Source of the DNA: Chiloscyllium plagiosum
Taxonomy: Eukaryota
Assembly: GCF_004010195.1 (NCBI RefSeq)
Contig: NC_057719.1
Span: 10,481,466 to 10,545,465 of the forward strand
Reading direction: 5' to 3'
Length of the DNA stretch: 64,000 nucleotides
Part shown: in pieces, positions 1 to 64,000 of the stretch
Position numbering within the stretch: position 1 is the stretch's first letter
Layout: each line of letters starts with the position of its first letter
Program-made: the position numbers and the translations under genes
The notes under the pieces: model-generated
What the model was told of the DNA's origin: nothing
Database searches by the model: none
The model's input: only the letters and a program-made list of their open reading frames with translations

Positions 1-268
1 CCTCAGACTCAGCACCGCCTTCTTGACCTGTAATCTTCTTCCCGACCTCTCCGCCCTCACCCCCTCTCCGGCCTATCACCCTCACCTTAACCTCCTTCCA
101 CCTATCATATTCCCAACGCCCCTCCCCCAATTCCCTCCTCCCTACCTTTTATCTTAGCCCGCTTGGCACATCCACCTAATTCCTGAAGGGCTTATGCCCA
201 AAACGTCGATTCTCCTGTTCCTTTGATGCTGCTTGGCCTGCTGCGCTTTTCCAGCAACACATTTTTAA
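1..268 (+). mobile_element. Penelope-like element (family 1) 3' terminal region with decayed hammerhead core
   Basis: Pyrimidine-rich tract, then TTCCTGAAGGGCTTATGCCCAAAACGTCGATTCTCCTG...TTTTCCAGCAACAC, the same tail seen at 10155, 38052, 44888, 45265, 61717 and 62425. Confidence 0.7.
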
Positions 269-540
269 ACCCCATATCCCTCCAAATCTTTCCTATTCAT
301 GTCTTTTAAATGTTGCAATTGTACCTGCATCCACCACTTCCTCTGGCAGTTCATTGCACACAGGCACCATTCTCTGTGTAAAAATGTTTCATGCCCTTCA
401 TGACCCCCTCATGTACTTTTGAAATCTTTCTCCTCTCACCTTAAAATTATGTCCATGAGTTCTGAACTTCCCCATCCTCGGGAAAAGACCCTTGTCATTC
501 ATCTTATCTATACCCCTCATGATTTTATAAAAAGATTCAC
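269..540 (-). mobile_element. CR1/HER1-type LINE 3' fragment
   Basis: Reverse complement matches the 3' end of the LINE copies at 4196-4530 and 42287-42730. Confidence 0.75.
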
Positions 541-1744
541 ACAATTGCTACCCTTCTCAAAAGAAAATATTTCTAATAAATTATTTCTAATAAAGAGTGG
601 AATCCAAAATTCCTTAACTTGACTTATCCTATCGACCTACTAAGAACACAAAACCATTAAAAATAGGAACAGGAAGCTTCAACACTGCTCCACACTTCAA
701 TAGGATCATGGCTGATCCGACATTCCTCACGTTCTCTTTAACCTGATACCCCGACTGATCAAGAGTCTATTATCTCAATCTTAAATGTCCACAAGTTCTC
801 TGGCCCCACAGGTCTCCGAGACAAGGAATTTCAAAGACTCAGAATCCTCAGAAGAAATTCCTCCTCATCTTAGTCTTAAATTGGTGCCCCTTAATTCTGA
901 GACCATGTCCTCTCACCATTTATGCAGCATTGTGACATATAACAGTTGATGTTCTAATGCTTTATTTTTCTGATTTCCAGTACTTGTTTTTCGACTTTCA
1001 TCTCGTTCACACCTCTCCACCTCATCCCATTTTACTGTAAATTCTGTGTTGCAATAACCTTGCATTCCAAGATGAACAATCAGGGAAGTAATCGACAGAC
1101 TTCATTATTTATGACTATACAAGACAATCACACTCGTAAGCCCCTCGAGAACATTAAGTATATAATCTACATCAGTCAGCTCCAGACAGAGACTGATCAA
1201 TCAATACTTCCTTGTTTCAAAAATAGAGGGTTGGGAAAAGCATGAATTCCAGTTTAAACATTACTCTGAAACTTCAATTCAAATGTAAAAGTAACATCTA
1301 ATTTAAAAGTTACCAGTAGCTTTATTACATATTCAAGATTTCCCAGTTTCATTCATCATTTCCTTCAGAAATTACTTGCATCTTTTTCTAAGGGAAGGCA
1401 CAGTCATTAATTATTAAAATTGTCCATTTATTGCTAGCCACATGAAGGGTTATTGGATGCATTTCAGATTTGAGAGAAGCAATAAAAAAATCATTTGGAA
1501 GTGCAGGGAGTGTATAGCTCAGAACCTGGCCAATTAGTTCAACAGGTTTACGCTCCACAGAAGACTCCTCCAGCTACAACTACAGCTAACACGAACAAGA
1601 AAAGTTGCCATGAATTCTTTTTCATCTCATGTTTACTAGCTTCCCCCAAAGTACAAACAGTGCATCCGTTCACTATTATATAGGACCCAATAAATTAGGT
1701 TTAAATACAAATATTACAAAATAACATGACAAGAGATTTTGTTC

Positions 1745-2090
1745 ACAGGATGACAGCATCACTGGCTATGTCAATATTTGTTGCCCATCCTCAATTGCTC
1801 AAAGTGCAGTTAAGAGTCAGCCATTTTGCTGCGGGTCTGGAATCAAATGTAGGCCAGACCAGGTAAGGATGGCAGTTTCTTTCCCAAAAGGGCAATAGTG
1901 AACGAGGTGGAATTTTCCCCCCTGACAACTGGCAATGATTCTGTGGTCATCATTAGACTCTTCATCACAGATATTTTTCTAAAATTGCAGACAAATTCCA
2001 CCATCAACCTTGGCAGGATTCAAACCCGGATCCTCAGGAATCTTACTGGGTCTTTGGATTAACTGTCCAGTGATAAGACCACTGCGCCAT
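1745..2090 (-). mobile_element. tRNA-derived SINE (SlmI/MetaSINE-like, tentative family)
   Basis: Reverse complement of the 37052-37390 family: CCTTACCTGGTCTGGCCTACA core and GGATGGGCAA tail. Confidence 0.7.
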
Positions 2091-2860
2091 TTACTGCTTT
2101 GGAAGCCATCCCCACTTCCACGAATCACATGACTAATCTTGCATTTTATTTAGTTAAATTAGTCCACTTAATTTTAACAGCAATATTTCTCTTCAGCTAT
2201 GGAGAAAATCCAAACAACATTACAAAGTGTCAAATAAAGCTTTAAATAAAAACAGCATTTTCTCCACAGAATAAAGCTGGGGAACTCCCTAATTTGTGTG
2301 GCTCAGCTGCTCACACTAAATCACAGGGTTGATCTTTGAGTGAAAAACTATCTATATTTAACAACAAAAAAAATCCCTCCAGAATTCACAAAAAAAAATC
2401 TCAATGATCCTAAATATGTCAAGAACAAAGATTTGGGATATATTTGTTTGCTTGGCACGTTAATGCATTTTTTCCTTCTCAAACTCGTAACAGCTATTGC
2501 ACTAACAACCGAACAACTTGGAACACGTGGTTAATACAGACGGGCAAGGGACTCACAGGTTCACAAGTTGGAACCCATCCTAAAGTTAAAATACTGGTGG
2601 GGCAGGAGGAGGACAAACACATGGTAGGATTGACCAAACCTGCTGTCCCGTGTATATGGAATCAAATACGATGCTGATTTTATATTCCATATTCAGCCCA
2701 CTGACTACAATAACTCAAGCAGGGTGTAAAACCAACATTTGACCAAGCTCCTCATCAGTTTTCAGATAGACTACATCATTCAGATTGCAGTGAAACTGAA
2801 AGCACACATTCTGATGGGTTCATCCGATTTATCGCAATCTGAATGGAATTGCATTTGAAC

Positions 2861-3184
2861 ATGGAAGCAGAAAAAGCATTAATAACACTGAGAAATTGTA
2901 TACGTGTTTTATGAGTGGCAAGGTTTCATCGTATGGAGTCACAAGTGTGGTCACACACAGAGAAGAAATTGTGGAACTGTGGGAAAGGATTCAAATATCT
3001 ATCCGCACTGGAAAAGCATCAGCACAGTCACAGTGGGGAGAAGCCATGGAAATGTACAGACTATGGGAAGCAATTCATTTACCCATCTGAACTGGAGATT
3101 CATTGGCACAGTGACAAGGAGAGAAACTGTTCACCTGCTCCCAAAATAGGAAGGCATTAGCTCACTTAAATAGTCTGCTGATTC

Positions 3185-3190
<6 letters not shown>
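2861..3190 (+). pseudogene. Degenerate C2H2 zinc-finger gene relic
   Basis: ORF 2915-3160 reads HTEKKLWNCGKGFKYLSALEKHQHSHSGEKPWKCTDYGKQFIYPSELEIHW, with HSGEKP linker; frameshifts and lost Cys/His ligands; ATG at 2861. Confidence 0.75.
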
Positions 3191-3217
<27 letters not shown>

Positions 3218-3242
3218 CACACACACACAGAGTGAGAGAGAG
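3184..3242. repeat. (AG)n(AC)n compound microsatellite
   Basis: Directly visible. Confidence 0.9.
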
Positions 3243-3928
3243 GTATCAGAATAGGAAAGATTGAGAGGGATATCGGCCAAATGCAGGCAAATGTAACTAG
3301 TTTAGTTTGAATAACCTGGTCAGCATGAACAAGTTGGACAAAAAGGTCTGTTTCTGTGCTATATGACTATGACTCTGGTTAGCATCCCTCCAACATGATC
3401 CAAATTAGATCATCTTCAATGACTCAGGACATAGATTTAAGGGTAAGGTAAGGGCCAGGAGATTTAGAAGGAATATTTTTCACCTAGAAGGTGGTGGAAC
3501 TCACTGCCTGTAAGGGGACAGTACCTTCATAACATTGAAGAAGTATTTACATGTCACTTGCGATGCCAAGCCATACAAGCTTTTTTTATTTACCCGTGGG
3601 GACATGGGCATCGTTGGCTGGTCAGCATTTATTGCCCGTTCCTAGATACCCTTGAGAAAGTGGTGGTGAGCTGCCTTCTTAAACCATAGTCCATGCCCTT
3701 AGGGAGGGAAATTCCAGGATTTTAACCTAATGACAATGAAGGAATGGTGATATATTTCCTAGTCAGACGGTCAATGACTTGGAGGGGAACTTGCAGGTGG
3801 TGGTCTTCCAATGGTTCATCCACTGCCCTTGTCCTTCCAGATGCAAGTGGTCATTGTTTTGGAAGGTGTGTCTAAGAACCTTTGTTGAATTTCTGCAGTG
3901 CATCTTGTAGGTACTGCTGCTCATGCGA

Positions 3929-4530
3929 AGAGGGTTACCTCAGATTACAACAGGATCTTGACCAGATGGGCCAATGAGCTGAGAAGTGGCAGATGGAGTT
4001 TAATTCAGATAAATGAGAGATGCTGCACTTTGGGAACTCAAATCTTAGCAGGACTTATACACTTAATAGTAAGGTCCTAGGGAGTGTTGCTGAACAAAGA
4101 GATCTTGGCTATAGGGAGAGGCTTAACAGGCTGGGACTGTTTTTCCTCGGAGGCTGAGGGGTGACTTCATAGAGGTTTACAAAATTACGAGGGGAATGGA
4201 TAGGATAAATAGACAAAGTCTTTTCCCTGGGGTTGGGGAGTCCAGAACTAGAGGGCATAGGTTTAGGGTGAGAGGGGCAAGATTTAAAAGAGACCTAAAG
4301 GGTAACTTTTTCACGCAGAGGGTGGTACGTGTATGGAATGAGCTGCCAGAGGAAATGGTGGAGGCTGGCATAATTGCAACATTTAAGAGGCATTTGGATG
4401 GGTGTATGAATAGGAAGGGTTTGGAGGGATAAGGGCCGGGTGCTGGCAGGTGGGACTAAATTGGGTTGGGATATCTGGTCAGTATGGACGGGTGGGACCG
4501 ATGCTGTACATCTCTATGACTATGACTACA
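3929..4530 (+). mobile_element. HER1-type CR1 LINE 3' fragment with internal deletion
   Basis: ESRTRGHRFRVRG...FFTQRVVRVWNELP C-terminus and (CTATGA)n tail. Confidence 0.9.
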
Positions 4531-4574
4531 GGTGCAGGGAATGGATGCCAGTTGAGTAGGCTGCTTTCCCCTGG

Positions 4575-4690
4575 ACTGCAGATGCTGGAGATCAGAGTCT
4601 AGATTAGAGTGGTGCTGGAAAACCACAGCAGACCAGGCAGCATCCGAGAAGCAGGAAAATCGATGTTTTGGGCAAAAGCCCTTCATCGTC
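4575..4690 (-). mobile_element. PLE family-1 mini-element (decayed hammerhead plus tail)
   Basis: Same ~120 nt unit as 10155-10280. Confidence 0.75.
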
Positions 4691-4997
4691 AATCATTCCT
4701 GGATGGCGACAAGCTTTTTAAGTGTTGTTGGAGCTGCACCCATCCAGGCAAGTAGGGAGTTTTCTGTCACACTCCCAACTTGTGCTTTGTACACGCTAGA
4801 CAGACTTTGCAGAGTCAGGAGGGGAGTTACTCACAGCCGTATTCCTAGAGTCTGACTTGCTGTTGTAGCCAGTGTGTTTATGTGGTGTGTCCAGTTGAAT
4901 TTCTGATCCCCAGGATATAGCAAGGGATTCAATGACATCATTGAATGTCAAGGGATGGTAGTTAGATTGTCTCTAATTGGCGATGGTCGTGGCAAGT

Positions 4998-5835
4998 TTT
5001 AAGAAGATTTGTAGTTCAGGTTGAGATTCTGGGTGGAAGTTTGCTCGCTGAGCTGGAAGGTTCATTTTCAGATGTTTCATCACCATACTAGGTAACATCA
5101 TCAGTGAGCCTCCGGTGAAGTACTGGTGTTATGTCCTGTTTTCTATTTATATGTTTAGGTTTCTTTTGGTTGGTGATATCATTTCCTGGTCTCTTTCTCG
5201 GAGGGTAATAGATGGGGTCGAAATCAATGTGTTTGTTGATAGAGTTCTGGTTAGAATGCCTTGCTTCTAGGAATTCTCATGCATGTCTCGGTTTGGCTTG
5301 TCCTAGGATGGAAATATTTGTGTCAGTCAAAATGGTGCCCTTCCTCATCTGTATGTATGAGTGGGTCATGTCTTTTTGTAGCTAGTTGATGTCCATGTAT
5401 CCTGGTGGCTAGCTTTCTGCCTGTTTGTCCAATGTATTGTTTGCTTCAGTTTTCGCAAGGTATTTTGTAGTTGATGTTTGTTTTGTCTGTTGTCTGTATA
5501 GGGTTCATTAGCTGCTGTTTTAGTGTGTTGGTGGGTTTGTGGTCTACCATGATGCCAAGAGGTCTGAGTAGTTTGACAGTCATTTCAGAGATAACTTTGA
5601 GGTAGGGGAGAGTGTTTAGGGTTTCTGGGTGGGTTTTGACTGCTTCTTTGGGTTTGTTGCTGAGAAATTGGCAGGTTGTATTCATTGGGTACCCGTTCTT
5701 TTTGAATACACCATATAGGTGGTTTTCCTCTGCTCTTCGTAGTGCCTCTGTGCAGCAGTGTGTGGTGGCTCATTGGAATGCAGCTTTGTTTATGGGTGTT
5801 GGGATGATTACTTCTATAGTTCAGTATTTGGTCCA
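4998..5835 (-). mobile_element. Penelope-like element (family 2) 3' part: RT thumb, GIY-YIG endonuclease and hammerhead-bearing terminus
   Basis: Minus-strand frames give DQILNYRSNHP, TLPYLKVISE and INYKIPCEN..YIGQTGRKLATRI (GIY-YIG motif); hammerhead core at 5068-5107. Confidence 0.85.
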
Positions 5836-6742
5836 TGGTCTGACATTTGCGTGGCGAAAATATAACTTGCCACTTGTCAGCTCAAGCCTGGATATTGTCC
5901 AGATCTTGTTTTACTTGAAAATGAACTGTTTCACTATCTGAGAAGTTACGAATGGTGATGTACATTGTGCAATCACCGGCATTCATCCTCACTTCTGACC
6001 TTATGAACGAGGGAAGGTCATTGATGAAGCAGCTGAAGGTGGTTGGGCCTAGGACTCCACCCTGAGGAACTCCTGCAGAGATGTCCTGGAGCTGAAATGA
6101 CTGACCTCCAACAATCACAACCATATTCCCATGTGCCAGGTATGACTCCAACCAGTGAAGAGTTTGTCTCCAGATACATATTGATTTCAGTTTTGCTCGT
6201 ACTCCTTGCTGCCACACTCTGTCAAACACGGCCTTGATATCAAGGGTTGTCACTGTCACCTCACCTTAAGGGCAAATGCTGGAAAATTGGATTAGAATAG
6301 TTGGATTATTGTTGATTGGGACTGACTTAGATGGGCCTTTTCCTATACTGCAGGTGTCGATGACTGTAATTCTCCATCTGTCTTGGAGCGGTTTTCGGCC
6401 CAATGCCCACTTACTTGGCGGTCTGGCCAAAGGATCTGCAAGGTTCTAGTAAAACAAGTTCACTCAAGTTGGGAGGAAGAAGACAACTTAGCCAGGATTA
6501 TAAGGCATGGATGAAAGTGGCTGAGGAAGTCAGTAGTAGGAGTGCAATTCCGGTCCCCATAAAACCCCTAAGCTGGAAACAAAGACAGAATTTAGCATCC
6601 TGTCAGTGAGCAGTAAATTGATAACCATGAGACAGGTATGGTCATCTACTTTTGATGGGAGGATGTGGTTCAGGAGGCTGCAGATGATAACAGTTAAAAA
6701 TCCCACAACACCAGGTTATAGTACAACAGGTTTATTTGGAAG

Positions 6743-6777
6743 TACTAGCTTTCGGAGCATCGCTCCTTCATCAGGTG
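6743..6777 (-). ncRNA. Minimal hammerhead ribozyme motif
   Basis: CAC CUGAUGA A GGAGC-GAU-GCUCC GAA AGCU A GU: intact core, perfect 5-bp stem II, palindromic helix III. Confidence 0.75.
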
Positions 6778-6792
6778 ATTCATCAGGACAAC

Positions 6793-6827
6793 CACCTGAT
6801 GAAGAAGCAGCGCTCCGAAAGTTAGTG
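6793..6827 (+). ncRNA. Minimal hammerhead ribozyme motif (one stem II mismatch)
   Basis: CAC CUGAUGA A GAAGC-AGC-GCUCC GAA AGUU A GUG; helix I CAC/GUG. Confidence 0.65.
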
Positions 6828-7299
6828 CTTCCAAATAAACCTGTTGGACTATAACCTGGTGTTGTGGGATTTTTAACTTTGTCCACCCCAGTCCAACACC
6901 TGCACCTCCAAATGATGACAACAGTGATCTGCTTTAATATCTTGAGCTTCCTGATATATCAGTGTTCAGACATGTCAAGATGGCAGATTCTCCATTAGTA
7001 AGACATTGAGGAGCTGAACAGTCATTTGTTTGTATGTTTCCTTCAATTCTGTTCCAAGGAAAACTAGAAAAGGGCAAGATTTGATTCGGACTCAGACCTG
7101 ACATGAATTTCAGACACTGTCCACCATCGTGCTCCCAAATCTGTCTCCACTGGATTTGGAAAATGCTACCCATTGTGTGTTAAATACTTAAAAACTGTAA
7201 CTTGTAATTTTGGCTTTCAGAAGTATTTGTATCCAATTAAGCAATTACACATAAAAATGGCACTGCATTTTCTTTTAGGGAGTGTAACTATCTCTGGTG

Positions 7300-7705
7300 A
7301 AGCTTTTGAATTACAAAATGCTTTCCTGGCAGCAGGAGACTCTTCCCAAAAGCCTTGCAATCAATGTTTTTGAAATGGGGTGCTATTATTGTGGAACCAA
7401 ATTACGGTAGGCCACAGCACACAAATGTAAGGAAGCCAAATAATCTGTTTTACTGGTTTGGCGGTGGGCAGAACATTAAGTCAGAATGCTGGGAAAAATC
7501 TCCCACTCTTTTTTTGAACAGTACCTCGGAGATCTTCAAAATCTAAGAGCTTTGCAGTAGGTTCTGCCTCTCACCTTAAGGATGATGCTTCCAATAAAGG
7601 GGGGAGCTCCATTATTCTGCAGTGGTATGTTAGCCAAGATTATAAGTTACGGAGGCACAGTGTAAACCCTTGTGACACAAAATACTATTAACCAAGCGAA
7701 GCCAA
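7300..7705 (-). mobile_element. Highly decayed DeuSINE-like element
   Basis: Resembles the Deu domain in reverse (ATAATCTGTTTT...CTCCCACTCTT...GATCTT...); related pieces at 44560-44780 and 45227-45262. Confidence 0.5.
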
Positions 7706-9419
7706 CCTCAGTTTTGCAATTTATATTATTGTAAAACAAAAATTGCTCAATTATTCCAGTGTCGTTTCTACAGCAACTAATTCCAATTTCCAACAAATGC
7801 ATATGTTTATGTTTCTCGCACAGTTAGCTTTCAGCAATAATTTACCAAACAAAAGTTCTTGAAAGTCCATATGGATTTACAACTGCAAATGCTTGACTCA
7901 CATATCGAAGACGAGAACAAGCAAATCAAGTAACCGCAACTTTATCCAACAATAGCAAGTCCATTACTGCCGACAGGGGCTGTGGTCAGCGCTGTACATT
8001 TCTTGGTATAAACCATCTCTTGCAGTGGAAGTGCCATTTTAACAAAATACATGAGCTTCTTTTAAACAGGCAGTCACAACCAGTAATTGATGAGTGCAAT
8101 AAATCTGAAAGACTTGTGATATGTTGGTCTTTTATGTTCTTTTGTCACATTTAAATAGTCAACTGCTATTAGCCTTTTGGAGGTGGGGGCTGGGATACAG
8201 TGGGAAGGGAAGTTGTTTAATGCAGAGGTCACTGAGTTGGGGGTGGGGGAGAGGTTTTGAGTTGCACATACCTAATTCAGATGGTGCAATTATTGAAGCA
8301 GCTAAGTTAATTAATGCATCTATTGATCTGTTACTGTTTCTGATGCAGCTACATTATGCTGTCAGATCCAGTAAACAATTCCAAGTTCATTTTGTACTCC
8401 CTCTCCTCCTCAGCTCTCACTATGAAAGCAAAGTAATGGGCCACACAATGGACAACTTGACCAACATAGATTCTATGGATGTTAATGCATTAACTGTCGC
8501 CCACACTACTGGAGCCTTTATCTCAAATTATCTCTGGGGTGGTGTTTGGAGTGTCAATCAGGGATAAACATTCCACAGGCCAGAATCTGCAAAGGTTCTT
8601 CTAGTCAGATCTGATATGCACTGGAGGAGGTCACCTGCCATTTCCAGTTGCAATGAGTATGCAGACCTAAAAGATCGGAGGCACTCAGAACTACAATAAA
8701 AATGGATGAAATTTAAAATATTCAAAATTTTAGATAATTAAAAATGGTGATTTGACTAAAATAATGCAATCTGCAGCTCATAAACCACAATTTGCATTTA
8801 TATAGCATCTTTAGTGCAGGAAAATATCCCAGTATTCTTCATAAGAGGATTATCAAACAAAACTTAAGAACTAAAGATTGCATGAGTGGACCACACAGCC
8901 TGTCTAACCTGCTCCATTATTTAATACAACCATAGCTCCTTTCCCACCTGCTTCCTATATCCCTTAATTCTCAGCGGTCCAAAATCCAGCAATCTCAGTC
9001 TTGGGTGCATTCAATGATGGAGAATCTACAATTCCTTCCTGCTAGAAAGGTTAATGAAATAAACTTTAATGCAAGAGGATTTAAGTATGAGTAGTAAAGC
9101 TTTTCTTCAATTGTCTATGAACTTGGTTAGACTGTACTTGGAGCATTGTGCACAGGTTTAGCCTCTTCGTCCATAGAGAGGCAACAATAAAAGGTTCGCC
9201 AGATTTGTTCCTGGGATGGAGGGACTGTCCTATGAAGAGTAATTGGACAAACTGGACCTGTAAGGTCCAGAATTTTGAAGAATGAAATCTACGTAAAGAG
9301 ACAGACAGGGTATATGTAGATAAGATGTCTTCCCTGACTGGGAAGAGAAGAACCAGTGACCACAATTTAAAATTAAGTCACTCAGGACCGACAAGAATTT
9401 ATAATTACTCAAGAGGTTT

Positions 9420-10070
9420 GAGAGTCATAGCGCCACACAGCACAGAAACAGGCCCTTCGACCCATCATGTCAAATGTTGACAAACAATCACCAAACTACA
9501 ATAATCCCATTTACCTGCACTTGGTCCATAGCATACTCTGCCCTGGAATTTTAAGTAGTCATCCAGATGCATCTTGAATCATGCTAGAGTACTTGCCTCC
9601 ACTACCTTCTCAGGCAATATGTTCTGTATGTCTCCCACCCTCCGGGCAAAAAACATTTTCCTCAGATCTCCCCTCAACCACTTGCTCCTCCACTTAAATC
9701 TACGCCCTCTGGTATTACATACATCAGCCATTGGGACAGGATTCTCATGATCTACCCTATGCCTTTCATAATTGTGTATTCCTGAATCAATTCCACCCTC
9801 CCCAACACCCCTCACCCTCTCCTCCCCCTCCCCAGCTTCCTCTGCTCCAAGGAAAATAAACCCAGCCTTGTCCAGTCTCTTCTCATAACTGAGATTTTCC
9901 ATCCCAGGCAACATCCCGGTGAATCTCCTCTGCACCGTGGCCAAAGCAATCATGTCCTTCCAATAGTGTGGTGACCATAACTGCACACAGTATTCCATCT
10001 GTGGCCCAAACTATCTACAGTACACCCCAGCTAATGAAGGCAAGCATCCTTCTTCATCACTCTGTCTATC
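9420..10070 (-). mobile_element. CR1 LINE 3' fragment
   Basis: ORF 9579-9998 MEYCVQLWSPHY...VQRRFTGMLPG...LPEKVVEA. Confidence 0.85.
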
Positions 10071-10154
10071 TGCAAATATTTTGAACTCTGTTCTCCAGAG
10101 GATGATGGAAGCTCAGTCTCACAATACGTTTATAGTAGAGGTTGATGGATTTCT

Positions 10155-10280
10155 AGGAGACAGTGAGATCTGCAGATGCTGGAGATCAGAGTTGAGAATG
10201 TGTTGCTGGAAAAGGACAGCAGTTCAGGCAGCATCTGAGGAGCAAGAGATTCGACGTTTCGGGCTGGAGGCCTTCATCAG
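10155..10280 (-). mobile_element. PLE family-1 mini-element starting at a hammerhead core
   Basis: 11-bp TSD GATGGATTTCT (10144-10154 / 10281-10291); 5' end reads CUGAUGA A GGCC-UCCA-GCCC GAAACGUC. Confidence 0.85.
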
Positions 10281-11059
10281 GATGGATTTCTGATTACCAA
10301 TGGTGTAAAGGACCATGGGGATCATCTGAGTAAAGGCATCAAAATGTTTGATCAGCCATGATTGCATTAAATCAATGGGCTGAGTGGCCTATTGCTGTTC
10401 CACTATTCATGTGGGGCATAAAATTTCAAATATTCAAAATCATCTGAAGAAAGAAATGTCTCCTTCTCTCAGTCCTAAATGATCAACTCCTTTTTACAGA
10501 AGCTGCACCCCATGTTGTAGGTTACACAGCTGGGGAACATCACTCAGTGTCTAACCAGTCAGGCCTCTTCAAAATCTCGTATGTTTATATGTGATAACTT
10601 CTCATTCTTTCAACTTTAGTCAGTGTAGCTCCAATTTACTCACCCTTTTATCATAGGACAACTCAACCCAAGAGCCAATCAAATGAACCTTTACTCCATC
10701 CAAGTAGATTCTTCATTGAAAAGGTTGCTATATTTTGGTGAAGAGGAAGGCAGATGTTAATCATGCTGCGAGTTCAGGAATCAGCTGACTTAAAGAAAAG
10801 CCAATCCCGCATCCAGATAATGCCATGGGTTAACCAGGATGACAGGGGAATTCCCACCCACAGTGGGAGAAAGACCAACCCTCAAAAGCTGCAAACAATC
10901 TGAGTGGGCAGCAGCTCTACCAGTCTCAGCAGCTCCAGAACTGAGTAGTGGGCACTGCTGGAACTGCAGGCAAACCCCCACAGGTCTTCCATGGATCCCA
11001 GAACTCAAAACACCTCTTGCTGTTCGGGAATAGACAAAGTCAGATGTCACATGACACCA

Positions 11060-11160
11060 CGGCAAAGGAGCAGCACTCTGAAAGCTTGTGATTTCAAATA
11101 AATCTGTTGGACTATAACCTGGCATCTTGTGACTTCTGACTTTGTGCAGCCCAGTCCAAC
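11060..11160 (+). mobile_element. PLE family-3 tail fragment
   Basis: Matches 6803-6900 (CTGTTGGACTATAACCTGG...CCCAGTCCAAC). Confidence 0.7.
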
Positions 11161-11679
11161 TTTAAGGGATAGAGGAATAAGGCATCCTGGAGGGAGAAGG
11201 CACAGGTATGGGTGGCCAAGCAGGAATGTTGGAGGGATGGGATGAAGGCAGGTGGAGATAATTAACATCTTGGAGGATGGGGAGGTGTTGCCTCCATTGT
11301 TCAGAAAATGCTCTGTCCCTTTCTTTCCAACTTTCCTCAAAAGCATGCTCCCTACTCCCACACCATTTTAGAGGCATTTTCTCAACCTGCTCAAAGATGT
11401 TATGGCAACTGTCTGGGCTTGAACTCAGGCTTCCTGATACAAAGGCAGAGACACTAACACTTTGCACCCCACAGCACCCAACCATTTTATGATGTGGGGA
11501 GTGTGAGATGGGGTCAATTGACTTGGTAACAAGTTTAATTGACCATTATCCATTCACTTATGTATTAGGAGGGGAAACTTTGTGGGTGGGCTTGCCACCT
11601 CTCTTATTTACATCTACCCCCCTTCCATAGCCCATGGCTGACAACATGCGCAACAGAGGGCAGCCATCAAATTCAGCCC

Positions 11680-12700
11680 TTGGAAACCAAAGGCTGCACA
11701 GTACTCTAGGGTATTGTAACAAAATCCTACGCAATGATAGCAGAACGTTTATTCTTGTACTTCAATCCTCTTCCAATAACGGGCAACATGCCATTTGCCT
11801 TTCTAACATTTCACTGTACCTACATGACAATTTTATATGTTCATTGTACTGGCATACAAGTTTCCCCAACGGTCAAAATTTAAAAAGTCTCTCAAAATAT
11901 ACTCTATATCTTACTATCAAAGTGTATTATCACACACTTTTCTGCATCAAATTCCATTTCCCACTTACTTAGCCCACTTACTTATGTTTCTTTGCAATGT
12001 GTCCTCCACAAAGCTTATTTTCTATTAACTATGTCAGCTATGCTAACTTTGTACAATTAGCAAACTTAGGTACATGACTTTAGATTTCTTCTTTTAAGCC
12101 ATTCATACAGATTATAAATAACTGAGGCCCTAGCACTGTTCCTTGCAGCACTTCACTGGTCACAGCCTACTAACTCAAAAATGCCCCATTTATCCATATT
12201 CTCTACTATCTGTTCATCAACTGAACATAATTCATTACCTATGACTCCATTAGCATTGAGTTTGCCTATTAATGGCACCTTATCAAATGCATTTTGGGAT
12301 ATACTAATACATTACATCTACAGGGTTCCCTTTGTCTACTTTAATAGTCAAATCAGCAGAAACTCCCCTAAGTTTGTCAAATATAATTTTCCTTTTGTAA
12401 AACCATGTTCACTTTGCCTGACCAAATGGCGATTTTTCAAAGTACATTGTTTCAATGTTTTTTGATAATAGATGCTAACATTTTCCCAATGACTGTTGTC
12501 ACGATAACTGGCCTGTAACTTCTCGAATTTTCTCTCAACCCTTTCTTGAAAATTGAAGTTACATTTGTCAATGATTACTTCCATTATCTGTGTAGCTATT
12601 TCTTTTAGAAACATGGTATGTAAGTCATCAGATCCTGGGGAATTTGTTGACTTTTGGTCCCTTACTTTTCTGCAGTACATTTTAATCTGCTGATATTAAT
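11680..12700 (-). mobile_element. Very degenerate CR1 RT fragment
   Basis: ORF 12348-12680 SPGSDDLH...SEHGFTKGKLYLTNLGEF resembles CR1 RT. Confidence 0.65.
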
Positions 12701-12892
12701 CAAATTACTCACAATTCACAGCATCTTGGTTACCTTCAATTTTTGCAATTTGTATGTAATTTGTGTCTTCAAATGTAGAATCAGACACTAAAGGTGGCAA
12801 AGATGGGAAATAATGGGACAAACTAGCCCTGGAGAGAAACTACACTATCATGCATTCCTCCACATTGACCTTCATTGCTACCTTAAACCAGA

Positions 12893-13315
12893 GTGACACA
12901 GTGGCTCAGTGGTTAGCACTGTTGCTTCATAGTACTAGAGACCCAGGTTCAATCACACCCTTGGGGTAATTGCTTGTGTAGAGCTTTCACACACTCTTCA
13001 TGCCTATGAGGGTTTCCTCCCACAGTCCAAAGATATGCAGGTTAGGTGGATTGGCCATGAGAAGTGTAGGGTTACAGGGATCTCTTCAGTTTCAAATCTA
13101 ATGTTGGTCTTGCTTTTACGCAGTCTGTTTGTTATGATCTGCCCATACTGCTTGCAAAACAAATTTTTTCACTGTATTTAGGTACACGTGACAACAATAA
13201 ATCAAATCAAATCAGGGATAGGGTAGGGGATAGGTCTAGGTGGGATGCTCTTTGGAGGGTCGGTGTGGACTTGTTGGGCTGAATGGGCTGTTTCCACATT
13301 GGAGAGATTCCATAC
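12893..13315 (+). mobile_element. HE1-type V-SINE containing a LINE-tail insertion
   Basis: tRNA head GTGGCTCAGTGGTTAGCAC...GGTTCAA, V-domain and HER1-like tail; insert 13082-13212 ends in (AATCA)n with CAGGGAT TSD (13075-13081 / 13213-13219), probably a Rex1-type tail. Confidence 0.85.
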
Positions 13316-15264
13316 GGTCTGGTGTTATGGTGTCCACTACCACCTCTGGGAACAGAACACCTTCCTTCTGCACCATCTTGTCCACCAGGACCTCTAGGGT
13401 TTTGTCAACAAAAAATACCCCCTCTCTGCCCATGTCTAGGGCAAATGTCAGGAACCCTGCAGGGCAACTCTGGACTAACCACACTTAGCCAGGTGCACAA
13501 CAGCCTCTTAAAGATGGTGCCTGTGGGTGCCAGGAACATCAGCTCACTGCAGAACATTCTAGCAGTAACAAGTTCTTCCAGCTAAGGGGAATGGCAAATC
13601 AGGATGGAAAGCATCACCTAGAGACAGTTAATAAGATAGATTTGGAATGATAATGCAAGAAATCTCAGTGAGCCTCAAAGGCAAGAAATTTGTGAAAATT
13701 GGCACTTTGCCAAAATATGCCAAAATTTAGCCTATGATCACATCTGCACTATCTCAGAATCCAGCAGTAGTAGTTTCTCCAGCCAGTGCCTGAGAAACCA
13801 AAACATCTCTCAATCGTACAGCAAATGTTTATACAAATGCTGAATTGCATTTAAACAAGAGACAAAATGCAGGCAATCTCCTGGGTTACAAATAAGTTCT
13901 GCTCCTGAGTGCGTTCACAGGTTGGAACACAGTATTGTAAAATATAAAGTAATCATTCTTAAGTATAAGCGACTGTTCACATCAGATCCTTAAAAGGAAC
14001 AGTACTATGGGATCTCACCTGTAACTACGAGTGTTGGTAAACCAGATGTTTGTAAATCGGGGGCCCTCTGTATATAAGAACTGGCAATAATAGGAAAGTA
14101 TCATCTACCATAGCTGTTCTGTCACAAGCACTCAGAGAGAGTTAAGACTTCCAAAGAAAAGTACAATGAAAACAATATGTATCCAGATCAGCAGATTACA
14201 CTAACTCAAACATGACTGGCATTTACCTCCCCTAGTAAACAATAATAAAACACAAATGAATCATGTGAAATATAATGCAAGCTTTTTACCAGCTGCTTGG
14301 CATTGTTAGATTAGTGCACACTGCTATTAAGTTTTACATTTTGGTAATGGATAGTCCATCCAGTATACAGCTGCTTATGTTACATGGATGCAGATTATTA
14401 AGACTCCAGCTGGTTTCTGTCATTGTCTCAATACTGTTGTATTGTAAAGGAGCACGAGCAAAGACTCACTATGAAAGAAAAGACTTTGGGAGCCACACAG
14501 AACTCAGTTAATGGGTTTTCATCTGACAAAATAATACTGGAAATAATAATAGGGTTTTACGTCAGTGGTAGTAATTAAAGTTGCACCTTCACTAAGTCCA
14601 AAACCAGACAGTTAAACCCACCAGGAGAGGGAAACCGACACTGGTGGCTGGTGGCAGTTCCCAGTTATGTAACCTACTGTCTGAGATCTCCTGTGCATCA
14701 GGCTAGGCACTGCCAATGTAATAGCTAATGTCATTAGAAGTGATTGAGCAAGTGTGTTACCATTGTTGCAACAGCATTAAGTCTTTCTGTGGCATTTGTG
14801 ATTAATGGACGTGTATAATAATCAGTGTTATAATGCCTTTCATGCCAGATAAAGTTAACATTGTATGTGATTACAAAAACGCAAATAAAGACTTGCATTT
14901 AATTACATCTTTCACAACGTCAATGTCCCAAAGTGCTTCACAGCTAATGAAATGTTCCTTCGACACTCTATTTTCCTCTTTATGAGGCTAAGTGTGTGCG
15001 GGTTGGGGCAGGTGAGGCACTTATTGACTGATTTACCATCCTCACCATTTGAGAAAGCTCATTTGATTGAATGCTCAGTAAGAGCTGACCAAGAATCACA
15101 GGCCTCAACAATCAATGGCTTAGAGCCCCAAAGACTGTTGGTTGAGGCACAGTCTTCACAGATCCATTGACAAGGTGGTAGACCTTTTTATTAAAGTCTT
15201 ACAAGGTGGGAATCAAGGAAAGTGTGGATTCTGGCTGCAGGGAGCAAATGCAGGTTTTTCAATT

Positions 15265-15575
15265 AATTCATGGGATGAGGATGTCATTGTCTGGACCAGC
15301 ATTTATTGCCCAGGGAGAAGTTACAAGCCAACCACATTTCTGTGGGTCTGGAGTCACATGTAGGCCAGACCAGGTAAGGATGGCATGAGTGACCCAGATG
15401 AGTGTTTCTAGCAATGGATTCATGGTCATCATGGGACTCTTAATTTTTACTGAATTTTTACTGAATTCAAATTACACCATCTGCCATGGCAGGATTTTAA
15501 CTCATGTCCCCAGAACATTATATGGGTCTCTGGATTAACAGTCCAGTGGTAATACCATTAGGCCATCATCGCTCC
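15265..15575 (-). mobile_element. tRNA-SINE (SlmI/MetaSINE-like)
   Basis: Reverse complement of the 37052-37390 family. Confidence 0.75.
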
Positions 15576-16194
15576 CTATTCAGCGATCAGCCTCTTCCTC
15601 CTCAGCCAATGGAGGTTCTGACCCAGCACTCAGGTTGCCCTAGTTACTCAGTTGGAAAGCCAGCCACTTTTGTTGCCTATGGGAAAAGCAGGGAAATCTG
15701 AGAGATGGTGGACTGAAGCCTTTAAGTGGCTGTTAATTGAACGCTTGAAGACTACAATTGTCCACCGTTTTATTAGTGAGGTGGCCAGATGGGGAAATAA
15801 TTGAGTGAGTTGACCCTGAAGACAAGCCCACCCACTTCTCACTATCTCTCCCACCACTCTTTTCAGGGAAGTGGAAAGTTTGCCCTTGGGCTCAGTTGTA
15901 AATAGGAAAACCAATTGGAATGCAGCAAGCTTGCAAAGACAGATAATATTTGAAATGTTAATGAAGTGGCAAATACTGGTCAGGTAAAACAAAAGAATGC
16001 ACCAGTTTAATTGGAAGAACTCAAAGTTATGGTCACATGATGGTGCTGAAAAATCAAATCATGTTATTGAATCTTTCATCCTGCATGCACCAGAACAAAT
16101 GGAAAAATGACAACATTCAAAGGGAGCAACAAATTATATTTCATGAGAAGAGAGAACTAATTGGTTGGAACGTCAGCTGTTGTTGAGCTTCCAC

Positions 16195-16541
16195 AGAATC
16201 ATATAACAGTGTAGAAGCAGGCCATCTGGTCTATACCAACCCTCGAAAGAGCATCCCACCCACATTCACCTCACCACCAAACCCTGCCCCCACCCCGCCC
16301 CACTCTATCCCCAGAACCCTGCATTTCTCTTGGCTAATCTACCTCGACAATACAGGCAATTTACAATGGCCAATCCCTCAAACTGGCACATCTTTGGAAT
16401 GTGGGAAGAAACTGGAGCACCCAGAGTAAACCCACACAGACACAGGGAGAACATGCAAACTCCATACAGACAATCGCCCAAGTGTAGAATGAAACCCAGG
16501 TTCCTGGTGCTGTGAGGCAGTAGTGCTAACTACTGAGCCAC
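16195..16541 (-). mobile_element. HE1-type V-SINE
   Basis: Reverse A/B-box head and V-domain. Confidence 0.85.
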
Positions 16542-17134
16542 TCTTCCTTCCTAGTCCTGGACAGCTTCCTCACTTTATTTTATCCAAATATATTTTCTAA
16601 ACGAAAGAGGTGAGATTCCCTTGGCAAACTCCTGTCTCCTGTCTCCTGCAAAGGATAGGTCCTGCATACAAATACATGTAGCTTTCAGCAAGTAAATTGC
16701 ATTCTGAGCCCGACTAATAATCTCAAATTTGTTGAGAGTGCATTTCTTAGCATGCTTCAGATGGGGTAGCACTTGCTGAGCAATCATGGAATCACATTTA
16801 ACACAAGACATAATATTCTGAATTGTGCAAGCACAGGTTGTTTCAATATAATCAGAACTCTGCATGCTGTGAATCGTTGTTTAATACAATCTGCCAGAAA
16901 TTGGTCCACACGATCTGTGCCAATGTTATGGTCCACTCATTACAATTCAGCTAACCATATCTGCATAATTTTAAATTCCTTTCTCCCTCACATATTTATC
17001 TAGCTTTCCTTTAGATACATGAACGTTATCTACCACAATTACATGATACAGTATTCTACACAATAGTCCAACCACTATATGGGTAGAGAAGCTTCTCCTA
17101 AATTCCATATTGGATTTCTTTCTTTCCCCTTTAC

Positions 17135-17470
17135 TCATTCACAGGATAAGGGCATCGCTGGCAAGGCACCATTTATTGTCCATCCTTAATTCCCCAGAGG
17201 GCAGTTGAGAATCAAACACATTGCTGTGAGTCCAGAGTTACATGTAGGACAGACCAAGTAAGGATGGCAGACTTCTGTCCCTAAAGGACATTGGTGAACC
17301 AGATGGGTTTTTCCTCCCAACAATTGGGAATGAATTTATAGTAGTCAGTAGATTCTTACTTCCAGATATTTATTGAATTTAAATTCCACCATCTGCTATA
17401 ACAAGACTCAAACACATGCCCCCAGAACTTTATCTGGCTCTCTGGATTAAAAGTCCAGTAATAGTACCAC
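17135..17470 (-). mobile_element. tRNA-SINE (SlmI/MetaSINE-like)
   Basis: Same family as 1745, 15265 and 37052. Confidence 0.75.
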
Positions 17471-18082
17471 CTAAAATATCTCTTTTGGGGTAGAAGTGAC
17501 CTGTACAAGGAGGACAGATTGCACCTAAATTGGAAGGGGACTAATATACTGGCAAGGAAAATTGCTTGAGCTGCTCAGGAGGATTTAAACTTTCCAGGAT
17601 ACAAATGCTACAGGAAGGATAGAAAGGGAGGCAAAGAGGAGGGGGAGTGGCGTTTTTGATAAGGGATGGCATTACAGCAGTAGTGGGGGATGGTATTCCT
17701 GGAAATACATCCAGGGAAGTTATTTGGATGGAACTGAGAAATAAGAAAGGGATGATAATCTTATTGGGATTGTATTATAGACCCCCCCAATAGTCAGAGA
17801 GAAATTGAGAAACAAACTTTGAAGGAGATTGCAACTATCTATAAGAATAATAGGGTGGTTATGGTAGGGAATTTTAACTTTCCAAACATAGACTGGGACT
17901 GTTAAAGTGTTAAGGGTTTAGATGGAGAGGAATCTGTGAAGTCTGTACAAGAAAATTTTCTGATTCAATATGTAGATGTACCTACAAGAGAAGGTGCAAA
18001 ACTTGACCTACTCTTGGGAAATAAGGCAGGGCAGATGACAGAGGTGTCAGTGGGGGAGCACTTTGGGCCAGCGACCATAATT

Positions 18083-18381
18083 GGGGCAGCACAGTGGCTC
18101 AATGGTTAGCACTGCTGCCTCACAGCACCTGGGTCCCAGGTTCGATTCCAGCCTAGGATGACTGTCTGTGTGGAGTTTGCACATTCTCCCTGTGTCTGTG
18201 TGGGTTTGCTCCCACAGTCCAAAGATGTGCAGGTGAGGTGAATTGGCCATGCCAAATTGCCCATAATGTTAGGTGCATTAGTCAGAGGGAAATGGGTCTG
18301 GGTGGGTTACTCTTCGGAGGATCGGTATGGACTTGTTGGGCGGAAGGGCCTGCTTCCACACTGTAGGGAATCTAATCTAAA
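18083..18381 (+). mobile_element. HE1-type V-SINE inserted in the LINE endonuclease region
   Basis: Full head, V-domain and tail; ATAATT TSD (18077-18082 / 18382-18387). Confidence 0.9.
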
Positions 18382-20036
18382 ATAATTCTGTTAGTTTTAA
18401 AATAGTGATGGAAAAGGATAGACCAGATCTAAAAGTTGAAGTTCTAAATTGGAGAAAGGCCAATTTTGACGGTATTAGGCAAGATCTTTCAAAAGCTGAT
18501 TGGGGCAGATGTTCGCAGTTAAAGGGACGGTTGGAAAATGAGAAGCCTTCAGAAATGAGACAAGAATCCAGAAAAAGTATATTCCTGTCAGGGTGAAAGG
18601 GAAGGCTGGTAGGTAGAGGGAATGTTGGATGACTAAAGAAATTGAGGGTTTGGTTACGAAAAAGAAGGAAGCGTACGTAAGGTATAGACAGGATAGATCG
18701 AGTGATTCCTAAGAAGAGTAGAAAGGAAGTAGGAGTACACTTAAGAGGGAAATCAGGAGGGCAAAAAGGGGACACGAGATAGCTTTGGCAAATAGAATTA
18801 AGGAAAATCCAAAGGGTTTTTACAAATACATTAAGGACAAATGGGTAACTAGGGAGAAAATAGGGCCCCTCAAAGATCAGCAAGGCAGCCTTTGTGTGGA
18901 ACCGCAGAAAATGGGGGAGATACGAAATGAATATTTTGCATCAGTATTTATTGTGGAAAAGGATATGGAAGATATAGACTGTAGGGAAATAAATCGTGAC
19001 ACCTTGAAAAATGTCCATATTACAGAGGAGGAAGTGCTGGATGCCTTGAAACGCATAAAGGTGGATAAATCCCCAGGACATGATCAGGTGTACCCTGGAA
19101 TTCTGTGGGAAGCTAGAGAAGTGATTGCTGGGCCTCTTGCTGAGATATTTGTATCATCGATCGTGACAAGTGAGGTGCCAGAAGAGTGAAGGTTGGCAAA
19201 CGTGGTGCCACTGTTTAAGAAGGGCACTGTTAAAGACAAGCCAGGGAACTATAGACTGATGAGCCTGACCTCAGTGGTGGGCAAGTTATTGGAGGGAATC
19301 CTGAGGGACAGGATGTACATGTATTTGGAAAGGCAAGGACTGATAGGGATAGCAACATGGCTTTGTGCATGGGAAATCATGTCTCACAAACTTGATTGAG
19401 TTTTTTGAAGTAGTAACAAAGAGGATTGATGAGGGCAGAGCAGTAGACATGACCTATATGGACTTCAGTAAGGCATTCGACAAGGTTCCCCATGGGAGAC
19501 TGGTTAGCTAGATTAGATCTCATGGAATACGGGGAGAACTAGCCATCTGGATACAGAACTGGTTCAAAGGTAGAAGACAGAGGGTGGTGGTGGAGGGTTG
19601 TTTTTCAGACTGTAGGCCTGTGACCAGTGGAGTGCCACAAGGATTGGTGCTGGGTCCTCTACTTTTTGTCATTTACATAAATGATATGGATGCGAGCATA
19701 AGAGGTATAGTTGCAGAAGATACCAAAATTGGAGGTGTGGTGGACAGTGAAGAAGGTTACCTCAGATTACAATGGGATCTTGATCACATGGGTCAATGGG
19801 CTGAGAAGTGGCAGATGGAGTTTAAGTTAAATAAATGCGAGGTGCTGTATTTTGGGAAAGCAAATCTTAGCAGGACTTATACACTTAATGGTAAGGTCCT
19901 AGGGAGTGTTGCTGAACAAAGAGACCTTGGAGTGCAGGTTCATAGCTCCTTGAAAGTGGAGTGGCGGGTATGTAGGATAGTGAAGAAGGCGTTTGGTATG
20001 CTTTCCTTTATTGGTCAGAGTATTGAGTACAGGAGT

Positions 20037-20190
20037 NNNNNNNNNNNNNNNNNNNNNNNNNNNNNNNNNNNNNNNNNNNNNNNNNNNNNNNNNNNNNNNN
20101 NNNNNNNNNNNNNNNNNNNNNNNNNNNNNNNNNNNNNNNNNNNNNNNNNNNNNNNNNNNNNNNNNNNNNNNNNNNNNNNNNNNNNNNNNN
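20037..20190. other. Assembly gap (154 N)
   Basis: N run. Confidence 1.
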
Positions 20191-21754
20191 ATAAATGCGA
20201 GGTGCTGTATTTTGGGAAAGCAAATCTTAGCAGGACTTATACACTTAATGGTAAGGTCCTAGGGAGTGTTGCTGAACAAAGAGACCTTGGAGTGCAGGTT
20301 CATAGCTCCTTGAAAGTGGAGTTGCGGGTATGTAGGATAGTGAAGGCAGTGTCTGGTATGCTTTCCTTTATTAGTCAGAGTATTGAGTACAGGAGTTGGG
20401 AAGTCATGTTGCAGCTGTACAGGTCATTGGTTAGGCCACTGATGGAATATTGCATGCAATTCTGGTCTCCTTCCTATCAGAAAGATGTTGTGAAATGTGA
20501 AAGGGTTCAGAAAAGATTTACAAGGATGCTGCCAGGGTTGGAGGATTTGACCTATAAGGAGAGGCTGAACAGGCTGGGCTGTTTTTCCTGGAGCGTCGGA
20601 GACTGAGGGGTGATCTTATGGAGGTTTACAAAATTATGAGGGGCATGGATAGGATAAATAGACAAAGTCTTTTCCCTGAGGTCGTGGAGTGGTGGAAGTG
20701 GTGGAAACTGGTACAATTGTAACATTTAAAAGGCATTTGGATGGGTTTCTGAATAGGAAGGGTTTGGAGGGATATGGGCTAGGTACTGGCAGGTGGGACT
20801 AGATTGGGTTGGGATATCTGGTCAGCATGGACGGGTTGGACCGAAGGGTCTGTTTCCATGCTGTACATCTCTATGACTATCACTAGACCATTGACCCCCT
20901 TATTAGTGCCTATGTATATTTATGATCTCTGGTGCAGAACATGCCCCCACAGTTATTCTCAACTCAAATTGAAGTTACACATCTGGATTTCCTACCATGA
21001 CAATACTACTTCCATACCTCAAAGAAAAGTTATTTGATGATAGGCATAATTTCCAACTCTCTGTCTGCATAGTTCACAAAGCTCGCATTTTATTGCACAA
21101 TAATAATACATGCTCTGATATACATTCAATCAAAAGCAACTTAAACACTCTGCAATACAGAAATGGAATGAAAGACTGGAATCGTAATTTGAGAAGATTA
21201 GTCTAAAATAAATATTATGGATCGGAGCTGGTAATAAATATGTCTTCCGTGATTACATACTTGAATACTGCGATCAACATTCGACCACTGACTGGAGTTC
21301 TTAATGAATTTTTATTTAGAATGGTTTCTATGTCTGTAATAAGACACCAACTGAAACATGATTTCAGGCAGTGACAGCAAGTGCAGCAACAGTAGGATTG
21401 TTCAAAAAGTATATTGATGCTTTGAGAGCTGCTCCTCTTTTCTGCTCATCACATTTAGCTACAATTATAAACATTTGCGACAAAGAGTAAACATAAAAAG
21501 ATAATTATACATTGCCCATAATCACACTATTGAGCTTGAAAAATAGGCTTTGATGTATCCTCAAGTGCTCAGTATCCAATCTACATACAAATGCCAATCT
21601 ACAGTACCTTTTGAATTCAGATCCATAATGTATTACGGGCTAAATACAAAAGGCACTGATCACTATTTTAATGTACTGCATGATGAGAGAATTTTTTGGC
21701 AAATTGAGAACAAAGTACAATTTCATTTTTCCCCAACAATTCCACTCGTGTCTT

Positions 21755-22082
21755 ATTGTTGTGGTTCTGTTCGTGGAGCTGGGCATTTGTGCTGCAGACA
21801 TTTCGTCCCCTGTCTAGGTGACATCCTCAGTGCTTGGGAGCCTCCTGTGAAACACTTCTGTGATCTTTCCTCCGGCATTTATAGTGGTTTGAATCTGCTG
21901 CTTCCGGTTGTCAGTTCCAGCTGTCCACTGCAGTGGTCGGTATATTGGGTCCAGGTCGATGTGCTTATTGATTGAATCTGTGGATGAGTGCCATACCTCT
22001 AGGAATTCCCTGGCTGTTCTCTGTTTGGCTTGTCCTATAATAGTAGTGTTGTCCCAGTCAAACTCATGTTGCTTGCCATCTT
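21755..22082 (-). mobile_element. PLE (family 2b) 3' end with hammerhead
   Basis: AREFLE..SINKHIDLDPIY C-terminus; near-identical to 56730-57020. Confidence 0.85.
21794..21833 (-). ncRNA. Minimal hammerhead ribozyme motif
   Basis: GCA CUGAGGA U GUCACC-UAGACA-GGGGAC GAA AUGU C UGC; helix I GCA/UGC, GUC triplet. Confidence 0.7.
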
Positions 22083-22329
22083 GTGTCTTGTGGTATAATG
22101 TGGGGCAGAAATTGGTTTGTGTTGTTCATAGTTTTCAGATGTAAATCATGCACAGTGTATATCAATTCAGCAGTGGGACAATCTGCAGACCCCGTTCATC
22201 AGCACTGCTCACACTGTTAAATTTAAATGACTTTCTTTTAAGGTAACATGAAACAGGTATTAAACATCTTTGATAGTCAATTAGAATCCCAAAGGCCGTA
22301 AAATTACCATGGGCCGATGAGTAGCATAT

Positions 22330-22660
22330 CAAAGAATCCCTGCAGTGTGGAAGCAAGCCATCCAGCTCAATGAGCCCCACAGTGACCCTCCAAAGAGCAT
22401 CCCACCCAGACCCTCCCTACCCAATCACCCTGCATTTCCCATGACTTGTCCACCAAGCCTCACATCCCTGGACACTATGGGCAATTCAGCATGATCAATC
22501 CACCCAGCGTGCACGCCTTTGGAGTGTGAGGGGAATCAGAAGCACCCAGAGGAAACCCACACAGACATGGAAAATATGCAAACTCCACACAGTCACCCAA
22601 GGAATCAGGCCCAGATCTCTGATGCACTGAGAGAGCAGTGCTAAGCACGGAGCTATTGTG
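22330..22660 (-). mobile_element. HE1-type V-SINE (older)
   Basis: Reverse V-domain and tail. Confidence 0.8.
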
Positions 22661-23020
22661 CTGTTTAAGGATTCTTCTGTGGACCATACTATTTCAATAA
22701 AATTAATTACTATTTCAATAAAATAATCCTGTTGAATCAGGTGAAGTGAAAATGATTCACCAGACTCAACTATCCTGGCAAATATCTCCCAACCTCTTTA
22801 TCCCATTGCAGGCATCATTCCAATCCAGCCATGACCAACTCATCTCTTGATCAATAATCCTCAAGCAGCCCATAATTTCTCAGGGAGACGGGAGACTTTA
22901 AACAGATTTTCCCACTGTTGAACTGAGTCCCAGGAAACAAATTATGGTAAACTTTGTCATGTAGCTTCACACAGTGCTAAATCTGAAACAAGTTCAGAGC
23001 AAAAATAAACTTGTGAATAA

Positions 23021-24484
23021 ACCCGAACTCTGCAGGGAAGTGATTGCTGGGCCACTTGCTGGGATATTTGTATCATCGATAGTCACAGGTGAGGTGCTGG
23101 AAGATTGGAGGTTGGCTAACATGGTGCCACTATTTAAGAAAGTTAGTAAGGAAAAGCCAGGAAACTATAGACCGGTGAGCCTGACATCATTGGTAGGCAA
23201 GTTGCTGGAGGGAATCCTGAGGGACAAAGATGTACATGTATTTGACAAGGCAAGGACTGATTAGGGATAGTCAGCATTGGAAATCATGTCTCATGAACGT
23301 GATTGAGTTTTTTGAAGAAGTAACGAAGAGGATTCATGACGGCAGTGTGGCAGTTATGATCAAGATGGACTTCAGTAAGGCGTTCAGCAAAGTTCCTCAT
23401 GGGAGACTGGTTAGCATGGTTAGATGCCAGGGAATACAGGCAGAACTAGCTATATGGACACAGAACTGGCCTGAAGGTAGAAGACAGAGGGTGGTGGTGG
23501 AGGGTTGCTTTTCAGACTGGAGGCCTGTGGCCAGTGGAATGCCACAAGGATTGGTGCTGGGGTCACTGCTTTTTGACAATTATATAAATGACTTGGATTT
23601 GAACATAGGAGGTATAGTTAATAAAGTTTGCAGATGACACCAAATTTGGAGATGTCGTGGACAGCGAAGAAGGTTACCTCAGATTACAGCGCGATCTTGA
23701 TCAGATGGGGCAATGGACCAAGGAGAGGCTGATGGAGTTTAATTTAGAACAGCAAATCAGAGCAGGACTGAAACGCAATGGGAGTTGATGAACAAAAAGA
23801 CGTTGGAGTGCAAGTTCATATTTTCTTGAAAGTGGAGTCGCAGGTAGATAGCATAGTGAAGAGAGCATCAGGAATGCTTTCCTTTATTGGTCAGAGCATT
23901 GAGTATAGGAGTTGGGAGGTCAAGTTGCAGCTGTACATGGCCATTGATTAGGCCACTTTTGGAATATTGCATGCAATTCTGCTCTCCTTCCTATCAGAAA
24001 GATGTTGTGAAACTTGAAATGGTTCAGCTAAGATTTACAAGGATGTTGCCAGGGTTGGAGGATTTGAGCTATAGGGAGAGGTTGAATAGGCTGGAGCTGT
24101 TTTCCCTGGAAAGTCGGAGGCTGAGGGGTGACCTTATAGAGTTTTTATCCGATCCATGAGGAGCAAGGATAGGAGAAATAGACAAGGTATCTTCCCTGGG
24201 GTGAAGGACTCCAGAACCAGAGGGCATTGGTTTAGGGTGAGAGGGGAAAGATTTAAAAGGGACCTATGAGGCAACCTTTTCACACAGAGGTGTGTGTATG
24301 GAATGAGCTGCCAGAGGAAGTGGTGGAGGCTGGTACAATTACAGCATTTAAAAGGCATCTGGATGGGTTTCGAGGGATATGGGCCAAGTGCTGGCAAATG
24401 AGATTAGATTAGGTTGGGATACCTGGTCGGCATGGACAAGTTGGACCGAAGGATTTGTTTCCGTGTTGTACATCTCTATGACTC
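23021..24484 (+). mobile_element. 5'-truncated HER1-type CR1 LINE
   Basis: WRLANMVPLFKK..PGNYRPVSLTS, DFSKAFSKV and GMPQGLVLG motifs; tail. Confidence 0.9.
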
Positions 24485-26239
24485 TTATTGAATTCAGTAA
24501 GTTAAGGTATTTCTTTGTTTTGTAAAATATTGTTACATTACTGCAATTCATTTGTTAAGTGCCAGAAGTACATAGCATACAAAAATCTCCTGTTTTACTA
24601 CACTAAAATGTGCATCCTTATTTCACTGTAGGTACAATAACATTATACTCTAAAATATGACTTATTAATTATCTTATAAAATGTAGGTGAATGCTTTTAA
24701 GGCTACAATATCTAACCAACTTCTTTAATCTAATGTACCCATCACTGGGATTAATTACTGCTACTCAGACTAAATACCAAAATTCTGGTTTTATTCATGA
24801 AAGTGTAATTTCAGAGCCTGCAGACATTGTGGCTCTAGTATTTTCTAATCCTGGAGTTTTTCCTATTTTAAGTGTGGTTCATAAATTTGCATTTGGCAAT
24901 GACACCATGAAATACGGAATGTGCATGCATGTGTGAAGTTCCTAGTAATATAACCCAGTGTAAAAGCTGACCTATTAGTGACTATTTAACTAGTGTCAAT
25001 TGTCATTTTAAAAATTCCAGTTCACTGATGTTCTTTAGGGAAGGACACCTGCTGTAATTACCCAGTGCGACCTGAAGGCCATCCAGATCTATAGCAATGT
25101 AATCAATTCTTAACTGACCTTTGGGCAATGAGGGATGGATAATAAACCATAAACCAGTATTACAAACCAGCCATTCAGCCAACCAAGCTAACCATAGCAA
25201 TAGATGAATGAATAAATAAATAGATAAACCCAAAATGGAATATTAACCAGGGTGCAGTTATCCAACTAGTTTTGCATCGATGCAAAACTGACCTGAATGA
25301 ATATATGAAAGTCAAACTGTGCCTCTGACTTTTAGGTCTATTACAGTGGAAGGTGTCAAGATTGTTTTAGACATCGTGTGAGGAACAGATTAAAAATATG
25401 CATTTGGATTACCACTCTGAGGCAGGAGAACCCAGGAGGCAGAAAACTTCACTACACTTGGGCATTTACAGTTCTGCTGCAGGTGTACTGTGAGCCTATA
25501 ATGTATATATACCTTAAATAATCAATTCCTAAATGCAAAACTCTCACAAAAGTGAAATAGAGACATGTGCGTACAGATCTCTTTTGGTCAGACAATCACA
25601 CATAGGCAGTCAAAGAAAAAAAAGGGGTAAAGTGAGATGTTTGCTATTTGCTGATATTTTTTAACCACTGAAGGTTAATTGACACCCGAATGTAATTCTA
25701 CTCTGTCCAGCTGGACAATGGTTAATGAAACTACAACCTTAGTTACCCGAGCAGTTGATTTTATGTGCAACAACATCATGATAGATGGTTTTTGCTGGAA
25801 AGAAAAACATTTCAAAATAAAAAGCTGCAGAAATCACGTTATTTGTGGCATTTGCCTTCCACATAATTTGGTTCAAGCCTGGAGTTGTTAATAAAGCAAT
25901 TTCTGTAGTATTTAAAGAAGAGTGTTTATTCCAATTGGTCAAACCCTTCTGAAAATATTGATAAGTTTTACATTAGCTCAACTATTCTCAGCCTTTGTGG
26001 TCAAGTCAGAAAGTGTCAACAGTCAACATTTGTAGAAGCCTTTCATGCTACAGAGGAAATCCATGATTATATCAAGGAAACCAATAAAATTGTTCCTTTG
26101 GTTCAAATATTCTGGACATTCAAACATTGTGAAAGAGAGTCATGAAGTCGGAGGTTTAGTCGTGAACTCAAGGTTGAAATACCCAACTGAGAAAAAAAAC
26201 AGTTGTATAAGTTTACACATTTGCACTGGGGGTGTAGGG

Positions 26240-26442
26240 GGGTCATTTAGCTGGACAGCAGGTTTGAGAAGCAGAATAGCACCAACAGCATGGGTTCAGT
26301 TCCTGTACTGGCTGAGCTTATCATGAAAGATTCTCCTTCCCAATCTCGCCCTTCATTTGAGATGTGAATTAAACCATCAGTAGTTGCCTCTCTCAAATGA
26401 GATAGCTGCCCCTCAGTACAGTCGGACTATGGAAACTTTATC
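26240..26442 (+). mobile_element. Decayed tRNA-SINE, unnamed family
   Basis: TAGCT...GGGTTCAGTTCC head; related copy at ~33515-33720. Confidence 0.45.
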
Positions 26443-27669
26443 ATTCATATCACGTATTTATATATATTATTGTTTCCTTTCTAAAGTTGGTATTCTTGCA
26501 TTCCAGTACTGATAACTGCAAGGCAATAGAAACTTTGATTGAATTTTGCCAATGTCTCATTTTAACAATGTTTAAGTTATGTTCTGCCAAGCAATAATTT
26601 CCATGCATGCTTCTATTGCCATAGGTAAAAAAATTTCTAGCTACATATCATGTCTCTGATTGTGTCCTCCGTTATTGATAGCCAGCCTTGCAACAATATC
26701 TGTTCGACATTCCATCAGCATGCATCAACATAACAATGTAATTACGTTCTAAACAAGCATTTGCAAATGACAGGTTTAAAATGTTTAGATCAAGTAAACT
26801 GAAGATTCAGCAACACTTCCCAATTTATATTGAGTTGGTATGCACACAATAAAGAACTGTCAAATATTTATGTCATCCACAGAACCTCTACCCATTAAAA
26901 GAAAGTAAATATCAGAGATAAATAGCCTATTAATTATAAGTAAGGCTAATGATGAACTTCTGCTATCCTCTGAGACTCAATATCGATGCCAAGATTAACA
27001 GAAGACCAGCGATGATGGAATAAAAATATTTGCCATCCAATTTATCCTCCTCCTTATTTTAGTGTTCCTGCACATGGCTCAGTAGCCTAGTAATCCTGGC
27101 CCATTAGACCATCATACGTGTGTGTGGGCCAAGACTACGAATCGCTGTAGGCGATAGGACTTAACAGCTGCCTTAAGCTAGTTCTCAGCAATTCTGTACA
27201 ATGGCCTTGATTGTTCAATAACCATTCTCACCTGGATTAACAGCTGCTCTGCAAGTTTTTTTTTACACTAAAAGACTCTGAGAAGAAATTACATCGTAAA
27301 AATATGAACAGTTATGTTGGCAATAAATACTATTGGTCCTTTAAACATTTCATTTTGATATTGCGCACTCCAAGTCAATACCAAAATAAGAGCAAGTGAA
27401 TTATTCATGCAAGACATTCCTTATCAAACTGATGACAAGTTTAGGTTTGCTATCCTTGAAGCACGTCTTTAGCTCATAAACCATGGAAACAGAAGCAAAA
27501 AGGGGTAAAAAGGTAAATCTCGGGTTCATACAGTTCCTTTGGGTTTTTCCATTCTCTCTGCCATGAGGTACTAAATGAACTACTTGGATGATTCCAATGA
27601 AAGGTCAAATCAATCATTTCCCTCCATTTTCTCTTAGAGACAAAACTACAAAGACTGCTGGACTGCAGC

Positions 27670-28200
27670 ATATTGAGAGAGGGTTGTATAGCTGGACGAG
27701 TAATCCAGAAGCCAACTGCATGTATGATCCGGAGCCATCGGTTCAACTCCCATCAAGCCAAAGAGAATTTAAATTCAGTTAATTATGGAAATCTGGAATA
27801 AAAAATTGGCAGCAGCCAAAGCAACTGTGAGGTCTACCACAGTGCCATCAAAACCCAACGCGTTGAATAAAGCTTTTTCAGAAAAGAAACCTACAGTGCT
27901 AATCTTGTTTATCTGCTAGGTAACTCCAGAGCCAACAGTAATACAATTGACTTATAATTGCCCTTTGAAATGGTCTGGTGTATACAAGCAGAAGGCTGGA
28001 AGAACACAGCAAGCCAGGCAGAAGAAGGTGGAGAAGTCAACATTTCGGGAGTAACCCTTCTTCAGGAAGATCTAGCAAACCATTAATGCTGCCTAAACTG
28101 TTGGCACAAAATTTCAAAGAGGTGACACACCACCTTCTCAAGGACAGTTAGGGATGAGCAATAAATGCGTGTTTACCAGTGATGCTCTGATCACAGAATA
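27670..28200 (+). mobile_element. Decayed MetaSINE-like element split by a PLE mini-element (~27980-28068, minus)
   Basis: AATTTAAATTCA...CTTATAATTGCCC body; insert carries CUGAAGA A GGG-UUACU-CCC GAAAUGUU at 28037-28067. Confidence 0.6.
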
Positions 28201-28294
28201 GTTATAAGCACATAAGGCCAGTCAGCCATTGTGTCTACGCTGGCTCTCCTACTGAGCAACACACTCAATGCCATTCACCTACCCTTTGTCATAA

Positions 28295-28930
28295 TTGTCA
28301 TTTATCTCAAGAGGGTTGGAATGTAAAAGCAGCGATGTGCTACTGAGACTTTGTGAAGCTCTGGTTAGGCCCTATTTAGAATACTATGTCCAGTTTTGGG
28401 CCCCACACTTCAGGAAGGACATACTGCCACTGGAGCCTATCCAGTGGAGATTCACACAGACGATCCCTGGAATGGAAAGTCTAACATAGGACGAATGGCT
28501 GAGGATCCTGGGATTGTATTCATTAGAGTTTAGAAGGTTGTGGGGAGACCTAATAGAAACTTACAAGATAATGCATGGCTTAGAAAGGGTGGACACTGGG
28601 AATTTGCTTCCATCCAGTGGGGATACTAGGACCTGAGGGCACAGCCTTAGAATTAGAGGGGGTCAATCTAAAATGAAAATGAGGAGACATTTCTTCAGCC
28701 AGAGAGCGATGGGCCTGTGGAATTCATTGCCACGGAACGCAGTGGAGGCCGGAATGTTAAATGTCTTTAACGCAGAGATTGATAAATTCTTAATTCCACA
28801 AGGAATTAAGGGACATGGGCAGAGTGCGGGTAAGTGGCGTTGAAATGCCTTTCAGCCATGATTGAATGGTGGAGTGGTCTCGATGGGTCGAATGTCCTTA
28901 CTTCCGCTCATATGTCTTATGGTCTTATAA
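28295..28930 (+). mobile_element. CR1 LINE 3' fragment (second subfamily)
   Basis: ALVRPYLEYYVQFWAPH motif; TCTTATGG tail. Confidence 0.85.
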
Positions 28931-29299
28931 TCCTGCACATTCTTCCTTTACAGATAATGACTCAAGTTCCTCCAATATCTCAAGTCATCCTGACTCATCA
29001 TTTTCTTCGGTAGTGTATCCCAGATCCCAACCACTCACCGAGTTAGAAAGATTCAGTCTCATGTCTCCTTTGCTTATATTGCCAGTTACTTTAAATCCAT
29101 GTGCTCTCATTCACCATCCTTCTTCCAGCAGAAACAGTTTTTCACTATCTACTCTGCCCAGACTGCACATGAGTTTCTATCATTTCTCCTCTCAGGTTTC
29201 TCGGCTCCAAGAAAAAACAGAGACCTAACTTTCTCAAGTTATTTACCTAACTTATCACCCATTAATCAACGTTCTGAAGTTGCCATTGAGTAAAAAGTC

Positions 29300-29915
29300 A
29301 ACTGGATTCACCACCAAAATACAGTGGCCACAAGAACAGGTCAAAGGCCGGGAATAGAGGGGCAATCAACTCACCTCCTGACCACCAAAGCCTATCCACC
29401 ATCTACAAGGCACAGGTCCATAGTGGAATGGAATACGAACCACTTACTTAGATGGGTGCAGCTCCAATAACACTCAAGAAACTCGACGCTATCCCAAACA
29501 AAACAGCCCGCTTGCCTGGCAGCACATCCACAAACATCCACTCCCTCTACCACTGACGCTCACTAGCAGAAGTGTGTACTATCTGCAAGATGCATTTCAG
29601 AAATTCACCAAAGATCCTTAGACAGCAACTTCCAAACCCATGATTGCTTCCATCTTGAAGAACAGAGCAGCAGCTTCATGGGAACACCACCACCTGCAAG
29701 TTCCCCACTGAGCCACTCACCATCCTAACTTGGAAATACATCGCCATTCCTTCACATTCGCTGGATCAAAATTCTGGAATTCCCTCCCTATTGGCATTGT
29801 GGATCTACCTACAGCATGTAGACCACAGTAATTCAAGAAAGCAGTTCACCATCACCTTCTCAACTAGGAGCATAAATACCGGCAGGCCAGTAACGTCCAC
29901 ATCCCATGATTGAAT
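29300..29915 (+). mobile_element. CR1/L2-group LINE 3' fragment
   Basis: TIYKAQV...WNSLP-like coding remnant; 3' end resembles the MetaSINE-like tail. Confidence 0.8.
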
Positions 29916-30336
29916 TAACGAAAAGTTCCTCATCTCTGGAATCACTCCAGTGGACCATCCTTTGAGTGAATTTTTTTAATAAAAAGAATGAGCTGGAGTC
30001 AATGCAAACTTTGCAGGCCGTTAAGACCACAAGATATAGAAGCAGACGTAGACCATTCTGCCCATCGAGTTTGCTCTACCATTCAATGAGGCTGATAATC
30101 CTTAATTCTACTTTCTGCCTTTTTCTTATAACACTGGATCTCCTAACTGATTAAAAATCTGTCCATCTCATGAATATAATTAAGGACCCAGCCTCAATAC
30201 CTGAAAGAATTCCATAGATTCACAACCCTCTGAGAAAACAGATTCCTCCTATCTTCTGTCCAGATCCTGATCTAATGGAATACCTCCTGTCATTCCTAAA
30301 TGCAAGAGGTGATTATTTTTGTTTCAAACCAAAGGG

Positions 30337-31085
30337 TTAGTGTAGTGGCTCAGTGGTTAGCACTGTAGCCTCTCAGCACCTGGGAACCTGGTTCGATCCC
30401 AGACTTGGGTAACTGTCTGCATGAAGTTTGTGTGTGTGTGTGTTCCTCCCACAGTCCAAAGACGTGCAGGCCATGCTAAATTGCCCACATTGGTCAGGGA
30501 TGTGTAGGTTAGGTACATTAGTCAGGGGCAAATGTAGTGTAGCAGGGGAATTGGGATACAGCATGGAAACAGACCCTTCGGTCCAACCCGTCCATGCCGA
30601 CCAGATATCCCAACCCAATCTAGTCCCACCTGCCAGCACCCAGCCCATATCCCTCCGAACCCTTCCTATTCATATACCCATCCAACTGTCTCTTAAATGT
30701 TGCAATTGTACCAGCCTTCCTCTAGCAGCTCATTCTATACACGTACCACCCTCTGCATGAAAAAAATGCCCCGTAGGTCTCTTTTATATCTTTCCCCTCT
30801 CACCCTAAACCTATGCCCTCTAGTTCTGAACTCCCCGACACCAGGGAAAAGACTTTGTCTATTTATCCTATCCATGCCCCTCATAATTTTGTAAACCTGC
30901 ATAGGATCACCCCTCAGCCTCTGACGCTCCAGGGAAAACAGCCCCAGCCTGTTCAGCCTCTCCTTATAGGTCAAATCCTCCAACCCTGGCAACATCCTTG
31001 TAAATCTTTTCTGAACCCTTTCAAGGTTGGTGTGGACTTGCTGCCCCGAAGAGCCTGTTTCCACACTGTAACGATTCTATGATTC
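30337..31085 (+). mobile_element. V-SINE interrupted by an antisense HER1 LINE
   Basis: SINE 30337-30552 resumes at 31026-31085. Confidence 0.8.
30553..31025 (-). mobile_element. HER1-type CR1 3' fragment
   Basis: ORF 30735-31064 ERVQKRFTRMLPGLEDL... Confidence 0.9.
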
Positions 31086-31242
31086 CAAGGTGTATTCTTA
31101 AAAAGAAAACTACCCAATTATTGTCTCTTAACAAAAATCAAATCAAGGTTCTTCTACCTCAAGGTGATGGGCTTTCCAATGCTTGATGCTGCACTCCCTG
31201 CCGCGCCTCGCCATCACTCCTCCACCCCCCCCCACTTCTTAC

Positions 31243-31470
31243 CCGCGGGATCGGGAGCGCGCTACCCGGGCGCTCCAGTCACGCGCCGGGAGCGCGCTCC
31301 GTAGAAAACACAAACACAAGCAGACCACCGGCGGGCCCGAGACAGGCAGCATCGCCCACTCCACTGAGGAAAGAAATGATGCAGCAGACAGAGGTAGGAA
31401 AGCTGCAGACGTGCACCTTTGACAGAAAGCTACCCACTCCCCCACCCACCCCTCGGGGGCACGCTGCATC
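31243..31470 (-). promoter_or_regulatory. CpG-rich candidate alternative non-coding first exon
   Basis: Local CpG cluster 31180-31480 ending in a strong donor CGG|GTAAGA; the 5' end is a guess. Confidence 0.4.
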
Positions 31471-32310
31471 CGAATAGGAAAACACATAGACCAAAACTAA
31501 ACATCCAGGTCCCCTCCACTTGAGAGTTTTTTTGGGGGGGGAGGGGGCGCACCTTTCCTCCCAAGCCCAGAGTTCCTCATTGCCAAACATTCCCATAAAG
31601 TTTTCACTGAACCGTGTCCCGCTGTTCCCAAAAATGTGAAGCAGACGGATTCAACCCGAAAGACCACCGCCTCCCTTCCCCTGACTTCACCCCCCGAATT
31701 CCCCTATTCCCTCTCTGAGATTTGTCGAGAAAGAGCCAGTTCTCTCGGTGGTGGGATACCCGACCGAGGCCGAATGTCAACTTTTGCATATATTTTCCTC
31801 TCTGTACGGGGGGGGAGCTGAAGACACTGGACTGGATCGAAGACAAAATATAGGCATCTACTATGGTCAGACCCTGAATGGCCTGTACACTTAGAGCTGC
31901 CGGAGTGGCTCAGAGACCCATTCTATCCGCCCGATTGTATCACACTTTTACCCGGGCTGAGCTTCTGTGGTGCAATGGTCATGTCGCTACTTCTAAACAA
32001 GGCAGACTGGGTTCAAGTCTCACCTCCTTCACAAAGCATATAATACCATCCCTGAGTTAGCCGATCCGGTAAATATCGACTGCTCACATTTAAGGCTATT
32101 TCGCTGTCCCTCGCCTCCACAGCAAATGGTTTATCTTTTTATATATATACATATATATATATTAAAAACCCATCATTAATGGCAACTCCCTGCAGGCTAT
32201 AATTTTATGTACAGCTTGTGAAATGAATATTAGATCACATCACGGCCTGCCTGACTAGGTATTCTAAGTAATCATGTAGACACCAATATGTTCAAATGCA
32301 CTATTTGAAT

Positions 32311-32410
32311 CTGAAGATGGGTCACTGGACTCGAAACGTTAACCTTGCCTTTTCCCACAGATGCTGCCAGACCTGCTGAGGTTCTCCTGCAATTTCGATT
32401 TTTGGATTTT
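32311..32410 (+). mobile_element. PLE family-4 mini-element starting at a hammerhead core
   Basis: CUGAAGA U GGGUC-ACUG-GACUC GAAACGUU AAC, then CAGATGCTGCCAGACCTGCTGAG tail. Confidence 0.75.
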
Positions 32411-34079
32411 TTCCCCCTCTGCCTGAGAACCGCTCTGCCTCTTTGAAATAAAAAAAAAGTTACGCTTCAACGACTCGACGGTACACTCTTCCCCCTCCCC
32501 AAGAAACAATTTCTGCCATTTCACCAGCTGCGTTGCATTTTTGTTTTTTGTTTTTTGCGAACACTGACATTTAGCGCTCACGAGAAGCCAAGTACAATTA
32601 AATTTCATCTTCTGTGATAGAGATGCAAAATCGACGCTGGGTTGCTGGGGAGGGTGAGATGGTGAATACGCCGTCGACAAAGCTTTTCAATATGGTTAAA
32701 TCCTTGTTTGGGGGGTGGTGTGGGACTCAGTCTACGTGTTATTTTGTTACCCCCCTCCAACCCCTCCTTCCAATCTGATTAAATAATCGGCGTTTGCTAA
32801 ACATTCCGATTTAAAACGGCGAGAGTGAAACCAGATGTGTACAGACAACACACTGGAGAGCGCACACACACTGGGGCGTTCACTTGATAGCCCCAAACAT
32901 ACACAACCATAATTCAAAGGCTATTTCGTTAACTTCAGACATTGTGTATCATCGCTGCCCGCTAACTAACCCTAACGCCTACCCCCAACAGTGGAATTCT
33001 AAAACTTAGTCATCCATAAACCCGGAGTAATTCGCAAAATATGCCCAGCCAATACTTGTTTTAAAAAAAAACAAAAATACTCCCAGACGATGCAATTTAA
33101 TCCTTCTGAACCCCTTCTCCCCTCCCGCACCATTTCCAGTTCAGCTAATATCGGCCCTAAATAAAAGCAGACCAACTTTTCATTAAAGTCTGAGGCAATT
33201 CAGAAATGTATTGTTGCAACAAAAAAAGGGTGTAGTTGTGGTCGAGTGTCCCTCCCTCTCAGCTAGGGGTCTCAGGTTGAAGTGCCACCTGCTCCCGACC
33301 TACGTTGTAACATCTCTGAATAGGGAAAATTGGGGGGGGGGGGGGGGAAGAGAAATGAACACAGAGAGGGGCGAAAGAACACAGGCTCCCAGGGGTGGAG
33401 GTCAGCACATGGCAGTGGGAAAGGGGCGTTTGGAAGAGGGGGTTAACGATTATAGCGGCACATCCCCAGCGGATGGACAGGATCTATCCCGGGAATCTCG
33501 CACTTACCCTCTAACCTCACTTGGAGATCGGTTGGGTGGTTGAGTGAAGCCAAGTGTGGGTTCAACTCTGAACTTCACCGGCTGAAGTTACCATGGAGGA
33601 CTTTCCTACTCAACCTCTCCCCTGCCCTGAGGTTAGCCCTCAGGATTAACCACCGGCAATTGTGTCTTCCACCCCCCAAATAACAGAGAAGCCCTATGGG
33701 CTGGGAAGACTCCTATGTTATTAGGAGGAAGGATTTCTATCATGGAGAAGATCCCGCTGTTTACAAATGAAGACTTAAACGGGCACACACACACAAAACC
33801 AAATATTCCACCTCTGTTTGCAATCCTGGTGCTGTTGCCCGCACTGTTTTGTCTCAGTTTCTGTTTATTATGTCGGCATATTATTCTCTGTCCATCTCCT
33901 ATCTCTCTCTCTCTCTCTCTGGATATGGCTATAAATGCCCACTTTAATCTTTCACTGCGTAAACGTTTCGGTACCTCGTTCAATTTCCAGCTGCAATTTT
34001 TGCAACAATTTCAAAATAAAAGAGCTCAAGCTCCAGGTGTGAATCTCCCGAAAAAACAAAACGCAAACATTTTCCTGCA

Positions 34080-36120
34080 TCGAAATATGAAAAGCGCACG
34101 AGTGTTCGGGGGGTGGGTGGGGGGTTCTGAGAATAAATAGGGGATGGCCGGGAGGGGGAAGGGGGGGATGGTGGCGAAGAACTGATCCAGTTTTAATTCC
34201 CGCACACTTGTATGGCAGAACGCGGAGCAACTTTAAAGCGCGCAGGCAGGAATTTAAAAATAAAACAAATAAAACAAGTCAGAAAGAGCCGGCGACGCAT
34301 CCGCGATAAAGTTGGCTTGACCTCTGTCAATGATCACCAAGGGCGAAACGAGAACACCCCCCCCCCTCCCACACACACTACCACCACCCCTTAACCACGA
34401 CCCCCGGAGGGAAAGTTGATGCAATTTTCGCCCCCACACCATCACGTTTTACTATGGCACGCTGTCGGGTTTTTTTCCCCCCAGACCAGATGATTTGTGT
34501 AACATTTGGCGCGATTGTAAACCAGGTTCGGTCGCCTGGGGGGGGGGGGGGTGCTAACGGCGCCGTGGACTGGGTTCTATCAAGGAGAAAGAAGCTAAAA
34601 CGGATGTGTGTGTGTGAGAGAGAGTGATACAGTCAGACTGACAATCACTGAATTGTTACAGCGTACACTGAGACCATTCGGCCCACACTGACCGCACCGT
34701 TTCTATTCCCTGGTGCCAACCTTCTGCTTTCCTCCCAAATCTAGCATCAAACATCACTATATCTGTAACAAAATAAAACACACAAAAACACGCTGTCTGG
34801 TTTAGCTTCAGCTTTCCAGCATCCACAGCTCTCTGCTCATCCACTGCTTTCTTCCGCTCCCAGCCCTTACTACATCCCATGTATTTTCTTAAAGTCTGAT
34901 CTCATTTGCCGCCTCTTTCTGAATTTCTCCTACACAAGTCCCTCGATTAATCGCGAAAGGCTGAAAGCTCTGCACTTTAAGATAGATCACTTGGCCCCCG
35001 GCAGGTCAACGTAATCGGAGTGTGCGGTCGATATGATGACTGGGATCCACGCCGACCTTACTTTGCAGTGTCACCGGGAGGGGGCTAACGAATATCGTTA
35101 TTGCTTAACACACAGTCCGTCCCCACACTTTCAACAAAACCAACTAAACACAGCAGCAAATCTCTCCCCCTCCACAGGCGCTGGCTGACCTGCTGACAAT
35201 TCCAGGCAATGGTCTTACATTTCAGACTTGAAGCTGCAATCTGTTCATTCTGGGGAGGCAGAAAATGTCACAACTTTCAAGCCAGGGCTGCCCCACATAA
35301 TCAAGTGACTCCAATTGCACCCCACCCACCCCAAAAGGTATTCGATTGTCCACTTCAGTCGCAGGCTAGAATTTAACACTGGTGCCTTATCCCCAGACAA
35401 CACGAGAAAACGCCAGTGCACGAACCGGCTGGTTAAGTGCAAGCAGAAAGAATTTCATTTCATTTCCTCTATCCCAAAATCGTACCTTGCAGGACTTGTC
35501 CCGGACAGACCTTCACTCTCACACGCACACATGCACAGATACACAAGTCAAATCCGATTCCCTCCGTTAAATCCCTTCCGATGGCGAGATCGATTCCGAG
35601 TGGGGTTGAACGGCTGGAGATGTCCCAGTAGCTGTGGGAGATACTGGCAGTTCAGCTACAGAGAGAGAGAGAGTGATGGGAACGAGAGAAGAAAAAAAAC
35701 CCGGCAGCCCTGCGCTCTCTCTCTCTTTCCCTGTGTGTATGTGTGTGTCTGTCTCTCCCTTCCCTTTCTGCTGCAGACTCCTCGCGTCACGATTCCCCCT
35801 CCCCGTCTTTGCCCTGATATTCCGGCTTATGGCAGCCCCTCGTCAAAGCAAGTCACAGTTTGGCATCTGCACACAGCGTCTAAACCCCGCCCTGCACACC
35901 GCCGACAGCACCATTTAAAAAGGAAACGGCCTTTTGCTTTCTGATGCTCTCCAGGCAGAGAGAGAATCTCCCTCCAGCCGGTCATATCAAAGCAGACGGC
36001 GGTGTAGAAATGTGCTGTTTATAATTTAAAAAAAAAAGTAAGTGGGAGGTGTGAGACAATTCGTTCATTTCCTGGGAAAGCTGTACATTTCATTACTGAA
36101 CGCAGCGAACAGTTTGAAAC
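34080..36120 (-). promoter_or_regulatory. CpG-island-like promoter with candidate exon 1 (~35486-35760)
   Basis: CpG retained against a depleted background; GC box CCCCGCCC 35885-35892; CRE half-sites CGTCA at 35785 and 35841; donor AAG|GTACGA at 35486. Confidence 0.5.
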
Positions 36121-36378
36121 GGGGTTCAAAGAATCAAGAGGTGGAATTGAATACTGAATGTTCACTTAGGAAGTTTGAAAGATGAGTTTGCTGGTCCTTC
36201 AGTTGCATCATAGTCGAGCGGTTCCCACAATTCACCTTAAATCCACATTGGATCCAGGGGGACAGAAGAGGAGCAAATCATTAGGCCCAGTCATGTCTGT
36301 TCCACCATTTATGGTTCTATCTCAATGTCATTCTGCTACCCTCCGCACCAATCCCCTCGTAATCCTTGGTTCCTTTAC

Positions 36379-36686
36379 TTAGATTACTTACAGTGTGGAA
36401 ACAGGCCCTACGGCCCAACAAGTCCACACCAACCCTCCGAAGAGCAGCCCACCCAGACCCATTCCCATACATTTACCCCTTCACCGAACACTATGGGCAA
36501 TTTAGCATGGCCAATTCACCTGACCTGCACATCTTTGGACAGTGGGAAGTAACCGGAGCACCCGGAGGAAACCCATGCAGACATGGGTAGAATGTGCAAA
36601 CTCCACAGAGACAGTGGCGGGAATTGAACCCGGGTCTCTGGCACTGTGAGGCAGCAGTGCTAACCACTGTGCCACCGTGCCACCCA
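36379..36686 (-). mobile_element. Young HE1-type V-SINE
   Basis: Near-consensus head GGGTGGCACGGTGGCACAGTGGTTAGC...GGTTCAATTCCC. Confidence 0.92.
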
Positions 36687-37051
36687 AAGTGTTTTCTTAA
36701 AGTCTGATCTCATTTGCCGCCTCTTTCTGAATTTCTCCTACACAAGTCCCTCAATAAATCGCGAAAGACTGCAAGCTCTGCACTTTAAGATAGATCACCG
36801 GAGGGAATCGAAGTGTCCAGAAATCTCTCTCTCTATTAAACATGTTCAGTGACTTGGCCTTCACAGCTATCTGTGGTAGAGAATTCCAAAGTTTCACAAA
36901 AAAATTACCCTCATCTCGGTCCTAACTGCCCTACCTCATATCCTGAGACCACAACCCTCCCCGAGTCCATAGACAGAGGAAGCATCATCCTATATTGAGT
37001 CTTCCACCTCCATCAAAATCTTATACATTTCCATAAGATTCCGTCTCATGA

Positions 37052-37390
37052 GGAGGTGATGGCCTAGTGGTATTACCGCCAGACATTAATCCAGAGCCAG
37101 GTAATGTTCTAGGGATCTTGGTCTCAACCACCCTTGGCAGATAGTGGAATTTGAATTCAATAAAAATCTGGAATTAAGGGTTTAATGATGACAACGAATC
37201 CATTGCCAATTGTTGGGAGGGATCCCATCTAGTTCACTAATGCCCTTTCGGGAAGGAAATCTGCCATCTTTACCTGACCTGGCCTACATGTGACCCAAGG
37301 CCCACAGCAATGTGGTTGACTTTTTACTGCCCTCTGGGCAATTAGTGATGGGCAATGACTGCTCCCCTAGTAAGTGACACGCACACCCCA
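37052..37390 (+). mobile_element. tRNA-SINE (SlmI/MetaSINE-like), near full length
   Basis: GATGGCCTAGTGG A-box; GTTCACTAATG...GGAAGGAAATCTGCC core; LINE-like tail. Confidence 0.8.
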
Positions 37391-38051
37391 CAAACCAAAA
37401 AAACCTTGTCAATCTAATCTCCTCTCAATGACAAACCTGTCATCCCAGGAATCAGTCTGGTGCATGCTCAGTGCAATCCCCGTGTAAAGATATGTCCTTT
37501 CTTATGTAAGGTGAAGATAACTGCACATGATATTCCAGGTGTAGTCTCACTAAGGCCCTAATCTGGCTGCATTAATGGATCATTGCTCTTGACACAAATC
37601 CTCTCCCAATGAAAAAACTGCAACATACCAATTGCCTTACTAATTACTTACTGAACAAGGGTGAGGCAGTTTAACTTGGGGACTTTGATTCACAGCTGAT
37701 TTGTGAACTAATTGCATGTGCCGCATATTCCCACTTTTTTTGGTGAACAAAAATCTATCAGTTTGAAAATTAAGTTGAACAACCGATCTTGCATCTACAT
37801 AAACAATTCCAGAAGTCTCAATATGACATGGTTAAGAGCAGGGATGCAAAGCTCATCTGTGTAAAATATGTGCATATACTCAATATATTTGACATTTCAT
37901 ACCCTAACAGGAATGGGTTTCAAACAAATGTCATCCTAACGAAATTTGTAGCATATCAGCCAACAAATTTTATTTATGTAGCCCTTGAACACAATATGAT
38001 TTCCCAATGCACTTCAGAGGGCAAGCCATAGCAAGATATATTAAGCCAACC

Positions 38052-38350
38052 AGATGAAAGTGAGGACTGCAGATGCTGGAGAGTCAGAGTTGAGAGTGTG
38101 GTGCTGGAAAAGCACAAGTCAGGCAGCATCTGACGAGCAGGAGAATCGACTTTTTGGGCAGAAGCCCTTCATCAGAAGGGGGCCGATGCAGAGGGTAACA
38201 GATTGACATTGAGATAGAACAATGCCAACTGACGGAACAGACATTACTTGGGCCTAATGATCTACTCCTCTTCTGTCCCCCTGGATCCAATGTGGATTTA
38301 AGGTGAGTGCATTGGATTGTGGGAACGGTTCAACAATGATGTGACTTCGT
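38052..38350 (-). mobile_element. Chimeric insertion: PLE family-1 mini-element plus captured local sequence
   Basis: 15-bp TSD TATATTAAGCCAACC (38037-38051 / 38351-38365). Confidence 0.8.
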
Positions 38351-39162
38351 TATATTAAGCCAACCCTGAGGAAAGAGAGAGATCTTAAGGAGCATATTAA
38401 AGAAGATGAGAGAGAAATTTTGAGAGAGAACTTCAGAGCCGAGTCCTCGACAGTGGAGTGATGCTAAGTGAAATCACAGAAAGCACCAGCCTTGGGAGAA
38501 CAGAGAAATCACAGAGGATATTGAAGTGGAGGAGTAAATGGACTGAGGTCATGGATGAATTTGAAAACAGAGCTGAGAGTTTTAAATTCAATGCTTTTCC
38601 AGATTGTCACAGGTTACAAGAGTGATAACTGTTTGGGACTTGGACCACTGTAGAATATGGGAAACAAAGTTTTGTGTACACTTAAGTTTACAGGAGGTGG
38701 AAGGCTGGCCAGGTGAACGTTAGAATCATTGAGTCCATACGTTACAAAGTCATGGCTAACAGGATTCCAATAGCAGATGGACTGAGGAAGAAATCAAATT
38801 GAGGTAACATTACAGAAGTATTATCTGGGTTGTGGAGATAATGAGATGGGAACTTTTATTTATGGTCAAGGTTCGAGGTTAAGGACTGTCTGGTTCAACC
38901 TCAGGGTGTGGCTATGGAGAGGGATGGAGTTAGTTACTATGAAATGGAACTTGTCTTTTGATACACCTATCCTGACTGGATTCTATCAGTCTCAAATTTA
39001 AAAGTTGCAATCATTCCAGCCTTCAGAGACATTTTGGAAGCAGGATACATTAACTTTCTATTTAAATTTAATTGGTTGGTGATGAACAAATCAGAAAGAG
39101 GGAAATGAAAGTTGCAGAACCAATGATTGTCCATATGAATGATACTTGGACACTTTTATCTA

Positions 39163-39290
39163 TCTGAAGAAGTATCACTGGACCTGAAACGTTAACTCTC
39201 ATTTCTCTCCACAGATGCTGCCAGACCTGCTGAGTTCCTCCAGCAATTTTGGTTTTTGTTTCAGATTTCCAGCATCTGCAATTCTTTCTT
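39163..39290 (+). mobile_element. PLE family-4 mini-element
   Basis: CTGAAGA...GAAACGTTAAC plus tail, as at 32311. Confidence 0.75.
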
Positions 39291-40286
39291 TTTATTTTAC
39301 TATTGATTCAATTCATTTTCTGTGTGCTGATAAGTTAGTTAGTTATCTGCCAACTATATTGAAAAGAGAAATGAGTAACTAATAAAACCTAATTCCATGA
39401 TGACTTAGCAGTTCCTGGCCATCTATAACGCAGAAAACATAGACAGAAACCTCTTCAGCTTCATTTCTTTGCCAGTTCAAGAAATATTGCAATATATAAC
39501 TGGAGAAGACTATTCAGCCCCTCTGACTTGTTCAGTGAAGTCATGGCTGATCTGCATGATAATTTCATCTGCCCAACTTAGTTCCATAAACCTGAATAAC
39601 CCTGGCTTGACAAAAAAAAAAATCTACCAATGCCAATTGTGTAAACTTTCACCAGCGTCAATGTTTGGCAGGACAGGAGGCATCCAAATTTCCATTGTTC
39701 TTTTACCTCAAGAAGTGTTTCTTACAATCTCGAATGAACAGCCTAACTTTAATGTTATGGTCGTATTCCTTATGCTGGACTCCACCACCAATAAAGGATA
39801 GAGTTAGCCCCAATTTCTTCTTTCAACCGTCATACAGGATATGAGTTTCAATGGGTCCATGTGCCCTACTCATAAAATAACCAAGACTGAGAGAAAGAGA
39901 GCACACATTTAAAGTGACTTGCAAATGAAGTAGACGTGAGAAAATATGAAGTAAGAAAAACCTTTTTCACACAGTGCCTCGATCAGGTTTGGAATGCAAT
40001 AACTGCAAGTGCGGTGGAGGCAGGTTTAATAGAAACATTCAAAAGGACATTAGATGGTTATTTAAATGGAAGCAAGGTTTAGACTTATGAAGGAAGGGTG
40101 GGATAATCGTCCTCAGTCATGATGCTCATTTGGAGAACCAGTGCAAATACAGAGGGCCGCATCACTTAAAAGTCATAGTCATACAGTATGGAAACAGACC
40201 CTTCAGTCCAACCAGTCCATGATGAACATAATCCCAATCTGATGAAGAGTCATTAAGACTCAAAACTTAACGTGTCCTCTCTCCAT

Positions 40287-41010
40287 GAACATAAGAACGT
40301 AAGAACCAGGAGCAAGGAGTGGGTCAGGTGGCCCTTCAAGCCTGCTCCGCCATTCAATAAGATCATGGCTGATCTTTTCGTGGCCTCAGCTCCACTTACC
40401 CACCCTCGCATCATAACCCTTCATTCCTTTACTGTTCATAAAGTTATCTACCTTAGCTTTAAAAACATTAGATGAGGAAGCCTCAACCACTTCAGTGGGC
40501 AGGGAATTGCACAGATTCACAACCCTCTGGGCGAAGAAGTTCCGTGGAAATCTGCTACCCCTAATTTTGAGGTTATGCCCTCCTATCCTAGTTTCACCCA
40601 CCAGTGGAAACATCCTCTCTACTTTTATCCTATCTATTCCCTTCATAATTTCATCGGTTTCTATAAACTGCCCCCTCATTCTTCTAAATTGCAATGAATA
40701 TAATCCCAATCAACCCAGTCTGTCCTCATTAGCCAATCCCTTCAACTCTGGAATCAATCTAGTGAACCTCCTCTGCACCCCCTCTACTGCCAGTACATCT
40801 TTTCTCAAGTAAGGAGAGCAAAACTGCACACAGCCTCACCAGCAACCTATACAGCTGCAACATAACTTCTCTGCTTTTAAACTCAATCCTATTAGCAATA
40901 AAGGACAAAATTCCATTTGCCTTCTTAATTAATGGCTGCACCTGCAAACCAACCTTCTGTGATTCATGCAGACGGACACCCAGGTCCCTCTGTATAGCAG
41001 CATGCTGAAA
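40287..41010 (-). mobile_element. CR1 LINE 3' fragment
   Basis: ORFs 40386-40709 and 40759-41058 (QRDLGV, ANGILSFI); (TTCTTAYG) tail. Confidence 0.85.
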
Positions 41011-41440
41011 TGTTTCACAATTCATGGATGTTGCCTGCCCCATTGTGACCTTGACCATTTGTTGTTTTCAGTACAGATTCCATCATCTGTAATAACGTGC
41101 CCCTATAATCCCAAACTAAACTAGTCCCAGCTGCCTGCTCCTGACCCATATCCCTCCTTACCTTGCTCTGCGTTATAACAAATCTGTGATTCTGTGATGT
41201 CTTGTATTGACTTTGACTGCCTAAGAATGACTGGACAGAAATTTTACACAATACATTTTGCCTTTTTGCTCCTAGGTGTATTCACTTTAATGTTTTTACC
41301 TCTCCTCGAGGGAACGAGGAAGAATTGTCCAGCCATAATGCCCTATTTTCCTACTCATAATTTAAATGTGCATTTAACTCCTCAATTAACCTACAATCAA
41401 TGGAATACAAGCTTAGAACATACAATGTGTTCCCATATTT

Positions 41441-41680
41441 TCAAAATCACATGACACCAGGTTATGGTCTGACAGGTCTTTTGAAAGTACAAATTTTCGC
41501 AGCACTTGTAGGTAGCTAGCTATAAAGTCTGTGTCCTATGTTCCAGCTCCACTCGCTGCCCAACAAAGGAGCAGCGATCTGAAAGCTCGTACTTCCAAAA
41601 AAACCTGTTGGACTATAACCTGGTGTTGTGTGATTTTTAACTTTGTTCACCTCAGTCCAACACTGGCTCCTCAACATCAT
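41441..41680. mobile_element. Older foldback PLE family-3 mini-element
   Basis: Inverted arms homologous to 6695-6913; hammerhead cores decayed. Confidence 0.7.
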
Positions 41681-42073
41681 TACTATCTATCCATAGAAAC
41701 GTGCAAGAAAAGAGTTGAGTGGTTTAAATAAGTCTTGTTTACCAATTTTTATTTCAGCCTGCCCATGTCCAGCCAATCCTTTTGTTCTCTTTTTTTGGCT
41801 CCAGCCTGATCTGATATGGCCTCGACCCAGCTTCAGTGTCATCCTGTATAAAGTCAATGACATCAAGAGGCATGAGAGTGTTCGCCTTGAGGATTGTCAG
41901 GTTAACTGGTTTTCAAATGTTGATGTCGTTGCCTCTCCATTTCACTTCAAGCAAGAAACCGATAAATCACCTGATGTACTAATGCCAATGCCAAGGAATT
42001 TAGAATTGGAGCTTCTACTCAATCCAAGGCAATGTCCTGCATTGTCTCTTGTAGATCCACCTCAACACCTGGA

Positions 42074-43632
42074 GCAGCATGGTGGCTCAATGGCTAATAT
42101 AACTGCCTCACTGTATAAGGGACCCAGGTTTGATTCCAGCCTCGGAAAACCGTCTGTGTGGAGTTTGCACACTCTCCCCGTGTCTGTGTGGGTTTCCTGT
42201 TCTTCCCACAATCCAAAGATGTTCAGGTTGTGTGGATTGGCCAGACGGATGTGGGGGTAGGGTGGGATGCTCTTCGAAGGGATGGAATCATAGTCATAGA
42301 GAGGAATAGCATGGAAATAGACCCTTCGGTCCAACCCATCCATGCCGATCAAATATCCAAAAACAATCTAGTCCCACCTGCCAGCACCTTGTCCTTATCC
42401 CTCCAAACCCTTCCTATTCATATACCCATCCAAATGCCTCTTAAAAGTTGCAATTGTACCAGCCTCCACCACTTCCTCTGGCAGCTCATTCCATACACGT
42501 ACCACCCTCTGCGTGAAAAGGTTGCCCCTTAGGTCTCTTTTATATCTTTCCCCTCTCACCCTAAACCTATGCCCTCTAGTTCTGGACTCCTCAACCCTAT
42601 GGAAAAGACTTTGCCTATTTACCCTATCCATACCCCTCATAATTTTGTAAACCTCTATAAGGTCACCCCTCAGCCTCTGACGCTCCAGGAAAAACAGCCC
42701 CAGGCTGTTCAGCCTCGCCCTACAGGTCAATTCTCCAACCCTGGCAACATAATTGTAAATCTTTTCTGAACCCTTTCAAGTTTCACATCTTTCCGATAGG
42801 AAGGAGACCAGAATTGCATGCAATATTCCATTAGTGGCCTAATAGTGGTACAGCCGCAACATGACCTCCCGACTCCTGTACTCAATACCCTGACCAATAA
42901 AGGAAAGCCTACTTCACTATCCTATCTACCTGTAACTCCACTTTCAAGGAGCTATGAACCTGCACTCCAAGGTCTCTTTTATCAGCAACACTCCCTAAGA
43001 CCTTACCATTAAGTGTATTAGTCCTGCTAAGATTTGCTTTCTCAAAATGCAGCACCTCGCATTTGTCTGAATTGAACTCCATCTGCCACTTCTCAACCCA
43101 TTGGCCCATCTGGTCAAGATCCTGTTGTAATCTGAGGTAACCCTCTTCGCTGTCCACTACACCTCCAATTTTGGTGTCATCTGCAAACTTACTAACTGTA
43201 CCTCTTAAGCTCGCTTCCAAATCATTTATGTAAATGACAAAAAGTAGAGGACCCAGCACCGATCCTTGTGGCACTCCACTGGTCACAGGCCTCCAGTCGG
43301 AAAAATAACCCTCCACCACCACCCTCTGTCTTCTACCTCATGCGCAAAGCCATCTTGACTATCCCCAATCTGTCCTTGCCTTTCCACATACATGTACATC
43401 CTGTCCCTCAGGATTCCCTCCAACAACTTGCCCACCACTGACGTCAGGCTCACCGGTCTATAGTTCCCTGGCTTGTCCTTACCACCCTTCTTAAACAGTG
43501 GCACCACGTTTGCCAACCTCCAGTCTTCCAGCACTTCACCTACGTTCCCCTGAGAATCCATCATCCCCTACAGTGATGGTGCATACTCGATAGGCTGAAT
43601 AGCTTTGATCTGCTCTGTACGGATTCTATAAT
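42074..43632 (+). mobile_element. V-SINE interrupted by an antisense HER1 LINE
   Basis: SINE 42074-42285; tail remnant ~43573-43632. Confidence 0.7.
42287..43545 (-). mobile_element. HER1-type CR1 LINE RT/3' region with internal deletions
   Basis: GVPQGSVLGPLLFVIYINDL...KFADDTKIG (ORF 42909-43322). Confidence 0.92.
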
Positions 43633-44271
43633 GCGATGAACATTTCCCCTAATCCATTTGACAAAATGATGCCCAGGTTTAGCTTTTCCCCTGAAAATTG
43701 CTCCTCTCTCCCTCCCAACTGTGTTGTCCACTGCACTCCTGACTGCTCATCCTCAGGCCCAGTGCCCCAAGCGGCTCCTTACCTGCTCAAGATCTACTCT
43801 ACCCAAATGGCATTTCCTGTCCTCTGCAGCCTCTCTACTGCAGAACACTGCCACCAGTTATCCACGCATGTATCCTTACACCGGGTTTCTGATGGGCTAG
43901 TGAATGGTGAAGTGGAACCCTGGTTCACTGGTGCAGTCAAGGCTGCAGCTCCAAAAGGAAGACCATGTGGTTTGAGATTCAGTTCTATTCCAGCAGCAAG
44001 CTATGCCTCGTTCCCTCAGCCTTGGATCTAGACTCCAACTGTCTGAGGGTCCTTCTCCCTCTTCGGAATGAGTTACTCTATGCAACAGTGCAGCAGCAAA
44101 TGGATAGTATCTTCCAACCTAGCCTTTGTGACCACCTCCTTAAAAACGATGAATTGGAGAGATTCAATAGGTGAAAAAAGAAGTATCCAGAAAGGCATTC
44201 AGAGCCAGTCAGAAACACACAAAAATCGAGTGAACTGCATTCCGGGACCAGCAAATAGGAACAAATAAATG

Positions 44272-44556
44272 GGTAGCATGCTAGCTCAGTGGGTAGCCCT
44301 GCTGCCTCACAGCACCAGGGTCCCTGGTTCTACTCCAGCCTCAGGTGACTGTCTGTGTAGAGTTTGCACATTCTCACCGTGTCTGCGTGGGATTCCTCCC
44401 ACAGGTCAGGTGAATTGGCCATGTTAAATTGTCCATAGTGTTAGGTGCATTAGTCAGAGGGGAATGGGTCTGGGTGGGTTACTCTTCGGAATGTCGGTGT
44501 GGACTTGTTGGGCCGAAGGGCATGTTTCCACATTGTAAGGAATCTAATCTAATCTA
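44272..44556 (+). mobile_element. HE1-type V-SINE
   Basis: Head, V-domain and (AATCT)n tail. Confidence 0.9.
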
Positions 44557-45264
44557 AAAACCTTGCATTCAGATAGTGCCTTTTGCAAACCCAGGGCCTC
44601 CTAATGCATTTTATAGTCAATTCGTCCTTTTGAAATGTAGTCGCTATTGTAAGGTGGGAACCCAATTCGCAAATTTACTCACAGTGAAACGTCACAAACA
44701 ACTATGTGATATTGACAACATAATCTATTTCTATCATCCCCGGCCAATATTTCCGTCTCAGTCAACACCACCAAAATAGATACAGAATCAGAAATTTCTG
44801 GAAAAACTCAGTGCGTCTGGCTAATCTAGTTCTGAAGCAGGATTAGTGGACCCAATCACTACATCTGATCTATAATTAGCATTCTTATTCCAGATGAAGG
44901 GCTTATGCCCAAAACGTCAACTCTCCTGCTCCGAGGATGCTGTCTGACATACTGTGCTTTTCCTGATTGCAGGCATATATCTCTGATTACAGGTATATAT
45001 CTCTATAGTTATCGTTGAAATTATAACTTTTCGACTATAATTAGCAATGTCCTATTGACCAGACAATCCATTTCAGTAACAAAAAAGAACAAAGAAATAC
45101 GGATGCTGGCAATCAGAATCGACACCTATGGAGTGAAAGGAGAGTTGATGTTTTGGATCCATTCTTCAGAAGTAGATAGCCAGACCTGCTGCGTTTTTCC
45201 AGCAATTTCTGATTTTGAATCTATTCCAGTGATGTTGACTAAGCAAATTATTGGCCAGGGTCCT

Positions 45265-45362
45265 GATTCTCCTGCTTCAAGGATGCTGCCTGACCTGCTG
45301 CGCTTTTCCAGCAATACATTTTTCAGCTCTGATCTCCAGCATCTGCAGTCCACATTTTCTCC
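45265..45362 (+). mobile_element. PLE family-1 tail abutting the satellite start
   Basis: GATTCTCCTGCT...CTCTGATCTCCAGCATCTGCAGTCC. Confidence 0.75.
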
Positions 45363-45724
45363 TACTGGTATGTATCTCTGATTACAGGTGTGTTTCTGAT
45401 TACAGGCGTGTTTCTGATTACAGATATGCATCTCTCTCTACATCTATGTATCTCTGACTACAGGTGAGTGTCTTTGATTTCAGGTATGCATTTCTGATCA
45501 GAGATATCTAACGCTGATTACAGGTATGTATCCCTGATCACAGGTATGTATCTCTGATTACAGGTATGTAACTCTGATTACACATATGTGTCGCTGATTG
45601 AAGGTATGCCTCTCACATGACAGGTATGCATCTCTGATTAAAGGTATGTATCTCTGAATACAGGTATGTAACTCTGACTACAGGTATGTATAGCTGATTA
45701 CAGATATGTATCTCTGACAGCATG

Positions 45725-46716
45725 TTTCAAGAAGATTTGTAGCTCAGGTTAAGGTTCTGGATGTAGGTTTGCTCGCTGTGCTGGAAGGCCCATATTCAGA
45801 TATCTCATCACCCTACTAGGTAACATCTCCTCGATGCTGCCTGAATTGCTGTGCTCTTCCAGCACCATTGATCCAGAATCTGGTTTCCAGCATCTGCAGT
45901 CATTGTTTTTAACATCTTCAGTGAGCCTCCAGACGAGGCGCTGCTGGTGTTTCCTGATTTCTATTTATATGTTTGGGTTTCCTTGGGTTGGTGATGTCAT
46001 TTCCTGTGGTGATGTCATTTCCTATGGTGATATCATTTCATGTTTTTTTTTCTCTCAGCCGGTGGTAAATCGGGTCCAGGTCATTGTGTTTGTTGAGTTC
46101 CAGTTGGAATGCCATGTTTTTGGAATTCTCGTGCATGTCTCTGTTTGGCTTGTCCTAGGATGGACGTGTTGTCCCAGTCGAAGTGCTGTCATTCCTTATC
46201 TGTATGTAAGGACACTAGTGAGACAGGGTCATGTCGTTTGGTGGCTAGTTTTCTGCCTGTTTGTCCGAGCCACCAGGATACATGAACATCAACTCGCCAC
46301 AAAACGACATGACCCTGTCTCACTAGTATCCTTACATACAGATGAGGAAGGGCACCACTTCGATGGGACAACACATCCATCCTAGGACAAACCAAACAGA
46401 GATGCACACGAGAATTCCTAGAAGCATGACATTCCAACCGGAACTCTATCAACAAACACATTGACTTGGATCCCTTTACCACACCCTGAGAGAAAAAAAA
46501 AACAACAGAATATGACATCACCATAGGAAATAACGTCCCCACAGGAAATGACATCACCAACCCGAGGAAACCAAGGGACTCTCAAACAGAATACATCAAC
46601 AGAAAGCAGGAAACACCAACAGTGTTTCATCTGGAGGCTCACTGAAGATGTTGCCTAGTACGGTGATGAAACATCTGAAAATGAACCTTCCAGCTCAGTG
46701 AGCAAAACTGCATCCA
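45725..46716. mobile_element. PLE family 2 as a large inverted duplication of its 3' end
   Basis: 45725-46260 (minus) mirrors 46265-46716 (plus); ATKRHDPVSLVSLHTD coding remnant; 18-bp GGTGATGTCATTTCCTRT subrepeats; hammerhead at 46639-46678. Confidence 0.85.
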
Positions 46717-49700
46717 TGTGTCTCTGATTACAGGCATATATCTCTGATTACAGATATATATCTCTAATTACTCATGTGCATCTCTAATTACAGATATGCA
46801 TCTCTTTTACAGGTATGTATCTTTGATTAAAAGTATGCATCTTTCATTACAGGTATGCATCCCTCATTATAGGTATGCATCTCTCCTTACAATTGTGGAT
46901 CTCTGAATACAGGTATGTGTCTCTGATTACAAATATGTATCTCTGATTATAGACATATTTTTCTGATTACAGGTATGTATCTCTGATTGCACGTATACAT
47001 CTCTGATTACAGGTCTGTATCTCTGATTACAGGTATATATGTCTGATTGCAGGTATGTGTCGTTGATTACAGGGATGTATCTCTGACTACAGGTATGCAT
47101 CTCTCATTACAGGATGTATCTCCGATTACAGGTATGCATCTCTGGTTACAGGCAAGTATCTCTGATTACGGGTGTGAATCACAAATTGCCGGTACAAGTC
47201 TCTAATTATATGTATGCATCTCTGATTATAGTTCTGCATCTCTGATTACAGGTATGTTTCTCTAATTGCTGGTGTGCATCTCTGGTGTCAGGTATGTATC
47301 TCTGATTACAGTTATTGATCTCTGATTATAGGTATATATCTCTGATTACAGGTATGTGTGTCTGATTAACAGATATGCATCTCAGATTACAGAAATGCAT
47401 CTCTCATTACCAGTATGTATCTCTGATTACAGTTATGTGTCTCTGATTACAAATATGTATCTCTGATTACAGGTATGTGTTTCTGATTATAGGTATGTAT
47501 CTCTGATTACAGGTATGTATCCCTGATTAGAAGTGTGCATCTCTTATCACAGATATGTATTGCTGATTACAGGTATGTGTCTCTGATTACAAATATGTCT
47601 CTCTGATTACAGGTGTTTTTCTGATTACAGGTATGTATGTCTGATTACAGGTATATATCTCTGATTACAGGTATGTGTCTCTGATTACCAGTATGTATCT
47701 CTGAATACAGGTATGTGTCTCCGATTTCAGGTATACATCTCAGAATACAGGCAAGTATCTCTGATTACAGGTGTGTATCTCTAATTGCTGGTATGTGTCT
47801 CTAATTATATGTACGAGTCTCTGATTAGAGGTATGCATCTCTAGTGTCAGGTATGTATTTCTGATTACAGGTAGTAGTCTTGGAGAACAGGTATGTATCT
47901 CTGATTACAGGTATGTCTCTGATTACAGGTATGCATCTCGGATTACAAGTATTCTTCTTTGGTGAACGGTATGTATCTCTGATTACAGTTATATATTTCT
48001 GATTGCATGTATGCATCTCTGATTGCAGATATGTGTCTCTGATGAAAGATATATGTCTCTGATTACAGGAATGTGTCTCCGATTACAGGCAAATATCTAT
48101 GATTACAGGTATATACCTCAGATTACAGGTGTGTATCACTAATTGCTGGTATGCGTCTCTAATTATATGAACATGTCTCTTATTGCAGGTCTGTGTCTCT
48201 GGTTACAGGTATGTATCTCAGATTACAGGTATGTATCCCTGATTACAGATATGCATCTCTGAATACAGGCATGCATCTCTGATTACAGGAATGCATCTTG
48301 GATTACAGGTATGCATTTCTCATGCAGGTATGTATCCCTGATTACAGGTATGCATCTCTGAATACAGGCACGTACCTCTGAGAAAAAGGTGTGTATCTTT
48401 GATTCCTGGTATACTTCTTTGATTACAGGTAGGTATCTCATATTTCAGGTGTGCATCTCTGATTCCAGGTATGTGGGTCCTTTTGCATGTATGTGTCTCT
48501 AATTGCCGGTATGCATCTCTGATTATAGGTATGTGTCTCTGATTGCAGGTATATATCTCTGATTAGAGGTATGCATCTCTGATTTCAGTTATGTATCTCT
48601 GATCACAGGTATGCATCTCTGATTGCAGGTATGTGTCTCTGGTTGCAGGTATGTGTCCCTGATTAGAGGTATGCATCTCTGATTGCAGGTATGTGTCTCT
48701 GATTACAGGTATGTGTCTCTGATTACATGTATGCGTCTCTGAATACAGGTATGTGTCTCTGATTGCAGATATGTGACTCCGATTGCAGGTATGTGTCTCT
48801 GATTGCATGCAGGCATCTCTGATTGTAGGTATGTATCTCTGATTGCAGGTATGAGTCTTTGATTGCAGGTATGCATCTTTGATTGCAGCTATGTGTCTCT
48901 GATTGCATATATGTGTCTGTGATTGCAGGTATGTGTCTCTGATTATAGGTATGCATCTCTGATTGCAGGTATGTGTCTCTGATGGCAGGTATGTGTCTCT
49001 GTTTGCAGGTATGCGTCTCTGATTTCAGGTATGTGTCTCTGATTAGAGGTATGCGTCTCTGATTGCAGGTATGTGTCTCTGATGCAGATATGCATCTCTG
49101 ATTGCAGGTAAGTGTCTCTGATTGCTGGTATGTGTGTCTGATTGCAGGTATGCGTCTCTGATTGCTGGTATGTGTCTCTGATTGGATATATCTGTCTCTG
49201 ATTGCAGGTATGTGTCTCTGATTATAGGTATGCATCTCTGATTGCAGGTATGTGTCTCTGATGGCAGGTATGTGTCTCTGATTGCATATATGTGTCTCTG
49301 ATTGCAGGTATGTGTCTTTGATTACAGGTATGCATCTCTGATTGCAGGTATGTGTCTCTGATGGCAGGTATGTGTCTCTGATTGCATATATGTGTCTCTG
49401 ATTGCAGGTATGTGTCTCTGATTATAGGTATGCATCTCTGATTGCAGGTATGTGTCTCTGATGGCAGGTATGTGTCTCTGTTTGCAGGTATGCGTCTCTG
49501 ATTTCAGGTATGTGTCTCTGATTGCATATATCTGTCTCTGATTGCAGGTATGTGTCTCTGATTATAGGTATGCATCTCTGATTGCAGGTATGTGTCTCTG
49601 ATGGCAGGTATGTGTCTCTGTTTGCAGGTATGCGTCTCTGATTTCAGGTATGTGTCTCTGATTAGAGGTATGCGTCTCTGATTGCAGGTATGTGTCTCTG

Positions 49701-50009
49701 ATTGCAGGTATTTGTCCCTGATTGCAGATATGCATCTCTGATTGCAGGTATGTGTCTCTGATTGCTGGTATGTGTGTCTGATTGCAGGTATGTGTCTCTG
49801 ATTGCAGGTATGTGTCTCTGATTGCTGGTATGTGTCTCTGATTGCATGTATGTGTCTCTGATTGCAGGTATGTGTCTCTGATTGCAGGTACGCATCTCTG
49901 ATCGCTGTTATGCGAGTCTGATGACAGTATTGTGTCTCTGATTGCGGGTATGCGAATCCAATTGTTGGTATGTTTCTCTGATTACAGGTATGTGTCTCTG
50001 ATTGCAGGT

Positions 50010-50142
50010 ATAGAACATAGAACATAGAAGAATACAGCGCAGTACAGGCCCTTTGGCCCTCGATGTTGCGCCGATCCAAGCCCACCGAACCTATACTAAC
50101 CCACTATCCTCCATATACCTATCCAATGCCCGCTTAAATGCC
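50010..50142 (-). mobile_element. Short young CR1 3' tail in the satellite
   Basis: (TAGAACA)n terminus; CpGs retained. Confidence 0.75.
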
Positions 50143-53125
50143 CTCTGATTACAGGTATGAGTCTCTGATTACAGGAATGTGTCTCTGATTGCAGATATCT
50201 GTCTCTGATTACAAGAATGTGTCTTAGATTGCTGGTATTTGTCTCTGGTTGCATGTATGCATCTCAGATTACAGGTATGCATCTCTGATTGCAGGTATGC
50301 GTCTCTGATTGCAGATATGCATCTCTGATTGCAGATATGCGTCTTTGATTGCTAGTATGTGTCTCTGATTACAGGTATGTTTCTCTGATTACAGATATGC
50401 ATCTCAGATTGCAGGTTTGTGTCTCTGATTGCAAGTATGCATCTCTGATTGCATGTATGTATCTCTGATTACAGGTATGCATATCTGATTGCAGGTATGT
50501 GTCTCTGATTGCAGGTATGCATCTCTGATTACATGCATGCGTCTCTGATTGCAGGTATGCGTCTCTGATTGCTGGTATGTGTCTCGGATTGCAGGTATGA
50601 GTCTCTGATTGCATGTATGTGTCTCTGATTGCCGGTATGCATCTCTGATTGCAGGTATGTGTCTCTGATTGCATGTATGTATCTCTGATTGCATGTATGT
50701 ATCTCTGATTACAGGTATGCATCTCTGATTGCAGGTATGAGTGTCTGATTACAGGTATGTTTCTCTGATTACAGATATGCATCTCTGATTGCACGTTTGT
50801 GACTGTGATTGCAGGTACGCATCTCTGATTGCATGTATGTATCTCTGATTACAGATATGCATCTCTGATTGCAGGTACGTGTCTCTGATTGCAGGTATGC
50901 ATCTCTGATTACATGCATGCGTCTCTGATTGCAAGTATGCGTCTCTGATTGCTGGTATGTGTCTCGGATTGCAGGTATGAGTCTCTGATTGCCGGTATGC
51001 ATCTCTGATTGCATGTAGGTGTCTCTCATTGCAGGTATGTGTCTCTGATTGCAGGTATGTTTCTCTGACTGCATGTATGTGTCTCTGATTGTAGGTATGA
51101 GTCTCTGATTGCATGTATGTGCCTCTGATTGCAGGTATGCATCTCTGATTGCAGGTATGCATCTCTGATTTCAGTGAAGTGTCTCTGATTGCAGGTATGC
51201 GTCTCTGATTGCAGGTATGCGTCTCTGATTGCAGGTATGTGCCTCTGATTGCTGGTATACATCTCTGATTGCATGTATGCATCTCTGATTGCCGGTATGT
51301 GTCTCCGATGACACATATGTGTCTCTGATTGCAGGTATGCATCTCTGAATGCAGTTATGTGTCTCTGATTACAGGTATGTGTCTCTGATTGCAGGTATGA
51401 GTCTCTGATTGCCGGTATGTGTCGCTGATTGCAGATATGCGTCTCTGATGACACGTGTGTGTCTCTGATTGTGGGTATGCATCTCTGATTACAGGTATGC
51501 GTCTCTGATTGCAGGTATGTGACTCTGATTGCAAGTATACGTCTTTGATTGCAGGTATGTGTGTCTGATTACAGGTATGTGTCTCTGACTACATGTATGC
51601 ATCTCTGATTACATGTATGTGTCTCTGATTGCAGGTATGTGTTTCTGATTGCAGGTATACATCTCTGATTGCCGGTATGTGTCTCTGATTGCAGGTATAC
51701 ATCTCTGATTGCATGCATGCATCTCTGATTGCAGATATGCATCTCTGATGACACGTGTGTGTCTCTGATTGTGGCTATGCATCTCTGATTGCAGGTATGT
51801 GTCTCTGATTACAGGTATGCGCCTCTGATTGCAGGTATATGACTCTGATTGCAGGTATGCGTCTTTGATTGCAGGTATGTGTCTCTGAGGTATATGACTC
51901 TGATTGCAGGTATGCGTCTTTGATTGCAGGTATGTGTCTCTGACTACATGTATGCATCTCTGATTACAGGTATGTGTTTCTGATTGCTGATATGCGACTC
52001 TGATTGCATGTATGCGTCTCTGATTGCAGGTATCCATCTCTGATTGCAGATATGTGTCTCTGATTACAGGAATGTGTCTCTGATTACAGGTATGTGTCTC
52101 TGATCGCAGGTATGAGTCTCTGATTGCAGGTATGTGTCTCTGATTACAGGTATGTGTCTCTGATTGCAGGTATGCATCTCTGATTGCAGGTATGTGTCTC
52201 TGATTGCATGTGTGTGTCTCTGATTGCCGGTATGTGTCTCTGATTGCAGGTATACATCTCTGATAGCATGCATGCGTCTCTGATTGCAGATATGCGTCTC
52301 TGATGACACGGGTGTATCTCTGATTGTGGGTATGCGTCTCTGATTGCAGGTATGTGTGTCTGATTACAGGTATCCTTCTCTGATTGCAGATATGTGTCTC
52401 TGATTACAGGAATGTGTCTCTGATTGCATGTATGTGTCTCTGATTACAGATATGTGCCTCTGTTTGCATGTATGCATCTCTGATTGCCGGTATGTGTCTC
52501 CGATGACACGTATGTGTCTCTGATTGCGAGTATGTATCTCTGAATGCAGTTATGTGTCTCTGATTACAGGTATGTGTCTCTGATCGCAGGTATGAGTCTC
52601 TGATTGCAGGTATGTGTCTCTGATTACAGGTATGTGTCTCTGATTGCAGGTATGCATCTCTGATTGCAGGTATGTGTTTCTGATTGCTGGTATGCGTCTC
52701 TGATTTCATGTATGCGTCTCTGATTGCAGATATGCATCTCTGATTGCAGGTATGTGTCTCTGGTTGCATGTATGCATCTGAGATTACAGGTATGTGTCTC
52801 TGATTGCATGTATGTGTCTCTGATTGCATGTATGTATCTCTGATTACAGATATGCATCTCAGATTGCAGGTATGTGTCTCTGATTACAGGTATGTTTCTC
52901 TGATTACAGATATGCATTTCTGATTGCACGTTTGTGTCTCTGATTGCAGGTACGCATCTCTGATTGCATGTATGTATCTCTGATTACAGGTATGCATCTC
53001 TGATTGCAGGTATGTGTCTTTGACTGCATGTATGTGTCTCTGATTGTAGGTATGAGTCTCTGATCGCATGTATGTGCCTCTAATTGCAGGTCTGCATCTC
53101 TGATTGCAGGTATGCATCTCTGATT

Positions 53126-53625
53126 NNNNNNNNNNNNNNNNNNNNNNNNNNNNNNNNNNNNNNNNNNNNNNNNNNNNNNNNNNNNNNNNNNNNNNNNNNN
53201 NNNNNNNNNNNNNNNNNNNNNNNNNNNNNNNNNNNNNNNNNNNNNNNNNNNNNNNNNNNNNNNNNNNNNNNNNNNNNNNNNNNNNNNNNNNNNNNNNNNN
53301 NNNNNNNNNNNNNNNNNNNNNNNNNNNNNNNNNNNNNNNNNNNNNNNNNNNNNNNNNNNNNNNNNNNNNNNNNNNNNNNNNNNNNNNNNNNNNNNNNNNN
53401 NNNNNNNNNNNNNNNNNNNNNNNNNNNNNNNNNNNNNNNNNNNNNNNNNNNNNNNNNNNNNNNNNNNNNNNNNNNNNNNNNNNNNNNNNNNNNNNNNNNN
53501 NNNNNNNNNNNNNNNNNNNNNNNNNNNNNNNNNNNNNNNNNNNNNNNNNNNNNNNNNNNNNNNNNNNNNNNNNNNNNNNNNNNNNNNNNNNNNNNNNNNN
53601 NNNNNNNNNNNNNNNNNNNNNNNNN
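53126..53625. other. Assembly gap (exactly 500 N)
   Basis: N run. Confidence 1.
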
Positions 53626-56600
53626 TCTCTGATTGCAGGTATGTGTCTCTGATTGCTGTTATACATCTCTGATTGCATGTATGCATCTCTGATTGCCGGT
53701 ATGTGTCTCCGATGACACGTATCTGTCTCCGATGACACGTATGTGTCTCTGATTGCGGGTATGCATCTCTGAGTGCAGTTATGTGTCTCTGGTTACAGGT
53801 ATGTGTCTCTGATTGCAGCTATGAGTCTCTGATTGCAGGTATGTGTCTGTGATTGTGGGTATGCATCTCTGATTGCAGGTATGTGTCTCTGATTACAGGT
53901 ATGCGTCTCTGATTGCAGGTATGTGACTCTGATTGCAGGTATGCGTCTTTGATTGCAGGTATGTGTGTCTGGTTACAGGTATGTGTCTCTGACTACATGT
54001 ATGCATCTCTGATTACAGGTATGTTTCTCAGATTGCATGTATGCGTCTCTGATTGCAGATATGCATCTCTGATTGCAGGTATCCGTATCTGATTGCAGAT
54101 ATGTGTCTCTGATTACAGGAATGTGTCTCTGATTGCATATATGTGTCTCTGATTGCAGGTATATATCTCTGATTGCATGTATTTGTCTTTGATTGCAGGT
54201 ACGTGTCTCTGAAAACACGTATGTTTCTCTGATTGTGGGTATGCATCTCTGATTGCAGGTATGTGTCTCTGATTACAGATATGCATCTCTGATTGTGGGT
54301 ATGCATCTCTCATTGCAGGTATGCATCTTTGATTACAGGTATGTGTCTCTGATTGCAGGTATGTGTCTCTGATTGCATGTTTGCATCTCTGATTGCAGGT
54401 TTGTGCCTCTAATTGCAGGTATGCATCCCTGATTACAGGTATATGTTTCTGATTACAGGTATGTGTCTCTGATTGCATGTATGTGTCTCTGATTGCAGGT
54501 TTGTGCCTCTGATTGCAGGTATGCATCCCTGATTACAGATATATGTTTCTGATTACAGGTATATAACTCAGATTGCAGGTATGCATCTCTGATTGCAGAT
54601 ATGTGTCTCTGATTGCAGGTATGTGTCTCTGATTACAGGTATGTATCTCTGATTGCAGGTATGTGTCACTGATTGCAGGTTTGTGCCTCTGATTGCAGGT
54701 ATGCATCCCTGATTACAGGTATATGTTTCTGATTACAGGTATATAACTCAGATTGCAGGTATGCATCTCTATGTTTACAGATATGTATTTCTGATTACAG
54801 GTATGTCTCTCTTATTACAGGTATACATCTCTGAATATAGGCATGTATCTCTGATTATAGGTGTGTATCTCAGATTTCAGCTATGCATTTCTGATTTCTG
54901 GTCTGTATCTCTGATTTCAGATATGCACCCCTGATTACAGGTATGTGGCTCTGATTACACGTATGTATTTCTAACTGAATATATGCGTCTCTGATTGCAG
55001 GTATGTGTCTCTGATTACAGGTATATAGCTCGGATTACAGGTCTGTATCTCTGATTACAGGTTTGTATCTCTAATTTCAGGTATGCATCTTGGATTACAG
55101 GTGTGTATCACTGATTACAGGTTTGTATCGCTAATTTCAGGTATGCATCTTGGATTACAGGTATGTATCTCTGATTACCGGTTTGTATCTCTAATTTCAG
55201 GTATGCATCTTGGATTACAGGTGTGTATCTCTGATTACAGGCATGCATCTCTGGTGATCGGTATGTACTTCTGATTACAGGTATTTGTCTCGGATTGCAG
55301 GTCTGTATCCATGATTTCAGGTATTTATCTCTGATTACAGGTATGTGTCACTAATTACAGGTATGCATCTCAGATTGCAGGTATGCATCTCTCATTGCAG
55401 GTATGTTTATCTGATTACAGGTATGTATCACTGACTACAGGTGGGTGTCTCTTATTACAGGTATGTGTTTCTGTTTACAGGTATGTAACTCAGATTACAG
55501 CTATGCCTCTCTGATTGCAGAGATGTATCTCTGATTACAGCTATATATCTCTGGTAACAGGTATGCATCTCTGATTAGAAGTATGTGTTTCTGATTACAG
55601 GTATGCATCTCTGATTACAGGTTTATATCTCATTACAGGTATATACCTCTGATTACAGGCATGTGTCTCTGAATACAGATTTGTGTCTCTGATTGCACGT
55701 ATGTTTCTCTGATTACAGGTATGCATCTCTGATTACAGATATGTATCTCTGATTACAGGAATGCATCTTTGATTAAGGCATATATCTCTTATTACCAGTA
55801 TGTATCTCTGAATACAGGTACATATCTCTGATTACTGGTGTGTGTTTGAGATTACAGGTAGGCATCTCTGATTACAACTGTATATCTCTTATTACAGGTA
55901 TGTATCTCTGATTATAGGTATATATCTCTGATTATGGGTATGTGTCTCTTATTACAGATATGCATCTCTGATTATATGTTTATATCTCTGATAACTGGAA
56001 TATATGCCTGATTACAGGTATGAATCCCTGATTACAGGTATGCATCTCTGATTACAGGAATGTGTCTCTGATTACAGGTATGTATCTCTGATTACAGGTA
56101 TGTATCTCAGATTACAGCTATGCCTCTCTGATTGCAGAGATGTATCTCTGATTACAGCTATATATCTCTGGTAACAGGTATGCATCTCTGATTAGAAGTA
56201 TGTGTTTCTGATTACAGGTATGCATCTCTGATTACAGGTTTATATCTCTGTTTAGAAGTATCTGTCTCTGATTACAGGTCTGCATCTCTGATTACAGATT
56301 TGCATCTCTGTTTAGAAGTATGTGTCTCTGATTATCGGTATGCATCTCTGATTACAAGTTTGCATCTCTGATTACGGGTCTACATCTCTGATTACAGGAA
56401 TGTATCTTTGATTACAGGTATGCATCTATGATTGCACATATATAACTCAGATTACAGGTATATATCTCTGATTACAGATATGCATCTCTGATTAGAAATA
56501 TTTGTCTCTGATTACCGATATGCATCTCTGCTTACAGGTATGCATCTTTGAATACAGGTATGAGTCTCTGATTACAGGCATAAGTCTCTGATACAGGTAT

Positions 56601-56729
56601 GCCTCTCTGATTAGACTTATATATCTCTGATTACTGGTATGTGTCTCTGATTACAGGTATCTATCTCTGATTATGGGTATGCGTCTCTGAATACAGATAT
56701 GTGTCTCTGATTACAGGTATGTATCTCTG

Positions 56730-57020
56730 TTGTTGTGGTTCTGTTCGCCGAGCTGGAAATTTTTGTTGCAAACATTTCGTCCCCTGTCTAGGTGACATCC
56801 TCAGTGCTTGGGAGCCTCCTGCGAAGCGCTTCTGTGGTGTTTCCTCCGGCATTTATAGTGGCCTGTCCCTGCCGCTTCCGGTTGTCAGTTTCAGCTGTCC
56901 GCTGTAGTGGCCGGTATATTGGGTCCAGGTCGATGTGTTTGTTGATGGAGTTTGTGGATGAGTGCCATGCTTCTAGGAATTCCCTGGCTGTTCTTTGTTT
57001 GGCTTGCCCTTTCATGGTAG
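56730..57020 (-). mobile_element. PLE family-2b 3' end with hammerhead (56768-56807)
   Basis: ORF 56788-57015 GQAKQRTAREFLEAWHSSTNSINKHIDLDPIY. Confidence 0.85.
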
Positions 57021-59845
57021 TGTATCTCTGATTACTGATATGTGTCTCTGATTGCAGGCATGCACCTCTGATTATAGGTATGTATCTGTGATTACAGGTC
57101 TGTGTCTCTGATTACAAGTATGTATCTCCGACTGGAGATATGCGTCTCTGATTACAGGTATGTTTCCCTGATTGCAGGTATGAATCTCTGATTACACATA
57201 TGTATCTCTGATTAAAGGTATGCCTCTCTGCTTACAGGTATGCATCTCTGATTACATATATGTATCTCTGATTATGGGTATGTTCTCTGATTACAGGTAT
57301 ACATCTCTGATTACAGGTATGTGTCTTTGATTACAGGTATGCATCTTTGATTACTCTTATATAACTCAGATTACAGGTATATATCTCTGATTACAAATAT
57401 GCATCTCCATTACCGATGTGCATCTCTGCTCACAGGTATGCACCTTTGATTACAGGTATGAGTCTCTGATTACAGGTTTGGTCTCTGATTACACGTATAC
57501 ATCTCTGATTAGACTTATGTATCTCTGAAAACTGGTATGTGATTTTGAATACAGGTATGTATCTCTGATTACAGGTATGTATCTCTGAATACAGATATGT
57601 GTCTTTGATTACAGGTTTGTATCTCTGATTACAGGTTTGTATCTCTGATTACAGGTTTGTATCTCTGATTACTGATATGTTTCTCTGATTGCAGGCATGT
57701 ACCTCTGATTACAGGTATGTATCTGTGATTACAGGTCTGTGTCTCTGAATACCGGTATGTATCTCTGACTGCAGATATGTGTCTCTGATTACAGGTATGT
57801 CTTGCTGAGTTCACGTATGAATCTCTGATTGCACGTATGTATCTCTGATTACACATATGCCTCTCTGCTTTCAGGTATGCATCTCTGATTATGGGTATGT
57901 GTCTCCGATTACAGGTATACATCTCTGATTACAGGTATGTGTCTTTGATTACTGGAATGTGTCTCTGATTGCGTGTAGGTATCTCTGATTACAGGTATGC
58001 CTCTCTCATTAAAGGTATGCATCTCTGATTACGGGTATGTCTCTCTGAGTACAGGTATGTTTCTCTAGTTACAGGTATGTGTCTCTGATTACAGGTATGC
58101 ATTGCTGATTACAGTTATATATGTCTTTAGGGTGTAGGTTTGCTCGCTGAGCTGTACGTTTGATATCCATCCATATCCATTACATATGTCTGATTACAGG
58201 GATATATCTCTGATTGCAGGTGTGTATCTCTGATTACAGGTATGCATTTCTGATTACAGGTATGCATCTCTGCTTGCATGTATTTATCTCTGATTACTGA
58301 CATGTGTCTCTGATTACTGGTACGTGTCTCTGATTGGATGTATGTATCTCTGATTACAGATATGTGTCTCTGATTACACGTATGTGTCTCTGATTACAGG
58401 TTTGTGTCTCTAATTACAGGTATGCGTCTCTGATTACGCATATGTATCTCTGAATACTGGTATGTGTCTCTGATTTTTGGTATGTATCTGATTACAGGTA
58501 TGTGACACTGATTACAGGTATATATCTCTGCTTACAGGTATGAATCTCTGATTACACATTTGTATCTCTGATTAAAGGCATGCCTCTCTCATTACAGCTA
58601 TGTATCTCTGATTACAGGTATGCATCTCTGATTGCAGATATGTGTCTCTGATTACAGGTATGTGTCTCTGATTACAGGTATATATCTCTGATGACAGGCA
58701 TATATCTCTGATTACAGGTATGTGTCTCTGATTAAAGGCATGCCTCTCTCATTATAGTCATGTATCTCTGATTACAGGTATACATCTCTGATTACAGGTA
58801 TATATCTCTGATGACAGGCATATATCTCTGATTACAGGTATGTGTCTCTCATTAAAGGCATGCCTCTCTCATTATAGTCATGTATCTCTGATTACAGGTA
58901 TACATCTCTGATTACAGGTATGTTTCTCTGATTATAGGTATATATCTCCGATTACAGGTATGCATCTCTGATTACAGGTATACATCTCTGATTGCAGGTA
59001 TGTGTCTCTGATTGCATGTATGTATCTCTGATTACAGGTATGTAAACTCTGATTAAAGGTATGCCTCTCTCATTACAGGTATATCTCTCTGATTACAGGT
59101 ATGTCCCTCTGAGTACAGGTATGTTTCTCTACAGGCGTGTGTCTCTGATTACAGATATGCATTGCTGATTACAGTTGTATATGTCTGATTACAGGGATAT
59201 ATCTTTGATTGCAGGTGTGTGTCTCTGATTACAGGTATGCGTCTCTGGTTTCAGGTATGCATCTCTGCTTACATGTATTTATCTCTGATTACTGATATGT
59301 GTCTCTGATTACTGGTACGTGTCTCTGATTGCATGCATGTATCTCTGATTACAGATATGTGTCTCGGATTACAGGTATGAGTCTCTGATTACATATAACT
59401 GATTACAGATTTGTGTCTCTGATTACAGGTATGCAACTCTGATTACTCGTATGTATCTCTGAATACTGGTATGTGTCTCTGATTACTGGTATGTATGTGA
59501 TTACAGGTAAGTGACACTGATTACAGGTATGTATTGCTGATTACAGGTATGAATCTCTGATTACACATATGTGTCTCTGATTAAAGGCATGCCTCTTATT
59601 ACAGCATGTATCTCTGATTACAGGTATGTATCTCTGATTACAGGTATGTATCTCTGATTACATGTATGTATCTCTGATTAAAGGCATGCCTCTCTCATTA
59701 CAGCCATGCATATCTGTGTCTCTGATTACAGGTATGTATCTCTGATGACGGTATGCGTCTCTGATTACAGGTATGTGTCTCTGATTGCATGTAAGTATCT
59801 CTGATTAAAGCTATATCTCTCTCATTACAGGTATGTATCTCTGAT

Positions 59846-60138
59846 TAGATTACCTACAGTGGAAACAGGCCCTTTGGTGCAACAAGTCCACACCGACCCT
59901 CCAAAGATCTACCCACCACACCCATTCCCCTACATTTACCCCTGCACCTAATACTACGGGCAATTTAGCATGGCCAATTCACCTAACCTGCACATCTTTG
60001 TGACTGTGGGAAGAAACCCACGCAGACAAGGAGAGAATGTGCAAACTCCACACAGACAGTTGCCTGCAGCGGGAATTGAACCCGGGTCCCAGGTGCTGTG
60101 AGGCAGCAGTGCTAACCACTAAGCCACCGTGCCACCCT
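59846..60138 (-). mobile_element. HE1-type V-SINE in the satellite
   Basis: Near-consensus sequence. Confidence 0.9.
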
Positions 60139-60227
60139 AAAACAGGTATGCTTCTCTGATTACAGGTATGTGTCTCTGTTTCCAGGTATCTATCTCTGAT
60201 TACGAGTACATGTCTCTGAATCTCATC

Positions 60228-60617
60228 TAGTCTCACTGGTATCCTTACATACAGATGAGGGAGGACATCACTTCGATTGGGACAACACATCCATCCTAGG
60301 ACAAGCCAAACAGAGACACGCACGAGAATTCCTTGAAACATGTCAATCCAACCGGAACTCTACGAACAAACACATTGACTTGGATCCCATTTACCACCCC
60401 ATGAGAAAAAGAACAGAAAATGGCATCACCACAGGAAATTATGTCACCACAGGAAATGACGTCACCAATCCAAGGAAACTTAAACACATAAACAGAAAGC
60501 GGGTCATGCCACTAGTGCTTCATCCCGAGGCTCACTGATGATGTTACCTAGTATGGTGATGAAACGTCTGAAAATGAACCTTCCCACTCAGTGAGCAAAC
60601 CTACATCGAGAACCTCA
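60228..60617 (+). mobile_element. PLE family-2 3' end bounding the satellite
   Basis: Homologous to 46318-46716. Confidence 0.85.
60532..60571 (+). ncRNA. Minimal hammerhead ribozyme motif, apparently intact
   Basis: UCA CUGAUGA U GUUACC-UAGUAU-GGUGAU GAA ACGU C UGA: helix I UCA/UGA, ACGU palindrome, GUC triplet. Confidence 0.75.
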
Positions 60618-61082
60618 AAGCTCACTAAGTGTATAATTGATGATAAGGTTTTGATTTTGGATTTCAAATAGAGGCAAATGGAGGTGAGTCAATTTTGAGA
60701 AGCTCATTTTATTATTGAATAAGCTAGCAAGTCATTCAGAACAGTGATTTCAGTGCATCAATTCCAAGAAAGCATGTCGCTGTAGTTAAATGCCTGGGTG
60801 AACCACTGTTCCAGTGTTCATGCCAGAATTGCTGAGTTTTCAACTTACCAGGAATTGATTAATTTAGTTTTGACTTTTGAGCTCAGTTCAGAAGAAGCAG
60901 GAGTTCAGTTTAGTTACTCATTGTAGGAGAATCAAGTTGCTTTCAGGAGAACCAGTCACTTTAGCTGAAGTGTTTTATTTCTGTGGAGATAACCAGTGAA
61001 GAGAGATTGAAGAGAAATGTACAAGTGTTAGAACTGAAACGTTTTAGAATTATGAAAGATTCATAATGGTATACTCACGAAA

Positions 61083-61960
61083 TTACCTTCGCAGCCCAAG
61101 GGAATGAAACTTGGAGAGGTCAGTCCACGTGGACGAGGACAGATTGTTGGTGATCATCACTCCCAGGAACTTGACACTCTTGGCAATCTCCCCCTCAGCA
61201 CCATTGATGCAGTCAGGGGCATGCTCTTCACTCAGCTTCCTGAAGTCAATGACCAGCTCCTTTGCCTTGTTGACGTTGATGGAGAGATTGTTGACTTTAT
61301 TCCCTGCCACTAAGCACTGAGTCTCTTTCCTATAGTCTGTCTTGTCATTGTTTGAGATCCAGCCTATAATGGTAGTGTCATCAGCAAACCTGTAAATGGA
61401 GTTGGGGCAGAATTTGGCCATTCAGTTGTGAGTGAATAGAAGTATAGTAGAGGGCTAAGTACACAGCCTTGTGAGGCACCAGTGTTGAGGATTGTGGTGG
61501 AGAAAATGTTTTTCATCTATTCTTATGGATTGCGATCTATGGTTGGGAAGTCAAGGATTTAGTAACAGAGGGGGGAGCCAAGACTAGGTCTCAGAGTTTA
61601 GAGATGAGTTTGTTTGTAACTATGTTGTTGCAGGCAGACCTATAGTCAAAAAGTAGAAAGCTGACATGGTATCCTTGTTCTCCAAACGCTTCAGCAATTA
61701 GTGTCGGGCCAGGGAATTGGTATCAAGATTAAAGTGGTGCTGGAAAAGCACAGCAGGTCAGACAGCATCCAAGGTGCAGGAAAATCAATGTTTCAGGCAA
61801 AAGCCCTTCATCAGGAACCTTTTTGCCCAAAACGTTGATTTTCCTGCTCCTCGGATGCTGCCTGAACTGTTTTGTGTTTCCAGCACCACTCTAATCTTGA
61901 CTCTAATCTCCAGCATCTGCAGTACCCACTTCAATCCAGGGAAATGGCATCTGTTGTAGA
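61083..61960 (-). mobile_element. Rex1/Babar-type LINE RT fragment
   Basis: RFADDTTIIGWISNNDKTDYR...NNLSINVNKAKELVIDFRK. Confidence 0.8.
61717..61935. mobile_element. Foldback PLE family-1 mini-element
   Basis: Inverted arms ~61724-61803 / 61820-61899; TSD CCAGGGAA (61709-61716 / 61936-61943); minus-strand core CUGAUGA A GGGC-UUUU-GCCU GAAAC at 61784-61817. Confidence 0.8.
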
Positions 61961-61969
61961 CCCAATAGG

Positions 61970-64000
61970 TGAATTACAAAGGCTGCGTATTCAGCCCCCT
62001 ACTAATTGGTGGTGGGGGTCTGATTGTAAGTGATGGAAATGTCAGAGAATGATGCATTGGATTCGGAGTGTTCGAGAGGTTGGTGAGGTGGTACGTGAGG
62101 ACAAAGGGGACTCTATCCTTATTGTGGTTGAGTGTAGGGTAGTTGAGAGCAGAAGTGTGGAAGGTGGGGAAGGTGTGGTTGAGGGCATCTTGAATTACTG
62201 AGGAGGCAAAATTATGGTCCCCAAAGTAGGAGGACATCTGGGATGGCCTGAAGAGGAACACCTCAGCTCGTGAAGTGTTCAAACTCCTCGTGAGAGCATG
62301 AGGCAGCATCAATACAGTCATCCATGTAGCGGAGGAAAAGGTGGGGGATAGTGCCAGTGTAGTTGTGGAAGAGGAACTGTTCTACGAATCCTCCAAATGG
62401 ACTGGCATAGCTTGGGCCCAGAAGAAAGTGAGAACTGCAGATGGTGAAGCTCAGAGTCAAGAGTGTGATGCTGGAAAAGCACAACAGGTCAGGCAGCATC
62501 CGAGGAGCAGGAAAATCAAAGTTTTGGGCATAAGTCCTTCATCAGGAATGTTGGATCTGTCTGGTTTCATTTTTTGGAATTTGATCTTATTTATTTTTCC
62601 AGATTTCTGAAGTTTTTTTTGAGTAGGCCTATGATTCAGTTCTCGAGTTGTGGGGTTGGGGGTCTATCGCCGCTTGTTGGTAAGTGTTGGTATCTGCAAG
62701 TAGTGCGTTCACCTTCTCAATGCAGATTCTTTGATGTAAAATGACTATCAAGCATCCTTTGTCTACAGGTAGGTTAACAATATTTTTTATCTTTTTTTTA
62801 GTTTTACAGCACTTTCCTTGTGTTTTGAGTGTGTTTCCTTCCTTTTACCTGTTAATGTTGATGCGACTGTCAATCTGATTGCTGGGTTTCCTCTGTGAGT
62901 TGGTTGTCTTTCAGTGTTGTTTCTAATGCTGCTAAGAAATCGGTCTTGCCCACATCCTGGTAGTTGTAATTTAATCCTCTTACTAAGGTGGATTTTTCAG
63001 TGTCTGTTAAGGGTTGGTCAGATAATTTTTTTTATCCATGCTTCTGTGTTGTCTGTGTTGTTATTGTGTGTAAGTTTGTCTCGGCTTTTCTGCAGGTCTA
63101 GTCTTTTTCCATTTTTTGTGTTTGTCGCTGTCTAATGTCGATGGCTTGTTGTACTCTCACTGGTATCCTTACTTACAGATGAGGAAGGACACCACTTCAC
63201 CTGGGACAACACATCCATCCTAGGACAAGCCAAACAAAGACATGCATGAGAATTCCTAGAAGCATGTCATTCCAACCGGAACTCTATCAACAAACACATT
63301 GACTTGGATCCCATTTACCTTGCCGCTATCTTGCTTGCACCCATGGCTACCCCTTTGGTTTGTAGGAAGTAGGAGGAATCAAATGAAAAATTGTTGAAGG
63401 TGAGGATCAGTTCTGTCAGGCAAATGAATTGGGCTGAGGGGAGAGGAAGAAGCAGAGGGCTTTTAGGCCCTCCGAGTGGGGGATGCAGGTGTAATGGACT
63501 GTACGTCCATGGTGAAGATGAGGTGTTGGGGGCTGGGGAGTTGAAAGTTTTGGAAGAGGTGGAGGGCATGGGTTGTGTCTTGAATGTAGGTGGGGGTTAT
63601 TGGACGAAAGGGGAAAGAATGGAGGAGAGGTAAGAGGAAATGAGCTTGATGGGGCAGGAGCAGGCAGAGACAAAGAGGAAGTCAGATTTATGGATTTTGA
63701 GTAGGAGATAGAAATGGACAGTGCATGGTTGGGGAACTGTCAGGTTAGAGGCGGTAGATGGGAGATTTCCTGAAGTGATGAGGTCGTTGATGGTCTGGTA
63801 GATGATCGTTTGGCGATCAGCGGTGGGGAACAGTCATAGGGAAGAAAGGAGGAGGTGTGACAGAGTTAGCAGCTGGCTTCAGAGATATAGATGTCAGTTC
63901 ACCATACTAACACACTATTACTGCCTTATTGGTGGGTTTAATAGTGAGGTTGGGTTGGAGCGAAGGGATTAGAAGGTGGCACGTTCCGATGGGAAATGTT
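61970..64000 (-). mobile_element. Penelope-like RT region split by nested insertions
   Basis: LILTFNNFSFDSSYFLQTKGVAMG (~63340-63420) continues as GPSYAS...LFLRYMDDCI (62420-62310). Confidence 0.85.
62425..63318. mobile_element. Nested PLE pieces: family-1 mini-element (62425-62550, minus), PLE pre-RT region (62551-63150, minus, probably family 2), family-2 C-terminus (63153-63318, plus)
   Basis: DKG...ALLADTNTYQQ-like remnant; 63153-63318 matches 60231-60395. Confidence 0.7.

What the first reader, a model, noticed from the sequence alone, without database searches (positions are those of the whole stretch)
5068..62550. Dispersed network of minimal hammerhead ribozymes with at least five covarying stem II variants
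Seen: the pattern CUGANGA-N-[stem II]-GAAA-NNUH recurs on both strands with unrelated but base-paired stems: GGAGC/GCUCC (6743-6777, 6793-6827), GGGC/GCCY (10249-10283, 61784-61817; decayed at 183, 4660, 38146, 44891, 62520), GUUACC/GGUGAU (5068, 46639, 60532), GUCACC/GGGGAC (21794, 56768), GGGUC/GACUC (32311; decayed at 39164, 40240) and GGG/CCC (28037). Helix I also covaries (CAC/GUG, UCA/UGA, GCA/UGC). In the best-preserved copies helix III is a 4-nt palindrome (ACGU or AGCU) too short to close as a monomer, and one extra nucleotide follows A9. Known: Penelope-like elements carry minimal type I hammerheads thought to cleave as dimers. Inference: several independent PLE lineages in this genome retain the motif, at roughly one per 4 kb, so transcripts crossing intact copies might self-cleave. 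I cannot tell whether these shark families are already catalogued.
Basis: partly seen in the sequence, partly recalled or inferred. Interest (0 to 1): 0.85.

Follow-up and report, generated by a model that had tools for sequence, protein, structure and literature searches.

The report
Penelope retrotransposon hammerhead relics, six families
The scattered ribozyme-like motifs are real, and they are the already described minimal hammerheads at the tail ends of Penelope-like jumping genes; the scattered copies mutate as freely as the DNA beside them, so they are likely dead leftovers rather than a working network.

Summary
Observation confirmed: 9 descriptor hits against 0.27 in shuffles. 12 of the 18 listed sites keep the catalytic core; only 60532 keeps everything. 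All six stem-II families are 3' ends of Penelope-like elements (PLEs). Two are Poseidon-type (A, D) and four Neptune-type or Neptune-related (B, C, E, F), linked to RT and/or GIY-YIG coding sequence elsewhere in the genome. This matches the minimal hammerhead of Cervera and de la Pena 2014, including the extra nucleotide, the palindromic helix III and several families per genome. Private mutations hit core and tail alike (2.5% vs 2.9%, p=0.53), so the stems covary between master elements, while dispersed copies are likely fossils. The window's density is genome-typical: about one remnant per 4 kb, and roughly 200,000 intact-core motifs by extrapolation. Two side results: in Poseidon-type units both the ORF stop and the next AUG lie inside the ribozyme; in Neptune-type families 5' ends pile up at the ribozyme's 5' edge, not at its cut site. 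This scan reported the same families and the pile-up before, on other pieces of this genome. No cleavage was tested.

The parts
60231..60618 (+). Family A (Poseidon-type) 3' remnant: GIY-YIG C-terminus, hammerhead 60532-60571 (C3 60535, cut after 60568), short tail. Only fully intact motif in the window. ORF stop is the UGA of CUGA; AUG at A9
5009..5836 (-). Family A remnant: RT thumb and endonuclease (broken), hammerhead 5068-5107 (helix III ACAU), long tail
45737..46716 (.). Family A head-to-head insertion: minus arm 45737-46250 with its hammerhead interrupted near 45910, plus arm 46268-46716 with hammerhead 46639-46678 (ACAU)
21745..22081 (-). Family D (Poseidon-type, young) remnant: endonuclease end, hammerhead 21794-21833 (A.G mismatch in stem II, AUGU). 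ORF stop UAG in loop II, AUG at A9
56728..57023 (-). Family D remnant inside the 20-bp satellite, hammerhead 56768-56807
6692..6919 (.). Family B (Neptune-type) head-to-head mini-insertion: minus hammerhead C3 6774 with short tail, plus hammerhead C3 6796 (broken stem) with long tail. Flanked by a 12-bp near-duplication 6683-6694 / 6914-6925
11065..11160 (+).
41440..41683 (.).
10..264 (+). Family C (Neptune-type) 3' UTR plus decayed hammerhead (C3 position 180)
4574..4687 (-). Family C mini-copy, truncated in CUGA, G12-to-A
10170..10282 (-). Family C mini-copy, core intact, stem II mismatched, starts 1 nt before C3
38065..38175 (-). Family C mini-copy starting at C3, G12-to-A
44884..44963 (+). 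Family C mini-copy, core broken
61723..61931 (.). Family C head-to-head pair (minus hammerhead C3 61814, ACAU). Flanked by a 16-bp near-duplication 61709-61724 / 61936-61951
62434..62550 (-). Family C mini-copy, G12-to-A
32310..32404 (+). Family E (Neptune-related) mini-copy, core and stem II intact, 5' strand of helix I lost
39163..39263 (+). Family E mini-copy, stem II decayed
40239..40280 (+). Family E-like decayed motif, G12-to-A (assigned by eye)
27981..28067 (-). Family F (Neptune-related) mini-copy, core intact, starts 2 nt before C3
58129..58169 (-). Tail of a seventh, A-related family (G), without the motif, inside the satellite
61974..62420 (-). Broken Neptune-type RT/thumb fragment
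63340..63992 (-). Broken Neptune-type ORF fragment (70% to family C parent L211)

Best explanation
The motifs are minimal type I hammerheads carried in the 3' end module of at least six Penelope-like retrotransposon families, and the dispersed copies are 5'-truncated insertions that decay like neighbouring sequence and are therefore likely inert. Mechanism: (1, shown) a full unit is ribozyme-ORF-ribozyme, with RT and GIY-YIG domains. (2, shown in the copies; biochemistry from the anole element) reverse transcription starts at one of two sites about 75-85 or 110-125 nt downstream of C3, beyond the cut site, so the template is uncleaved or circular and every copy receives the tail first and then the ribozyme. 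(3, shown) synthesis usually stops early, leaving solo or head-to-head stubs with one long and one short tail. (4, inferred) the ribozyme is under selection only in the master elements, where it would cut as a dimer through the palindromic helix III, probably helped by the element's protein, to process tandem transcripts. This keeps the core fixed while stems covary between families. (5, shown statistically) after insertion the core is not protected, and G12 and the ACGU palindrome lie in CpG sites that decay fast.
For: Full-length family D units L197 (2431 nt between ribozymes) and L191. Pfam RVT_1 E=1.1e-9 and GIY-YIG E=1.1e-5. Parent ORFs upstream of C (L211, L213) and B (L215, L217, L218) with a CxxxxCxxC-type linker. 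Endonuclease fragments 300-400 nt upstream of E and F motifs. Two 3' end classes, and one long plus one short tail in 29 of 31 D pairs and 26 of 27 B pairs, a few loci counted more than once. This matches the tail and the two start sites in PMC11167929 and PMC8557442. Singleton non-CpG substitutions in 113 copies: core 28/1132, tail 102/3556, p=0.53; base-matched expectation 30.6. G12-to-A in 11 of 59 C, 9 of 33 B and 8 of 15 E copies. No pile-up of 5' ends at the cut site: 7 of 205 within 1 nt, against 22 over the 18 flanking positions. The motif matches the published consensus.
Against: I attribute this to inherited subfamily variants and to alignment trimming, because it vanished with singletons and long copies. 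One of 18 family tests stayed at p=0.025 (F, best hits included). The test cannot see a small minority of selected copies. Young D copies are mostly intact (46 of 50 cores), and about 50,000 fully intact motifs are extrapolated (6 in 387 kb), so some could cut by chance. No cleavage assay exists for these families. Both full-length copies examined have frameshifts.
Confidence: 0.85

Rival explanations
1. The dispersed copies act as a host-level network: transcripts that cross intact copies cut themselves, as intramolecular dimers of two same-family copies in one pre-mRNA or in trans.
For: Very high number of motifs (24 in 386,731 bases; about 210,000 extrapolated, 95% interval 140,000-320,000). 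Same-strand same-family pairs exist in the window (46642 and 60535; 21830 and 56804). Family D sequence, ribozyme included, is present in one RNA run (1019 reads).
Against: No protection of the core after insertion. 1 of 18 listed sites is fully intact. The hammerhead-like fold was not the predicted minimum-energy fold for any of the 15 copies folded, and the two inverted pairs form -32 and -38 kcal/mol hairpins. Published monomers do not cut and dimers cut weakly; the anole motif needs protein.
Confidence: 0.05
2. The 90-130 nt Neptune-type stubs are a non-autonomous SINE- or retrozyme-like element that copies itself from its own short RNA starting at the ribozyme.
For: 5' ends pile up at -9 to +6 of C3: 50 of 72 copies still extending there, against 0 of 11 in Poseidon-type families (p=1e-5). 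Retrozymes derive from PLE ends.
Against: Starts are spread over about 15 nt rather than at one base, and longer copies run on into the parent UTR and ORF. 86 of 164 stubs have an inverted partner with variable junctions, and the other flanks are unique apart from one 14-nt match. Tandem Repeats Finder showed no array of these units in the window.
Confidence: 0.08
3. The motif is kept as a protein-binding or coding constraint and not for cleavage. In Poseidon-type elements it overlaps the start codon and the conserved K-R-L of the ORF.
For: AUG = A9, extra U, G10.1, and GAAACGUC encodes K-R-L, conserved in a flatworm homolog. Ribozyme mutants did not affect insertion in vitro, and no reads ended at the cut site in the anole element.
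Against: The same core is kept in Neptune-type families, where it lies about 100-750 nt past the stop codon or the end of the conserved ORF. Compensatory C3/G8 rescue of cleavage was shown for the anole motif.
Confidence: 0.12

Closest known systems
Minimal hammerheads (min-HHR) of metazoan PLEs, Cervera and de la Pena 2014 (PMC4209133)
   Same: CUGANGA, one extra nucleotide, G10.1-C11.1, short helix I, palindromic minimal helix III, several covarying families per genome, mostly single truncated copies, opposite-strand pairs. Found in fish, coelacanth (about 4,000) and Xenopus (about 9,000).
   Different: No shark sequence found in the parts read or in the 2 supplementary files searched (1 file could not be searched). 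The count here extrapolates to about 50,000 (strict) to 210,000 (core plus stem II), with a different descriptor.
Poseidon element PAc of Anolis, Frangieh et al. 2024 (PMC11167929)
   Same: ORF starts at the base of stem II, cut site a few codons inside the ORF (26 nt there, 28 nt here), two internal RT start sites giving the optional tail, uncleaved template.
   Different: In shark families A, D and G the upstream ORF also ends inside the ribozyme (UGA of CUGA in A; UAG in loop II in D and G), so there is no UTR between units. 'Stop codon' does not occur in that paper's main text. No biochemistry here.
Neptune-clade PLEs (Craig et al. 2021, PMC8557442) and PLE insertion units (Arkhipova et al. 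2013, PMC3846280)
   Same: Zn-finger-like linker between RT and endonuclease in B and C, 5' truncation, adjacent inverted copy, tail at one end only, target duplications.
   Different: A pile-up of 5' ends at the ribozyme's 5' edge was not found in the passages read.
Non-LTR retrozymes (Li et al. 2026, bioRxiv 10.64898/2026.07.22.740005)
   Same: Type I hammerhead derived from PLE ends; reported in the one chondrichthyan sampled.
   Different: Those are tandem arrays; the copies here are dispersed monomers or head-to-head pairs.

Membership tests
Metazoan PLE minimal hammerhead | Core CUGANGA ... GAAA ... UH | tested here: met
   12 of 18 window sites; 74 of 113 longer genomic copies
Metazoan PLE minimal hammerhead | Extra nucleotide between A9 and G10.1 | tested here: met
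   U in A and D; mostly A in B, C, E, F
Metazoan PLE minimal hammerhead | Palindromic minimal helix III | tested here: met
   ACGU commonest in C (40/59) and D (35/50), AGCU in B (26/33); A, E and F mixed with CpG-decayed forms
Metazoan PLE minimal hammerhead | Short helix I and stem II with covariation between families | tested here: met
   Six different helix I and stem II pairings; read from counts, no formal covariation statistic
Metazoan PLE minimal hammerhead | Located in the terminal repeat of a PLE | tested here: met
   Both ends of L197 and L191; downstream of ORFs in L002, L211, L213, L215, L218; E and F by endonuclease fragments only
Metazoan PLE minimal hammerhead | Self-cleavage as a dimer or with protein help | not testable with these tools
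   No assay; the RNA library laid cannot show native ends
Endonuclease-positive PLE | Single ORF with RT and C-terminal GIY-YIG | tested here: met
   Pfam hits on D and C pieces; continuous frames L183, L211, L213, L215
Endonuclease-positive PLE | 5' truncation, inverted partner, optional tail at one end | tested here: met
Penelope/Poseidon clade (A, D, G) | No Zn-finger-like linker between RT and endonuclease | tested here: met
   None seen in the D and A frames; no tree with named reference elements was built
Neptune clade (B, C) | CX2-5CxxC linker between RT and endonuclease | tested here: met
   CNRRRCNTC in C, CHGRRCKTC-type in B. Nematis shares the linker and was not excluded
Neptune clade (E, F) | CX2-5CxxC linker between RT and endonuclease | tested here: inconclusive
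   Only short decayed endonuclease pieces, 42-55% identical to family C
Non-LTR retrozyme | Head-to-tail tandem array of short hammerhead units | tested here: not met
   No such array in the window; genome-wide arrays were not searched
Rfam hammerhead families | Match to a curated covariance model | tested here: not met
   No hammerhead among 12 matches at E up to 10

The most novel reading that the evidence does not exclude
The PLE hammerhead is the hinge of the element's life cycle, and this genome records it. In Poseidon-type families the whole stop-start junction lies inside the ribozyme, with no UTR and an ORF 11 nt longer than the 2431-nt unit, so cutting would strip the AUG and only a tandem or re-circularised RNA could be translated: a switch between message and template. 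In Neptune-type families a defined RNA start or a strong RT stop at the ribozyme's 5' edge produces hundreds of thousands of 90-130 nt stubs, possibly the largest ribozyme-motif load known in a vertebrate.
Probability: 0.25. Interest if true: 0.55.

Novelty: new member of a known kind. Interest (0 to 1): 0.2.

Why it matters
As found, it adds shark families to a class described in 2014. The role of the PLE hammerhead is still open (PMC8557442, PMC11167929), and a genome with very many copies of at least six lineages is a good statistical test bed. It already shows that copied templates were not cut, that selection acts on masters and not on copies, and that two clades place the ribozyme differently relative to the ORF. 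A working host-wide cleavage network would matter much more, but the evidence here is against it.

Tried and rejected
Rfam scan: no hammerhead model; weak miRNA-type matches fall on the two inverted pairs. Pfam on 14 window frames: only two RT hits (RVT_1, at 5882 and 19512, read as LINE-type by eye), nothing for the short PLE pieces. Looking for a fossil of in vivo cleavage (5' ends at the cut site): no clear excess. Looking for a shared upstream exon or leader in stubs: none among 78 non-inverted flanks apart from one 14-nt match. First core-versus-tail count rejected as biased by subfamily variants and end trimming; redone with singletons and long copies. Copies that were the seeded best hits, touched a locus edge or N, or ended early were left out of the main counts (479 tail hits; 113 to 286 used, by test). 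Sequencing runs: no RNA holder on record in the index. Of two raw single-cell poly(A) runs of a coded organism, one gave 1019 reads and one gave 0. Depth follows the DNA copy profile, 74% of reads run on into unlike sequence, and no start or end pile-up was seen, but such libraries cannot show native ends, so this is no evidence on cleavage. Unconstrained cofolding of two copies of the 60532 motif gave an alternative duplex, not the double hammerhead; folding energies are uninformative for this motif. No full-length Neptune-type unit was found among 8 long copies fetched. Lunse et al. 2017 could not be read.
Full report
Observation. All 18 sites are there. A descriptor for core, extra nucleotide, stem II and GAAA finds 9 hits in the window against 0.27 on average in 100 block shuffles, and 5 against 0.03 when helix I of 3 bp is required. 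An audit shows 12 of 18 with an intact core and one (60532) with everything intact. Self-comparison groups the sites into six repeat families: A (GUUACC), B (GGAGC), C (GGGC), D (GUCACC), E (GGGUC) and F (GGG). Rfam has no model that catches them.

What carries them. Each family has a thousand or more first-look candidates in the own genome (1,501 to 6,542). A and D continue upstream into RT and GIY-YIG coding sequence. Two full-length but frameshifted D units have a ribozyme at each end, 2431 nt apart in L197. C and B lie downstream of long ORFs with RT, a CxxxxCxxC-type linker and GIY-YIG, which PMC8557442 gives as the mark of Neptune and Nematis. E and F lie 300-400 nt behind related endonuclease fragments. 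Protein identity is 62% between A and D, 31% between B and C, and 23-28% across clades, so the lineages are old. The nearest database proteins to D are named as carpet-shark 'uncharacterized' proteins (83-91% for the closest), then flatworm and unnamed proteins (mostly 42-56%; best 120 of 1062 listed).

Density. In 40 stretches of 10 kb at fixed round positions on 28 large contigs (386,731 called bases) there are 27 descriptor hits against 0.95 in 20 shuffles and 98 tail hits, one per 3.9 kb. So the window is ordinary for this genome. Extrapolation gives about 210,000 motifs with core and stem II (n=24; 140,000-320,000) and about 53,000 with helix I and a perfect palindrome (n=6; 20,000-116,000). 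PMC4209133 reports about 4,000 in coelacanth and 9,000 in Xenopus with another descriptor.

How the copies arise. 3' ends fall in two classes about 35-40 nt apart in A, B and D, both downstream of the cut site. Head-to-head pairs carry one long and one short tail in 29 of 31 D pairs and 26 of 27 B pairs. This is the known optional tail, explained in the anole element by two internal RT start sites on an uncleaved template. Only 7 of 205 Neptune-type copies begin within 1 nt of the cut site, against 22 over the 18 flanking positions, so there is no clear fossil of cleaved templates. The two inverted pairs in the window have 12- and 16-bp near-duplications at their flanks.

Are the copies functional? 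Among 113 copies that were not seeded hits and extend at least 20 nt upstream, singleton non-CpG substitutions are 28/1132 in the core and 102/3556 in the tail (p=0.53; base-matched expectation 30.6). A first count of all variants had shown a lower rate in the core for C and D. It fell away once shared subfamily variants and end trimming were removed; one of 18 family tests remains at p=0.025. G12 follows C11.1 and the palindrome is ACGU, both CpG sites, and both decay often. Half of the shortest copies have an inverted partner (86 of 164), predicted to fold into long hairpins. I conclude that covariation records selection on master elements and that the copies are fossils. A small domesticated minority cannot be excluded. 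One RNA run holds family D reads with depth continuous across the cut site (220 at place 3260, 183 at 3290), but the library cannot show native ends.

Side result 1. In A, D and G the 'extra nucleotide' is the U of an AUG (A9, U, G10.1). The frame it opens in L197 aligns with residue 1 of an 824-aa flatworm homolog (48% over 73 columns, E=1.6e-16 in a local set of 120). The upstream ORF ends at the UGA of CUGA in A and at UAG in loop II in D and G. A start codon in the ribozyme is known for the anole element. The stop inside it was not found in two searches or in that paper. Cutting 28 nt after the AUG would remove the start, so translation would need an uncut tandem or circular RNA; this is inference. 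PMC13725137 shows that type I hammerhead cleavage can drive cap-independent translation in fungal viruses, which offers another route.

Side result 2. In B, C, E and F, 50 of 72 copies from the window and the fixed stretches that still extend at +6 end between -9 and +6 of C3 (0.071 per nt against 0.003-0.013 elsewhere); in A, D and G 0 of 11 do (p=1e-5). Their flanks are inverted partners or unique DNA, not missed UTRs. An RNA 5' end or an RT stop at the ribozyme would both explain this; I cannot separate them.

Literature seen. PMC4209133: parts 1-2 of 4 of the main text, part 2 of 3 of one supplement, and a term search in 2 supplement files, 1 file not searchable. PMC11167929: parts 1-2 of 4 and passages; its supplements, unseen, may show the stop codon position. 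bioRxiv 10.64898/2026.07.22.740005: parts 1 and 3 of 5 and passages; supplements not seen. PMC8557442, PMC3846280, PMC6765202, PMC6155905: passages. PMC13725137: abstract and passages. Lunse et al. 2017: not read, known through the review. No paper on shark PLE hammerheads appeared in the listings of searches. Repbase and Dfam could not be checked, so 'uncatalogued' is not shown. Family letters are mine; the hammerhead numbering and the CpG-decay reading rest on general knowledge.

Earlier notes of this scan. Ten findings hold the same words; of the 8 shown, 7 are from other pieces of this genome and reach the same reading, one of them the 5' pile-up. They were read after my tests and are not independent support.

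Verdict. Real, correctly recognised, of a known kind, and mostly dead. Interest 0.2.

Noticed in passing
window 46716-59847 (also 45363-45717, 44963-45004, 60142-60219): A 20-bp satellite of about 656 copies, with PLE stubs inserted in it (D at 56728-57023, G tail at 58129-58169) and a family A stub abutting its start.
   Followed up: no
tails of families B, C, E (e.g. window 32341-32400, 61821-61880): By eye the Neptune-type tails look like intron 3' ends (branch-point-like word, pyrimidine run, CAG); PLEs are known to carry introns near the terminal repeat. Not tested.
   Followed up: no
L183 ORF: After carpet sharks, the closest listed relatives of the family D protein are unnamed records and tapeworm or fluke proteins at up to about 56% identity; host-parasite transfer is a possibility. 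No tree built, and only 7999 candidates were scored.
   Followed up: no
L213:3160-3760: An 81-nt piece of the family C ORF 5' region is repeated about four times in frame ahead of a near-complete ORF.
   Followed up: no
window 3925-4501, 5882-6265, 18722-20880, 23087-24489, 30557-31028, 42286-43541: Many LINE-type RT fragments in both orientations (Pfam RVT_1 on two of them); CR1-like by recall.
   Followed up: no
window 33400-36300: CpG-rich, repeat-poor stretch that may be a promoter or first-exon region; no coding exon identified.
   Followed up: partly
L197:1110-3534, run X21: First mates lie mostly on the plus strand (about 4- to 10-fold in most bins), which would mean sense-strand element RNA; a poly-T loose end at 1817 suggests internal oligo-dT priming could cause the bias.
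   Followed up: partly
L080: An open frame resembling a cyclin-dependent kinase inhibitor (recalled likeness) lies in the same 3-kb locus as a family B inverted pair.
   Followed up: no

Follow-up and report, generated by a model that had tools for sequence, protein, structure and literature searches.

Short solitary hammerhead copies in the genome of Chiloscyllium plagiosum and their possible origin as run-off copies of a capped PLE leader

EN+ PLEs encode an RT with a C-terminal GIY-YIG domain and a Neptune/Nematis-type Cys linker. They occur as partial tandems and head-to-head arms with a tail on one arm, flanked by duplications of ~10 bp, and their pLTR carries a putative TATA box and Inr (PMC8557442, PMC3846280); all of these features are shared by the element analysed here. 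The TSS has been located inside the pLTR (PMC2377424, PMC8557442), and PLE replication, the transcription start and the role of the hammerhead have been named as open questions (PMC8557442, PMC11167929). For the inverted structures, self-priming on an antisense template was proposed, and a sense template was left open (PMC3846280). In vitro work on the anole element PAc reported two internal RT start sites, extension of both strands and the use of uncleaved RNA, and the optional tail was tied to the two start sites (PMC11167929). In addition, a survey of minimal hammerheads described the motif found here as occurring singly and scattered, in thousands of copies 'probably related to truncated PLEs', and already noted opposite-strand pairs like those reported below (PMC4209133).

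Herein, we analysed a short insert of this kind in a window of 64,000 nt (contig NC_057719.1 of assembly GCF_004010195.1, positions 10,481,466 to 10,545,465) together with its relatives in the genome. Positions within the element are numbered throughout from C3 of CUGANGA (=0).

The focal insert and related copies in the window

The focal insert and its parts were located as follows.

10155..10280, minus strand: focal insert, positions 0 to +125, 126 nt, a minimal hammerhead with PLE leader and tail, family A
10281..10291, minus strand: 5' copy of the 11-bp target-site duplication
10144..10154, minus strand: 3' copy of the 11-bp target-site duplication
10253..10280, minus strand: minimal type I hammerhead core of the focal copy (CUGAUGA, stem II, GAAAC-GUC; architecture as in PMC4209133)
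10155..10189, minus strand: optional tail of ~35 nt that separates the 3' ends near +90 from those near +126, a bimodal distribution (compare PMC11167929)

The original prediction, made from the letters of the window, described a perfect 11-bp duplication and a start exactly at CUGAUGA. The duplication was correct, as two identical 11-mers directly flank 10155-10280. The exact start needs a caveat: because the final 2 nt of the upstream duplication match parental positions -2/-1, the insert opens with a microhomology join, which masks the end of the cDNA, and this end may have reached -2 or beyond. The predicted cut lies between 10253 and 10252. The hammerhead is degraded compared with those of the parents; since its helix I 5' strand is mostly absent and stem II carries a mismatch, this copy is likely inactive. 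Its MFE fold differs from the hammerhead fold, and an Rfam scan gave no hammerhead family match and only chance hairpin matches. A first look at the genome (3.56 Gb) yielded 3,319 candidates for the insert, of which the best 40 scored, the insert itself excluded, were 90-93% identical to it. The focal insert itself is an ordinary dead copy.

Seven other copies in the window had been cited as starting near the ribozyme core.

4574..4687, minus strand: family A short copy, start +2, without an adjacent duplication
27988..28068, minus strand: family F short copy, start 0 to -3 (at 28065)
32311..32404, plus strand: family B short copy, start ~0 by eye (+8 by the aligner on a diverged reference)
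38052..38176, minus strand: family A short copy, start 0 (at 38175)
39164..39288, plus strand: family B short copy, start ~0 by eye (+11 by the aligner on a diverged reference)
44884..44963, plus strand: family A short copy, start -7
62420..62550, minus strand: family A short copy, start -5, end +126

All seven do begin near the core, at -7 to about +2, and the cited copies do span three sequence families (A, B and F). Their description as flanked by target-site duplications was too broad, holding for one of the eight copies, because only the focal insert has an adjacent duplication, and loosely for two of the eight if 38052-38176 is counted. The latter is accompanied by a 15-bp duplication, but 175 nt separate the upstream copy from the element; at the flanks of the other six a search for duplications returned only chance-sized matches. 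In the stretch 38177-38365, the 175 nt between this upstream copy and the short element are unrelated DNA, and a jump of the RT to a different template may therefore have preceded the join.

The window held several further features. The match of a family A copy at 45265-45363 (plus strand) opens exactly at the predicted cleavage site (+28), and a family A fragment at 45827-45911 is nested, with an 8-nt duplication, in the hammerhead of a family C copy (about 45790-45921). A LINE-type RT fragment (RVT_1, E=3e-10) with an assembly gap lies at 18700-20600 (plus strand), and a long AT-skewed short-tandem-repeat array (~20-nt unit by eye) with minus-strand open frames occupies about 45300-59000.

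The parent element and the pile-up of 5' ends

The parent contains the EN C-terminus, a C-rich 3' UTR, a TATA-like box, the hammerhead, the tail and an ATG at about +163, and long copies run upstream via the C-rich region into coding sequence. The claim that a PLE RT made the copies was borne out. The parent is a PLE with an RT plus, at the C-terminus, a GIY-YIG domain in a single ORF, the organization of EN+ PLEs. It also carries a CxxxxCxxC linker; a Cys linker between RT and EN is a Neptune/Nematis-type feature (PMC8557442). Its closest protein match was a Chiloscyllium punctatum protein (89% identity). One copy (L066) is nearly full length but frameshifted. Pfam returned 0 relevant matches in five fragments of this copy and none in the EN-side fragment. 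The latter was 89% identical to protein P0001 (GIY-YIG E=2.5e-4, narrowly missing the cut-off); its identity to protein P0005 (RVT_1 and GIY-YIG above the cut-off) was 41%. An intact full-length young copy was not recovered from the assembly, which has gaps.

In 157 exact copies the tail is continuous with the start of the ORF. The hammerhead and tail thus close one unit at its 3' end and at the same time serve as 5' leader to the following one. This arrangement is the usual pLTR layout, with a pLTR that derives from a partial tandem, contains a hammerhead and overlaps the 5' leader of the ORF, together with an optional tail of 30-40 bp and inverted 5' arms. The parents of families A, B and E have a minimal type I hammerhead (CUGANGA-N, stem II, GAAAN-NUH and a short helix I), and their helix I strands differ in sequence with the pairing kept. 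Family G (L031, L032, L037 and L165) has the core variant UUGACAA, a TATAAA at -37 and frequent head-to-head pairs; the U3-A8 covariation of such a core has been described (PMC4209133).

To map the 5' ends, we took 140 evenly spaced 10-kb stretches of the genome (1.4 Mb; 1.34 Mb without N). They held 270 arms, of which 32 were dropped (edge, gap or low score). The 238 usable arms comprised 34 of other families and 204 of family A; eight of the latter lacked the tail and were dropped, leaving 196 arms with a 3' end at +60 or beyond. Among the 124 family A arms at risk, 75 ended in 0 to -8, whereas the rates on either side would predict 3.3 or 7.9. The end rate was 0.098 per nt in this interval versus 0.003 upstream and 0.007 downstream (p<1e-56), a 13-32-fold rise in hazard. 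The pile-up of 5' ends near the hammerhead core is real and far above chance, in line with the claim that they cluster beyond random truncation. The proposed pile-up check, carried out on this genome sample, gave a peak and not a smooth distribution, with its single-base mode at A(-4) instead of the core (19 arms; spread -11 to +10). Non-inverted copies alone behaved similarly (39/78 in 0 to -8). In a young family A subfamily, represented by 15,953 exact 55-mers in the genome, 22 of 30 consecutive arms started at -6 to +9.

Only three of the 196 arms ended at the cleavage site (+27 to +29). This agrees with the earlier statement that the boundary is not the cleavage product, and a cleavage-site origin of the short copies was rejected.

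The only raw RNA run with reads was X19, a poly(A) single-cell library, which gave 409 and 763 reads and no start peak, and run X20 had 0 reads on the element. In X19, 149 loose ends fell at A(-4) with mixed flanks (agreement 0.39). Such flanks fit transcribed genomic copies, and these reads repeat the boundary but do not probe the start site.

What may set the boundary

A reading absent from the original prediction is that the transcript itself may begin at the boundary. The focal insert is a short copy of the hammerhead-and-tail leader of the PLE, probably produced when the RT was primed at the 5' copy of its internal start sites on a capped mRNA and ran off the 5' end. The predicted first base of the mRNA is then also that of the hammerhead, A(-4) in families A and B and A(-8) in family E, and Pol II would start at this boundary A from a TATA plus initiator promoter at the end of the upstream pLTR. 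The best-surviving alternative, which we nevertheless hold to be unlikely, is that ordinary cDNAs, primed at the 3' end of a long RNA, halt at the ribozyme or a protein bound to it, or come off there, and then join or jump, with any extra G being non-templated.

Pol II promoters follow a TATA-to-start spacing rule and an initiator consensus. In families A, B and E, a TATA-like box lies 30-33 nt ahead of the boundary A: TTTATC/CTTATC at -34 to -37 in 6/6 long copies shown of family A, a TATA-like box at -34 to -36 in 3/6 copies of family B, and TATAAA at -38 to -40 in 5/5 copies of family E. In long copies the boundary A sits within an initiator-like TCATTC, TCAGTT or CCACAA. A stall would account for the boundary in families A and B, where the A coincides with the 5' edge of helix I, but only family E separates the two. 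There the shift to A(-8), 5 nt past helix I, was expected from the TATA spacing before inspection and was then found.

The distribution of ends bears on both readings. The ends are smeared from -11 to +10, with 11 arms at -9 to -15, which speaks against a single start and suits a stall, as do the common template jumps from the boundary. An RT stalled by the fold should pile up where it enters, from the 3' side at about +32. The ends did not peak there, at 0.006-0.009 per nt from +45 to +6, and the stop came only after the entire motif had been copied. Of the RT stop or template jump at the folded ribozyme that had been suggested, the discrete stop and jump site was found, and the stall at the fold was not supported.

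The extra G at full-length L1 5' junctions has been interpreted as a trace of the cap (PMC11702581). In family E, 1,521 copies had a non-parent base before A(-8), which was G in 61 of the first 100 by eye; among 30 loci, 9 were long copies without G, and 17 of the 21 others had G. The young family A subfamily gave 1,855 copies with a non-parent base before the boundary A. Those without a visible inverted arm, classed by eye like the family E rows and within the first 100 rows only, had G in 18/32 at the -4 boundary versus 5/39 one base downstream (Fisher p=2.5e-4, run on 38 and not 39). For a stall with a non-templated G, enrichment at -4 and not at -3 is hard to accommodate.

The flanks of individual loci were also inspected, 20 of them chosen by eye as non-inverted rows. 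At 12 non-inverted family A loci with a duplication stopping at or before A(-4), the last base was G in 10/12, and G lay outside the target duplication in 8/12. At five further family A loci, microhomology joins reach into the element and hide the end. Some inserts have G-ATTC on both arms (C1:108917182; L010). In an unselected script count, G was found in 4/14 non-inverted family A arms, a flat result from a small set that mixes older subfamilies, and in 9/17 inverted family A, 3/4 family B and 3/3 family E arms. A discrete 5' end with G is seen in the genome-wide lists of two young families, but not in the small unselected family A set. Untemplated C addition could occur at any template end, which weakens the cap reading.

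A hammerhead is also present in families C and D, along with a TATA box at -47 to -53, but no comparable 5' pile-up was found in either, including at the expected start sites (about -16 and -22). By eye, family D showed two breaks and four palindrome joins among the first 100 rows, and family C roughly 6-9 scattered breaks; the patterns used are blind to ends nearer the core, which were covered by separate 25 and 14 matches. In the genome, the patterns matched at least 19,704 times for family D and 4,015 times for family C. In the window, long copies of these two families lie at 5104, 21830, 46642, 56804 and 60535. The missing pile-up means that the capped-start model is not general for PLEs, and it is equally an argument against a generic ribozyme stall.

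Joins of the copies and comparison with known systems

The 3' ends lay near +90 or +126 (+84 or +118 in family E), and the target duplications measured roughly 10-16 bp. Nearly half of the arms (91/196) were inverted and met a second copy of the leader head to head. The 48 head-to-head pairs comprised 37 long+short, one long-long, no short-short and 10 irregular pairs. Two pairs are found in the window.

61727..61923: head-to-head family A pair, short arm -3 to +88 (minus strand), long arm to about +115 (plus strand)
6692..6913: head-to-head family E pair, plus-strand arm -8 to +118 preceded by G, minus-strand arm to +83

The arms were commonly joined through the terminal AT in a perfect palindrome, or one arm or both carried G-ATTC at the junction. 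The pairs fit a route in which each nicked strand is primed and the two run-off cDNAs are then united, and a fold-back with resolution at +90 would be an alternative route to them. Arm-versus-arm identity could not separate the two routes, because the arms are usually of one subfamily (24/41 pairs in the top tenth). An inverted junction via a shared TCAGG that skips most of the second arm (e.g., L226) occurred in ~13 of the first 100 rows, reflecting either recurrent microhomology or a copied master.

Chimeric copies were examined at 20 loci. Their templates extend into the ORF to +190 to +620, and six of the seven resolved copies nevertheless start at -3 to -5. They show an RT that reaches the boundary, jumps into the first 600 nt of the ORF and runs to the boundary again. 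These templates are difficult to reconcile with a second alternative, in which a short or prematurely ended capped transcript from truncated copies that kept their TATA box is mobilised in trans like a SINE. A supply of such copies exists, as 37/196 family A arms (~19%) extend past -30 and could keep the promoter. Moreover, 30 X19 reads of the young subfamily (L210:1557) carry poly(A) directly at +90, 10-15 nt past AATAAA, although these reads may either mark a genuine poly(A) site or stem from oligo-dT primers that annealed next to genomic copies. The anole enzyme required RNA far past the start sites (PMC11167929), which most truncated copies would not provide. Taken together, we regard a SINE-like transcript as improbable.

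It is very improbable that the boundary stems from cutting of the DNA by the endonuclease that the element encodes, or from a splice acceptor within the pLTR. The anole EN favours ATT near its own pLTR (PMC11167929) and family A begins with ATT, but families B and E begin with AGT and ACA. For splicing, there are polypyrimidine-AG motifs at about -16 to -25 in several subfamilies, and a D. virilis intron ends at helix I (PMC4209133); however, just 1/38 arms ended in the candidate zone -16 to -30 and the junctions share no common upstream exon, and a splice-acceptor origin of the short copies was rejected.

Short tandem arrays of the leader and ORF start, with periods of 194-224 nt, were observed at L312 (G000:C8:24157300-24158900), L202/L203 and L212. 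Despite these arrays and the proposed derivation of animal retrozymes from PLE pLTRs (bioRxiv 10.64898/2026.07.22.740005), a retrozyme, as a self-cleaving, circularising short RNA amplified in tandem units, is scarcely tenable, and the retrozyme-like short RNA of the original prediction is not supported: short and long copies of one subfamily carry the same tail, which speaks against an independent short RNA; dispersed monomers, such as the focal copy, and head-to-head pairs predominate; the arrays seen have unequal units, in place of regular head-to-tail units with a hammerhead each, joined by heterogeneous microhomology jumps away from the cleavage site; and the monomers are not circularly permuted and end off the cleavage site (3/196).

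For run-off from a capped leader, the anatomy and the end statistics are observed, and we infer where transcription starts, that the RNA is capped and that its 5' priming sites are used. A read-through mRNA from the hammerhead to the next pLTR would contain two sets of priming sites, one close to the cap and one at the 3' end. Use of the 3' set would give the long inserts with random truncation (about 0.003 per nt), and cap-proximal priming (+90, +126) would yield complete run-off cDNAs of 95-130 nt, often with a C opposite the cap. The cDNA end could then join the target by microhomology, as suggested for the focal insert, join a second cDNA primed from the other target strand to give a head-to-head insert, or jump to another RNA position to give a partial tandem. 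The products would lack the TATA box and are expected to be dead on arrival.

The wider proposition is that the mRNA of the vertebrate PLE families studied here starts at the first base of its own hammerhead, that the commonest product of the element is a 'strong-stop' copy of the capped leader, and that the two nicked target strands are primed one per start site and their run-off cDNAs joined head to head; we consider its chances evenly balanced. If it is true, hundreds of thousands of solitary hammerheads would be a fossil cap map of the PLE transcript, inverted pLTRs would require no antisense template, and the ribozyme would be placed where cutting strips the cap with the first ~32 nt. The genome itself would supply a PLE start site at base resolution, and one mechanism with in vitro support would cover both solitary hammerheads and head-to-head arms. 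Extrapolated from 204 arms in 1.34 Mb, family A would comprise about half a million arms, roughly half of the short type, and thus a major route of sequence gain in the host genome.

Retroviral strong-stop DNA is a short run-off product from a primer near the RNA 5' end, and the short copies described here are likened to it in this respect. Non-LTR retrozymes are similarly short, non-coding and PLE-related with a type I hammerhead (PMC7229834; bioRxiv 10.64898/2026.07.22.740005), but form tandem units of 150-450 bp that are expressed as circles (PMC7229834), whereas the present copies are monomers or pairs with a fixed 5' end that is not the cleavage site. The minimal hammerhead survey, in its available text, proposed a role for the motif in cleavage and circularisation without end mapping (PMC4209133), whereas the present inserts keep the uncleaved motif from its first base. 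In the accessible descriptions of EN+ PLEs, short arms are seen as 5'-truncated (PMC8557442, PMC3846280), whereas here about half of the arms stop at one point, with an excess of G, as would fit full copies of a capped leader in sense orientation.

The PAc element is closest in mechanism, sharing the two internal start sites that bound the tail, the extension of both target strands and a hammerhead whose cleavage is dispensable (PMC11167929). It differs in having its ATG inside the hammerhead instead of at about +163. The in vitro precedent also comes from a Poseidon-clade element, and the present parent belongs to another clade. The available PAc text does not deal with the 5' ends of RNA and inserts, and its Fig. 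S2, on how the template is covered in the genome, may reveal a like drop (PMC11167929).

Earlier work has already described this class of element and its minimal hammerhead, copies that stand alone or pair on opposite strands, the tail, and priming at internal sites (PMC4209133, PMC8557442, PMC11167929). Our literature search, which covered subscription journals and Repbase/Dfam notes thinly, found no paper mapping short copies to a capped hammerhead start. The short copies are a real by-product of a known element, and the mechanistic reading is testable and likely new. Finally, full-length LINE-1 inserts with an extra 5' G and twin priming share with them the base opposite the cap and a second priming from the other strand; in L1 the inverted parts are non-overlapping and priming is at the poly(A) tail (PMC11702581), whereas the two arms of the present pairs are copies of one leader, primed at two internal sites.

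Follow-up and report, generated by a model that had tools for sequence, protein, structure and literature searches.

Repair-mediated duplications, as described by Pace, Sen, Batzer and Feschotte in 2009, derive from a single-copy donor within 5 kb with a peak near 1.2 kb, have a mean length of 162 bp, carry microhomology and filler at their ends and are also reported from zebrafish and chicken (PMC2671141). For templated insertions associated with L1, the templates typically lie within 15 bp (10.1101/2024.08.27.596794), and a 6271-bp resection with self-annealing of the cDNA has been inferred for L1 as well (PMC11702581). In the snap-back described for R2, the 3′ end of the cDNA primes further synthesis before the 5′ junction forms, with the cDNA itself or target DNA close by as template (PMC11371274). 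Endonuclease-bearing Penelope-like elements, in turn, are characterized by an inverted pLTR, a 30–40-nt tail, a minimal hammerhead and self-priming palindromes (PMC4209133, PMC11167929, PMC8557442, PMC3846280), and an uncleaved RNA template has been reported in vitro for an anole element (PMC11167929). Short non-coding hammerhead units related to pLTRs and arranged in tandem arrays have been described as non-LTR retrozymes (10.64898/2026.07.22.740005).

Here we describe an insertion at positions 38037–38365 of the window (the whole 64,000-nt stretch of Chiloscyllium plagiosum DNA that was analysed), in which one target-site duplication (TSD) is shared by a unit of a Penelope-like family and by DNA copied, in inverted orientation, from 1.8 kb upstream. 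The features are as follows:

38037..38051, plus strand: left TSD, whose 3′ end would be the primer for reverse transcription
38052..38176, minus strand (RNA sense): Penelope-like terminal-repeat unit, bounded by the long reverse-transcription start and the 5′ edge of the hammerhead; profile positions 4–131 of 138, 112/119 identical to the family majority
38148..38175, minus strand: minimal hammerhead core, with CUGAUGA at 38175–38169 and stem II at 38167–38156 (motif descriptor from PMC4209133)
38165..38180, plus strand: 6-bp hairpin CCCTTC-ATCA-GAAGGG across the junction, its AGGG end doubling as the first bases of the patch
38177..38346, plus strand: patch of 170 nt, an inverted copy of the donor according to alignment and genome searches
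38347..38350, plus strand: filler of 4 nt, matching neither the donor nor the upstream target
38351..38365, plus strand: right TSD, joined to patch and flank in contigs of a related species (organism B)
36201..36357, plus strand: donor, with this strand as the template should the copying have started from the cDNA end; on the right it consists of a decayed old repeat, which extends to 36379, past the copied portion
36681..36810, plus strand: another patch, independent of the first and located at the 5′ end of a SINE; 118 nt are copied from 34873–34990 in direct orientation (110/118 identical), followed by a 12-nt tail that matches 35555–35566 inverted

The 15-bp TSD (TATATTAAGCCAACC) is present in two identical copies at 38037–38051 and 38351–38365 and encloses a single unit, as the first-pass annotation had proposed. 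Self-alignment agrees with its description of a family-1 unit joined to an inverted copy of 36201–36357: 137 of the 157 aligned bases of patch and donor are identical, with three gaps of 3, 1 and 9 nt. A long identical run is present, although it measures 42 nt (38265–38306, corresponding to 36232–36273) and not the 41 nt given before; runs of at least 41 nt arise in 1.3% of 20,000 shuffles of the patch/donor differences (P 0.013, post hoc). The unit has nine other matches in the window (77–85% identity). The patch is unique to the two sites, as had been predicted: a DNA search of the whole genome (3.56 Gb), which skips common words, returned two places, and so did a 24-nt patch pattern with up to 2 mismatches (control 0). 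In about 1.86 Mb around and including the window, the region used to build a 138-position profile of the unit, the patch has one match and no further copy. Although 36261–36379 is a decayed old repeat, the patch matches nothing else in this region, and the concern raised beforehand, that the segment is a common repeat with closer copies elsewhere, is ruled out by its restriction to two genomic places. A mobile composite is ruled out as well, the unit plus patch piece occurring at two places only.

The direction of copying can be read from the old repeat, whose profile matches the donor at 36261–36379 and thus past the copied edge at 36357, where the patch stops short. As only the 36.2-kb site has the old repeat running on past the copied stretch, this site is the donor and the copy was made from 36.2 to 38.2 kb. 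The filled site is also carried by organism B, which is represented by two studies and is about 3.6% diverged (23–25 differences in 649 letters and 16–17 in 477). In each run, one contig covers 38146–38794 and bridges both the unit-to-patch junction, with 31 letters on the unit side, and the patch-to-flank junction; the left junction is overlapped by only 25 letters (our rule demands 31) and no contig spans the whole insertion. With both of the bridged junctions inside single contigs from two studies, an assembly artefact is ruled out. No empty site was seen in organism B, the one relative examined. A second contig per run, which we read as the donor of organism B, aligns to 38176–38346 with a single gap letter and 25–27 differences; the gaps of 9 and 3 nt would therefore be later deletions in the donor of the window's species. 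Judged by divergence, the insertion event would be roughly 3.5 times older than the split from organism B. The unit differs by 5.9% from the family majority and patch and donor by 6.4% per branch, and this agreement in age is consistent with one event. The copy is real, old, one-off and dead and has not spread. The earlier proposal, that a single insertion took place and that a local template was copied at the unit's hammerhead end, is supported.

The profile finds 487 matches in the 1.86 Mb, 287 of which end at position 130 or later of 138. A TSD score of at least 11 was reached by 80 of 227 candidate copies in comparison to 1 of 120 random pairings, and these 80 TSD-bounded copies comprise 47 plain fold-backs, 16 copies without extra sequence and 17 with other extra sequence. 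Family TSDs are 11–18 bp long with a mode of 14–15 (63 copies); the TSD at 38037–38365 is therefore of typical length, which supports one event. First arms start at profile positions 2–5 in 75 of the 80 copies and inverted second arms at 29–47 in 42 of 48, an offset that corresponds to the one-sided 30–40-nt tail described for Penelope-like elements (PMC11167929, PMC8557442). Both halves of the hammerhead core are in register in 53 of 126 near-full copies, 50 of these 53 with stem II. Three features by which Penelope-like elements are recognized, namely the inverted second arm with a one-sided tail, the minimal hammerhead and the TSD, are present in the family. Besides, long copies run on into a frame that ends in the unit and contains a YIGET motif; GIY-YIG clusters, 24% of whose members carry PF01541, are among its Atlas feature matches at 0.94, Pfam searches on frames of long copies found no domain in 5 of 5, and no long intact family copy was recovered in 1.86 Mb. 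Tail, hammerhead core and TSDs together identify 38052–38176, on sequence criteria, as the terminal piece of a Penelope-like element. The earlier term “mini-element” is better read as a 5′-truncated terminal piece, as the unit elsewhere continues into a putative endonuclease-coding body.

Judged by eye, the insertion at 38037–38365 is the only one of the 80 TSD-bounded copies that has single-copy extra sequence from a distance; one copy has an adjacent 186-bp direct duplication and one is ambiguous. At L153:6986–7558, a fold-back copy is flanked by a 186-bp direct duplication (98%) that resembles a very long TSD. A truncated unit at window positions 44738–45364 is accompanied by a TSD-like pair of 20 bp, located 269 nt beyond it, and matches 44738–44837 in inverted orientation at 80%; minisatellite and older repeats are intermixed here, which makes this region ambiguous. 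In a second hammerhead family (L092:9389 to L093:163 and L160:3948–4241), we observed the order flank, short unit, inverted flank copy and long unit, with inverted copies of 288 and 40 nt and the long unit on the same strand, a layout that would fit a hairpin-capped end opened off-centre.

The junction of unit and patch is located at the usual end of the family. The predicted hammerhead cut falls between 38148 and 38147, 29 nt away from the junction at 38176/38177, which rules out a junction set by cleavage. Moreover, CUGAUGA and stem II are retained at the junction and could not have come from a cleaved template. As the part removed by cleavage is kept at the junction, the template RNA would have been uncleaved. 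In the present-day copy, GAAA/stem III is decayed at 38155 and 38151 and the 5′ strand of stem I is replaced by the patch; an Rfam scan at the gathering threshold gave 0 hammerhead matches, and folding of 38125–38200 on the minus strand gave no ribozyme fold (z −0.79). According to the first-pass annotation, the reverse transcriptase switched template at the ribozyme onto local nucleic acid. The local template and the position at the hammerhead end of the unit are supported, but a special role of the ribozyme as catalyst is not, given the distance from the cut and similar patches at a ribozyme-free SINE and at LINEs.

The hairpin across the junction is, from its sequence, likely an aborted fold-back. 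Its AGGG stub end equals the donor edge at 36354–36357, and this 4-nt microhomology exists on the cDNA side only. At this one junction, stub and one-sided microhomology favour a priming from the cDNA side after a short fold-back. The choice of the donor, in contrast, is not explained by the microhomology, since there are 28 candidate sites for a 4-nt match in the 3 kb upstream. The same product would arise if the far (minus-strand) end had entered the donor duplex, been extended along it and afterwards paired with the fold-back stub via AGGG, and both ends may prime in Penelope-like elements (PMC11167929) and in synthesis of the SDSA type (PMC2671141). However, no microhomology links the far end to the donor edge at 36201, where only the 4-nt filler is found, and we regard this course as highly improbable. 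A genome search for the hairpin junction with a different next base yielded 21 other loci, which were sorted by eye: eight continue as a full fold-back from the hairpin, four restart the second arm after the stub, two jump to the far end of the unit, six enter unrelated sequence with no donor within 1.5 kb (two of them identical) and one is atypical. As these loci were picked by the junction motif, they show recurrence and not frequency. At L185, the same hairpin junction is followed by about 35 unrelated bases and a second arm, all inside a 14-bp TSD.

A self-comparison of 1.865 Mb revealed 67 local low-copy duplications. Three of them touch hammerhead ends, where 2.9 are expected, so that there is no enrichment at these ends; the rates of local low-copy matches are 8/439 for hammerhead ends, 4/263 for start ends and 18/1500 for random places. 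Keeping only those with a gap of 100–5000 and an identity of at least 78% left 26 of the 67 and dropped 41. These 26 patches in 1.86 Mb have a mean length of 168 nt and a median gap of 1371, and 10 are inverted and 16 direct. Repeat edges are touched by 14 of them versus 3.1 expected (0 of 300 permutations), a count that is inflated where later insertions break alignments; 12 have no repeat edge, and three lie between two repeat pieces. Patches away from element edges or between repeat pieces need no reverse transcriptase. The local duplications also include patches at LINE ends and between LINE pieces. Examples, located either at an edge of LINE-like repeats or between their pieces, are L093:7921–7970 (donor L093:4358–4409), L006:4154–4222 (donor L006:2653–2721) and L121:2060–2409; these patches lie 0.8–3.5 kb from the matching copy.

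The second patch in the window, 1.4 kb away, serves as an internal control. The SINE at 36379–36688, which we take to be tRNA-derived, and its patch interrupt the old repeat between profile positions 131 and 136, and the patch is unique to two genomic places. With its inverted tail, it appears to join pieces of both strands, which supports a DNA template. No TSD was seen around SINE and patch (window 36379–36818). The pair can be regarded as a ribozyme-free twin of the 38037–38365 insertion. Local patches are thus general here and not special to the Penelope-like element, and in size, distance, occurrence in both orientations and occurrence without an element junction they match proximal repair-mediated duplications.

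The existence of stand-alone patches and of patches inside old repeats, together with the common simple TSD-bounded copies (16 of 80), raises the question whether the unit inserted first as such a plain copy and an unrelated break at the junction was repaired with the patch later. We consider this very unlikely: the patch fills precisely the space that separates the unit's usual end from an intact 15-bp TSD, the ages of unit and patch agree, and patches touch repeat edges more often than expected, even if this count is inflated. Arithmetic from 26 patches in 1.80 Mb of non-N sequence gives an expectation of about 0.01 later patches within 10 nt of the junction in 80 copies.

Our favoured explanation, which we hold to be probable, is that the released cDNA folded back, jumped by microhomology to nearby DNA and, after copying 170 nt there, was end-joined. 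A staggered cut with an offset of 15 nt would provide the plus-strand end at 38051 as the primer for reverse transcription on the uncleaved element RNA, which would proceed for 125 nt to the usual stop of the family. The freed cDNA end would then fold back on CCCTTC and be extended by about 5 nt, the beginning of the common fold-back of the family. Subsequently, the AGGG end could anneal to CCCT at 36354–36357 on exposed plus-strand DNA, presented either by a resected primer-side end or by a displacement loop, and copy 170 nt, the candidate copying enzymes being that of the element itself and a polymerase of the host, for example Pol theta. Released again, the end would gain 4 filler bases and be joined to the far end with its intact overhang, giving rise to the TSD. 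An inverted copy from the primer side is the expected product of a snap-back onto the resected primer strand. DNA-templated copying, which the first-pass annotation had listed as its alternative, fits better than RNA. On the other side, a plus-strand DNA template and a plus-strand RNA would look alike in sequence, and both patches at the locus also fit divergent transcription from the CpG-rich region. By analogy, L1 templates, typically within 15 bp and not 1.8 kb, would argue against a DNA template, and the TSD, being intact, implies that the far end was protected, whereas resection would have affected the near end.

The CpG-rich region, at window positions 34000–36000, is CpG-island-like, as is a further stretch at 31000–33000. 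Words resembling splice donors were spotted by eye near 35486 and 35063 (minus strand) and near 36038 (plus strand). The sole clear host-gene domain is a C2H2 zinc-finger frame on the plus strand at window 2915–3157. In one poly(A) single-cell RNA run, of which about 2% was read and which is too thin to speak for or against a transcript, matches fell on the repeat unit only and none on the patch at 82% likeness. A nascent plus-strand transcript through 36.2–36.4 kb, onto which the reverse transcriptase of the element would have switched, leaving either its RNA or the fold-back stub, would fit the orientation of the copy if it started in the CpG-rich region, with 34–36 kb being one of seven island-like regions in 1.86 Mb, and on the other side the left-hand donor of the SINE patch would fit a transcript of the minus strand. 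Chimeras of LINE-1 with RNA and template jumps of R2 have been described, and three of the 26 patches lie within 500 bp of an island compared to 0.82 expected (20 of 300 permutations reach 3). Nevertheless, 23 of the 26 are not near an island, a Pfam search of 110 + 138 + 145 frames found no neighbouring gene and gave no strand, the junction passes through a DNA-type hairpin, and the 12-nt tail of the SINE patch needs the opposite strand (about 1% by chance, an estimate). Therefore, such an RNA jump appears unlikely to us. In a variant that we rate as quite unlikely, closure of the 5′ junction would be primed by the hammerhead sequence in the form of a DNA hairpin, after which the element's enzyme would jump onto nascent RNA; if true, both patches would be fossil traces of germline transcription in both directions from one promoter, and such traces could be read across the genome.

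To our knowledge, the mechanism by which the 5′ junction of Penelope-like elements is closed is not established. A single fossil matters little in itself, and no function is suggested. However, such junctions record individual steps, namely the usual stop, the hairpin stub, the jump and the filler, and the stub is one detail worth tracking across many copies. Shark genomes hold many such copies, so that strand and side of the template can be counted against gene orientation and DNA and RNA templates be distinguished. In the titles and abstract openings of the literature searched, no kilobase-distant patch in a Penelope-like insertion came up.

Taken together, the insertion matches published repair-mediated duplications and templated junctions of L1 and R2, and is a known type of genome scar. 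With repair-mediated duplications it shares the single donor closer than 5 kb, a length within 50–619 bp, microhomology, filler and the lack of poly(A); those described lie inside older elements, whereas the patch described here is located at the element's 5′ junction, within the same TSD (PMC2671141). L1 templated insertions resemble it in a non-element template of less than 250 bp, in the duplication of nearby DNA and in the proposed SDSA-like transfer of the cDNA (10.1101/2024.08.27.596794), but they are reported for human somatic L1 and with templates typically within 15 bp instead of 1.8 kb. The R2 snap-back, in contrast, was described for an engineered R2 at rDNA (PMC11371274). Non-LTR retrozymes are arranged in tandem units, whereas a single unit is found here. 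In line with Penelope-like elements as described, the unit runs from the reverse-transcription start to the hammerhead, its RNA template would be uncleaved and host DNA is captured at pLTRs; unlike in these elements, only a 5-nt stub is left of the second arm, whose place is taken by a local patch, and the host captures reported in the sources cited lie between pLTRs or as spacers.
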